The position numbers and the translations under genes are program-made. A DNA stretch of 64,000 bases, taken from contig JAWMAR010000011.1 in assembly GCA_036785375.1 (NCBI GenBank), positions 13,516,001 to 13,580,000 of the forward strand, in the 5' to 3' direction. Origin of the DNA: Leucoraja ocellata. Taxonomy: Eukaryota. Below the pieces are notes generated by a model. That model did not search any database. It had not been told where the DNA came from and saw nothing but the letters and a program-made list of their open reading frames with translations. Of the stretch, positions 1 through 64,000 are shown one piece after another; position 1 is the first letter of the stretch; every line of letters starts with the position of its first letter.

Positions 1-470
1 AGGGTGGGGGGGTGGGGAAGGAAGAAGAAAGGAAGAGGTGGAGAAAGAGGGTTGAGAGAGAGCTGAGAAGGGGAGGAGACAGCAAGGGCTACCAGTAATT
101 GGAGAGTTCAATGTTCATGCCACTGGGGTGTAAACTGCCCAAGTGAAATATGAGGTGCTGCTCCTCCAATTTCCGGTGGTGCTCACTCTGGCCATGGAGC
201 AGGCCCAGGGCAGAATGGTCGGATTCGGAATGGGAGTACAGTTGAAGTGCTGAGCCACCGGGAGATCAGATTGGTTATTGCGGACCGAGCGGAGGTGTTC
301 GGCGAAACGATCGCCAAGCCTACGCTTGCTCTCACCGATGTAGATCAGCTGACATCTAGAGCAGCGGATGCAATAGATGTGGTTGGAGGAGGTGCAGGTG
401 AACCTCTGTCACACCTGGAACGACTGCTTAGGTCAATGGAGTCGAGGGGGGAGGTGAATCGACAAGTTTA
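1..470 (-). mobile_element. Penelope-like element (PLE) 3' fragment, GIY-YIG region, degenerate
   Basis: Nearly co-linear with the reverse complement of the GIY-YIG end of the intact PLE ORF at 28859-31282; ORF 247..471 is its antisense shadow. Confidence 0.85.
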
Positions 471-3268
471 ACATCTCTCAGTACGTGACAAAATAAACCA
501 AAACCAATACTACTAATAACTTAATATTGGAGCTAGGCGTAGTCAGGTGTTAAGCACTTTTTACCCCATGCAATAGTTTATGGAAAATAGGTTTTAGGGA
601 CAAAATCTCATGAAATATGTTTCTAGTTAATGATATTCACGATTATAAGCAAAGGTATGTAATGATACAAATCAGCTATAATCCATAGTACAAATTCACA
701 GGTTAAATGACCCTGCTCATTCCAAGTGCACTGCCTCTTTGTGAAATGTAAATGCTGTTCATCATGATCTGAGATGTTTCATATTATATATTGCCATGTT
801 CCATACTTAGATACTGATACTGACAGGCAAATCAAAATAGTACAGAGCAGACCAATGCGTGTCAATTTAGAAGAATCTTAGCAAACTGCATTCCATAAAA
901 CTAAAGTGAGCAAACATTTTTGAAATATTTCAGGTAGCATCATTCTTACATGTTTGGTCAATTACCTCAAACTCGGAGCAAGTTATAACCAACAGTTTTG
1001 TTTCTAAGTAGAGACTGGGAAAACCAATAAGCCTTGCATACTCTCCTGGGAGGTCTTGGCCAAGACCTTGTTGTACTTTGAAATACCACAGATAAACTGT
1101 TTGCTCCACTCAAATGTATACCATAAATTAAACTTTTACTAAAGCACACCTCAAAGTTTCCAAACTAAGTTTGCATTAATTTATGGGTTTACAAACATTG
1201 GAGAAAAATCAATATAAAAAGTTGTATATTCGTTTTTTTTTAATTCTGCAACCTAGATTCAGAATATAACATCTGGTGAAAATACCCAAAAACATTTACA
1301 GGAAAATCCTTACCCATTATTTCCAGTGTTGGAACATGCTATTTTATTGAAACTACCTGTTTTTCAGAAGCTAGCAATTATGTCTTTCAAATTCACTATT
1401 ACTTTCAGGTGAAGTTTCTATTCCATAAGAAAATGTAAATAAATTTCCAAACAATGTTTATAAAATACCTATTGAAACAATAATTGTAAAAAACAAAATT
1501 GTTTTACAACTTCAACTGATTGCCAACTATAACAAAAGCAGAAATTACAAGTTGTCTCTTAAATGAGAACCAAGAAACCAAGCAAGAAATGTGGCATGGG
1601 AGTGAGGGAAATATAGAAATGTTTAAAGATATTCAGACGTGGAAGCAGGAAGAAATAGAGCAAGATAATAAAGACTGAGAGTGGCTGGGTGCACCAGTAA
1701 GGAAATATGTATGCACAGTAAGCAGCAAAAATTCAGCCCATCAAATTTGTGCGGCAATTCAACCAGACCTATTCCCCAAGTTCTGGACTATGCGGATGTG
1801 TTAACAGAATGAGGATGGATGAAAGATAAAACATTTGGAACTGTTACGTACAAAAGATTGCAGCTGCTGCAAACTTTCTCAAGAAATATCCACCAGATAA
1901 CAATACATGTTGAGAGAAAACAACTTAAATGTTACCGACCAATTCTGACAAACTGGTTACGTATAAATGTCGGATTCAGTGGCGAGCTCCAAGGAGTTAC
2001 TATACAGAAAATTAGATGTTGTTGCTCAAGCCTGCCACAGGTTTCATTAAAACAACAGAAGGAACCAAAATAAAAAGGTAAGAGTAGGACTGGAGTAAAG
2101 AATGAAGGTGAGAAGCGAATGGAAGCTCACGGTCACCTTTCACATTGAACAGAGGTATTCTACAATTGAAAAGCTAATTCGGCAGTTATTGGAAATCTAA
2201 AAAGACCATGTTTAATAAAGTCTCCTTCCAAATTCCAAAGAACATGGTCACAAGGTTTTTTCAAACAATCCTATAATTCGCAGAAATGATCAACAAACAT
2301 TTTCCCCCAGGTTTCAAGTACATCTTTGGTCATTTCTGCCCATGGTGTAAAGTATCTTAAGATAATAGTCCAAATGTGAAAATGGTTAACCTTAAATCAT
2401 CACACCTAAAGAAAACAGATGTCTTTGCAATTATACTTTCTATTAAGAGCTGATTTCAAGATAAAAATAACAGTGACACCATCAGTAGGACGGTACCCTG
2501 ATTACTCAAACCAATGCATCATCTCCGAGGCTGTAATGGGATAGTACACACACTCATATGAATGTCGTTCTAACACAGAACAAACTGCTGGAGCAACTTT
2601 TGGGTCAGGCAACAGCTGTGGAAGGAAATGGACAGACAACGTTTTGGGTCAACACTTCTTCAGAATTTATCCATTTCATTTAACAGATGCTGTCTGACCT
2701 GCAGAGTTCCTCCAACAGTTTGTTTTTTGACCAAGATACCAACATTTGCAATTTTGCCCAAGATACCAACATCTCCTCTGGACAAAGTACCCTCTATGAC
2801 TGACAACCTGTCCACCATCTTAAATATTTCTTGATTTATAAAGTTTATTTTCCATGCTCACGAACAATCCATAGGGCAGAGTGAGGCAGTTTACACATAC
2901 CATTGACAGAGCATTATTGAAACAAATGCCGATGAGCCACGTGCAGCTGAAGGTTATGGCTAGCTGCAGTTCTATCGTGCCAGCAAACCTGGCTCGGCAG
3001 CCGGCAAACCTCAGCACCAGGCCTGGCTCGCCTTCCGCAGAACTGGGAGAGGGAGACCGCCAAGCCTGGTCCCTGCTTGCCCATAAACCGAGAACCGGGG
3101 GGGGCTTAATCTCCGCACCTTGAAGGCACGAAGGTTTAAGATGGGTTGGCAAGGAGAAGGACTTGTTGCGGGATGACCGAACAGGCCTTAATAGCTACCA
3201 GCAGCTGGGACTATGAAGTGGTGCCAAAACCTGGCGACTATTATGTACACACATATAGGACTGTTTCT

Positions 3269-4135
3269 GTTTAAGAAGGAACTGCAGATGCTGGAAAATC
3301 GAAGTAGACAAAAGTGCTGGAGAAACTCAGCGGGTGCAGCAGCATCTATGGAGCCAAGGAAATAGGCAACGTTTCGGGCCGAAACCCTTCTTCAGACTGA
3401 TGTAGGGTGGGGGGGGAAGGGAGAAGAAAGGAGAAAGGAAGAGGAGGAGCCCGAGGGCTGAGAAGGGGAGGTGACAGCAAGGGCTACCGGAAATTGGAGA
3501 AGTCAATGTTTATGACACTTGGGTGCAAACTGCCCAAGCGGAATATGAGGTGCTGCTCCTCCAATTTCCAGTGGTGCTCACTCTGGCCATGGAGGAGGCC
3601 CAGGACAGAAAAGTCGGATTCTGAACGGGAGGGAGGGTTGAAGTGCTGAGCCACAGGGAGATCAGGTTGGTTAATGCGGATCGAGCAGAAGTGTTCCGAG
3701 AAACGATCGCCAAGCCTACGCTTGGTCTCACCGATGTAGATCAGCTGACATCTAGAGCAGCAGATGCAATAGATGAGGTTGGAGGGGATGCAGGTGAACC
3801 TCTGTCGCACCTGGAACGACTGCCTGGGTCCTTGAATGGAGTCGAGGGGGGGAGGTAAAGCGACAAGTGTAGCATCTCTTCCGGTTGCAAGGGAAAGTGC
3901 CTGGGGAGGGGGTGGTGTGGGAGGGAAGGGAAGAATTGACCAGGCATAAACATTGACTTCGCCAATTACCAGTAGCCCTTGCTGTCTCCTCCCCTTCTAA
4001 GCTCTCCCTCAGCCCTTCTCCCTGCCCCCACCACCCACCCTACATCAGTCGGGTTTCGGCCCTAAACGTTGCCTATTTCCTTCGCTCCATAGATGCTGCT
4101 GCACCCGCTGAGTTTCTCCAGCACTTTTGTCTACC
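3269..4135 (-). mobile_element. Truncated PLE with inverted pseudo-LTR ends and 15-bp TSD
   Basis: ORF 3484..3810 (-) has NLIYC...IYIGETKRRLGDRF (GIY-YIG). The pLTR sequence is inverted at the two ends. TATAGGACTGTTTCT is duplicated at 3254-3268 and 4136-4150. Confidence 0.9.
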
Positions 4136-4249
4136 TATAGGACTGTTTCTTTGTGTTATGTGCTAACCTGGCCTTGTTCTTATGTATGTCAATAATCTCA
4201 GATTTGTATGCAAATAAAAAGGAACAGAAAAGGGTTAAGCATGCAGAAT

Positions 4250-4900
4250 AATCAGAATCAATTGTAGTTTGATGATCCACGAAGAATTGAGGTCATGATG
4301 ACATCTTGGAAGAAAACAAGGATTTTCTGAAAGTGCCTATACATTCAATGCTGGTTGATTCAAGTGTTTCAAGAAACGGGCAATCCTGCATTTTATTCGT
4401 CTTATAGGGGAGGCAACAATTGTAGATACTGCGATTGCAGAAAATGGCCCCAAGGAGCTGAAACGAATAATCGAGGAAGGTGGATATTCTCCGAAGCTAT
4501 GTGAATGAAATGGGTGCTTTTGCAATAGGATGACAAATAGCACATTCATCTTCAAGGATGAGAAAACTAGTCCAGACTTCAGGCAGCCAAAGATTGCCTT
4601 TCAATTCTCCCTGGGGGCCAATGGCAGAAGTAATGGCAAGCTAAAACCTCTCTTAATTTACCCACTCTGAAGAAATATTTAAATGTAAATTGTGCGGTGA
4701 TTTAATTTAAAAAACCTGGATGGCAGCTCTGGACCTCCAAGATTATATAATATAATTTCCTACCCCCAGCCATTCATCAAAAGATATTGTGCAAGGAAAA
4801 ACCTGAACAATAGTGCATTGTTCATTGATGTATAGCAAGGACATGACTGAAAACATCCATGCAGAGCTTGTGCCACCCCAACACTTACTATCACTATGCT
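4250..4900 (+). mobile_element. Decayed Tigger/pogo-type DDE transposase remnant
   Basis: Plus-strand translation fragments FKCFKKR, GEATIVD, ELKRIIEEGGYSP and KLKPLLIY resemble Tigger/CENP-B-like transposases; many stops and frameshifts. Confidence 0.65.
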
Positions 4901-6075
4901 CTAGGAACATCCTGAGGCATGCCACTTGAATTAGTGGCAATGATTAACCCTCCAGCCAGTGATTTTGGGATGATATAACCCATGCAGCACAATGGAAAGC
5001 CCTTTGCCCAATCTTCCGACTAAAGTATAATTATCAATGGATGTATATTAAGTTACAAACTAAAACTGAGACATAGAAACTGTAATTAATGTTCTCTAAT
5101 TTGAAATAGATGTTTTGTGACTTGAAATTAATATAACAGGATAAAAAATACAGGGTTTTTCCCAAATACTGCACACAGCACACCACGCTACTGTACACTT
5201 AAAGCAGATGAGAGAATAAAAGCATCTGGCAGCGTTTCTAATCAGATGTCAAATGACAAGAGTAGTTTCTCATTTGCTGAATCCATCAATTATGTTACAG
5301 AATTGTAATTACTCCATGATATAATAATAAACATAAAAAAATATGGAAATTGGGGTAATGGGCAAAAGTTAAGAGGGAATAAAGACTCCAGTTGCAACAC
5401 GTCACCACTAGTCATTGCTACTTTAACAGGCAATCTACACCGTTTTAATGCGGAAAAATGATCTTAGATTTTCTTTGTAATAACTAAATTCAGAAATCAT
5501 TCCAATTTCAGATATAAATACAACGTATGTCAAATTAAAGAGTGATTTGAAAATATCCAATCCAAAGAAACAATCTATTAATATCATAAATCGACCTACT
5601 TGTATACAGATAACATTGCATTATGAAAATATAGTTACAAAACCAATTGTGTCAATGGGGAAAAGGGCATTTGAGGCTAAAGCTTCAGACTCACAACGAC
5701 AAAATCATTTCCCACCCCACTCGGATTTTCACGTTTTGTCTCATCGTTATAAGTTTATTTTTGCTACTGTAAACTAAAACTACTAAATGCTATATGTCAG
5801 TTTGTTTAATGGAGAATCCTTGCACAAGTGTCAATGGAAGCAATTTCTTGTCAGTTTCGATCATCATCTGTAGTGAATACGCCAGACTGCGTTCTTAAGA
5901 GTGTTGGCTGTAACTGTGGGGAGTTGCATGGCAAGTATTTACCCCTCAGCTTTATTTTCTAAAGTAGGTTTTATCTGCTTGTCAATTCCAAAGTAACTTA
6001 TAAGTGGTTCTCCCGTTCCTGATCAAAATCACGTTATATCTAATTGGCATTAAGAAATTACACGTTCTTTCTTAA

Positions 6076-6378
6076 GGGTCTGTCCCACTGTACGAGGTAA
6101 TTCAAGAGCTCTCTCGAGTTAAAAAAAATCAAACTCGTGGCAAGCATGTAGAATGTACATAGCGGCTACGTCGGAGCTCAGGACGTCTCTTAGCGGCTCG
6201 TAACGCTAACGGCAGGTACTCGGGAAACGCGGTAAGCTCGTGAAGATTTTTTAACATGTTGAAAAATGTCCACGAGAACCCAGAGTACCTACGAGCGGCT
6301 ATTACCGGAATTCTCTGAGTTCAAATCAGGGGAATCTCGGGAAAACTCTTGAATTAGCTCCTACAGTGGGACAGCCCC
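6076..6378. mobile_element. MITE with ~21-bp TIRs (GGGTCTGTCCCACTGTACGAG), possibly PIF/Harbinger-like
   Basis: TIRs seen at both ends, central palindrome TTTTAACATGTTGAAAA, preceded by TTAA; related copies at 37212 and 37601. Superfamily assignment is inference. Confidence 0.75.
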
Positions 6379-6469
6379 ATTCAGGTTATATTGTCCTATT
6401 GGGTCTGCAATCTATCTGAAACTGTCTTTTTGACTTCCTGGTCTCAGTCATTTAGAACGGATCACAACA

Positions 6470-7325
6470 TTTCTTCCATCATGATCATCAACAATGGAGT
6501 CCCGAAGGGTTGCATGTTCATTCCCTGTGCACCGTGACAACATGGCCAAGAGCAGTGCCAATTCATCAAAGATGAGACAAAGTACAGGAAATAAATAGAG
6601 AAACCTATATCATGGTGTCAGGCTAGCCCTTAATGCCAGCAAAGCAAAATAGTTGGTTGTTCACCTTAGGAATCAAAGAGGTGAACACAACTAACCTCAT
6701 CAACAGAGTTGTTGTTGAGATGGTTTTGACTGCATCAAGTTCCTGGGTATCCGCAGCCCCTAACGTAGTTCCCTTCGCACTGATGCGTTCATCAACAAAG
6801 CACAGCAGCATATTATCTTACTTATGCCTGTTAAAAATTTGGCTTGTCCACAAGGATTCTCTTGAACATCTACAGATACACTATAGAAAGCATTCTACAA
6901 GGTTGCATTTCAGCCTGATACAGCAACTGCTCTGGTCTTGGCCATGTGAACTCGCTCAGAGTGGTGAACAAACTTGCAACTTCTTTCCATCAGTCCAACA
7001 TTCACATGCAACAGAAAGGCTGGAAGTAGCAAAGATCCCTGCCACCCCTGGCTATTCTCTTTAATCTCTTCTACTTTCTGGGGAAAGATATTGGAGATTG
7101 AAAGCCTGGATGTTCAGACTTAAGACCAGCTTCGTCCCCACTGTTACCAGACTCCTGAACCAAATCACCTCTTTCATATCCCATTCCTGGAAGTGCTGCC
7201 ATGCATTCTTACTCTACCTCGTCTGGTTGTTGTGTTTTTGGACTAGTCTTTGCTCGACCTCAGACTGCATTATAATACTGCTTTCTCTGGAGCTTAATGT
7301 GAATAAGGTGTATATAACAATAAAC
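6470..7325 (+). mobile_element. Highly decayed Rex1/Babar-like LINE 3' portion
   Basis: Degenerate similarity to the C-terminal region and 3' tail of the better-preserved copies at 12466-13849 and 57199-57855. Confidence 0.55.
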
Positions 7326-8489
7326 TAGTTTGAGTCCGAATCCAAATCAAAACATTATCTGGGACAACAGATTTTGGATTTGAGACTATTTTCAAATTGA
7401 CTGCTTCAGTCAACATACCACCTGAAGTAGCAGCACTGACTATTTCCCCTCTACTGCCCATTAGTTTTAATAGGACCATCTACCAAATGTCTTGCATCAG
7501 CTTGCCAAATTTTTATTGACAAGACTTCACAAATCCAAAGACCAACCAACCACATTACAGGCATTATAATTGTCACAGAATGAAAGACATTATTAAACAG
7601 ACCAAAATAAATGCAGCAGATCTCTAGTGGAAATTTGCTGCAGGAGATAATCAGAGCAAGTGTGTTTCAAAAGAATCAACCACCTGTCCACAAATCATGA
7701 ACTGTGAATTTAAAACATCATTTCCCACCAGAACATGTTCAGCACCGGTCAAGTTTTAATTTTCTACCCCTTATAGATGAAACAATCTTGTCAAGAAAAT
7801 CATGACTCAGCGGGGATTCATGAGATTTCTACATCAACCTTTTAACAACTCAGGTAATGAAACTCAGCCTTTGAATAAGTCAGTTACTTTTACACTACGT
7901 GTACAACTACTACATTAACAATAAATCTTCAATGGGTCGGATGATCCATGGTTTTCATGGGTTAATAATGCCTATTGCTAGATGGTTTAACCAAAACAAA
8001 CTAAGCAAATTAATCTGGAATCTAGATGATAGAAGGGTGACACATTGTACAGCATGTAACGGGGCAGGAATGACATCTGTTAAGGGAATCTGAAGTGAGC
8101 TTTCAAACAATAGGATACTAATTAATTTGCCAATTGCAAATTGCAAGGAGTCTATCACTGCTTTGACAAACAAAAGATTGGAGTGATCAGTGCCCTATCA
8201 TTATGGACAATTGATGCTTCCAGATTCTCAGCTTCATAACTTGTTGGGACTGTTTTACAAACTGCATACATGCAGACATCTTTGGCATTATACAAGGTTT
8301 TAGAAGATAAAAAGCAATTACCTCCTTTTGCAAATCAATAAACTGCAGCTACTGGAAATTTGAAATAAAAGCTGAGTCTGCTGCTATTTGTTCTATGCAT
8401 TAACGATTTGTTTGACAATGTAATTAACATTGTTTGCAAATAACACTAAATGAAAACAGTATAGAAAACAGTAAGGAAGAATATCCAAG

Positions 8490-9240
8490 TTAACAGTGGG
8501 GAAGATGGGCCAAGGATGGGAAATGCAATTTTAACTGAGAAATATGGGGTGTTGCACTTTAGTATGTCAAACCAAGGCAGGAATTGCACAGCAAATGTTA
8601 GACATGGAGAGTGTTACAAAACATGAGATCTGGGATTACAGGTGCATGGTTCTCTAAAAGCGACGAGTCAGGTGGACAGTGTGGTGGAGGCACACTTGCC
8701 TTCATTGGGAGGGGTATTGAGCACAAAAATGGAGACATCACAGCGCACTGTGCAAATCGTTGGTGCGACCACACTTGGAATGCTGTGTGTAGTTCTGGCC
8801 ACCCAGCAATAGGAAGGATGTCATTAATGTTAGAAGGGTGAGGAAGAGATTCACAAAGATTTTGCCTGGGCCTGCGAATAATATTGAGAGGTTGGATAGG
8901 TTGGGACTTTTTTCTTTGGAGGACAGGTGACCTTACTGAGGTGTCCAAGATCATGACAGGCATGGATAAAATGAATGCCAACAATCATTTTCCCAAGGTA
9001 GAAGATTCTAAAATATAGATGGCATAGACATGAGGTGAGAGGGGGAGGGGGAATATTTAAGAGGTATTTCAGGGGCAGCTTTTTCCACTAAGAGTCCATA
9101 TCAGGAATGAGCTGTCAAAGGTAGCCACAGTATAGGGTGCAATTAAACCTCAATTTGTCAGATGGAACCAGCCCAATAGGCCAACTTGGACAAGGTGGAC
9201 CAAAGAGCCCGTTTCCACTGTACAGCCTTATGACTAAAAC
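8490..9240 (+). mobile_element. Decayed CR1 LINE 3' fragment
   Basis: Similar to the CR1 ORF2 C-terminus (LAFIGRGIE, HLE.C..FW.P) and the 3' tail of the copies at 24995 and 52530. Confidence 0.7.
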
Positions 9241-9699
9241 AGTAGAAATGCTACTTAGGCCAAGGAGTATTTGGGAAACAGCAGTTAACACTAGTTCTGA
9301 CAATGGGTCTTGACCTGAAATGTCCTTTTTATTTCTTCATTCCACAGAGGCTGTCTGACCCGAGTGTATCTAGCATTCCCTTTTTTATTTAGTTTTGTTC
9401 AAGCCCGTCAGGAAGGCCATTATATCTCACAGAAATCAGATTTCCAGTGCAGGTGTAGTAAATTCAGCCACAACTATACCTTACGCCTACTCACCACTCC
9501 CTCCCCTCATTGCCTTCCCTTCCAAACCTGCCCCCTCCCACCCACCCCCCATCTTCATCCCCAACTGTCGCCTCGCTCATCACCATCTCCTATAGTTCCT
9601 CTCTCCCTATCTCTGCCACCTTCCCCAAACCCTCTCCCACGTCTCTCTCCCTCCATCCCTTCCCCATCAGGGGCTTGACCCGAAACGTCACCCATTCAT

Positions 9700-11160
9700 A
9701 GTCAGAGTGATAGTGTGGAAACAGGACCTTCAGCCCAACTTGTCCCAGCTACAATAGTCCCACCTGCCACCATTAGGTCCATATCTCTCAAAACATATCC
9801 TATCCATGTACTTGTCTGTTTCTTAAATGTTGGGATAGACCCTGCCTCAACTACTTCCTGTGGCAGCTCGTTCCATACATCACCCTTTGTGTTAAAAAGT
9901 TACCCCTCAGATTACCATTAAGTATTTTTCCCCTTCACCACAAACCTTTGTCCTCTGGTCCTCGACTGACCGACTCTGGACAAGAGACTCTGCATCTACC
10001 ACATCTATTCCTCTCATGATCTTGTACACTTCTATAAGTCCACCAGGTGGCGCTGTACATGGCAGCCTTGCCAACAGCCTGTCTCATCTTTTTCTTCTTT
10101 TGTTGTTTAGCTCAGTGTTTACTTGTATGTTTTCAGTGTACTTTTAGTTTTTGTATTGTGTGGTGGGGGGGGTTGGGGGAAATCCTTTTTTATCTCTTTC
10201 CTCGACGGAGCTGCGACTTTTTCCATCATATCTCCGTCTGCATGGCGGCTTTAACATCGTGGATCTGGCAGTCCCTTTGTTGGGATTGTCTGTGGGGCTC
10301 CAACCGCAGGAACTTCAACCGCCCTGATGCAGGAGCTTCGACTGCCCTGATCGCGGGGATTTTGATCGCCCTGGCTGCGGAAGTTTCGATTGCCCCGACC
10401 ACGGGAGAAAAGCAGGAAAGAAAGTATGTTATTCGCCCTCCATCACAGTGGGGAATGAGGTGTTGCCGAAAAAACAAGATGGACGTGCTGCCTGCACCGT
10501 GAGGACTCTGAGGGAGTGCCGTGAATGCAGTGGTCTCTGTGTTTTGTAGGAACATGGCTACATGTGGACATCCCGGAGTCTAGTGCGAGTGTTGACGGCT
10601 TTCTGACTGTTCGGGCGGACAGGGACTGCAGAGAGTGACAGTGGTCAGTACAACTCTGGTCACATCACAGTGTGGCCCGGACATTGAACTGATGGCTGTG
10701 GGTCTCCTCTTATGCTGTGTGCCCTGTGGATTCTCACATGCCGTTGTGGTGGCAGTTTAAGTCTATGTTTAATTTTTATGTGGTTATGTATCTTGTTGCT
10801 TTTTTGTATGACTGGTGGCAAATCAAATTCCTTGTATGTTTACATACTTGGCTACCAAGGCAAATTCCTTGTATGTAAATACTTGGCCAATAAACTTATT
10901 CATTCATTAATAAATTAATTACAATACAATCACCCATCATCCTCCTTTACTCCAAGGAATACAGTCCCAGTTTACTCAACTCCTCTACATACAGATCACT
11001 CTAGTCCTGGCAACATCTCGTAAATCTTCTCAGTACCCTTTCCAGCTTGACCACGTCTCTCCTATAACAGTGCCCAGAACCGAACTGAACGCAATATTCT
11101 AAATGTGGCCTCACCAATGTCTTATACAACTGGGACATGACCTCCCAACTTCTACACTAT
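9700..11160 (-). mobile_element. CR1 3' fragment split by a ~890-bp non-autonomous insertion (10039-10929)
   Basis: The CR1 sequence ...CTCTATAAG/ATCACCC... is interrupted at 10038 and resumes at ~10930. The insert ends in an AATAAA/(TTCA)/(TACAA) tail and shares motifs with 47275-47945. Confidence 0.65.
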
Positions 11161-11506
11161 TGCTTTTCTGCAGAGATGCTGCCTGACCTGCTTAGTTACA
11201 CCAGCATTTTGTGCCTATCTTCAGTGTTAACCAACATCTGTAGTTTCTACACATTTCGTCTCTCGCTCCCTTGTCTCACACTCTCATCCTCCCCCTCTTG
11301 CCGTGACTCATCCTCCCTCCGGCGCTCTCTCTCCTTCCTTCCCCTTTGTACCACTCTCGGCCCCACAACTCTTAACCCGCCGCCACCACCCCCCCCCCCC
11401 CCCCGCCCGCCGCCGCCCCCCTGCCGCTCTTTCTTTCCTTCCCTCCCCCTCCCCACGTTCTCACCCTCTTCGACCCCACTCCATCCGCCCGCCTCCTCTT
11501 CCACCC

Positions 11507-11529
11507 ACACACACACACACACACACACA
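11507..11529. repeat. (CA)n microsatellite
   Basis: Direct dinucleotide run. Confidence 0.95.
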
Positions 11530-11697
11530 ATGCACCCCGCCGGCTCTCACCCCAGGCTCTTCTCGCCCACACACACACTCACTCACTCACCCACCCCAAC
11601 ACCCCCTTCTCCCGGCTCCTACCCTACTCCGCCGATGTCTCTCCCCATCAGCACCCTGCCCAATACGCCCGTCGCTCTCTCACTCCCCACGGCTCAC

Positions 11698-11912
11698 CAG
11701 AAGAAAGTGACGGTGCCGTCGTCAAACACCACGGACTCGGTGCTGCGCCGGGCCTCGTTCACCTTGTCCCGCCCGCCGCCCGCCTCTCCACGCTGCACTC
11801 GCCCTCCCGGCGGCGGCGGCGGCGGCGACTCGGGCTCACTCCACAAGCCGTTGGGCTCTCCGCCGGCCGGCCTCCTCACCACGCGGCGATCGGCGCTGGC
11901 CCCGCGGATCAT
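11698..11912 (-). CDS. PTDSS2: Phosphatidylserine synthase 2, coding exon 1 (5' partial gene)
   Basis: Translation ends RRSTESVVFDDGTVTFF(W), matching the recalled human PTDSS2 RRSTESEVYDDGTNTFFW. ATG in CCGCCAGCATGA context. Phase-2 donor TG|GTGAGC at 11697. Lies in the CpG island. Confidence 0.93.
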
Positions 11913-12125
11913 GCTGGCGGGTTGCAGGGCAGGGTAAAGCAGCGTCTGTGTCTCTCTCTCTCACTCTCTCTCCCCGCTGGGGCTCCGCTCCCTCGGTCGG
12001 GTCGGGGCGCCACTGCACGCCGTTCCTCCGACCCTGCTCCCGCCGCACCAGTGCGCATGCGCCCACCCGGCCGCCGTGGGGGTGGGGCGGGGCTGAAATG
12101 GCGCCACAGCGAGGCTAGCGGGGCA

Positions 12126-12346
12126 CCTGGGGCACGTGACCGGGAGGGGCCTTGGACGCGGCACGTGACCTGGATGGGGCAACCAACGCGGCACGTGACC
12201 TAGAGGGGCATTTGACGCGGCACGTGACCTAGAGGGCCTTTGGATGCGGCACGTGACCTGGAGGGCATTGGATGCAGCACGTGACCTAGATGGGGCATTG
12301 GACGTAGTACGTGACCTGGAGGGGCATTGGAGCTGGCATGTGACCA
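12126..12346. repeat. ~29-bp minisatellite, 8 units, each with an E-box (GGCACGTGACC)
   Basis: CACGTG at 12133, 12162, 12192, 12221, 12250 and 12278; variants TACGTG at 12308 and CATGTG at 12337; spacing 28-30 bp. Confidence 0.95.
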
Positions 12347-12465
12347 TAAGGGGCCCGACTTCCAGTACTACCACGAAGCTGTGGGCGTATCGCAGGGGCA
12401 TTGGACGTAGCATATCACAGAGAGGGGCCCCTCTTCTGGTACAACAATGCCACAGTTACTGAGGG

Positions 12466-13849
12466 GATCAGATTCAGATTCAATTTTAATTGTCATTGTC
12501 AGTGTACAGTACAGAGACAACGAAATGCATTTAGCATCTCCCTTGAAGAGCGACATAGCAAACGATTTGAATAAAAAAATATTAAGTGTCCGGGGGGGGG
12601 GGGGGGGGGTGGTGATTGGCAGTCACCGAGGTACGTTGTTTAGTAGAGTGACAGCCGCCGGAAAGAAGCTGTTCCTCGACCTGTTGGTTCGGCAACGGAG
12701 AGACCTGTAGCGCCTCCCGGATGGTAGGAGGGGTAAACAGTCCATGGTTGGGGTGAGAGCAGTCCTTGGCGATGCTGAGCGCCCTCCGCAGACAGCGCTT
12801 GCTTTGGACAGACTCAATGGAGGGGAGCGTGGAACCGGTGATGCGTTGGGCAATTTTCACCACCCTCTGCAATGCCTTCCGGTCGGAGACAGAGCAGTTG
12901 CCATACCATACTGTGATGCAGTTGGTAAGGATGCTCTCGATGGTGCAGCGGTAGAAGTTCACCAGGATCTGAGGAGACAGATGGACCTTCTTCAGTCTCC
13001 TCAGGAAGAAGAGATGTTGATGAGCCTTCTTGATCAGAGTAGAGGTATTGTGGGTCCAAGAGAGGTCATCGGAGATGTTGACTCCCAGGAACCTGAAGCT
13101 AGAAACACGTTCCACCTCCGTCCCGTTAATGTGGATGGGGGTGTGCGTGCCGCCTCTGGACTTCCTGAAGTCTACAATGAGCTCCTTGGTCTTCTTGGAG
13201 TTAAGGGCCAGGTTGTTGTCAGCGCACCATGCTACTAAGTGCTGGACCTCCTCCCTGTAGGCCAGCTCATCGTTGTTGCTGATGAGGCCAATCACCGTTG
13301 TATCATCTGCATACTTGATGATGGTGTTAGTACCATGTACAGGTGTGCAGTCATAGGTGAAGAGGGAGTAGAGGAGGGGGCTCAGCACACAGCCCTGAGG
13401 AACGCCCTGAGGTTCAGGGTGAGGGTTGAAGAGGTGTGCTTGTCTAACCTCACAGACTGGGGTCTGTTGGTTAGAAAGTCCAGTATCCAGTTGCAGAGGG
13501 AGGGGTCGATGCCCAGGTTACCGAGTTTGGCGATCAGTTTTGATGGAATAATGGTGTTGAATGCTGAGCTGTAATCGATGAACAGCATTCTTACATAAGT
13601 GTCTCTGTTGTCGAGGTGGGAGAGGGCGGAGTGAAGTGCCGTTGAGATGGCATCCTCCGTACTCCTGTTCTTACGGTAGGCAAACTGATAGGGATCCAGT
13701 GTGGGGGGTAGGCAGCTTTTGAGGTGTGCCAGGACCAGCCTCTCGAAGCACTTGGTGATGATGGGGGTAAGTGCAACTGGGCGGAAGTCGTTGAGGCTTG
13801 CCACAGTGGAGTGTTTTGGCACTGGCACAATGGAGGTGGCTTTAAGGCA
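12466..13849 (-). mobile_element. Rex1/Babar-clade non-LTR retrotransposon, 5'-truncated RT with frameshift
   Basis: ORFs 13382..13828 and 12582..13388 contain [32 protein letters not shown] and KYADD. Frameshift at a short CCCTGAGG duplication (~13393-13412). (TGAATC)n tail. Confidence 0.92.
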
Positions 13850-15356
13850 AGATCCGGATGTTTACAGAACTGTAATGACTAATAAATGAATGAGGGAAAT
13901 TAGAGAGAAATGACGAACAAAGTGATGTTAATGTTAACTTTTATGTGGTTGTGTGTCTTGTTGCTTTTCATTTAGTGTGACTGTATGGTAACTCAAATTT
14001 CACTGTACCTTGGTACATGTGACAATAAACTGGCCTTGAAACCTTGAAACCATTAAACCTGAAATTCAGGTCAAGAGTTTTTGAAATGAAAAGGAATAGG
14101 TTGGATCAGGGAATGTCTGCAGAGCAAGTAAACCTGAGCTTAAAAACACTAATGAGTAGCCTTACAAGAGAATTATCCAGTTCTAATACAAAAAGAAAAA
14201 GCAAATTATCTGAAATTGCTGAATTCTTTATTGGGTTTAGAAAGCAGCAATATGTTCAGATGGAAGATAAGGTCTGTTCGCCCACGTAGGAACAGTGCAG
14301 GAGCCACAGATTTAAAAAAGAGCATTAAATGAGAGGCAACGGGAAGCTCAGTGTTACCTCTCTAGACTGATTGGAGGTTTTCCACAAGGCATTCCCCAAA
14401 TCAGGACTTGGTTACTTAAATGTAGAGGAGCTTGCTCCATTGGTATTGAATGTTTTGAGATGCTATTATGGAATGCATTAAATCCCATCTACCTGGAGGA
14501 CTTGGCCCACTGCAGTTCACCTACCTCCACAACAGGTCCATCGGGAAGAAGGTGCAGGAGCCTGAAAACTAACGTCCAGGTTCAGGAACAGCCTCTTCCC
14601 TGCAGCCATCAGGCTATTAAACACTACAACCTCAATAAGCAATGGACTTCATAGACTATTATTATTATTGCACAACTATTGTTTGTTTTTTGAGTATGTG
14701 TGTATGTGTATATATACACACTGAACTTTTTATTTCTCTGTCGTTTATCATATTGTTTACAATGTACTGTGTTTACATATTCTGTTGTGCTTCAGCAAAT
14801 AAGAATGTCATTGTTCTATCTGGGACACATGCCAATAAACCGCTTTTGACTTGATGATGCCTTCGCCCTAGCCCTACACTTATCTCTAAAACACTTGAAT
14901 AAGAGACCTGAAACGTCACCCATTCCTTCCCTCCAGAGATGTACCTGTCCCGCTGAGTAACTCCAGCATTTTGTGTCTATCTTCAGTTTAAACCAGCATC
15001 TGCAGTTCCTTCCTATGCTCAACAAAATATATATTTATAGAAATTGGGGGTAAAAAGGAAGGAAATAATTGATCTGTATTTTCTTCATTTAAAAAAAATT
15101 AAATGGCTAATCATTTCACAATATTCCGGCAACATAGAATCACAGCAACATAGAATCAGTGTGATACAATATAGGAGGCCAGTCAATCCATCATAATTGC
15201 ACCAACCCTTTACAGAGCTATCCAGTTGCTCCCACAATCTTATTTATTTTTCTACATTTCAAGTTGCTTTCATTTTCAACTGATTTCCAGCTATTGAATT
15301 TGCTTTCACCTTTCTTTCAATAGTGAATCCCAGATTCAGCAGTGAATCCCACTACA

Positions 15357-15570
15357 GAGCATGGTGCTGGCCTGGCCAAGCTGGCCTTCCGTGAGTCACG
15401 GCGCAGGGCGGAAGAGGGCTTTGCCCGAGCCAGATGCTTGCCCCTTTTTTGGGGTTACGTCCGTGCCCGGGTGGTGTTAAAAAGAGATATAGTTGTATTG
15501 TAGTTATTTAGTATATTTGTAAGGATTGTGACATAGTTGTTTGAAAATTTAGTGTCTAGATAATTTGGTG
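15357..15570 (+). mobile_element. Tx1/L1-like LINE 3' fragment
   Basis: GLAKLA..ESR...CLPLF.GYVRARV resembles the C-terminus of Tx1-type ORF2. Confidence 0.5.
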
Positions 15571-16700
15571 AGTTTGTACTACGGTGGTGGGTGTGTTACC
15601 ACGGTTATCGTGATCCTAATTAAATAAATTATTTTTGATACAAACAAAAACAAACAGATCACAGCGCTAGCGCAGAAGGGAGCTCCTGGCGAGCTCTGCA
15701 CAGCCATGCTGGAGGCGGTCTTGCAACCGTCAGAGTGAGCAAGGACGTCAGCCATCGAAGAACCGTCGCCCGCGTGAGTGCCGGCGGTTGGTCGGTCAAG
15801 GATGTGCCACCGAGAAGAAGAGGGACCTGGCGTGAGGGGGGGCGCAGAGATCAAAGAAGATCCTAGCTTGGGGGGGGCGCGGAGAACCAAGAGGAACTCG
15901 GGGGAGGGGGCGAGGTGGGCAGAGGGCCCATCGGGGCTATATTGAATACTTTTGTAACTTTGTCGGTGCCCAATGGCGACACTTTGACACATGACAATAA
16001 AGTGTCAATCAATCTATCAATCAATCAATGATAACAACCAGTGGGATTTAAAAATAAATTCTACTCAAATCCTGCCTTTGGCAATTTGTCAATTTAATTA
16101 TCTCAAAGCTGGCAAACTTTGACAAGACTATCCCAGTTCTGATTATTACAGAGGTGTTCATCACTGGAATTCTGCAGGTTCTGTGACATCACATAATGTG
16201 ATTTTAGAACTGAACTTGTCTAAGTTCTGGCAACGTGCCTTTCAAACAACTTTTGTTTGATGTAGCCCAGATGTGTTCCACAGTCTTCTAAGCTGTGAAC
16301 TGGAAGAGAGATGAGTGAGACGATCCTAAGGCCAACCTTAACTTGTTTACTGCCAATATCCTGCTAAGTTTTGTTTTGGCTACTTAAATGAACAAAAGAT
16401 TTCTAATTAAAATGAAAACTTTGCAATGAGGATTTTTTTTTAAATCTAATCAAAATGGAAATTATTTTCAAGACTATTTGGCAGTCCCTAGAGTTTGAGA
16501 AGGGTGAAGTTGAAGAAACATGCGTATGTCCCGAGGGCCAACAAATATCTTCTGAGGAGTTTGATGAAACACAAAGTGCTTTGAACTGGTAATGCAAGTC
16601 TTCAGAGAAATTACTAATAAGATTTGTTACACAAATCATGAATTACAGTTATAATTTGATGTATCCCACTTGTTTTAACAAGAGCTGCAAGAACAGCGCT

Positions 16701-17000
16701 GGGCGGCATGGTGGCACAGTTGCTGCCTTACAGCACTTACAGTGCCAGAGGCCCCGACTACTGGTGCTGTCTGTATGGAGTTGCACGTTCTCCATGTGAC
16801 CGCCTGGGTTTTCTCCGAGATCTTCGGTTTCCTCCCACACGCCAAAAATGTACAGGTTTGTAGGTTAATTGGCTTGGTAGAAATGTAAAATTTCCCTAGT
16901 GTGTTGAGGATGGTGTTAACGTGCGGGGATCGCTGGTTTGTGCGGACTCGGTGGGCTGAAGGGCCTGTTTCCGCACTGTATCTCTAAAACTAAAACTAAA
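16701..17000 (+). mobile_element. tRNA-derived V-SINE (HE1-like)
   Basis: tRNA-like head, V-domain GTGACC..TGGGTTTTCTCCG..CGGTTTCCTCCCACA, CR1-like tail GAAGGGCCTGTTTCC and (CTAAA)n. Confidence 0.85.
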
Positions 17001-17305
17001 AAAATATTTAGCTGCTCTCAATGACAGTGTTAATGACAGATAAAGTTGTTTACTCTCCCCCTCCCAGCTTTGCAAATAAATGCAAGCATCTCAAACTGAA
17101 CTTTTGATGGAAGATTTAGCTCATGGAGGGATCAGAAGTACTTTATAATGGTGTAGCTGGATCTATTTCTATATTTATTTGTAAAATAACTTAAAAAATC
17201 TGAAACTATTTGTTTGTTTTATGGCTTCCTTATAACATTACTATCCTCTTGCTTTGCAGGCTGTACAATTATACAGTTGGTTCTACACCTGACCCTTTGG
17301 ACATC

Positions 17306-17392
17306 ATGTGGGTTGGGTTGAAACGAACTTATGGATGCTCAGATATTTCAGTCAAAAGTATTATCAATAATGCCAAAAAGAAAAACCAAGAG
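17306..17392 (+). CDS. Uncharacterised putative coiled-coil protein, coding exon A (MWVGLKR...KKKNQE)
   Basis: Acceptor TTGCTTTGCAG|G at 17260, ATG at 17306, donor GAG|GTACAT in phase 0 matching the next exon. The frame is also open upstream of the ATG to the acceptor. Confidence 0.65.
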
Positions 17393-18389
17393 GTACATGC
17401 AACTGAATAGTGTTTGCAGCCTTGGTACAGTCTTTGATTTATTTAATAATTAAATAGTCTAAAAAAAGAATCATAGTGCTGGAGTAACTCAGCAGGTCAG
17501 GTAACATCCTTGGAGAACATGGATAGGTGATGTTTCAGGTCAGGACCCTTCTTCAGATTGATTGTGGTGGGGTGGGGTCAGGACAAAGCCTGACAAGTGA
17601 AGGGTGGTTACAGATGAGGAGGGGGTGGGGAGGTTTTGGTAGACTATTGGATAAAGGCCAAAGATGAAAAGACAAAAAGTGAACTGTGAAGCCAGAGGAA
17701 GGAGTACAGGTAGAAGAGGAGGGGGAAAGAGAGAAATGGATGCGAGTCCAGGTGGGGGACAGGGAAGAGATGGGGAAGTGGGGTTGTTTGTAGGTTATTT
17801 AGGTAAAATTGGAGAATCCACTGTTCATACCATTAGGTTGTAAGCTGCCCAAGCATAGGTTGTAAGCTACCCATGAAAATGTCTAGTCAATGTAACAATG
17901 ATATTTTACTTCCTTTTTTTGGTCCCTTTCACTACTTTTGTACCTTAGATATATTTCTGCATGAAGAATAAATTAGACTAACTAATGGTGGGCCCACCGA
18001 TTCTCTCCATATGATTGCAATATCAATTGATTAGTTTGCCAGTACATTGACATCTCTTGTTCCTTTTAGTATGAGTGCGAAGCTGTTGAAGCCTCGGTAG
18101 ATAGCATACAGCGGAAAGCAGCAGCTGTGAGGGAAAACTCCTCTCTGCTGGAGGTAAGTACTTAGTATTCAATGAAATATATTTGCAGCAAGTTCGTAGA
18201 TTCAATGCAGGAAATGCAGTGGCTAATGTTGCATTAATCAAGCCAACCCACACAGCAATGCAACATCCTCCAAGCTAGAGAATGTACCATCTTCCCTGGA
18301 AAACAGTGCAATAGTCCCTTTGTACTATTCCAGAACATCCAATGGCTAATTTTGATAGCCTTTAAAGTATCAATGGATGCCACATTGTT

Positions 18390-19180
18390 TTAAAAAATAT
18401 ATTTGTATTTATTAGAAGTACAGTAAATTACAGTAGTACAATCCAGATATATCTTATTACATTTATTGTACCCCTTCATTTTTGAAGCTTTAAGGAAAGA
18501 TATTGATAAAGAAAGTAGAGAAAGTGAGAGAAAGAAAGTTGTGTTCGTGTAAAAGAGTGATCAATGAGAAAAAAAAACAGAGACCCATTGGTTAGAGAAA
18601 AGAATTAAGAAATAGACCCTAGAAAAGAAAGGAGGAAAAAGGAAAAAAAACACAAAAAACCCCAAAGCTCTATTATTAAAACCGCGCAAATGGGATATAC
18701 CAACTTCATATTTTTCCTCCTCCTTTACCAGATCCTGACACCATTTCTTTTTTGAAGTACTGTTGTACCTTATTCTTGTAGTAAGTCGATAAATGCAGAC
18801 CACGTCTTTTGGAAGTGGTCTGATTTGCCTGCAAGGTCTCATATCTACCAGGTGTAATGTTTCAAACATATTTGAAATCCACATATTTAATGTTGGTATA
18901 GGAGCGTTCTTCCAGAATTTAAGTATAAGCTTTTTTCCCATTATTAGCCCATAATTAAATAGATTCTTTTGAAACACATTTAGTTCAGGGCTACCTTCCA
19001 TTGTTCCAAAGATAATCCATTCAGGTTTTGGTATCAGTTTTATTTTGAATAATTTTGTAAAATTCAGTCCAACATTTTTGAATTTTTATACAAAAAACAA
19101 ATGAGTGCGCTATGGTAGCTTCTTGAGATCGGCATTTATCACAAATAGGTGAAACGTTAGGAAAAAGTTTACTTATTTTT
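18390..19180 (-). mobile_element. L1-clade LINE ORF2 3' end
   Basis: CDKC...AHSFVFC cysteine motif and KKLILKFWK.AP.PT..MW, followed by a T-rich 3' UTR and tail. Confidence 0.75.
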
Positions 19181-19907
19181 CTCAGTCACTAACTGGTCGA
19201 GGATGCGTCTTTCCTCCGAGCTGCATCTTCACCTCCTCCTCGTGGCCTACCGTCTGGATTGGCGCGGGAAATGCTGATTACGCTCTGTGGGGATGTTCAT
19301 GTTAAATTCTATCGTGTGTTGTGTTATTTTTATTCGTATGGCTGTATGGTAACCCAAATCTCACTGTACTAATTGGTACATGTGACAATAAATATAAACT
19401 TGAACTTGAAACTTGAAATAGTTTGCACGTGTCAATAGAAGAGATTTACTTGACAGTTTCCAAAGCAAATCTCTTAAGTAGTCTTCCACTATAAATCTTG
19501 CACTCACGACGGAAATTATGTCTAATTGATTACTTGTGGGGAAGCTACATATAAACTTTTTATTTTGAAGATTGTTTGACTTTTGAATTAACTGGCTACC
19601 CCACTTCAATAACTTCTAAAGATGTTTGCATTTCTGTCACTGACTTTCTTACCTTGAGAAATTGCTTTAAATTTATGAGAGTTTGTATAAAGTTGGATTT
19701 TTGCAAATCAAGAATTCTGTAATCTGGGGAGCTCCTGTATAAGTGAATTATGTCAGGTATTTAATGCAGAATTCTTTCAAACATTGCCAAATAATTTGTC
19801 ATAACTCGAAGTTCATATAAATGTTAGTAGCAAGTGCATCATTGCTATCACTGCTTGAAATATCGGGGTGAAAGATCCATCACAATCTTATTTCTTCCCC
19901 ATGACAG

Positions 19908-20254
19908 TTAAAATTGCGACAACTCTGCAGACGTATCAAAGAGGACACCATGAAGAAACACAAAAAGATTAAAGTCGATCTGAGCAAGAGACTCAGAAAG
20001 CGGAGTCTTACTGATGAGATTGGCTCATCAAGCTATCACAACCCCAATGAGAGTTTATGCCAGACACTTGAATACGTGGTTGCCACTATGTCTGACCTCG
20101 AGGTGATGATGACAGACATTATAAACACCATTGAGGAGGACCCCAATACTGACAGAATGCCTGAGAAGGATCCCATGACATCCAGGAAAGATTCTGAAAC
20201 TCGAAACATGCCACACAAGCCCAAATCTTTATCATCTGTGTTGGAGGAAGTCAG
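19908..20254 (+). CDS. Uncharacterised protein, exon B (LKLRQLCRR...VLEEV)
   Basis: Acceptor TTTCTTCCCCATGACAG|, 347-bp open frame, donor AG|GTAACC; phase 0 to 2. Confidence 0.85.
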
Positions 20255-20436
20255 GTAACCACATAATATACAACCATATTTCTTCATTACTATCTTCCCA
20301 TCATAATCTTTAATCTCCTTGTTTATTAAGTATCTATTTCACTCTGCTTTAAAATTATTTTAAAAACTGTGTCGATTGCCCTCTGCACCCGCTCCACTCT
20401 TTTAAGACCCCAAAGAACCCGATATGTTTCAATCTG

Positions 20437-20743
20437 AGGGGCATGGTGACACAGTGGTTGAGTTGCTGCCTTACAGCGCCAGAAACCCGGGTTCGATCCT
20501 GACTACGGGTGCTGTCTGTACAGAGATTGTATGTTCTCCCTGTGACCATGTGGGTTTCCTCTAGTGCGTTGGTTTCCTCCCACATTCCAAAGACGTACAG
20601 GTTTGTAGGTTAATTGGCTATAGTAACAATTGTAAATTGTCCCTAGTGTGTAGGATAGTGCTAGTGTATGGGGATTGCTGGTCGGTGCAGACTCAATGGA
20701 CCGAAGAGACTGCTTCCATGCTGTATCTGTAAACTAAACTAAA
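20437..20743 (+). mobile_element. V-SINE
   Basis: A/B-box-like head (GGTTCGATCC), V-domain, CR1-like tail. Confidence 0.85.
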
Positions 20744-21854
20744 CATATTCAGTTCCACTCATCTAAATTCCAAAGGAAGCAACGCTTTCCTGTACAACCA
20801 ACCATTCCAGGTATTAGTCTAGTAAACCTCTCTCAACAGCTTCCGGTGATATCAGGAAGCGAATAGTGTAAATTGAGCTCCATGTAACCCAAGCATAATC
20901 CATCTGGTTTTGTATTCAGTTGCCTCAGCAATAAACAATAACATCTGTTAGTTTTCCTAATGATTTGAAATATCTGAATGCAAGTCCTTTGCGAATTATG
21001 TACCAAAACATCCAGATCCCTCTTCATTGCATTAATATGTTAAATTAGCATTGAGCAATTATACAGAACTAGTATGTTTGGGACAAATGGTCCATGCCAT
21101 TAATGTTTCACACAAGCCTTTTCCCCACTCTTGCTTACCTCAGCATTTGCTTGCAGTCCTTTCTCCCTGAAGTATTTGTCCAGTTATTCTTCACAGCAAT
21201 GCAAATCAACAAAATGATCTTATGTGTAAGTGAATGCCACTTTCTAATCGAGAATCTGGGTAAAAAAAGCAGATGCTTCTGAATTTAGTATTATTTATCA
21301 GTGACACTTTTGTATTCATGTCTCCAAGGTTCTCCCATAAGAAGAGATATTTCCCTGTCTCCACTCAAACCCTTTCCTGATTTTAAAACGTCTCTGCAGA
21401 TTTTTCCAGCTTATCCTCCTAATTATAACCTCACAATTCCAGTATTACCTGCATACAATGTTGTTTAACTGTTTGTTGCTCCATTATACCTTTTTTTATT
21501 ATAAGGCAGGGATCATTACTCTAGTGCTACCCAAGTGTGGTCTAACCTTGTGAAAGTTCTTTACAACTTTAACCTAATTTCTTTACTGTTTTGTTTCTTC
21601 ACTTAAGGGAACCAAGTGATCGATTTGAAACACTTGATCGCAGAACTGCTTGGGAATGCAGATATTGAGTACTCCTTTACATTTATGCGGAAATCCCCAG
21701 ATATGCAAAGCAGCTGCCAAATTGTAGAAATGGCATTAACCATTTATTATTATTAGGATCAATGACATGGGGTCTGCATATATAATATTAAGTGCTTTAG
21801 ATATTTTGAATGACACTAGATACATAAACATTGCTATCTTAACATTTGCAACTT

Positions 21855-22161
21855 TAGTTTAGTTTAGAGATAAATTGTGGAAACAGGCCCTTCAGCCCAC
21901 TGAGTCCACACTGACCAGCAATTCCCACACAATAATACTATCCTACACATACTAGGGACAATTTACAATTTTAACAAGCCAATTAACTACAAACCTGTAG
22001 GTCTCTGGAGTGTGGGAGGAAACCCGAATCCCGGAGAAAACCTACGCAGGTCATGGGGAGGATGTAAAAACTCCATACAGACAGTACCCGTAGTCAGGAT
22101 CGAACCTGGGTCTCTGCCGCTGTAAGGCAGCAAATCTACTGCAGCGAACACCGTGCTGCCC
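21855..22161 (-). mobile_element. V-SINE
   Basis: Reverse complement of the same family. Confidence 0.85.
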
Positions 22162-23653
22162 ACTTAACCTTAAACGTAAGCCAACTTAAACCCCGTCTTT
22201 CATAATATTCATAGAGTATCTCTCTTCCAAAGAAATATAATACTAACTGAAATGATCCAGTGTTTGATAACTGAAAAATGATCTTGCACAGCACTCCAGT
22301 GCAACTAGGAGAACCATAATAGTCCAATAATAATTTATATTTAAGAAGTATATTTAATGAATCACGCACGATTGCTTCATTGGAGCACAATGTACACAAA
22401 AGAAGGGAGCAAGAGGACATGCTGAGTGTCTGAAAATAAATACAACCACACTTTCGACAGAATTGAAGACATGAGTAAATCCATTGGTTCAATTCTATAC
22501 ATATTCCACAGCATTACCTTATAGCTGGTGAAAATTATTGCCCATTGACATACTCCCATTCAAGTTAAATGTTTATGCTGTTTCCAACGAAAGATGTCAG
22601 CAATGGCAACTTGGATCACTCTCAACTTTGGCTGTAGTTGTCCTCAAATCAAGCTCTGGGTTAGGTTTATTCATCTCTTCACCAGCAACCAGAGTTCTAT
22701 CTGTGCAATTGAGTGAAGCCCAGCTTTTCCAACAATGGCTGGAGTAAAGTGACTTTACACATAGATTCAGGCAATGGATTTCATCTTTGAACAACTTTAA
22801 AACCAGACTGAAAGGTGAAAGAATTGAGATGCACTGCATTGATTTCAATGGTGTGATATTCTGAGTTTGAATCTATATGTGTTGGGATTTGTGGCAACTC
22901 CATTGTACATCATTTGTATGTGATACCCTGATGAGGAACCTGTGCCAAATTCATTCTACCATATATTCTATTTGAATTAGAGATAGAAGATGACCCTTTG
23001 GTGCAAAAAATTAAATTATGTGTGCTATCTTATGCCATCTTTGCCCTCCTCTTTCCACTGACATAGTTTCTGATTTTGTGCTGTTAAATCAGATATATTA
23101 TATTCCCTGACAAAACAGCTTGGCCAAACTAACGGGACTTCGGTGGGCCAGGTAACTGCTCAGTAGCTAGCGCCTCTGCAGTGAAACTAGAGACATAGTT
23201 TGAAAATTCAAAGCAAATGCAGATGTTGAAATGAGCAAAATATAAAATTAGAACTAATCGCCAGATTACAATATAAAGAGAGAAATAGGGTTAATGTTTC
23301 AGGACCCTGAGTTTCTCACGTTTCCGTCTTCTACAGTAAATGGATGATACATGCGAGGAGGTGGGTTTCAAATATAAACCCTTCTAATAACTTTTTGTCT
23401 TTTCCTCTCTAAAGTTCCTTCAATGCCACTGGTATGCCAGATGTTCTATTCCCTCCGTCGCACATTTTTCACCTAAAAGCAGGAAACATTAATGTAGGGA
23501 TTAATAACTGCTACGTTTCCCAACTTCACCTCGCAGGCCAATTCAAGTCATCTCCCACTAACTTGTGCAATTTTTTAATATCTGATGTGATGTGATGCTA
23601 ATGTTCATAGAAGTGCCGCCTTCACTTTATTATTGCCCCGCTGGCAATATTAC

Positions 23654-24350
23654 TTTAGACTTTGGGATACAGCGTGGAAACAGGCACTTCGACCCACCGA
23701 GTCTGCGCCGACCAGCGATCCCCACACAGTAGCACTATCCTACAAAGGACGATTTTACAAATTTACCGAAACCAATTAACTTACAAACCTTTATGTCTTT
23801 GGAGTGTGGGAGGAAACCGGAGCACCCGGAAAAAATTCATGCGTTCACAGGGAGATTGTGCAAACTCCATAGTCAAGATTGAATCTGGGCCTCTGGCGCT
23901 GTAAGTCATCAACTCCACCACTGCTCCACTACACCACCCTATTACGTGGTCATTGATGGAGGGTTTTCGCTTTTGCTAAATCTGAGTAAGGGGAAAATCA
24001 CAAATAATATTGAAACAAAGTGTTATTTTTGCCTCTGTATATTTAGTTTTGGTTTAGTTTAGAGATAAGCGAGGAAACAGGCTTTTTGGCCCACCGAGTC
24101 CATGCCGATCAGTGATCCCCGCACATTAACCCTATCCTACACACACTAGGGGCAATTTACACTTATCAAGACAATTAATTTACCTACCTGTACGTCTTTG
24201 GAGTGTGGGAGGAAATCGAAGATCTCGGAGAAAACCCACGCAGTTACGAGGGGAACGTACTAACTCCATACAGACACGCCAGTAGTCAGGAACGAACCTG
24301 ATTGCCATTAATACTAAGGCAGTAACTCTACAACTGCGCCACCGTGCCAC
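23654..24350 (-). mobile_element. Two V-SINE copies (23654-23938, 24043-24350)
   Basis: Reverse complement of the same family. Confidence 0.8.
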
Positions 24351-24994
24351 TCAACATTTATTCGATAGAAATAAATTAAAAGCAACAGAAAGCTCACTCC
24401 AACTTAGTAAGGATATTTATAAATGCTCAAAAGACTGCAATTAGAAACCAGATAACTGACTGTTTCGTACTGTGCTTTAAAACCGTCTAATGCTGACAGA
24501 ACTTAACAAGAACAACTAAAGGAGTTTGTATGAAGGTTGGATACTTGCCAATTTTGTGCATGGAGATTCGTATGGTTTATGCAAAAAAGCTCTGGTCATA
24601 TACAGTCTTACTGTACTGTGAATACAAAAGTCCCTAATCCGTGCCTGGCGATCGCCATTATTACTAAACAAAAGTTGACTGTGAATCTAACTATATGCGG
24701 GATACTGAAGAATGAACCTCTCTGTCTTCAGAACATAGAACAGTACAGTACAGGAAAAAGCCATTCGGCCCACAATGTCTGTGCCAAATGTGTTGTCGTT
24801 AAATTAATCTCCTCTGCTTGAATGTGATCCATATCACTCTGTTTCCTAAAGATCCAAATGCTTCTCAAATACCACAATTGTGTCTACAACCACCACTGCT
24901 GTTAGCGCATTCATTCCATCACTCTTTGTACAATAACTTTTTCCACACATTTCCTTAAAATTCTGCCCTTCTCACCTTAAAGCTGTGCCCTAAA

Positions 24995-25933
24995 GTTTGT
25001 GGATGACACTAAGCTGGGGGGCAGTGTTAGCTGTGAGGAGGATGCTAGGAGACTGCAAGGTGACTTGGATAGGCTGGGTGAGTGGGCAAATGTTTGGCAG
25101 ATGCAGTATAATGTGGATAAATGTGAGGTTATCCATTTTGGTGGCAAAAACGGGAAAGCAGACTATTATCTAAATGGTGGCCGATTGGGAAAGGGGGAGA
25201 TGCAGCGAGACCTGGGTGTCATGGTACACCAGTCATTGAAGTAGGCATGCAGGTGCAGCAGGCAGTAAAGAAAGCGAATGGTATGTTAGCTTTCATTGCA
25301 AAAGGATTTGAGTATAGGAGCAGGGAGGTTCTACTGCAGTTGTACAGGGTCTTGGTGAGACCACACCTGGAGTATTGCGTACAGTTTTGGTCTCCAAATC
25401 TGAGGAAGGACATTATTGCCATAGAGGGAGTGCAGAGACGGTTCACCAGACTGATTCCTGGGATGTCAGGACTGTCTTATGAAGAAAGACTGGATAGACT
25501 TGGTTTATACTCTCTAGAATTTAGGAGATTGAGAGGGGATCTTATAGAAACTTACAAAATTCTTAAGGGGTTGGACAGGCTAGATGCAGGAAGATTGTTC
25601 CCGATGTTAGGGAAGTCCAGGACAAGGGGTCACAGCTTAAGGATAAGGGGGAAATCCTTTAAAACCGAGATGAGAAGAACTTTTTTCACACAGAGAGTGG
25701 TGAATCTCTGGAACTCTCTGCCACAGAGGGTAGTTGAGGCCAGTTCATTGGCTATATTTAAGAGGGAGTTAGATGTGGCCCTTGTGGCTAAGGGGATCAG
25801 GGGGTATGGAGAGAAGGCAGGTACGGGATACTGAGTTGGATGATCAGCTATGATCATATTGAATGGCGGTGCAGGCTCGAAGGGCAGAATGGCCTACTCC
25901 TGCACCTAATTTCTATGTTTCTATGTTTCTATG
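24995..25933 (+). mobile_element. Young CR1 LINE, 5'-truncated
   Basis: DDTKLGG, LVRPHLEYCVQFWSP, FFTQRVVNLWNSLP; (TTTCTATG)n tail; near-identical to 53938-55066. Confidence 0.93.
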
Positions 25934-28339
25934 TCCTCTAGTCTTTGAGATTTCCACATTTGAAAAAAGGTTCTGACTGTCTGCCCTATCTCTGCCTCTC
26001 ACAATTTCATATACTTCCATCAGGTCTCCACTCAGCCTCCAGAGAAAACAGTTCAAGTTCCTCAAACAACTTCTAATACCCTCTAATCTAGGCAAACTCT
26101 TCTGCACCCTCTCCAAAGCCTTCACATCCTGAGTAGAACGACTAGAACTGCTCAGAGTACTCCAAATATGGTCTAACCCAAGTCTAATAAAGCTGCATCA
26201 TGACCCCCTGACTAATATACTCAATGCCCCGATTGATGAAGACAAGCATACCTTACGTCTTCATTACCACTATCTACTTGTGTTGCCACTTTCATGGAGC
26301 TATGGATTTGGACACCATTTCTGGCTTCAAAGAAACTGGAATCAAACATATACTCCTACTGCTCTTAAATGGCATGTAATTCCAACAGCTTTGCTGTGCC
26401 AGAGAAGAAGAATATTGCTCAATGAATACATGTTATCCGTTAGCAGAAAGTTCTGCCTTCAACATAATCCTGACTACATAACAACACCAACTTAACAACA
26501 CCAAACATGAGCACTTAGCACAGAGGTTGGAGATACCAGAGGATCATTGCTCTATTGCTAACATTATGGTATTCAAGTGTAGCATTGGGTGGATGGAAAA
26601 TCCCAACTGGATTACATTGCCTTTCGTCCTATTTAGATCCAATTTTAAAGGTCATGTTCTAATTTGTTATCCTTCACCTCTCGTCCTGATTATTCAATAG
26701 TTTTCTTTCAAGATATGGCTCCAAGTACATCATTTCAACATTAAAATTCCCTCTGGTTTTGTGCCCCTCAAGTTGGTGCATACTCAATTTTTTAAGTTTA
26801 CAAAAAGTCCTGTTGTTTTGCCCATGATTTAATTACTGTTGTAACTAATAGTCATACGGCATGGAAACAGTCCCTTTGGCCGACTTTCCCACACAGACCA
26901 ACATGTCCTATCTACACCAGCGTGTGTTTGGCCCATATCCCTCTAAACCTCTAAATCAAGATCCTGCTACAATTTTTGACAACCATCTTCACTATCTACA
27001 ATAACACCCACTTTAGTGTCATCGGCAAACGTGCAAATCATGCCATGTACTTTCTCATTCAAATCATTGATATAGATGACAAATACCAATGGGCTCCAAA
27101 ACCAAACCCTGAGGCACACCACTAGTCACAGGCCTTCAGTCCGAAAAGCAATCTTCCACCATCACAATCTGCTTCCTTCCATGAAGTCCATTTTCTATCT
27201 ACTCAACTATCTTCCCTTGAATCCCATGGGATCTAAACTTCCAGAGCTACCTACCATGTGGAACCATATTGCTCAAATCCATATATATAATGCCTACAGC
27301 TCTGCCTTCACCCACCTCTTTGGTCACATCAATGAAAACTCAATCAGATTCTGATCAATATGATCAGAGCTTTTTTTACATAAACCATATAAATCTCCAT
27401 GCACAAAATTGGCAAGTCTCCAACTTTCATACAAACTCTTTTAGTTGTTCTTGTTCAGTTCTGTCAGCATTAGACGGTTTAAAAGAACGGTAGGAAACAG
27501 TCAGTTCTCTGGTTTCTAATTGCAATCTTTTGAGCATTTGTAAATATCCTTACTAAGTTGGCATGAGCTTTCTGTTACTTTTAATTTAGTTCTATCGAAT
27601 AAATATAATACAATGAAAAAATTAAAGATCCTCAGTGCAAAAACAAAAATTGAACTCAATTTGGCTGATGTGGATGAAGGTGGTGAATGGAGTTAAAAGT
27701 TTATTTTTAAAACCAAAAAAATCAAACATAGATATAGTTTCAACATTTTCTTGGGCTTTGGAACATGAGAGACTGCAGAAGCTGGAGTCTAGCAAAACAA
27801 AAGGAGAGATTCTGGAGGAACTCAGTGGGATGGGCGGCATCTGTTGACATTTTGGGTCGGGACTCTTCATCTTGACTGAAGGAATAGAAGGGAGATAGCT
27901 AGTGGAAGAATAGGGAGGAGGATGGACTCAAAGCCTCAGGTGCCTGAGGTCCAGGCTGAGTATTAGCATGGTTGACCTGGAGCCTAAGTCCCTAGGGTGC
28001 TCACCAACCCTTGCAAGGGGGCTCCCTCATGTCATCACCCGGCTGGCTGAACATGGTTCCAAACATTTCATTGCTGGTCGCCAATTCCAGTCTACTACAG
28101 AGGATCCTAAGACTTGGCAAGACATGGGCCCTGGGCACTTGAACCCGACACCCAGTGTGCCATGAGAACCCAAGCGTAGGCTGGATGAACACAACCCTAG
28201 GCCGGATGGAGCCTACTGACCATTGCGTACAACAGCTTAATATTATTCATGAAGTTTAGAAATGGGAAGGGTTAAGGAGAGAGAAGGGATTTTTCAGACG
28301 CTCCATATGCTGACTACCAAATTTCTGTGATTGTTTCAG

Positions 28340-28534
28340 GAAGACTCTGGTGGATTTTAACTCGGAATATCATGAAGATGTTGCCCTGACAGAAGAAGTG
28401 TCCAAGCAGACGGACAAAATCAAAGAGAAGATGAGCTGTTTATTGAACCAGTGGGAGGTCAGTCAAGAGCAAGAGTCCAGTTTGCATAAAATGCTTGGAG
28501 ACTTCAGAAATGAAACAAACGACATTTCTATCAG
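28340..28534 (+). CDS. Uncharacterised protein, exon C (KTLVDFNSEY...NDISI)
   Basis: Acceptor TTGTTTCAG|, 195 bp open, donor AG|GTAACT; phase 2 to 2. Confidence 0.85.
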
Positions 28535-28858
28535 GTAACTCAATGAGAAGAATGAACTTGTGATCATTTGATTTGATGGGATGGGAAGGTGATGTGGGAG
28601 AAGGAGATCATGTTATGATCCTGGTGTCTCCCTGCTGCCATTCTTGCCTGACAAAGGCAGGAAGGCCCAGAATACTGGGGCCCCATTGGGATGGGGACAC
28701 TGTTTTAACCAAGGTCCCAGCTAAGGAGCACGTGGCCTCCAACCCATCGTGGCCATTTTTACAATTGAAGTTTAAGTCAGCAACATGTAAAATGTTGAGG
28801 CCTGAAGCCCTCACGCTGCTTACTCCCACTCTCCTGGGTTTGACTCCACTGGGTCCTA

Positions 28859-31282
28859 GTGCCAGTCGACCCAGCCTGGTCTACCTCAGTGGCAGTTCGA
28901 CTGAGTCTCCTCCCCCCACCACCTCTAACTGTAAGTCTCCTCCCCCCACCCCCTCTAACTGTGTGGCCCCTGCTCTTCCCCACCCACACCACAGCCCTCT
29001 CACCCCCCCACCCCCTGACCACCCACCACCCCCCCACCACACATCGCCTCGTCCCCACCTGCCTTCCTCCGGCCCCAACCCCCATCCCTGTCGAGTGTTC
29101 ACCATCCCCCCCCGACCTCCCCCTCTCCAACACCGAACGGTCCGTCCTCAACAGAGGTCTTACCTTTGTCCCCCTCCGTCCCCACCTCAATGAATTCCGC
29201 GCCCACCACGACTTGGAGCGCTTCTACCGTCGCCTCCGCCTCACAGCTTTCTTCCATGGGAAGGAGTCCTCGCCCCCCACTGATGACCCCTTTTCCCGAC
29301 TCCAACGCACCCCCTCCTCGTGGAACCCCCCTCATGGCCAATTTCCGGCTTTAGAACTTTTTATCAATAACTGCCGTCGCGACATCAACCGCCTCAACTT
29401 CTCCACTCCCCTGTCTCACTCCAATCTCTCACCACATGAACGTTCTGCCATCGACTCACTCCGCAACAACCCAGATTTGGTTATCAAACCCGCTGACAAG
29501 GGAGGTGCCGTGGTAGTCTGGCGCGCCGATCTCTACAAAGCTGAGGCCACGCGCCAACTATCGGACACCTCCTCCTACTTACCCCTGGACCATGACCCCA
29601 CTGACGAGCACCAGGCCACCATCTCCAGCACCATCACCAACTTCATCCACTCCAATGCCCTACCCGACCGAGCCTCCAACCTCATCGTTCCCCAGCCCCG
29701 CACAGCCCGATTTTACCTTCTCCCTAAAATCCACAAACCTGATTGTCCCGGAAGACCCATTGTCTCCGCCTGTTCGTGCCCCACCGAACTCATTTCCAAA
29801 TACCTTGACTCCATCCTATCACCCTTGGTTAAATCCCTCCCTACCTATGTTCAAGACACCTCAGACACTCTCCGTCGTCTCCGCGCATTCAATTCTCTAG
29901 GCCCTCACCCCCTCATCTTCACCATGGACGTCCAATCACTATACACCTCCATCCCCCACCACGATGGTCTCACAGCCCTCCGGTTCTTCCTCGACCAGAG
30001 AAGCAACCCATACCCAGCCACTGACACTCTCCTCCGCCTAGCGGAGCTGGTCCTTACCCTCAATAACTTCACGTTCGACTCCTCCCACTTCCTCCAAATA
30101 CAAGGCGTAGCTATGGGCACACGCATGGGCCCCAGCTATGCCTGCCTATTTGTAGGTTACGTCGAGCAATCCTTGTTCAATACATACCAGGGCCCCATCC
30201 CCGACCTCTACCTCCGCTACATCGACGACTGCTTTGGTGCCACCTCCTGCACCCGCACACAACTGACTGACTTCATCCACTTCACCACTAACTTCCATCC
30301 GGCACTCAAATACACCTGGACCATTTCCGACACTTCCCTACCATTCCTTGACCTCACTATCTCCATTGCAGGTGATAGACTTCTAACTGACATACACTAT
30401 AAACCGACTGACTCCCATGGCTATCTGGACTACACTTCTTCCCACCCTGCTTCCTGTAAGGACTCCATCCCCTACTCCCAATTCCTCCGACTACGCCGCA
30501 TCTGCTCCATGGATGAGGCGTTCCACACCAGGACATCTGAAATGTCCTCACTATTCAGGGAACGGGGGTTCCCCTCCTCCACCATAAATGAGGCTCGCTC
30601 CAGGGTCCCTTCCATACCCCGCAACACTGCTCTCTCTCCCCATCCCCGCACTCGCAACAAGGGCCGAGTCCCCCTAGTCCTCACCTTTCACCCCACCAGC
30701 CGTCACATACAAAAAGTAATCCTCCGTCAGTTTCGCCACCTCCAACGTGACCCCACTACTCGCCACATCTTCCCATCTCCCCCCATATCTGCCTTCCGCA
30801 AAGACCGCTCCCTCCATAACTCCCTTGTCAATTCTTCCCTTCCCTCTCGGTCCACCCCCTCCCCGGGCACTTTCCCTTGCAACCGCAAGAGATGCAACAC
30901 TTGTCCCTTTACCTCCCCCCTCGACTCCGTTCAAGGACCCAAGCAATCGTTCCAGGTGCGACAGAGGTTTACCTGCATCTCTTCCAACCTCATCTATTGC
31001 GTCCGCTGCTCTAGATGTCAGCAGATCTATATCGGTGAGACCAAGCGGAGGTTGGGCGATCGCTTCGCCGAACACCTCCGCTCGGTCCGCAATAACCAAG
31101 CTGACCTCCCGGTGGCTCAGCACTTCAACTCCCCCTCCCACTCCGCCTCCGACCTCTCTGTCCTGGGTCTCCTCCATGGCCACAGCGAGCAGCACCGGAA
31201 ATTGGAGGAACAGCACCTCATATTCCGTTTGGGGAGTCTGCACCCCGGGGGCATGAACATCGAATTCTCCCAATTTTGTTAG
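28859..31282 (+). CDS. PLE polyprotein: reverse transcriptase + Cys linker + GIY-YIG endonuclease
   Basis: KPADKG, FYLLPKIHK, GRPIVS, TMDVQSLYTSI, QGVAMGT, YLRYIDD, PFLD; CNRKRCNTC linker; NLIYC...IYIGETKRRL...E..LI...GMN. The called start is GTG and the N-terminus is uncertain. Confidence 0.9.
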   Translation: MPVDPAWSTSVAVRLSLLPPPPLTVSLLPPPPLTVWPLLFPTHTTALSPPHPLTTHHPPTTHRLVPTCLPPAPTPIPVECSPSPPDLPLSNTERSVLNRGLTFVPLRPHLNEFRAHHDLERFYRRLRLTAFFHGKESSPPTDDPFSRLQRTPSSWNPPHGQFPALELFINNCRRDINRLNFSTPLSHSNLSPHERSAIDSLRNNPDLVIKPADKGGAVVVWRADLYKAEATRQLSDTSSYLPLDHDPTDEHQATISSTITNFIHSNALPDRASNLIVPQPRTARFYLLPKIHKPDCPGRPIVSACSCPTELISKYLDSILSPLVKSLPTYVQDTSDTLRRLRAFNSLGPHPLIFTMDVQSLYTSIPHHDGLTALRFFLDQRSNPYPATDTLLRLAELVLTLNNFTFDSSHFLQIQGVAMGTRMGPSYACLFVGYVEQSLFNTYQGPIPDLYLRYIDDCFGATSCTRTQLTDFIHFTTNFHPALKYTWTISDTSLPFLDLTISIAGDRLLTDIHYKPTDSHGYLDYTSSHPASCKDSIPYSQFLRLRRICSMDEAFHTRTSEMSSLFRERGFPSSTINEARSRVPSIPRNTALSPHPRTRNKGRVPLVLTFHPTSRHIQKVILRQFRHLQRDPTTRHIFPSPPISAFRKDRSLHNSLVNSSLPSRSTPSPGTFPCNRKRCNTCPFTSPLDSVQGPKQSFQVRQRFTCISSNLIYCVRCSRCQQIYIGETKRRLGDRFAEHLRSVRNNQADLPVAQHFNSPSHSASDLSVLGLLHGHSEQHRKLEEQHLIFRLGSLHPGGMNIEFSQFC

Positions 31283-31398
31283 TCCTTGCTGTCTCCTCCC
31301 CTTCCTCAGCCCCCCTGCTGTCTCCTCCCATCCCCCAGCCTTCTGGCTACTCCTCCTTTTCCCTTTCTTGTCCCCACCCACCCCCGCCCCCGATCAGT

Positions 31399-31426
31399 CT
31401 GAAGAAGGGTTTCGGCCCGAAACGTT
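31399..31426 (+). ncRNA. Putative minimal hammerhead ribozyme in PLE pseudo-LTR
   Basis: CUGAAGA-A-GGGU(UUCG)GCCC-GAAA-CGUU: both conserved core boxes, 4-bp stem II, palindromic ACGU stem III. Confidence 0.6.
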
Positions 31427-32079
31427 GCCTATTTCCTTCGCTCCATAGATGCTGCTGCACCCGCTGAGTTTCTCCAGCTTTTTTGTGTAACCTTCGATTC
31501 TCCAGCATCTGCAGTTCCCTCTTAAACATGTAAAATGAAGTGGGTTATGAAATGTGTTCCCACCCTAAGTCTCCCCAAGTCCCTGACTTGCAATTCCCTT
31601 AATTGCAAGGATGTAACACTGAGACAGAACTGTGTGATATATTTAGTGAATGGTGCAACAAGGTGTAATTAGCTATCTTAAGAGTGAGTTGATTGTTATA
31701 ATTTGAAAGTGAGTCATCTAAATGATGGTCCTTGCACTGATCAATCTTCCATTTTTGTTTTATTCTGTCTGGAGTCAGTAGGCCTGCAGTTATTGAACAT
31801 TTTTTTGAACAGTCATTGGAATGAATCTCCATATGGGGGTTAACAAGAAATTGATACAATTTTTATAACTGAGCCAAGTGAAGTATTTTCTGCCAATAGG
31901 TGACAAATCCAAAAGCCGAAATCCGCCTGAATTACCTGGCCTGACTGGCTGGAGTATCTCAGATGATATATTAAACAGTGCAGCTCTGAATGCAGTGTAC
32001 TGATCTTGAAATGAATGGGATGAAAATGAACCAGTTTAACTGTAAGAACTAGTGCTCATTGTTGTGATAATCACCTAAA

Positions 32080-32630
32080 ATGTAGAAAGCATTTTATCAG
32101 GATGCATCACAGCATGGTTTGGGAACAGTGGGAACAGCTCCATCCAAGACAGCAAGAAATTGCAGAGAATTGTGGACGTAGCCCAGACCATCACACAAAC
32201 CAACCTCCCTTCCTTTGACTCCACTTACACCTCACGCTGCCTCGGCTGGGCCACCAGCATAATCAAGGACGAATCACATCCCGGCCACTCCCTCTTCTCC
32301 CCTCTCCCATCGGGCGAAAAGATATAAAGGTGTGAAAACGCACATCTCCAGATTCGGGGACAGTTTCTTCCCAGTTGTTATCAGGCAACTGAACCATCCT
32401 ACCAACAATTAGATAGCAGTCCTGAAGTACTATTCACCTTATTGGAGACCCTCGGGCTATCTTTGATCGGACTGTATTAGACTTTATCTTGACTTAAACA
32501 TTATTCACGTTATTCCCTTTATCAGGTATCTATACGCAGTGGATGGCTCGATTGTAATCATGTATTGTCTTTCTGCCAACTGATTAGTATGCAACAACAG
32601 CTTTTCACTCTACACATGACAATAAACTAC
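32080..32630 (+). mobile_element. Rex1/Babar-like LINE 3' fragment
   Basis: ESILSGCITAWFGN, HPGHSLFSPLPSG and SFFPVVIRQLN motifs; tail with AATAAA. Confidence 0.8.
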
Positions 32631-34824
32631 TCAGAACGGTACCGTGGCAACTGATTACTAAAAAGCTGAAGTTGGGAAACCATTTCAGTGAAGCCATTGA
32701 AATGCAGTTCTACGCCCACTTTGATCAAGCACAATCCAGAGGTCTTTGAGCAATAAATGTGGCATTTGCAGCCTAAAACCCGAAGAAATTATCAATAATT
32801 ATACAAATGCAGTAATGAATTAGTGCTGACACTACGTTTGGGTGATCCTAGACAGTGCCTGAGGGAATCGATGCTTCCGTGAGCAAGCAAATAAGTATTT
32901 CCATGCAAAACTCTTCAATGAACACAATCTCACTTTTGACCGTTGCTATGGAAATGTCATCTATAAATGCACCAGTATTTCCATCAATACAGGATATAAA
33001 CACACATGTTGTACATCTTCCTGCAAGTAATTGCAACATTTTCTTTATCAGGCCTGATTCAATAGATAGCACGGGTGGTTTTAGCAGAAATATTTGCCAA
33101 TATTGTCAGCCATTCATCTCACTGCTTTAGCACCACATGTTGTACTAATCGCATGAAGATGGGACTCACAGCGTCTGCTACAAAACAAGAAAATTATTCA
33201 TATTTCAGACAACAGCAGTGCATAGATGTCCCAGCAACAAGACAAGGCATCTAATAAGCAATCAGAGAGAGGTACGTGATGCCTCTTGAAGTAAATGACT
33301 ACAAAGTATGTACTTAAAATAGCAAAAATGGTAGGGCAGCAAAGGGAAGAATAAAAGCGGCAATTTCAAGACAGCTCTGATGACCAAAACCTTGAAATGA
33401 GCACAGATGTGGCTGCAAACTGCATATTGCTATTATGTGAAAATGGAAATATGCAACATAGAGACAGCAAAATCTCATTAATGAGCAGCAACATAATGTG
33501 ACACACTTCTTCAGATAAAGCACTGGAAATATTGGAGCAAGTCTTCACTGATTGTGCCACCAAGATTGTAGATGATTACATACCTATCTCGCCAGGCAGA
33601 GATTGGTAGAAGGCACTCAAGCTTGACATTAAAAATATGTTCAGCTTCAGTGCTCAGTGTTGAGGAGGCTCTTGTTGAAGAATACAGATTTGTTCAAAGA
33701 TTCCTACAGTGGCTTTGAGGGGAAGATTTGCATTCAGGACTGTTGTTAGAAATAAAAAGAAAAAGAGACGAAACAGTTACAATGAACCAGCTATACCAGA
33801 TTTACAAGTCCAATCACTTCATCAATCTCCAAATTCCCTGGAACCTCTTCATTAGTGATTGCATAGTTTGTGTAGTTCTCAAATCATCGTTAGTTATGGA
33901 CGGATGGTCATCTGGCGCACAATTCGCATGTGTGATCACATTTGCACTGTTGGTCACTGATTGCACATTCATTTGTTATGTTCTCTTCCACTGTATTTTC
34001 TATCCCATGACCTTGTTCACCACTAACGTTAGACTTTAGAGAAACAGAGCGGAAACAGGCCCTCCGGCCCACCGAGTTTGCATCAACCAGTGATTACCCC
34101 GTACACTAGCACTATCCTACACACTCGGGACATAAAAGTGACAGAAAGCCCGAGCACCCGGAGAAAACCCATGGGGAAAACACAGGGACAACATACAATC
34201 TCGGAACAGAGAGCACCCGTAGTCGGGATCGAACCAGGATCTCTGGCGCAGTAAGACAGCAGCTCTACTGCCGCGCTACTGTGCAGGTTAATTGGCCACT
34301 GTAATATTGTCCCGAGTGTGTTGGGACTGGATGCAAAAGTAGGATAACATAGAACTAGTGTGCAAGGGTGATGTATGGTCAGCGTGGACTCATTGGGTTG
34401 AAGGGCCTGTTTTCATGCTGTATCTCTAAACTAAGCTAAACAAAACTAAACTAAATCATCCTCAACGTACTAACATAACCAAACCTTTCTACCTCTGTTG
34501 CAGCTTCAACAAGCTTCAGGATCGGGGTTCCATTCTTAGGAGAGAGTATTTCTACCATCCAGCTTGAATGACCTACCTCTAACTTTACGATAATGTTTCC
34601 CCTACCTGGACTCCTCTGTGGGCTTTCTATTTGCTGCTTCCAGCTGAAATTAAAATGTTGTCCCTCCCTGCAAATGAGATTAGAACTTTACTAAATCTTT
34701 GCAACCTCTGTGCTAAAAGGGCACATCAGAAACACACAGTATACTCTTTAGTACACTCAAACCGGTCTGCCGTGTAAGCCAGAACCAGAAGCTAACCAAG
34801 TGCTTTCAACCAATTTTCTTTCAG

Positions 34825-34983
34825 CATGAATGAATCTTCTGATGCTATATCCAAAATTGCATCGGACACCAATGATCTCACGGGAATTCAATCACTTTTA
34901 GAAGCTATTTTGGTTGAACTACACAGAGCCAATGACCTGAGTCAGAAAAGTAGTTACTTACTGACCAAGCCACAGAGTGGAAA
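34825..34983 (+). CDS. Uncharacterised protein, exon D (MNESSDAISK...KPQSG)
   Basis: Acceptor TTTTCTTTCAG|, 159 bp open, donor AA|GTGAGT just before an in-frame TGA; phase 2 to 2. Confidence 0.82.
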
Positions 34984-35384
34984 GTGAGTATGAACGTAAG
35001 GGAACAAAGCAGAGCAATTGAAATGTACTATGCCTTGATTTACTGCAAAATATTAATAATGTTACCCATCTTATATCTAGAGGAATTTTGATTGGTATCA
35101 ATACACAATGTGTTTGATTCATGGCAATCTCTAAATGGAGAAACATCAGCGTATAGGTACAAAGTTAATTGAAAGTGGTGACACAGGAAACAGAATGGTG
35201 AAGATATTATTCAAACTTGCCTTCATCATTCAGGGTATTGAGAACAGGAGTTGGGAAGCCATGTTGCAACTGTACACATCAACAGTGAACACCACATTTG
35301 CGGTACTGTTTTTATTGCCTAGTTATAGGAAGGATGTCATTAAGATGGAAATGGTACAGAAAAAAGCCTGTGAATGTTTCTGGG

Positions 35385-36530
35385 ACAGGAGGAACCCTAC
35401 AGTGCCGGATGACTACCCTTCTTCACACCCTGCCTGTTGCAAAAACTCTATCCCAAATCCCAATTCCATCTCCAGTGCAACTGCTCTCAAGATGAGGTGC
35501 TCCATACCAGGACATCTGAGATGCCCTAATTCTTCAGGGAATGAGGGGTTCCCTCTTCTATCATGGATGATGAGGGCCTCATATGTGTTGCTGTATCCTA
35601 TAGTTCTGCTGCTGCCCTCCCTCCCCCAGTTGCAACAGGGACAGAGTCCCCCTAGTCCTCACCTTTCACCCCATCAGCCGTCGCATATAACACCACCTCC
35701 AACATTTTCAATGGGATCCCACCACTAGTCTCATTTTCCCATCTCCACCCCTTTCCACAGAGATCGTTCCCTCCGCAACTCCCTGGTTCACTCATCCCTT
35801 CCCTCCCAAAGAAACCCCTCCCCAAGAACTTTCTCCTGCAACCACAGGAGATGCAACACCTGTCCCTATCCCTCCTCCCTCGACTCCATCCAGCATCCTC
35901 CAACATTCTTTTCAGGTGAGAGAGAGGTTCACTTGCACCGCCTCCAACCGCATCTCCTGTATCCATTATTCTCGGTATGGGCTCCTATTTATCGGCGAGA
36001 CCAAGCGCAGACTGGGCGATCATTTCGCTGAACACTTATGCTCAGTCTGCCTTGGCCTGCACGATCTCCCGGTTGCCAAACATTTGGACTCCCTTTCCCA
36101 TTCCCATGCTGACCTTTCTGTCCTGGGCCACCTCCACTGTCAGAGTTAGACCACATGCAAATTGGTGGAACAGCACCTCATATTTCATTTGGGCAGCTTA
36201 CAATGCAGCGGTATGAATGATGATTTTTTTCTAATTTAATTCCCTGCATTTCTCATTCCCCCACCTGAGTTCCACTGTTTGCATCCCTGTGTCCTTTTGT
36301 TATCATCTTTTCCCCAGCTAACAATGAGCCATTATTGGCTTCACCCTTCCCTGGTCATCTGTTGCCAGCCCTCATTTGTTTTGGCCTTTTCCTACCTCCC
36401 ATTCCACCCCCCCCCCAAAGTTATTTTCAGTCTAAAGAAGGGTTCTGACCTGAAACATCACCTATTCCTTTTCTTCAGAGATGCTGCCCGACCCGCTGAG
36501 TTGCTCCAGTACTTTGTGCCTATCTTTCTT
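35385..36530 (+). mobile_element. Degenerate PLE 3' half (GIY-YIG + pLTR)
   Basis: ORF 35916..36149 has FIGETKRRLGDHFAEHL; co-linear with 30420-31480. Confidence 0.85.
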
Positions 36531-37211
36531 ACAGACCGTTTACAGAGATGTTTCATAAATCGCCACAAAGATGTATTCTGTTGGGAAAGAATGGCTCTAA
36601 CAGAAGTATGTACAGTCCAGGCTAACTAAAGAATTTTAGGGAAGACATCATACTGAAATAAAAAGCACACAAAGTTGCAGGATTGGGAAACTTTTAGAAA
36701 CATCAAATTGAGAGGAAAATAATATGAAATAGGCGAGGAACGAGTTTCAGAGTAAACTAAATAATGTAACAATATTGTATATAATAGGAGCTTCTTCAGG
36801 TGTATAAAATAAGAGAATAGCTCAAGTTGGTTCCTTGGGGGATGAGATGAGAATTAATAACGGAAGATAGTGAAATGAAAGCAGTTCTAAATAATTAGTA
36901 TGTATTGGTCATTACAGTACAAAACACCAAAGCATTGCAATAATAATTAATGAATGGGATACAAGAAAGGAGAATCTTAAAGCAATCTCTATCACTAAGG
37001 AAAATGTACTAATAAAACTATCGGGGTTAAAGATTTATTTGACGTCCACTGAACTTGTTGGCTTACATTTTAACAGGAGTGGCTGCAGTCAAAATGGATG
37101 CATTCATTGTTATCAACCAAAATTCCCTGGTTCATTGGAAAAGTTCCACAGAATTGGAAAGGTAGTACCACACTTAAAGAAAGGAGTGGGACAGAAAGCA
37201 GGAAACTAATA

Positions 37212-37925
37212 GCCCTGTCCTATTCCAAGAGCTCTCCCGAGTTTAAAAAAAAAATCAAACTCGTGGTAAGCACGGAAAATGAACGTAGCGGGTATGTCGG
37301 AGCTCGGGGACGTCTCTTAGTACTAACGGCAGGAAGACTCGCTAACGGCAGGTAAGCATGGGGAGACTCGTGAAGATTTTTCAACATGATGAAAAATGTC
37401 CACGAGAGCCCCAAGTTCCGACGAGTGGCCATTACCGTAAATCTCAGGGCAAACTCAGGAGAACTCTTGGAATGAACTCGTACTGTGGGACAGGGGTTTA
37501 AGGGCCAGTTAGTCTTATCTCTGACATGGCTTAAGGTCAAAAGGTCACTATATCCTTCCTCAGATATAGTGGCCAAAATTGTTCACAATATTCGAAATAC
37601 GCCCTGTCCCACTGTACGAGGTAATTCAAGAGTTTTTCCGAGTTCTCCCTTGATTCGAGCTTGTGTAATGTACGTAGCGGGTACGTAGGGGCTCGTACGA
37701 GTAAAAAGTAAAAAACAATTTCATCACGGGTATTTTTTTACTCGTGGACATTTTGCACAGTGTTGAAAAAACGTCACGAGTTTACTGGATTTCCTGAGTA
37801 CCGACCATTACGAGCCGCTATGTGACATCCACGAGCTCCTACATACCCACTGCGTACATTACACAAGCTCGAATCAGGGGAGAACGGGAGAACTCTTGAA
37901 TTACCTCATACAGTGGGACAGGCCC
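37212..37925. mobile_element. Two MITE copies (37212-37496, 37601-37925), same family as 6076-6378
   Basis: TIRs CCTGTCCCACTGTACGAG...CAGTGGGACAGG and shared internal sequence. Confidence 0.8.
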
Positions 37926-38173
37926 TTTACCAGTGCCTTATAGAGCCTCAGCATTACATCTCTCTTGGATGGGCATGGACAAGTTGGTCCGAAGGGCCTG
38001 TTTCCCTTGGGTGACTCTGAGACCCTTCCATTGTTAATTGTTTTTACATCATTATTGCCTTTCTATCATTTTTATTCTGTAATTCTATCATGTTTTTCTG
38101 AGCTTTTGGACCGAGGGCACATCTTCCAGCGAGCCCTTGTTTACATTGGTTCCATTCTCTCCTGTCTTGCTAG

Positions 38174-38309
38174 TGTCCTTGAATGCTGCTTCAGTGCAGA
38201 GGCGGTGCAGCAGGTTCTGAAAAAGTCAACATCCTCGATAGCAGAGGAAATTCACCGCATGGAGGACAGTACCTATAAGGAAGTGAAGAGCTGGAGGCAA
38301 AAAGTTGAG
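38174..38309 (+). CDS. Uncharacterised protein, exon E (VLECCFSAE...RQKVE)
   Basis: Long pyrimidine tract TTCCATTCTCTCCTGTCTTGCTAG|, 136 bp, donor GAG|GTAGGA; phase 2 to 0. Confidence 0.82.
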
Positions 38310-39943
38310 GTAGGAATAGCAGCGGTTCCTGGAGAGAGGCCATTCTGCCCTTTGAGCCTTTTCCACCATTGTTTTAGTTTTACAGACACAGCATGGAAAC
38401 AGGCCCCTTGGCCCACCAGGCCCCTTGGCACCCCAGGCTGCCTGTCCCGCCGAGTTACTCCAGCATTTTGAGTATCTTTGGTTAAACCAGCATCTGCAAT
38501 TCCTTCCTATATATTCATCCAACTGCCTTTGGTTCCTGTCTTTTATATCCTTACCAGACAAACTCTATCAATTCCAATCTGAAAGACTCGGAGTCCCAGC
38601 ACTGACTTCTGATTAAGGTGCTTTCTAATTTCCCTCCTGAAGAGCTCAATTATAATTTTAAGATAATTTCTCCCTGTTCAAAATTGCCTTGCTAGAATAA
38701 ATTATTATTTTGAGTCCAACTTGATCAAATGCCTCCAGCATTTTATTCCACGATCAATTAATCCAGTAGAAAGATGGCCATGTTTACGTACAATCGCTTT
38801 CTCTGTAGTCCTGCATCGTTCTGGTGAATCTTTCCCATTACCCTCCACCAAAGGCAAGCATAGCCTACCTGAGATATGATGCCTTGGATCAAACCAATTG
38901 TCCAGGTTGGTCTGGCCATGGCTCTTAATACCGAAGCGTTTCTTTCTTATTTATTAAAGACAAAATAGTCTATAAATTTATGAACATGGAAACTTGCTTA
39001 AGGCTGATGTATGGCCAAAGTGCAAATCAAATGTAATGAATTAAATCAGCCAGAAAGTATTACCTAAGTTTAGTCATGAGCATTATTTAAATCATTTTCT
39101 TGTATCTTTACAATTGACAAATCAAACCAATTCAAGTATAATAGATAGAGTGAAGGAAAAAGGTACAGAGTGTAGAATATAGTTCTCAGCATTGCAGCAT
39201 AACAATTCCAGAGACCAAGTCTTGTCCACAATATGGCAGAAGGGAATTAAGCTGTACTCTAGGACAGTTTAGAAGCCTGATAAGGGAGGGGAAGAAACTG
39301 TTCCTGAGTCTGACGACACATGTTTTCAAGCTTCTGTATATTCTGCCAATGCGAGAAGGGAGAAGAAGGAACAACTTGTGTTGGAAAGGTCCTTGATTAT
39401 GCTGGCTGCCTTCCTGAGGCAGATGGAGTCAATGATGGGGTGTCTAGTCCGTGTGATGGACTGGACTACATTTACAACTCTCTGCGATTTCATGTGGTTT
39501 ATAGAATATGTAGAAAATGATGAGCGGGTCCCAGTGGATAATGGGACGTTGTTCCTTTTGGTGAGGAGTTGATGACCACAGGTCACATGATTAAATGAAA
39601 CAGAGGAGAATGAAGAACAACATGAGGAAAGGTCTATGTCTTGGAAGGAACTGCAGATGCTGGTTTAAACCGAAGATAGACACAAAATGCTGGAGTAACT
39701 CAGCGGGACAGGCAGCATTTCTGCAGAGAAGGAATGGGTGACCATTCTTCAGACTGTCAACGAGAGAGGGAGATACATAGATAAAGAAGTGTAAGGTGTG
39801 AAAATGAGACAATAGAGATCAAGGATATTAGAATAGATCATTGCTGCACCCGCTGAGTTTCTCCAGCTTTTCTGTGTAACCTTAGAATAGATCATTGTTA
39901 GCTGGGAGAAGATAAAAACAAAGCAAACAAGAGATAAAATGTA

Positions 39944-40469
39944 GGTTACACAGAAAAGCTGGAGAAACTCAGCGGGTGCAGCAGCATCTATGGAGCGAAG
40001 GAAATAGGCAACGTTTCGGGCCGAAACCCTTCTTCAGACTGATCAGGGGTGGGGGTGGGTGGGGACAAGAAAGGGAAAAGGAGGAGTAGCCGAAGGCTGG
40101 AGGGTGGGAGGAGACAGCAGGGGAGGCTGAGGAAGGGGAGGAGACAGCAAGGACTAACAGAATTGGGAGAAGTCGATGTTCATGCCCCGGGGTGCAGACT
40201 CCCCAAACGGAATATGAGGTGCTGTTCCTCCAATTTCCGGTGCTGCTCGCTGTGGCCATGGAGGAGACCCAGGACAGAGAGGTCAGAGGCGGAGTGGGAG
40301 GGGGAGTTGAAGTGCTGAGCCACCGGGAGGTCAGCTAGGTTATTGCGGACCGAGCGGAGGTGTTCGGCGAAACGATCGAAACGATGTTTCTCCTCACCAA
40401 AAGGAACAACGTCCCATTATCCACTGGGACCGCTCATCATTTTCTACATATTCTATAAACCACATGAAA
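39944..40469 (-). mobile_element. Truncated PLE 3' end plus templated inverted local DNA, 13-bp TSD
   Basis: GAGATAAAATGTA at 39931-39943 and 40470-40482; 39944-40378 matches the reverse complement of the intact PLE 3' end. Confidence 0.88.
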
Positions 40470-40775
40470 GAGATAAAATGTAATCGGAGACAGTCAGACT
40501 GATTGGAGAACTGGGCATGGAGAGAGAGGAAAAGCAAGGGTTACTTGAAAGAACGATCTGTGCAGTGTGTGGAATGCAGTGCTCCCAGTTGTGGAGGCAT
40601 GTTCCACAGTGGTCTTTAAGAGGTACAAGGATAGATATATGGAGAAGAAAAGCTTGTAAGGCTGTGGAGAAGAGGTTGTGGACAGTTGCTCTTGGAGAGG
40701 GCTGGCAGGGACGTGAGGGGCCAAATAGCCGCTTTCTCTGCAATAACCATTCTCTGATTCTGTGATCACCCATAG

Positions 40776-40900
40776 GACTTGCGTCACCAGCTGCACCAGG
40801 AACATTTTCGTTGCTGCAGCATGGAATATGAAACTCGTCTCATCAGAGATGAAATCATGCAGTTACAGACGCATCTGTTCTGTGAACAGTCATCTGAAAG
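40776..40900 (+). CDS. Uncharacterised protein, exon F (DLRHQLHQEHF...EQSSE)
   Basis: Acceptor ...CACCCATAG|, 125 bp open, donor AAG|GTATGC; phase 0 to 2. Confidence 0.8.
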
Positions 40901-42933
40901 GTATGCACCATGAATGCACTATCTGCCTACAGGTTCTAGGTTACTTCATACTTAGTGTTAACAAAAAATAGATTTTGTTTTCTCACACCCTTCTTTGATG
41001 AATACAATCTCAACACAATACCTGTTCTTCATATTTCTGAACCAACTCAAGGGGCATTGGTCTGCAGGAAAGTTTCCACAACCAAGTCTTGTCTCCAAAT
41101 ACTCCCTTTTCGAGACCCTTTGTTAAGACCCTGTCCTGATGCAGATCCTTGACGCAAAGCACTGAGCATTCCTCCGTCTCCACGGGTGCTGGCTGATCCG
41201 CTGAATTCCTCCAGAAGTTGTTTTTTTTGCTCCAGATACCAAGATCTGCAGGTTCCTGTGTCCCATTTCACCTCATCTAGTTCAAAGGTTGCAAATTCGC
41301 CCATCTCTGCACAAGTCCGCCCCCTTGTGGATGGATAAAGCAGGATTTGAAAATGTCGGCTTAGGCACATAAGTATAAATAATTAGCTCCTAAATGAAAA
41401 GCATTTGTGCATTTCATTCATTGATTTTATAATATTAAACCACTCACTGACTCACCATCTTACGAGGAGAATATGGGAAAGACAGAATTAATAGGTAGAG
41501 TTTTATTCAGTCACTATTTACCCTGTCATATTCTTCTGTAGACTTAGATTTTCAAGAGGCTTGATGTATAATTAGTTCTTCTTCTCAATTTAGCCACTCC
41601 AGGGCAGGTTGCCAACTTGAGACCAAAATATTAGGGCATTTAATCAGAACACAGATGTGTATTCTCCTGCTAAATTCTGCACATTTTGGAAACCGCTTAC
41701 GCATTGTAGTATCCATGAGTTTCTTTGTGTTGCTATAAGCACACGTGACTTGGTGGAGAGGGAGCTGTACAGAACATCCTTTATTTACAGCAGTAACCCT
41801 CAACTAAACAGCAGTGCCAGGAACAACAATGTACCAAGATCATACCATGTGGTGCATTCATTACATTTGAGCCTGAAGAAGGGTCGGCAAACTGGAGGAA
41901 CAGCACCACATTTTACACTTGGGTAGTTTACAACCCAACAGTATGAACATTGAATTTTCCAATTTTTAGGTAACCTCCAACAACCCCCCCCCCCCCCCCC
42001 CCACTAGCCGCCTCAACCAACCCCTTTATCCCCCACATTCCTGAGCCCCACCTGAACTCGCACCTATTTCTCCCCTCACAATCTCCCTCCTCCTACATTT
42101 CTTCCTCTGGCTACACATTTGCAACACTTCAATCCACTTGTGTCACACCTTCTGCTCTAACCACTGGCCTTTGTTTCAACCAGCTTTTTTTTTAATGTTT
42201 CAAGGGTCCTACAGTATATTTGTCCCAAATGCAGCTGTACAGTAAAATTCGTTTTGCATAGATTACACATGTTGATATATTGCACATGACGCATTTTTGG
42301 CACCATTATTCAAAGTACAAAGTCCGGTTAGCCCGCACCCTCGCTCGATGTACTGGAGCAGTTCCCGTGAACCAAAGTCCCACTCCTCGTCTGGCCATCT
42401 TTGTGTCCCCGGAGCACCTCCTGCAGCAGACCTTGCAGGCGCCGGAAGCATTACCCCGTTTCACCCTCCCACCGGCACCCGTTGCTCTTGTCCAATGTCT
42501 CCGGCTCCCTCCTGGTTCCACCGTCCGACGTGCCTTTGGGTATTCTCCCATCAACCCCCCCCCCCCCCCACTCTCCTGCGTCCCCCTTTCCCTGCCAAGT
42601 TTTATCCAGACTCTTCTCTCTCCCAGCTATCTTTCCCCCAACTCCATCTTACGATCAGTTTGAAGAAGGATCCTGACCTGAAAGGTCACATCTCCATGTT
42701 CTCCACCTATCCATGCTGTCTGACCCGCTGAGTTACTCCAGCGATTTGCGTCCTTTTTCTCGGGTATCAATATAGCGCTGTAAATGAGCTTTCTCAATGC
42801 TGAACACCTAGATATTTCTTAGAAATAAAAACTGGGCCAATGTTTTCTGTTGTTTTATTTATAACTACTGAGCCGCCATTAATCTTAAACCTCTGCTCTC
42901 TCATCCCGCTTTCCCATCCGTTACTCAACCAAG

Positions 42934-43075
42934 TTTTAAAAAGTCCAACACCGAGGACATCTTCCGTAAAATTTGTGAAATATGTGATCGCGTCCAAGAA
43001 CTCAGCCAGGGGACTAGTCATCCTTTGCAAGATAAAAAAAGCAGCTTCACCGTGTCCTCAGTGCAGAGGAGCTGA
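42934..43075 (+). CDS. Uncharacterised protein, terminal exon G (FKKSNTEDIFRKICE...VQRS*)
   Basis: Pyrimidine tract then CCAAG| acceptor, phase-2 entry matches exon F, TGA at 43073-43075, AATAAA shortly downstream. Confidence 0.7.
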
Positions 43076-43111
43076 CTGCTGAAACCTTGAGTGATAAATA
43101 AGACCACTGGA

Positions 43112-43117
43112 AATAAA
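43112..43117 (+). terminator. Candidate polyadenylation signal AATAAA (second at 43247-43252)
   Basis: Begins 37 bp after the predicted stop codon. Confidence 0.5.
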
Positions 43118-43959
43118 CCTCAACAGAAATGTAGGATTTCTGTCTCCATCCTGCAGATTGAAGCCTGCTTGTGTAAAATCTACTGGACGGCATTGAAGTA
43201 TCATTGCTCTTTATAGTTTAATTTCCAAGGTCAGATAATTACCTGCAATAAATTCTGTCATAGATAACCGGCTTAATTGATGCATTTTATAACAATGGTA
43301 ACATTAATTGTTTAATTTAGTCTAGTTTAGAGATTGTCTAGCATGGAAGCAGGCCCATCGACCCACCAAGTCCGTGCTGACTAGCGATCCCCGTACAGTA
43401 ACACTATCTTACACATTCGGAAATATTACCATTTTACCGAAGCCAATTAACCTACAAACTTGTACCTATTTGGAGTATGGGAGGAAACCGGAGCAGCAGT
43501 AGAGTTGCTGCCTTACAGCGCCAGAGACCCGGGTTCGATCCAGATTATGTGTGCTGTCTGTATGGAGTTAGAAACATAGAAACATTGAAAATAGGTGCAG
43601 AGTAGGCCATTCGGCCCTTCGAGCCTGCATCGCCATTCAATATGGTCATGGCTGATCATATTCTCCCTGTGACCGTGTGCGTTTTCCCCGGGTGTTCTGG
43701 GTTCCTTCCACAACCCAAAGATGTACAGGTTGGTAAGTTAATTGGCTTCAGTAAAGATTGTAAATAATCCCTTGTGTGTAGGGAATTACTGTTCGGTGTG
43801 AACTCGGTGGGCTGAACGGCCTGTTTCTGTGCTATATCTCTAAACAAAATGAAAAGAAACCAAAAAGTCTTAGATACCACATTTAACTGCTTCACGCTCA
43901 ATAAATTCTGAATGGCATGTGTGGGCTTGATGAAGTGATACCAGCTTCACACTGTTTGG

Positions 43960-44900
43960 TTTAAAGTCACTTGGCATCATTGAGAGCATTGACTTTAACT
44001 TTTTTCACTGCTATAACTACAGTGTGTAATGACTTGTGCATGCGATCACTGAGGTTTACTGCCATCAGATATTGGCAATGAATGACACAGTGAATGGTAA
44101 AGACATCTGCCACTGTTTTTTTCAAGTAGACAACACTTACAATACAGTTGCAACCAGTCATTGATGGTGCTGCATCAGAAGCAAGTATGTTAGAATTTCC
44201 TTCTCTTTGAAGAACTGCTCAACAACAAAAAATATTGTCCCCCTATGGTATCTTTAGTATGCTAAGATTGAGCAGGTTGGGACTCTATTCCTTGGAGTGC
44301 AGGAGATTGAGGGGCGATTTTAGAAAGGTGTATAAAAGCATGAGAGGAATAGAACGGGCAGTGTCTCTTGCCCAGAGTAGGTGAACCGAGAACCAGAGGA
44401 CATAGGTCTAAGGTGATAAGGGAAAGATTTAATAGGAATCTGAGAGGTAACTTTTTCACACAAAGGATGTATGGAACCAGCTGCCAGAGGAGGTAGGGGC
44501 AGAGGAGGTAGTTGAGGCAGGGACTATTGCAATGTTCAAGAAACATTTAGGCACAGGTTTAGAGGGATATGGGGCAAATGCAGGCAGATGGGACTAGTGT
44601 AGATGGGACATGTTGGTCGGCATGGGCAAGTTGGCCGAAGGGCCTGTTTCTATGCAGTATGATTCTATGACTATCTGTTTCTCGTTGCCTTACAAATAAC
44701 AGCTCTTGAGGTCAGTGCAGTGTACGGCAGAACAACTGAGCAATGTAAGCATGACAAGCGTGTACTGACATCTCTCTAGCCCAATGCCCCGTCCATCTTC
44801 AGCATACTCCTGTCACCCCCATATCTCTTGGTGCCCCCCACCCTAGGTAATCCCACAGCCCCCTAGGGGGCAGTACTGCCTACTTGGGGAACCATTGGCC
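43960..44900 (-). mobile_element. hAT (Charlie/Buster-like) transposase remnant interrupted by a CR1 fragment (44262-44670)
   Basis: SDAAPSMTG and TIHCVIHCQYL match the hAT DGA.AM.G and HCxxH motifs; TIR-like CAATGGTTCCCCAA near 44885-44898. Confidence 0.7.
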
Positions 44901-47274
44901 TATAGCATGAAACCAATGAAAACATGGTTAAAGCAGAAGCAATGTGGGAAAAGTGAAGTGAATTATAATAGTCAACTATGAAGACAATATTTTCTTCCAC
45001 AGAGGAGTTATGATTGATGTTTTTTTTAAATGATGAAAGGAGACCTTGAAGGAGACCTTGTTCAATATTCCTGGTAATTTCAGTTGGGACAGATAGGAGG
45101 ACTTCAGATGCATTTATAAATAGTCTAATCAAAGAATGTCTGAGTAAAATATTACCCATGTTTTTACTTTTTTTGTATCTTTCATGTGATCAAGTGCTGT
45201 CTCCAAAACACTGAATGATTCTTGTCTAGTTTTTAAATAGAATTTTAAACACCTACGTTTCTGCAACATTACAGACGGCTAATAAGCGAGTTTGGTATCG
45301 CAATATACGCAAGGAATCATGGGATTTGTTAAAGGTCATTTGGGATTAAAAAAAAGTGAGCACAGTGGTGTATAAACTGTGTATACATTGATAACTATTC
45401 TACCAAGGAATTAATCTAGAATTCTGTCAACTCACCAGCTTCCTTTCTTGTTCTGCTGTTCACACACTACTTACACAGCCCCAGTTCTAGTTCAGTTTAT
45501 TAATCTGCAATTATGAGATATTCAAAAAGTTAAATAATTTATTATTTTAATTTAATCCTTAATGTGTTTGCTACTGGAATAAGAAAATATTACTGGTGTT
45601 TGAAACATTTTCTTATCTTTATTCATAATTTATGTGTAAAAATATATTTAATCTGAGGCAGGCAGCGACTGTATCAGTGTGATGTGGGCTGATGCTTTAC
45701 CTACAGGCGGTGTGAATGTACCATTAAGGCAATGATTAATCCCCAAGGAAAACTGAGTACAGGGCTGGCCCTGTGAAGGAGCCGCCAATCCGATATAAGA
45801 CATTTAACTGCGAAATGCCTTCCCTTTAGTATTGGATAGATTGAGTGGAGGGTCTGTGCTGTTCGGTGGTTGCGGTGCGCTTCCCCCAGCCATCTCGTCC
45901 CGTGCACGTTGACCAGCACAGCCTTCCTTTCGCCAGCCCTTGTTAGCAGAGGCTCTTTGTGCAGGGGTTACCCGAAGCCCAAAGATTTTGTGGAGGTTCT
46001 GCCTTAGGATCAGGCACGCAGCGAGCTAGAGAGAGGGCTGATTCAGTTGGCCGAAGGACCTGTTTCCACATTGTATCTCCAAACTAAAATTAATTAAATT
46101 TAGTGTTGCCTTCAGTCAAAAGTTGAAAGGCAAAAATAAAAATGCTTCTGCGGTAATGCCAGTTCTAACCAATAGATGGTGATGTTGCACTCTTATCAGC
46201 TTTTCTTTGCAAGTTCCTAATTCTGACAGAGAAGGAATTACCCCACAAACAAAAGCAGCAATGAATATATATTTCTATATTCCTGTCCAACAATTCTAGG
46301 AATCTCTTAATTTCCAAAGACAAAACAAAGGGTGTGTGATGGTGGATTTCTGCCCCTTCATGGTGTCCTGAGACTTCTGGATTTTATCCAAGGTGTGAGT
46401 GCCCTGCTCCATTATATAACCATGCCCCACGCCACCTTCACCTTCCTTCCACACCCAGACACCTAGGAAGGCTAGAATGAAGCCAAGGAACGGCAAACTA
46501 AACAAACAATGCAGAGGCACAAGGAGTTGCAGATGCTGGTTTACAAAAATAAGATACAATGTGCAGGAATAACTCAGCCGGTCTGACAGCATCGCTGAAA
46601 GACATGAATAGGTGAAGAATGACAAAAAATGTTAACTGCACTGTGTTAAAATCCAGGAGATATTTATATGTTATTTCCTTTTTTTGGGTAAATTAATTCA
46701 GTCATTAAATACAGTAAATTCTGTCTATAAAATAAAATAAATCTTGAGTCACAATGTGGGTTATGCTCTCTCACAGTGTAATTTCAGGTTTGAAACATTC
46801 ATTAGTAAAAATGTCCTCATGATCTTTTCATTTCCGACTATAACAGTAATTAAGGGGTGATTTAATGCAACCTTACAGAGTAATCAAGGAGTGGGAGTAG
46901 TTAAACTTGTCCAGGTTATTAATCTGATTTAAAAAAATAATTCTTATAGTTCTCAATTGTTTTACTGGATAGAAGGAGGTCATTTGGTCCATCAGGTTTA
47001 TGCTGGCTCAGTCTCTTTCCCTATTATCTATTGTAACTCGACATATCCAACCAATTAAGATGTGTTCTTTGTTCAGTAACCATCTGATGTTGCAAACTGT
47101 TAACTGCAAACTGCTATACACACCAGTTCTGGCCAAAATGTGACCTTAAACCCACCAATGTAGTAAGTACGGCCCTTCAAATGGCCTAATTAAGGATAAA
47201 TGCTGGTTTTGCAGGCAATGTTCTATTGGGTTGAAAGCTGGTGGATGTATGTATTCTGGGAGGTTTTTTTTAAT

Positions 47275-47945
47275 CGTAATAATCATAATCCTACTTAATT
47301 AGCCAGATATGTTTTGCAACATACGAGGAATTTCATTTGCCATACAGTCATACCAAAAAAATGCAACAAAACATACTAAATCCATTTTAACATGAACATC
47401 CACCACAGTGATTCCTCCACATTCCTCACTGTGATGGAAGGCGATAAAAAGTTCAATCGCTTCCCTTCATTGTTCTCCCGCAGTCAGGGGCCTCGAGCCT
47501 TCCTTTGATGGGGCGATCTTGGCTCCCTTAGCCGGTGGCATTTGGCCCTCACATCAGGGCCATCAAGCTCCCGCATCGGGGGAGATCTCAGTTGCCCTGC
47601 GCCGGGCAATCTGACTACGGGTCGGGGGCTGGTCAAAACCTTCTGCGTCATTTTGAGCTCCCGATATCGGTCTCTACCCAAGACTGCAAGCTCCTCGATG
47701 GTGAAATCCGCAGGCTACGGTTGGAGCATCGATCCCAGGCAAGAGATCGGCTCTGATGGTAAGTCTATGTCCACGTCCCCGCGTTGGGGCTCAAAGTCAG
47801 TCCTGAGCAAGGCGGCCAGCTCCATGATGTTAGGCCGCAGAGCGACCAGATATACGATCCAGAAAACAGTCCGGCAAGGTAAGAGATTGAAGAAAAGTTT
47901 TCCCCTCCCCCATCCCCCACCCCCCACATTAAACAAACCAGAGAA
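47275..47945 (-). mobile_element. GC-rich non-autonomous retroelement, same family as 10039-10929
   Basis: Shares CCATCACAGTG(A/G)GGAATG and the GTATGACTG..GGCAAAT.AAATTCC.TGTATGTT..TGGCTAA tail. Confidence 0.55.
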
Positions 47946-48455
47946 CATGAGGAAGGACATTCTTGCTATTGAGGGAGTGCAGCGTAGGTTCACAAAGTTA
48001 ATTCCCAGGATGGCAGGACTGTCATATGCTGAGAGTATGGAGCGGCTGGGCTTGTATACTCTGGAATTTAGAAGGATGAGAGGGATTCTTATTGAAACAT
48101 ATAAGATTATTAAGGGTTTGGACTCGCTAGAGGCAGCAAACATGTTCCCGATGTTGGGGGAGTCCAGAACCAGGGGCCACAGTTTAAGAATAAGGGGTAA
48201 GCCATTTCGAACGGAGACGAGGAAACACTTTTTCACAAAGAGAGTTGTGAGTCTGGAATTCTCTGCCTCAGAGGGCGGTGGAGTTCTCTGGATACTTTCA
48301 AGAGAGAGCTAGATAGGGCTCAAAGATAACGAAGTCAGGGGATATGGGGGGGAGGCAGGAACGGGGTACTGATTGTGGATGATCAGCCATGATCACATTG
48401 AATGGCAGTGCTGGCTTGAAGGGCAGAAAGGCCTACTCCTGCACTGATTGTCTAT
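47946..48455 (+). mobile_element. CR1 3' fragment
   Basis: RKDILAIEGVQRRFTKLIP, SRTRGHSLRIRG. Confidence 0.88.
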
Positions 48456-48595
48456 TGTCTATTTACACATACTTTTAAAACACACTAAAAATAATTTTAA
48501 AAATAGACAAAATGACAGTGTTGGCAAGGTTGCCATCGTGCCATGCCCTCTGGTGGTATGTGTAGATATACAGTCTTACTTCAGAATGGAGCTTT

Positions 48596-49490
48596 GGATT
48601 CAGATTCGGATTCAGATTCAAACTTTATTGTCATTGTGCAGTGTACAGTACAGAGACAACGAAATGCAGTTAGCATCTCCCTAGAAGAGCGACATAGAAT
48701 ATGAGCAATAATAAATATATTTATGTGCATACAGACATAGTAGTGCAATTATTTTTTTCCTGGTGGAAGGAGTGTCCAGGGGGGGGCGGGGGGGGGGGGG
48801 GGGGGGGGGGGGCGGGTGATTGGCAATCACCAAGGTGCAGAGCTAAGTAGTGTAACAGCCACAGGGAAGAAGCTGTTCCTGAACCTGCTGGTCCGGCAAC
48901 GGAGAGACCTGTATCGCCTCCCGGATGGTAGGAGGGTAAACAGTCTGTGGTTGGGGTGAGAGCAGTCCTTGGCGATGCTGAGCGCTCTCCGCAGACGACG
49001 CTTACTTTGGACAGACTCAATGGAGGGGAGTGAGGAACCGGTGATGCGTTGGGCAATTTTCACCACCCTCTGCAGTGCTTTCCGGTCGGAGACAGAGCAG
49101 TTGCCATACCATACTGTGATACAGTTGGTAAGGATGCTCTCAATGGTGCAGCGGTAGAAGTTCACAAGAATCTGAGGAGACAGGTGGACCTTCTTTAGTC
49201 TCCTCAGGAAGAAGAGACGCTGGTGAGCCTTCTTGACCAGAGAGAGGTATTGTGGGTCCAAGAGAGGTCATCGGAGATGTTGACCCCCAGGAACCTGAAG
49301 CTGGAAACACGTTCCACCTCCGTCCCGTTAATGTGGATGGGGGTATGCGTGCCGCCCCTAGACTTTCTGAAGTCTACAATGAGCTCATTGGTGTTCTTGG
49401 AGTTAAGGGCCAGGTTGTTGTCAGTGCACCATGCTGCTAGGAGCTGGACCTCCTCCCTATAGGCCGACTCATCATTGCTGCTGATGATTC
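48596..49490 (-). mobile_element. Rex1/Babar 3' fragment, same family as 12466-13849
   Basis: KKAHQRLFFLRRLKK, FYRCTIESILT; poly-G tract at 48779-48812; (TGAATC)n tail. Confidence 0.9.
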
Positions 49491-52400
49491 CGAGCACTCC
49501 CTTTTCTTGATACACTGCATTCATTGCTAACCATCTGCTGCGTTGGGGACACCAAAGACAAATTCTGCAGCTTATCATGATTCCAAAATAAACTAATCTC
49601 CTTCTTTCTGCATATCCATGTGCCCATCTGAAAGCCTCCGAAATGCCACTATCGCATCTGCCTCCACCGCTACATCTGGCCGTGCGTTCCAGGGACCCAC
49701 CACCCTCTGTGTAAAAAAGCTTGCCCCACATGTCTCCTTGGAACCTTTGCCCCTCTCACCTTTCGGCTATGCTCTCTAGTCTTGGACACTTCCTCTCTGG
49801 GAAAAAAGTTCTAACTGTCCACCCTATCAATGCCTCTCATATTTTTCAGTACTTCAATCATGTAGAAGGCTACAGCACAGGGACGGGCTCTTCAGCCCAC
49901 AATGATCTCCGCTCAACCTTTGGTGTTCCTTTGTGAACTTCAGCCTCCATTCATCCGCCATCTTAAAGCCGTCACTCCTTTATGGCATTGCTATCCTTAG
50001 CCCCCTTCACCATTCCAATAAAACTCAATATAAACTTAAGCAACTGCACTTTCATCCTATGATTAGGCACTTTGCCACCTTCAGGACCCAACATAAAATT
50101 GACAATTTAAGATCGTAAACCCTTCCCCATTTTATCAAACAGAATCTGTTGACTTCAGGTAGCCCCGGTATTCCCTCTCTCTCTGTCCCAAGTCGCACTA
50201 GCTTCTTGTTTTCATCTAACAAACAGCTAACAATGGCCAGTTTCCTTTATCATCGTTACTTTTTTGCATATCTTTCATTCATTGTTCTTTATCTCTCTAC
50301 ATCATTGCCTATATCTCTCGTTTGCCTTATTCCTAACCAGTCTGAAGAAGGGTCTCGACCCGAAACATCATCCATTCCTTCTCTCCAGAGATGTTGCCTG
50401 TCCCGCTGAGTTACTCCAGCGTGTTGTGTCTGTCTTCTGTTGATAAAGATTCAGATTTCCACAGCAACATCTCTTCTGTGCCAATGTTTTGTTGATTTGC
50501 CTCCTTCAACCTCTTGCATTGAGTGTGGCATCATCACTTTGGTCAGTCCCACCTTTCACCAATCCAACTGCCATCTCTCTATTTCCCCTCCCTCCCCTTC
50601 TCCCTTTCCCTCTCTACAAAGATGTACCATAAACAAGTGGCCAGAGGTTTCGGGTAGGGAGTAATAGGTTTGGAGAGGCAATGAGAAAGAACTTTGAGGT
50701 AGTCTGGAAGCAGAAACTCTCATCATTCAAGACGTATCCAGACAAACACTTGACCCCCAAGCCAAATTGATAACTGGTAAATGGGAATAGTGCAGATACA
50801 TACTTGATGGTCAGCATGGACGTGGGTTTGGCCAAAGGGCCTCTTTCAGTGCCACATGTCTCTATAACCTAAAACAGTTTACATCTCTTAACGCTTTACA
50901 GTTCTGATGAAAGATCGTTGATCTGAAACATTGGCCCCGTTTCACTCTCTGCGGAGGTTGCCTGACCTGCTGAGTATTGCAATTCATTCATGGTGCTTGG
51001 TAATATCTGTAGAGCCAGCGCGACCTAGCAAGCAGGTGAATTAGACAAAGTAATGAATGCGTAGGAGGTGATCATATTTTGCAAGGATCTTCAACACCTG
51101 GTAGATGGGAGGAGAATCTGGAGAAGAGTTTCCTGGAGTAAGAAAAAACAGACTATTTGCCCACAACATTAAAAAAAAAACATGGGAATCCATTCCTCTG
51201 GGATTGAGCACTAGGTACTTAACTTTAAACTGGAATGGTATGAGGATAACATGACTGACCTAACTGATTTAGACTACACATACTAATCTAATTACCGAGA
51301 AGGCAGAGTAAAAAATACTGTTTAATTCAGTTGGGGAATGGAAAACCTAAAGGTGCAAGGAGGTTGATTGAATGTAAATATTGTCCTGTACAGCTGACAA
51401 TTCTATACCAGCTCCCAAACAACATGCAGACCACGAGCATACAATCCACAAAATATAACAAGGAACATTTGGATTATTCTCCTTCCAAGAGTGTTTGCAA
51501 CAGAAGGCAGCGAGACTGAACAGAAGGCAGGAAACATCAGAGCCAAGGCACTCAACCGCATTGAATGTAGGCCATTGATTGGGAAGCTGCATGAAGCTTA
51601 GTTACTGGGCAAACTGAGGCGAGGAATATGCTTTCCAATTTCTACAATTGTAAGCACACTGCTGATCTATGCCTGTGCATTTCAGTCAACATTAGACAAT
51701 ATGAAATGTGCTGCTATTTCGTGCCAGAGAATATAGTTTAACATATTGTGCCAATATCCTCTTACTACAATTATGCCAAAACGCTGGAGCAATGAGCAAA
51801 GTCGAACACGCAATCACAAACACGGCCAACTCTTGAAGGTGGCACATGTGCGAGTGTAAAAGACGCAACGCAGATTGAGTCATTTCCCAATCTGTGGGTG
51901 GACAGAGGGTAAAGCTGAAGTGTGGCAGCTGCTGTGTGCTTGCTTCCAAACGAGAACTAAGTCTGAAATGATCTGCAATTCATGCAGATGATTTCATGCA
52001 CCAACACGAAAGACAATGTAGAGTGATTATTCTACAATAACTTTCTAATTGACTGTAGTCACTTAGCAAGGGTGCAGAACATTCCAATTAACTTCATAGG
52101 TTCTAGGAGCAGAATTAGGCCGTTCAGCCCATCAACTCTACTCCTCCATTCAATTATGGCTGATCTATCTTTCCCTCTCAACCCCATTCTCCCCATAACC
52201 CCAAACAATCAAAAAGATGTCAATCTCCACCTTAAACTGATACGATGCCACCAATGTTTTCGCCCCAACAGTGTCCTATTCCAAGAGATTTCTCCTGTAC
52301 GCCAGTATTGTTAAATACACCAGATGGTGCTTGCTCGAAGAAATGTACACTGCTCCATAAGAGTATGATGCTGTACAAAAGGTGGACGCCCTTCTGCAGG

Positions 52401-52529
52401 TGTGTGTCGCATTGAGGGGGTGCATTCTGCTCCGTGTGAGAGAGGTCATGTTCAAAGGGCTCTTGCACAGCGCACTGTTCCTGTGAGATGAAGGGGCAGG
52501 GTTTTGTACTTTTGTTGTATTTGTGGAGG

Positions 52530-53190
52530 AGTGTTGTTGGGGGATCTAGGAGTACAGGAGCATGGTTCCTTGAAGGTCCAGTCGCAGGTTGAAAGGTGGT
52601 GAAAAAAGCTTTTGGCTCATTGGCCTTCATCAGTCAGAGTATTGAGTATAAAAGTTGGGAGGTCATGTTGCAGTTGTATAAGACGGTGGTGAGACCGCAT
52701 TTAGAATAGTGTCCAGTTCTGGGCAACATGTTATAGGAAAGATATTGTCAAGCTTGAAAGGGTTCAGAAAAGATTTACGAGGAAGTTGCCAAGACTAGAG
52801 GGTGTGAGCTATAGGGAGAGGTTGAGTAGACTTGGTCTATTCCATGGAGCGCAGGAGGATGAGCGGTGATCTTATAGAGATGTACAAAATCAGGAGTGGA
52901 ATAGATCGGGTAGATGCACCAGAGTAGGGGAATCAAGAACCAGAGGACATAGATTCAAGGTGAAGGGGAAAAGATTTAATAGGAATCCGAGGAATAACTT
53001 TTTCACACAAAGAGTGGTGGGTGGATGAACAAGCTGCCAGAGGAGGTAGTTGAGAGTTGAGGCAGGTTTGGAGGGGTATGGACTAGGCGCAGGCAAGTGG
53101 GACTAGTGTAGTTGGGACATAGTTGGTGGTGTGGGCAAGTTAGGCTGAAGGGCCTGTTTCCACACTGTATCACTCTATGACTCTATGATG
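52530..53190 (+). mobile_element. CR1 3' fragment
   Basis: LAFISQSIEYKSWEVMLQLYKT.VRPHLE; (CTATGA)n tail. Confidence 0.85.
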
Positions 53191-53937
53191 TAAAGTTGTG
53201 TTCAGCATTGTGTTAACGCTCATGAATCAGATGCCATAAGGTCAAAAGGGATAGGAGTAGAATTAGGCCACTCGGCCAATCGAGTCAACACCGCCATTCA
53301 ATCATGGCAGATCTATCTCTCCCTCATTCTCATCTCAATCTCATTCTCCTGCCTTCTCCCCATAACCTCTGACACCCATACTAATCACGAATCTATCTAT
53401 CTCTGCCGTAAAAATATTCACTGAATATTCATCATTTGTGACAAATATTTTTTCACGAGCTGCCAAAGGTACTGTGCTATCGAAAGGAAATATTCAGGTA
53501 TTTCCTAACTGACTTAGAATAGAATGGCGGTAGAGCTACTGCCTCACAGCGCCAGAGACCCGGGTTCAATCCTGACTGCAGGTGCTGTCTATGCGGAGTT
53601 TGTATGTTCTCCCCATGACCTGCATGGGTTTTCTCCGGGGTCTCTGGTTTCTTCCCACACCTCAAAGACGTACAGGTTTGATTGGCTTGGTATAAGTGTA
53701 AAAGCAAATTGGCCATAGGCTAATGTGCGGGGATCATAGGCTTCTGTAAATTGGCCCAAGTGTGTAGGATGGAATTGGTGTACGGGCGATCGCTGGTCGG
53801 AACAGACTCGGTGGGCCGAAGGGCCTGTTTCCGCACTGTATCTCTAAACTAGACTAAATAAGTTGTCAGATATAAAGAAAGAGCGACTGGAACTGAATGG
53901 AATGTCTGTGTAATGGAAAATGCACGAAAGTTAAGTG

Positions 53938-55066
53938 ACATAGAAACATAGAAATTAGGTGCAGGAGTAGGCCATTCGGCCCTTCGAGCCTGCACCGCCA
54001 TTTAATATGATCATGGCTGATCATCCAACTCAGTATCCCGTACCTGCCTTCTCTCCATACCCTCTGATCCCCCCGGCCACAAGGGCCACATCTACCTCCC
54101 TCTTACATATAGTCAATGAACTGGCCTCAACTACCCTCTGTGGCAGAGAGTTCCAGAGATTCACCACTCTCTGTGTGAAAAAAGTTCTCCTCATCTCGGT
54201 TTTAAAGGATTTCCCCCTTATCCTTAAGCTGTGACCCCTTGTCCTGGACTTCCCCAACATCGGAAACAATCTTCCTGCATCTAGCCTGTCCAACCCCTTA
54301 AGAATTTTGTAAGTTTCTATAAGATCCCCTCTCAATCTCCTAAACTCTAGAGAGTATAAACCAAGTCTATCCAGTCTTTCTTCATAAGACAGTCCTGACA
54401 TCCCAGGAATCAGTCTGGTGAACCTTCTCTGCACTCCCTCTATGGCAATAATGTCCTTCCTCAGATTTGGAGACCAAAACTGCACGCAATACTCCAGGTG
54501 TGGTCTCACCAAGACCCTATACAACTGCAGTAGAACCTCCCTGCTCCTATACTCAAATCCTCTTGCTATGAAAGCCAACATGCCATTCGCTTTCTTTACT
54601 GCCTGCTGCACCTGCATGCCTACCTTCAATGACTGGTGTACCATGACACCCAGGTCTCGCTGCATCTCCCCCTTTCCCAATCGGCCACCGTTTAGATAAT
54701 AATCTGCTTTCCCGTTTTTGCCACCAAAATGGATAACCTCACATTTATCCACATTAAACTGCATCTGCCAAACATTTGCCCACTCACCCAGCCTATCCAA
54801 GTCACCTTGCAGTCTCCTAGCATCCTCCTCACACCTAACACTGCCCCCCAGCTTAGTGTCATCCGCAAACTTGGAGATATTGCCTTCAATTCCCTCATCC
54901 AGATCATTAATATATATTGTAAATAGCTGGGGTCCCAGTACTGAGCCTTGCGGTACCCCACTAGTCACTGCCTGCCATTGTGAAAAGGACCCGTTTACTC
55001 CTACTCTTTGCTTCCTGTTTGCCAGCCAGTTTTCTATCCACATCAATACTGAACCCCCAATGCCAT
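53938..55066 (-). mobile_element. Young CR1 LINE, open RT C-terminal frame
   Basis: ORF 54030..55136: SGVPQGSVLGP, KFADDTKLGG, LVRPHLEYCVQFWSP; (TTTCTATG)n tail. Confidence 0.93.
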
Positions 55067-57198
55067 GTGACAAAAATAAATGATATTTCTTGGCAGATAA
55101 ATGTTGTAATGGAACATAAAAAAGGTAAAAGTCCAATTTGCAGGAAGACTGCGGTTAGAGAATTGCTATTTGAAATTTTTGAACTTGACATTGAATATAG
55201 AATCAGCATTTCTTTATTTTGAGCTACAACAATTTACCATATTTTGGATAATCAAAAAATATGCAGATGCACCAGAGTAGGGGAATCAAGAACCATAGGT
55301 TCAAGGTGAAGGGAAAAAGATTTAATAGGAATCCGAGGAATAACTTTCTACACAGCGGTAGAGTTGCTGCCTTACGGCGCCAGAAACCCAGGATCGATCC
55401 TGACTATGGGTGCTGTCTGTACGGAGTTTGTACATTCTCCCTGTGACCACGTGGGTTTTCGCCGGTTGCTCTGATTTCCTCCCAAACTCCAATAACGTGC
55501 AGGTTTGTGGGTTAATTGGCTTGGGTAAAATTGTAAATTGTCCTGAGTGTGTGTAGGGTAGTGCTACTGTATGGAGTGATCTCTGGTTGGTGCGGACTCA
55601 GTGGGCTGAAGGACCTGTTTCCACGCAGTATCTCTAAAGTCTAAACTCTACTTGACATTGAATCTGGAATCTGCAGTTAGCATTTTCTATCTTTATTTCA
55701 AGTTACAACAATTTACTGTATTTTGAAAAATAAAAAAAACTGCAGATGCTAGAAATCTGAAATAAAAACAGAAAACTGGAAACTCAACAAGTCAGACGGC
55801 ATCTCTGGAAAGGGAAACAGAGATCTGAAACTATTTTTTATCAAAATATTTAGGAGTCATTTCTGGAATAAGGAACCCGTGCTTAGGACTTGAATATAAA
55901 TGAAAAATCAGGTAAAAGGTATCACTGACTATTAATCATATATCACATCTTTTACATTGACATCTAAATGCATAATCATTCCACCCCCTCCACACACTGC
56001 AGTTGAATCGTGAAATTGATTCGATTAAAAGATGAAACATAGAATCATCAGCACCAAAACTTGTGTTGATGGAGTGTCTTTCACATTTACAAATATCACA
56101 TTTTCAAATTAGATCTTGCTGCTATTGTACTATTTGCCTTGACCTACGATGTTTATTGCACACTTACCGCCATGATTTCAACAGGATCCTTGAAGTGATT
56201 AATAGCATTGAGCAGAGCCAGATAGATAGACACCAATTATACAACAAAACAAGATAAAAATTGCTGGGTTTAAGATAATTTTGTAAAATTGCCTGGCACA
56301 AAAGAAAATAGTCATCTAATATGATCAGCGAAATTTAAGAGAGTCTCTTCTCAGTTATATCAATGATAATCCAGAATATTTTCTTGTTAATGCCATGGAT
56401 GGTGCACAGTCCCTTCAACGGCCCTCAGCATTAAACTACGAGACAGGGAGCGTTATTTATTATTTGTAAACATGTAGAGTACTCAGTTATAAATCCCCAT
56501 CATAAATCTTGAAGAGCAGAAAGCAATCTGCTGGAGGAAGTCAGTGAGCCAGGCAGCACATGTGGAGGGAAATGGTTGTGATGATCATAGAAACATAGAA
56601 AATAGGTGCAGGAATAGGCCATTTGGCCCTTCGAGCTTGCACCGCCATTCAATATGATCATGGCAATATGATCATCCAACTCAGTATCCTATACCTGCCT
56701 TCTCTCCATACCCCCTGATCCCTTTAGCCACAAGGGCCACATCTAACTCCCCCTTAAATATAGCTAATGAACTGGCCTCAACTACCTTCTGTGGCAGAGA
56801 ATTCCACAGATTCACCACTTTCTGTGTAAAAAATGATTTTCTCATCTCGGCTCTAAAAGATTTCCCCCTTATCCTTAAACTGTGACCCCTTGTTCTGCAT
56901 CATTGATCATATCTTGATGATTCAAGTCATAGAATAGTTAAGGGTCTTGTGAATTGGCATGCAGCTCCCACAGATGGTTATTGAAGGTAGTTTAATTTAG
57001 TTTAGAGATACAGCGCGGAAACAGGCCCTTCGGCCCACCGAGTCCGTACTGACCAGTGTTCTTTCATTCGCTCGTGTGTCAGACGACGTATAGCTCGCTG
57101 TTGGCTTCTGTCGTTGTCCAACATGTTGACAGAATTGGTCGCCCGACACGTCACAGAGTGCATCGCGTCGTCGTTTTTGGGGGAGGCTGCTGTCATGA

Positions 57199-57855
57199 GT
57201 TCAAGTTCAAGTTCAAGTTCAAGTGAGTTTATTGTCATGTGTCCCTGTATAGGACAATGAAATTCTTGCTTTGCTTAAGCACACAGAAAATAGTAGGCAT
57301 TTACTACAAAACAGATCAATGTGTCCATATACCATGATATAAATATATACACACATGAATAAATAAACTGGTAAAGTGCAAACAACAGAAAGTGGTTATT
57401 AATAATCAGAGTTTTGTCCGAGTCAGGTTTAATAGCCTGATGGCTGTGGGGAAGTAGCTATTCCTGAACCTGGTTGTTGCAGTCTTCAGGCTCCTGTACC
57501 TTCTACCTGAAGGTAGCAGGGAGCTGAGTGTGTGGCCAGGATGGTGTGGGTCTTTGATGATACTGCCAGCCTTTTTGAGGCAGCGACTGCGATAAATCCC
57601 CTCGATGGAAGGAAGGTCAGAGCCGATGATGGACTGGGCAGTGTTTACTACTTTTTGTAGTCTTTTCCTCTCCAGGGCGCTCAAATTGCCGAACCAAGCC
57701 ACGATGCAACCGGTCAGTATGCTCTCGACTGTGCACCTGTAGAAGTTAGAGAGAGTCTTCCTTGACAATCTGACTCTCCGTAATCTTCTCAGGAAGTAGA
57801 GGCGCTGATGAGCTTTCTTGATAATTGCGTTAGTGTTCTCGGACCATGAAAGATC
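57199..57855 (-). mobile_element. Rex1/Babar 3' fragment nested in a V-SINE
   Basis: ORF 57406..57879: KKAHQRLYFLRRLR, HPGHTLSSLLPSGRRYRSL; (CTTGAA)n tail; SINE halves at 56993-57057 and 57859-58096. Confidence 0.9.
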
Positions 57856-58109
57856 CCCACTGACCAACGATTCCCGCACATTAACACTATCCTACACACA
57901 CATTTATACCAAGCCAATTAGCCTACAAACCTGTACGTCTTTGGAGTGTGGGGGGAAAGATCTCAGAGAAAACTCGGTAACGGGGAGAATGTACAAGCTC
58001 CATTCAGACAGCATCCATAGTCAGGATTGAACCCGGGTCTCTGACATTGTAAGCGCTGTAAGGCAACTACTCTACTGCTGAGCCACAGTGCCACCCCAAA
58101 GGTAGTTAG

Positions 58110-58690
58110 GTAAAGTTTATGAATCTTTACATCTGGTCCAGTCTCCCACCTGCCTCACTACTGATCGGATCCCATCCCTCCCCCACCACCTGTTTGAACC
58201 ATCCCTTGTAGCACTAGCATAATCTGCCCACCAGGATATTGGACCTTCTCTAGTTAGGGTGCAAACCATCCCTCTTATAAGGTCACATCTTCCCCAGAAT
58301 AGATCCCAATCGTCCAAGACCCTGAAACCCTGACTACTACACTAACTCCATAGCCTAGCATTCGCCTGTCATAATTTCCTATTTCTACCCTCACTAGCTC
58401 ATAGCACTAAGGATAATCTGGAGATTACTACGCTTGAGGTCCAGCTATTAAACCTTATGTTTAACTCCCAGTATTCACGCTGCAGGACCTCATCCTATTT
58501 CATACCTATATCATTTGTGTCAACATGCAAAATGACGTCTGGCTGCTCAACCCCCATTGTGAGAATGTTTTGCAGCTGCTCTGAGACATCTTAGACATTA
58601 GCACCAGGGTCAGGGTCAACACACCTTCCTGGAGTTTTGCTGACACACAATCTCCTAACCAACCCCTAACTATCGTGTCTCATAACAGAC
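58110..58690 (-). mobile_element. CR1 ORF1 (SGNH esterase-like) remnant
   Basis: GFR.LDDWDLFWGR.DL..RDGLHPN pattern typical of the CR1 ORF1 esterase domain. Confidence 0.6.
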
Positions 58691-58883
58691 TGGACTTCCC
58701 ACCATTCACACTGCCTTGGAAATGTAGCCAAGATAATCAAAGACTTGTCAATCCTTCTTCTCCTTGCTCCCATCCGGTAGTAGCCACACAAGCAATCACC
58801 ATGACCACTAGCACAATCCTACACACTAGGGAAAATTTACAATTTACAGAAGCCAATTTACAGAGCGGCACAGTGGTAGAGTT

Positions 58884-59100
58884 TAAGAAGGAACTGCAGA
58901 TGCTGGAGAATCGAAGGTACACAAAAAAGCTGGGGAAACTCAGCGGGTGCAGCAGCATCTATGGAGCGAAGGAAATAGGCAACGTTTCGGGCCGAAACCC
59001 TTCTTCAGTCTGAAGAAGGGTTTCGGCCCGAAACGTTGCCTATTTCCTTCACTCCATAGATGCTGCTGCACCCGCTGAGTTTCTCCAGCTTTTTTGTGTA
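58884..59100. mobile_element. PLE-derived foldback mini-element with two opposed hammerhead motifs, inserted in a V-SINE head
   Basis: 92-bp inverted arms (58917-59008 / 59010-59101); TSD CAGTGGTAGAGTT at 58871-58883 and 59101-59113. Confidence 0.88.
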
Positions 59101-62100
59101 CAGTGGTAGAGTTGCTGCCTTACAGCGCCAGAGACCCGTGATCGATCCCAACTGCGGGTGCTGTCTGTACGGAGTTTGTACATTCTCCCCGTGACCATGT
59201 GGGGTTTTATACGAGATCTTCGGTATCCTCCCACACTCTAAAGACGTAGAGGTTTGTAGGTTAATTGGCTTGGTATAAGTGTAAATTGTCCCTAGTGTAG
59301 GATAGTGTTAATGTACGGGGATCACTGGTCGGTGCGGACTCGGTGGGCAGAAGGCCTGTTTCTGCGCTGTATACCTAAACTAAAAAAATGTACCTACAAA
59401 CCCGCATGTCTTTGGAGTGTGGGAGGAAACCGGAGCACCAGGGCAAAACCCACATGGTCACGGGGAGAACGTATAAACTCCGTAAGGACAGCATCCGTAG
59501 TCGGGATGGAACTCGGGTCTCTGGCATTGTAAGGCAGCAACTCTACCACTGCGCCATTAGTGCATGAATGATATTGAATGGCAGGGCAGTCTGAATGGGT
59601 CTCACAGCTTATGCCCATATCGATATTATATGTTCCTTTCCACTAATTCAGACAAGTAATTTATCTCTTTATTTAGCTCTTTAAACTTTTTGTTTCATGC
59701 GCCAAGAAGAAATAAATATGTATTATCATTCTGTAAAGAAATTAACCAGCATATTTCTCTTATTCTCGTGTTAATTGATCTTGTTAGATTAATTTACAGA
59801 ACTAATTGATCTGCACCATTTAAATGCATCTTACTTTAACTCCGAACTATATCATAATCACAATCCAGGGATTTTTGCTGTGGCTTCATATTACTCACAG
59901 CACAAGCGTTTTTCTGAACACGCAATTCAACATTACATTAAATCACTTCATTTTTGAAACAAGTGCAATTAATGTTTAATGTAAACTAGAGCAATGGATC
60001 TGCAGACTGGAAGCATGTTGAATAAAGAGAGAAAGAAAGTAAAACAATGCCATCTACCTTCATCAAATTAGCCATCAAACTCATACTACAGCTCTACATT
60101 TAAAAGCTTGCATTTATATTGAGCCCTGCAGACAATGAGTTAAATATTTTAAAATCAGCTGAATATTTTTGAAGTGTAGTCAATGTAGTATTAATGGAAA
60201 CATTGCAATCAATTCATACACAACAAGCTCTCACAAGCCTCAATGCAAAATTGACCAATTCATCTGTTTTAGTAACTAACCACCCAGTGACACTTATGTT
60301 CACGGAATGAATATGTTTATAAAAATGAGCCAACCGTATATAATTACACATGATCAGTTGCCTTGGAAAACCCTTTTGCCACATATTGCATAACTCATTG
60401 TGACAACAGTTTTTAGAGGCCAGTGTCTAGGAATTATTCCCTTGTTGGCACATCTAAATACGCTACAAAGACCTGTCAACCACTCAACATCACTCTACTG
60501 CCTTCTCCCAGTAGTCGTAGACGAAAACATGAATTACGACTTTATAAATACCCAATGATGGCCTCAACAGCCATCTGTGGCAATGAATTCCACAGATTCA
60601 CCAACCTCTGGCTGAAGAAATTCCTCCTCATCTCCATTGTAAAGGGACACCCCTATACTCTGCCTTCATTTAGGCTATGCCCTTGGGTCCTAAACTCTCC
60701 CACTACTGGAAACTGTGGAAGAAGGACCTCAGTGAGGGCAACATTTTCACTCAGATCTGGAATGAACTACCGGAGGAAACTGGAGAAGTTATTACAATTG
60801 TGACTTTTAAAAGGCTTTGGACAGACATGCAGAAAGAAAGAGTGAGGAAGACTATTAGCCAAATGCAGGCAAATGGGATTAGTCCAGTATGCCAACTTGG
60901 TTAGCCTGGACAAGGTTCCTGTGTTGTACAGCACTATAACTATGACTCTTTTGGCTGATAGAATGAACTGAGGCTGGGTACAACAAACTTACTTACACAG
61001 CCACATGTCACATTGTGTGGAATGACTGGGTCTGAATGTCTCACATCACTCACAGATTTTAAGAGGCCTTTTCCTCAGGCTGTTGAACATCTGAGTAAGA
61101 ATTTGAGTGCCAGGATAAGAGGTAATCGTTCTAATAACATTGAAGGGGGCCTTTCGGCCCATCTAATCTGTGCTAATTCTCAGAGCAATACCATTCCTCC
61201 ACTATTCACTGGAGCCTATTCTCTTTCAACTCCAATGTAGAAAACAAGAAACTGTAGATGCTGGTTTACTAAGGAAAGACACAGCTGGTCAGGCAATATC
61301 CCTAGAGAACGTGGATAGGCAACTTTTCATGGCAGGACCCATCTTCAGACCGATGGTCCCAACTCGAAAAGTCACCTATCCATATTCTCCAGAGATGCTG
61401 CCTGACCTTCTGAGTAACTGAGTTACTGCAGCATTTTGTGCTTCTCTCAACTCCATGATCCTGATTCTCCTAACACCAACCTGCAACAGGGGCAACTTCT
61501 AGTATCTGTAACCTAAATAAACCTCAACCTAAATTAGTTATATCTAAGATAAGTAGAAATTTCTTTACAGAGAGGGTTGTAAATATTAGAGTTTACCATG
61601 CTGTGGTTGTGCATGCTGGGTCTGGAAGAATTTTAGGATTGAGATTGATTCTTTTTTTAAACACTCATTGGATAAAGGGATTGGGGAGGAAAGTGAGTTG
61701 CAGGATTATCAATGATTTTAACGAAGAGAGGAACAGGTCTGAGGGGCCTTGGAGCTTAGAATGACTCTAGGCTTCTCTCTGTAACTTTTCTCTCTCTATG
61801 GTGAAGACTATCCAATGAAAGATCTCATACCTGTATGTCCATCAACAGGAGCATTTACTTCACTAAGACTTGGTGGCTGATTCCTCCTTACATTGACTTC
61901 TGCTTCATGAACCCTGACACCATGGGCAAACTAGAGATTATGATCTTCTTGAAGGGACACAACCTTCTCGAAGGGACATGTTCTCGAAAGGACATGTTTC
62001 CTGCCATATATCATCTGTTAACAAATATATTCACAGTGATATGTGCACCAACAATAATGCCCTCCGTATTTTTCAAATTCTGACCAAATGGAAAAATTGT

Positions 62101-62844
62101 CCAGAGAGTCAAGAGTGATTTATTGTCATCTGCCCGAAAAGGAACAATGGAATTCCTACTTGCAGCAGCACAACATATATATAAACATTGTAATCTGTAA
62201 AACCCATAATAACAACAAAAAAGGTTCAGTTTAGTTTGGTTTATTTTAGAGATACAGCACGGAAACAGGCCCTTTGGCTCACCGGGTCCGCGTCGACCAG
62301 CGATCCCGCACATTAACACTATCCTACACCCACTAGGGACAATCTTTACATTTACCAAGCTAATTAACCTACAAACGTGGACGTCTTGGAATGTGGGAGA
62401 ATGTGGCAGGTAACGGAGAGAATGTACAAACTCTGTACAGACAGCACCCGCAGTCGGGATGTAACCCGGGTCTCCGGCGCTGCATTCACTGTAAGGCAGC
62501 AAGTCTGCCGCTGTGCCACCATGACCATCCGTGAAGTTTAATATATGTATATTAAAAAAACACAAATAAATAAACAATAATAGTGCAAATTAAATAAATA
62601 ATCCCCCTCCGCCCAAGTCTATATACGTAGTTCAGAGCTTATTTGGAGGTTATAGTGTATAACAGCCTGATGGTTATTGGGGAGAAGTTGCTCCTGAACC
62701 TGGACAATGCCGTTTTCAGACTCCTGTACCTTTGTTCTGACGGCAGGAGTAAATGAGAGTATAGCCAGGGTGGTGTGGGTCTCTGATGATGCTGGCTACG
62801 TTTTTGAGGCAGTGACTCCTGTAGACCTCTTCAATAATGGGTAG

Positions 62845-63975
62845 GTAGACAAAAATGCTGGAGAAACTCAGCGGGTGAGGCAGCATCTATGGAGTGAAGG
62901 AAATAGGCGACGTTTCGGGTCCAGACCCTTCTTCAGTCTGATGTGGGGGGGAGGGAGTGGGTGGGGGGGGCGGGAAGAAGAAATGAAGAGGTAGAGACAG
63001 TGGGCTGGGGGAGAGCTGAGAAGGGGAAGAGAAAGTAAGGACTACCTGAAATTAGAAAAGTCAATGTTCATACCGCTGGGGTGCAAACTGCCCAAGCGAA
63101 ATATGAGGTGCTGCTCCTCCAATTTACGGTGGTCCTCATTCTGGCCATGGAGGAGGCCCAGGACAGAAAGATTGGTTTTGGAATGGGAGGGGGAGTTGAA
63201 GTGCTGAGCCACCAGGAGATCAGGTTGGTTAGTGCGAACCGAGCGGAGGTATTGGGCGAAGCGATCGCCAAGCCTACGCTTGGTCTCACCGATGTAGAGC
63301 AGCTGACATCTAGAGCAGCGGATGCAATAGATGAGGTTGGAGGAGGAGGTGCAGGTGAACCTCTGCTGCGCCTTGAAAGACTGCTTGGGTCCTTGAATGG
63401 AGTCAAGGGGGGAGGTAAAGCGATAAGTGTAGCATTTCCTGTGGTTACAAGGGAAAGTGCCCGGTGAAGGGATGCTTCGGGTGGGAAGGGCGAATTGACC
63501 AGGGAATAACGGAGGGAGCGGTCTCTGCGAAAGTCAGACAGGGGAGGAGATGGGAAGATGTGGCCACTGGTGGGATCACGTTGCAGGTGGCGAAAATGTC
63601 GGAGGATTATTTGTTGTATGTGACGGCTGGTAGGGTGGAAGGTGAGGACAACGGGGACTCTGCCCTTGTTATGAGTGGGGGGATGGGGAGTGAGAGCAGT
63701 CATGGGGTATAGAAGAAACCCTGGTGAGAGCCTCATCTATAGTAGAAGAGGGGAACCCCCCTTCCCTGAAGAATGAGGACATCTCCGATGCCCTGTTGTG
63801 GAACACCTCATCTTGGGTGCAGATGCGGCGTAGACGGAGGAATTGGGAGTAGGGGATGGAGTCCTTACAGGAAGCAGGGTGGGAAGAAGTGTAGTCCAGA
63901 TAGCCATGGGAATCAGTGGGTTTATAGTGGCTGTCGGTCAGAAGTCTATCACCTGCGATGGAGGTGGAGAGGTCA
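62845..63975 (-). mobile_element. PLE 3' half (RT C-terminus, GIY-YIG, pLTR with hammerhead motif at 62909-62936)
   Basis: ORF 63068..63736 has RVPVVLTFHPTSRHIQ; co-linear with 30360-31490; frameshifted. Confidence 0.9.
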
Positions 63976-64000
63976 GTACATGTGATGGAACAGGCAGTGT

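Follow-up and report, generated by a model that had tools for sequence, protein, structure and literature searches.

A slowly evolving TSKS paralogue beside PTDSS2 in the skate genome, a likely product of early-vertebrate genome duplication

The gene that lies head-to-head with PTDSS2 in a 64,000-nt window of the Leucoraja ocellata genome is, as judged from sequence comparison, a member of the TSKS (testis-specific serine kinase substrate, PF15358) family, and a paralogue rather than an orthologue of mammalian TSKS. It is likely a product of the early-vertebrate genome duplications, and its protein likely serves male germ cells as a coiled-coil scaffold that self-assembles; we assign this reading a probability of roughly 0.7.

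The corrected model of the skate locus comprises nine coding exons joined by GT-AG introns throughout, spans 26.6 kb and encodes 484 aa (Table 1). All nine exons were recovered by tblastn with the Leucoraja erinacea protein P0002, from which the product differs at 2 residues (99.6% identity), and no difference from the protein P0025 was found over 484 aa. The latter derives from public Logan contigs of at most 1,794 nt and, given the 26.6 kb of the gene, represents a spliced transcript; the initial annotation was thus right that the gene is real. That annotation had described seven exons and 396 aa. The segments it joined are in place, their six introns are GT-AG with phases 0,2,2,2,0,2, and the 1,191-nt frame contains one stop only, at its end, ahead of the AATAAA. 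Exons 1 and 3 were missed, and exon 2 was begun at the ATG at 17306, which encodes the internal Met61 and is preceded by a strong acceptor (12.8). The seven-exon model is ruled out as the main form by the nine-exon tblastn map and the identical P0025.

Exon 1 encodes the KTIWQS motif common to all TSKS proteins. The frame stays open without exon 3, the skipping of which may produce a minor isoform. The possible alternative first exon appears in the Amblyraja radiata model P0023 and joins exon 1 at TIWQS. Donor scores at the six internal or first-exon sites range from 5.0 to 9.0 (95th percentile of all 3,390 GT sites, 5.8), and the acceptor of the last exon is weak (-0.1). A second copy on contig C507, identical in exons and spacing, is read as the other haplotype.

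Table 1. Positions of the TSKS-family gene and its surroundings in the window
Feature	Position	Strand	Basis and remarks
PTDSS2 first coding exon, divergent neighbour, in CpG island	11697..11912	-	ATG at 11912; identity from downstream exons
LINE reverse-transcriptase fragment between the genes	12500..13870 (borders approximate)	-	long RT-like frames; high multi-copy contig depth
Possible alternative first coding exon	14113..14271	+	one database model only
Coding exon 1, 134 nt, ATG at 16455	16455..16588	+	P0002 residues 1-45 at 100% by tblastn; GT donor; alignment
Coding exon 2, 133 nt, with LKR motif	17260..17392	+	acceptor score 12.8; tblastn; contig piece 17258-17390 in run X1
Coding exon 3, 84 nt, phase 0/0	18070..18153	+	splice scores 9.5/11.6; matched by 7/7 homologues
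Coding exon 4, 347 nt, basic stretch and helices	19908..20254	+	tblastn; contig pieces in X1, X2, X10
Coding exon 5, 195 nt, phase 2/2	28340..28534	+	tblastn; length and phases equal in contig C1 paralogue
Coding exon 6, 159 nt, in-frame cassette	34825..34983	+	tblastn; missing in 3/7 homologous models
Coding exon 7, 136 nt	38174..38309	+	splice borders; tblastn
Coding exon 8, 125 nt, most confident helix of the structural model	40776..40900	+	tblastn; predicted structure
Coding exon 9, ends at TGA stop	42934..43075	+	splice borders; tblastn
AATAAA, candidate polyadenylation signal	43112..43117	+	sequence alone

Contig pieces from runs X1, X2 and X10 start or stop at exon borders, with run X1 marked as probably DNA; one piece from X10, 28336-28559, extends 25 nt into the intron. 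Read mapping covered 11300-31200, where repeats dominated and the contig pieces alone were informative. In the raw RNA-seq run X11, which comes from another species and was read to ~6%, the bin containing exon 5 has zero depth, and none of the 15 listed of 1,943 joints is a GT-AG junction of the gene, which is attributed to repeats swamping the junction table. For exon 4, no RNA run is listed on record among the sources of its sequence.

The head-to-head arrangement is confirmed, with PTDSS2 on the minus strand; a downstream exon of this neighbour matches PDB 9n0x, phosphatidylserine synthase 2. The promoter shared with PTDSS2 that the initial annotation proposed finds no support. Bidirectional promoter pairs usually have transcription starts within ~1 kb and a common CpG island. 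Here, the two start codons are separated by 4,543 bp (by 2,201 bp if the alternative exon is used), a LINE fragment carrying what we take to be reverse-transcriptase motifs lies between them, and the CpG island is present at the PTDSS2 end only (o/e 0.82 versus 0.23-0.39).

Family membership is shown by the Pfam TSKS profile, which all seven full-length homologues pass at the curated cut-off of 27 bits (P0002: 56.2 bits, E 3.5e-15); the single exon P0001 stays below the cut-off. Over its whole length, from the two motifs KTIWQS and LKR through the long helical core, the skate protein can be aligned with tetrapod TSKS (18-21% identity), and residues T7, I8, W9, Q10, E13, L65 and R67 are invariant in 10 of 10 aligned rows. 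It differs from mammalian TSKS in lacking the K.VSF (RVxF) motif and ~90 alignment columns that follow the LKR motif, in falling in a separate clade, and in its location beside PTDSS2 and TRPM5 rather than CPT1. The helical nature proposed at the outset agrees with the predicted structure, which is all helix at low confidence (AlphaFold, 5-sequence alignment; pLDDT 42, pTM 0.21). The second and third ESM Atlas matches are TSKS clusters, and the top match is a coiled-coil cluster from plants; recognition stayed under the threshold. No sequence relative was found in the PDB up to E 0.1.

The protein had been described as unrecognised, and an orphan or novel protein is ruled out by named full-length homologues, the outcome that the initial annotation itself had set as removing the novelty. 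XP_055505670.1 of Leucoraja erinacea, XP_032894455.1 of Amblyraja radiata, XP_051885666.1 of Pristis pectinata and XP_038663394.1 of Scyliorhinus canicula, all labelled "testis-specific serine kinase substrate-like" in RefSeq, are the same gene, as is XP_007902993.1 of Callorhinchus milii, which is labelled uncharacterised. Identity to the shark, ray and chimaera proteins is 65-91%. These cartilaginous-fish models come from automatic annotation, in which two types of gene share one name and some models begin at the internal Met61. The coelacanth protein XP_014344857.1 (P0011) also groups with the skate gene (30% identity, profile E 3.7e-63) and is likewise devoid of K.VSF; it differs in carrying the N-terminal motif block in two tandem copies and in lacking the basic stretch. 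Its name, "dynactin subunit 1-like", looks wrong, since the protein carries PF15358.

A second TSKS-family gene is present in the same genome, on contig C1 at 21.562-21.567 Mb, ~100 kb from a CPT1 start. Intron phase is equal at all four introns compared between the two genes, and both contain a 195-nt exon 5; the 5' exons of the C1 gene were not found, with a 200-N gap directly upstream. Retroposition is excluded by the introns common to both genes. The sawfish also carries both types (P0022 and P0014). In unrooted trees, clade B (skate, rays, sharks, chimaera and coelacanth), which includes the gene beside PTDSS2, separates from clade A (sawfish, lungfish and tetrapods) with support of 100/100, or 100/99 when the lungfish is omitted. 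These careful trees held 12 and 11 rows, carry a warning of long-branch joins for the sawfish and lungfish A rows, and agree with a quick tree. P0002, P0003, P0005, P0007, P0010, P0016, P0023, isoforms, most of the 118 tetrapod proteins and the partial C1 gene of the skate were left out of them. The duplication is shown to predate the shark/bony-fish split.

The K.VSF motif distinguishes the two types: it is present in 121 of 121 A-type proteins compared and in 0 of 13 B-type proteins, 4 of which are models without the first exon and several of which are isoforms or near-copies. The 118 tetrapod proteins come from the best 120 of 346 matches of one search, in which fish TSKS may rank lower. 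In mouse TSKS the motif (KAVSF) occupies residues 51-55, which match the position of the RVxF docking site for PP1 described in the accessible part of PMC9073834. The B gene evolves much more slowly than the TSKS copy between skate and sawfish, with identities of 282/304 (93%) and 154/264 (58%), respectively. A profile search of 1.84 billion predicted-protein representatives, as distinct from genomes, returned eight matches, three B-type (two cartilaginous fishes and the coelacanth) and five TSKS-type, with no teleost, gar or tetrapod match to the B-type copy. A profile built from both A and B types returned P0011 alone and missed even its own members, other candidates having been crowded out, and it carries no weight on distribution. 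The suggestion that the gene is lineage-restricted or lost from mammals therefore stands in part: the B copy has no counterpart beyond cartilaginous fishes and the coelacanth in this search, but mammals retain its paralogue, TSKS.

That the B gene is simply the shark and skate TSKS orthologue, and the C1 gene a shark-specific or stray duplicate, is very improbable. RefSeq labels both types "TSKS-like", the C-terminal helices of tetrapod TSKS are complete in the B copy, in contrast to the sawfish A model, which breaks off early, and the tree is unrooted with long-branch A rows. Against these points, the AU test rejects a chondrichthyan-only clade (p-AU 0.0003, and 0.0007 without the lungfish), K.VSF is common to sawfish A and tetrapod TSKS, and caecilian TSKS matches sawfish A more strongly (100 bits) than the B gene (57 bits). 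It is also the C1 gene that adjoins CPT1, as Tsks flanks Cpt1c in anole and coelacanth in the available text of PMC4589379, which derives the Cpt1a and Cpt1c regions from 2R. For the paralogue, the duplicated neighbourhoods make an origin by whole-genome duplication probable. Contig C11 carries TRPM5, PTDSS2, the gene described here, one CPT1 and one AP2A, and contig C1 carries the other CPT1, the other AP2A and TSKS; this one-to-one correspondence, and a date before the gnathostome split, which fits 2R, speak against descent from a local or segmental duplication with later translocation. Such an origin, which we consider unlikely, would accord with the differing immediate neighbours (TRPM5-PTDSS2 versus TNPO3-like, Ras-like, DUSP, MOB and BRSK on C1), with the 8 Mb that separate CPT1 and AP2A on C11 from the gene, and with neighbours of which several could not be assigned to a particular paralogue. 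Comparison did not place the two AP2A genes as alpha-1 or alpha-2; the CPT1 a versus c comparison gave no match, and the a/c identity is presumptive. The BRSK-MOB block of C1 is duplicated on C40, both BRSK genes matching mouse BRSK2 best (118 and 99 bits), and no TSKS remnant was found in the 200 kb sampled around BRSK/MOB on C40. C11 and C40 are separate contigs and may lie on different chromosomes.

As to function, the early-vertebrate genome duplications would have left two TSKS genes, and the coiled coil of the skate product would self-assemble in male germ cells. The helical body of mouse TSKS forms membraneless, nuage-like assemblies in the spermatid cytoplasm, and TSKS, the only characterised member of the family, is spermatid-specific, according to the accessible text of PMC10242716. 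A testis role for the skate protein would follow from homology at ~20% identity. Lacking RVxF, the skate protein would not recruit PP1 directly, and assembly would be either constitutive or controlled by a partner, possibly the RVxF-bearing paralogue. We consider the chances about even that the skate protein works like mouse TSKS without itself recruiting PP1. Nothing usable was found in the literature on the TSSK1/TSSK2 phosphorylation site. The protein might instead have left the germ-cell nuage role and become a general centrosomal or nuclear coiled-coil protein with the basic stretch as a nuclear signal, an alternative that we regard as rather doubtful. The basic stretch, "NLS-like" in the initial annotation, is kept across chondrichthyans; it lies within the predicted long helix and is missing from the coelacanth copy, and both features weaken its reading as a nuclear signal. 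The sequence is under far stronger constraint than that of TSKS, which is not usually expected of a gene confined to the testis. Several runs of unnamed tissue contain low-depth contigs, and CEP128 is the fourth Atlas match (0.90), a lead only. On the other side stand the spermatid-specific expression of TSKS noted above and the X10 contig depth, a poor measure of expression, of 3.6-4.2 for the gene against 142 for PTDSS2.

More tentatively, jawed vertebrates may have begun with two TSKS genes that divided labour: a fast-evolving one that retained the PP1-docking switch, and a highly conserved one, the gene described here, that lost the switch and retained the full coiled coil. The TSKS copy of the skate on C1, which contains a 36-nt repeat, is frameshifted in this assembly, by either an assembly error or a genuine break, and appears to be devoid of the C-terminal helices; on these grounds, the B copy may be the main nuage scaffold of the skate. 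In that case, the B copy would represent a naturally phosphatase-independent form of the spermiation scaffold and would predate the mammalian TSSK1/2 kinases that give the family its name.

The gene itself is already in RefSeq and is hence no orphan. TSKS has been treated as a single-copy gene, essential for sperm release in the mouse; no literature on an ancient second copy devoid of the PP1-docking motif was found, and such a copy seems to be unpublished. For annotation, two different genes go under "TSKS-like", and the coelacanth copy carries a dynactin-like label. The family dates from before the shark/bony-fish split, well before TSSK1/2, the origin of which is placed in the mammalian ancestor in the available part of PMC7401350. 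The skate gene would provide a natural variant for separating the part of TSKS that drives nuage formation from the regulatory part.

The coordinates, GT-AG introns and phases (0, 2, 2, 2, 0, 2) of the seven segments that the initial annotation assigned to the gene divergent from PTDSS2 are correct, as is the 1,191-nt frame with its lone stop at the end; AATAAA lies at 43112. The seven-exon model itself is replaced, as the Leucoraja erinacea protein (P0002) matches nine exons in the window. Scanning for splice sites flagged exon 3 as well as a strong acceptor, 17260, that precedes the ATG first proposed. The nine-exon gene, termed type B, retains the last six of the original segments and spans 26.6 kb. 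All its introns are GT-AG, and its 484-aa product differs by 2 residues from the Leucoraja erinacea protein and by none from P0025, a protein from Logan contigs; by similarity, this marks the window as skate DNA. Exon 6 (159 nt) is absent from three of seven shark or ray models, and comparison of these models suggests a conserved in-frame cassette exon.

Coordinates of type B exons in the window
Feature	Position	Strand	Remark
Possible alternative first exon	14113-14271	+	Amblyraja model (P0023); 2,201 bp from PTDSS2 ATG
Coding exon 1	16455-16588	+	
Coding exon 2	17260-17392	+	
Coding exon 3	18070-18153	+	84 nt
Coding exon 4	19908-20254	+	
Coding exon 5	28340-28534	+	
Coding exon 6	34825-34983	+	
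Coding exon 7	38174-38309	+	
Coding exon 8	40776-40900	+	
Coding exon 9	42934-43075	+	

The type B gene is expressed. P0025 was found on two Logan contigs, neither longer than 1,794 nt; given the 26.6-kb gene, these must be spliced transcripts. In four runs aligned over 11300-31200, contig pieces from X1 (17258-17390 and 19906-20250), X10 (19906-20255) and X2 (28339-28534) begin or end at exon borders, and one piece extends into an intron. No junction of the gene occurs among the 15 listed of 1,943 joints, and raw-read depth is zero in the bin with exon 5 in X11, of which ~6% was read and which derives from another species.

PTDSS2, recognised by hits of its downstream exons to Pfam PSS and PDB 9n0x, runs on the minus strand from 11912, in the head-to-head orientation originally described. 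The promoter proposed to be common to both genes is possible but unsupported: the two ATGs lie 4,543 bp apart and are separated by a LINE fragment, and CpG o/e reaches 0.82 near PTDSS2 versus 0.23-0.39 at the candidate type B starts. We also note a 29-bp minisatellite of 7.4 copies (12131-12345) just upstream of the PTDSS2 start; most units contain the E-box sequence CACGTG.

Membership in the TSKS family is indicated by several searches. Exon 4 as query picked out 7 proteins from 93 candidates; each of the 7 comes from a cartilaginous fish and carries Pfam PF15358, and four are named "testis-specific serine kinase substrate-like". The Pfam TSKS cut-off is passed by 7/7 full-length homologues. 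When 1.84 billion representatives were searched with a profile, 8 matches were returned in all, the best (E < 1e-60) from catshark, chimaera and coelacanth and the weaker (1e-9 to 1e-3) being TSKS-type proteins of amphibian, sawfish and lungfish. In a 10-row alignment, type B and tetrapod TSKS can be matched along their full length at 18-21% identity, with KTIWQS and LKR retained as common motifs. The AlphaFold prediction, unreliable at a pLDDT of 42, consists of helix throughout. The coelacanth type B protein (P0011) carries its N-terminal motif block in two tandem copies within residues 1-180, and is labelled dynactin subunit 1-like despite its Pfam TSKS match.

A PF15358 search of the same genome matched another locus, at 21.56 Mb on contig C1, where five exons match the sawfish TSKS-type (type A) protein P0014. 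The two skate genes have the same phase at 4/4 introns compared and have a 195-nt exon in common, and sawfish carries both types. In careful trees, which are unrooted and contain long branches, type B (skate, electric ray, catshark, chimaera, coelacanth) separates from type A (sawfish, lungfish, tetrapods) with support of 100/100 (12 rows) and 100/99 (11 rows), and grouping all cartilaginous-fish rows is rejected (p-AU 0.0003 and 0.0007). Motif distribution and synteny agree with this split. Skate and sawfish are identical at 282/304 positions in type B and 154/264 in type A over five matching exons. The last type A exon found (C1:21562024-21562171) closes with a stop codon approximately where P0014 ends, and downstream of it no exon was found that would encode the C-terminal helices present in tetrapod TSKS; batoid TSKS may be truncated. 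In skate type A exon 4 (C1:21565388-21565723; L018:5388-5723), a 36-nt unit is repeated in tandem 9.4 times; two of the units are 35 nt long, so that the frame hits a stop before the likely donor, reflecting either an assembly error or a real break.

A CPT1 gene starts ~100 kb from the C1 TSKS gene; TNPO3-like and Ras-like genes come after it, and DUSP, MOB and BRSK genes lie on the opposite side of TSKS. On the window's contig, C11, TRPM5 adjoins PTDSS2, tail to tail (13.436-13.458 Mb, L033-L035), and the other CPT1 and another AP2A are also present. We take human 11p15 to hold TRPM5 and PTDSS2, and 19q13 TSKS and CPT1C. Database comparisons gave no specific paralogue name for the AP2A, CPT1 and BRSK copies, which counts against a clean 2R assignment. 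According to PMC4589379, Tsks is a neighbour of Cpt1c in both anole and coelacanth, elasmobranchs have no Cpt1 genes other than Cpt1a and Cpt1c, and these regions go back to 2R. A transportin-3-like gene between CPT1 and TSKS (C1:21.515-21.541 Mb, L013-L016; Pfam PF24138 on one exon) is possibly a retained TNPO3 paralogue. The DUSP-MOB-BRSK block (C1:21.578-21.638 Mb, L019-L025) and its BRSK-MOB counterpart (C40:9.73-9.83 Mb), with MOB exons 57-76% identical, are by sequence a duplicated gene block; DUSP was not found in the C40 stretches sampled. Near-identical second copies of C11 and C40 loci on C507, C399 and C806 suggest that the assembly partly contains both haplotypes.

The K.VSF motif is present in 121/121 type A proteins (P0012-P0014 and 118 among the best 120 of 346 matches, two fragments without N-terminus being left out) versus 0/13 type B proteins; among these 13, the coelacanth protein alone matches the general RVxF pattern, and does so at residue 2. 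In mouse TSKS we find K.VSF at 51-55, the position that PMC9073834 gives for the RVxF motif binding PPP1CC2. The type B gene is already annotated in databases; its standing as a distinct, ancient RVxF-less TSKS paralogue was not found among the listed open-access papers on TSKS/TSSK evolution or elasmobranchs.

In the mouse, according to PMC10242716, two types of spermatid nuage and the removal of cytoplasm depend on TSKS. Expression of TSKS alone suffices for droplets to form; TSSK1/2 disperse the protein and PPP1CC2 condenses it again. The main rival reading makes the type B protein a general centrosomal or nuclear protein; we give about even odds to a germ-cell self-assembling protein without direct PP1 docking. 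Such a protein would keep, in male germ cells, the role of a helical protein that assembles with itself, and direct PP1 docking would not be possible, so that its assembly would be either constitutive or governed via a partner.
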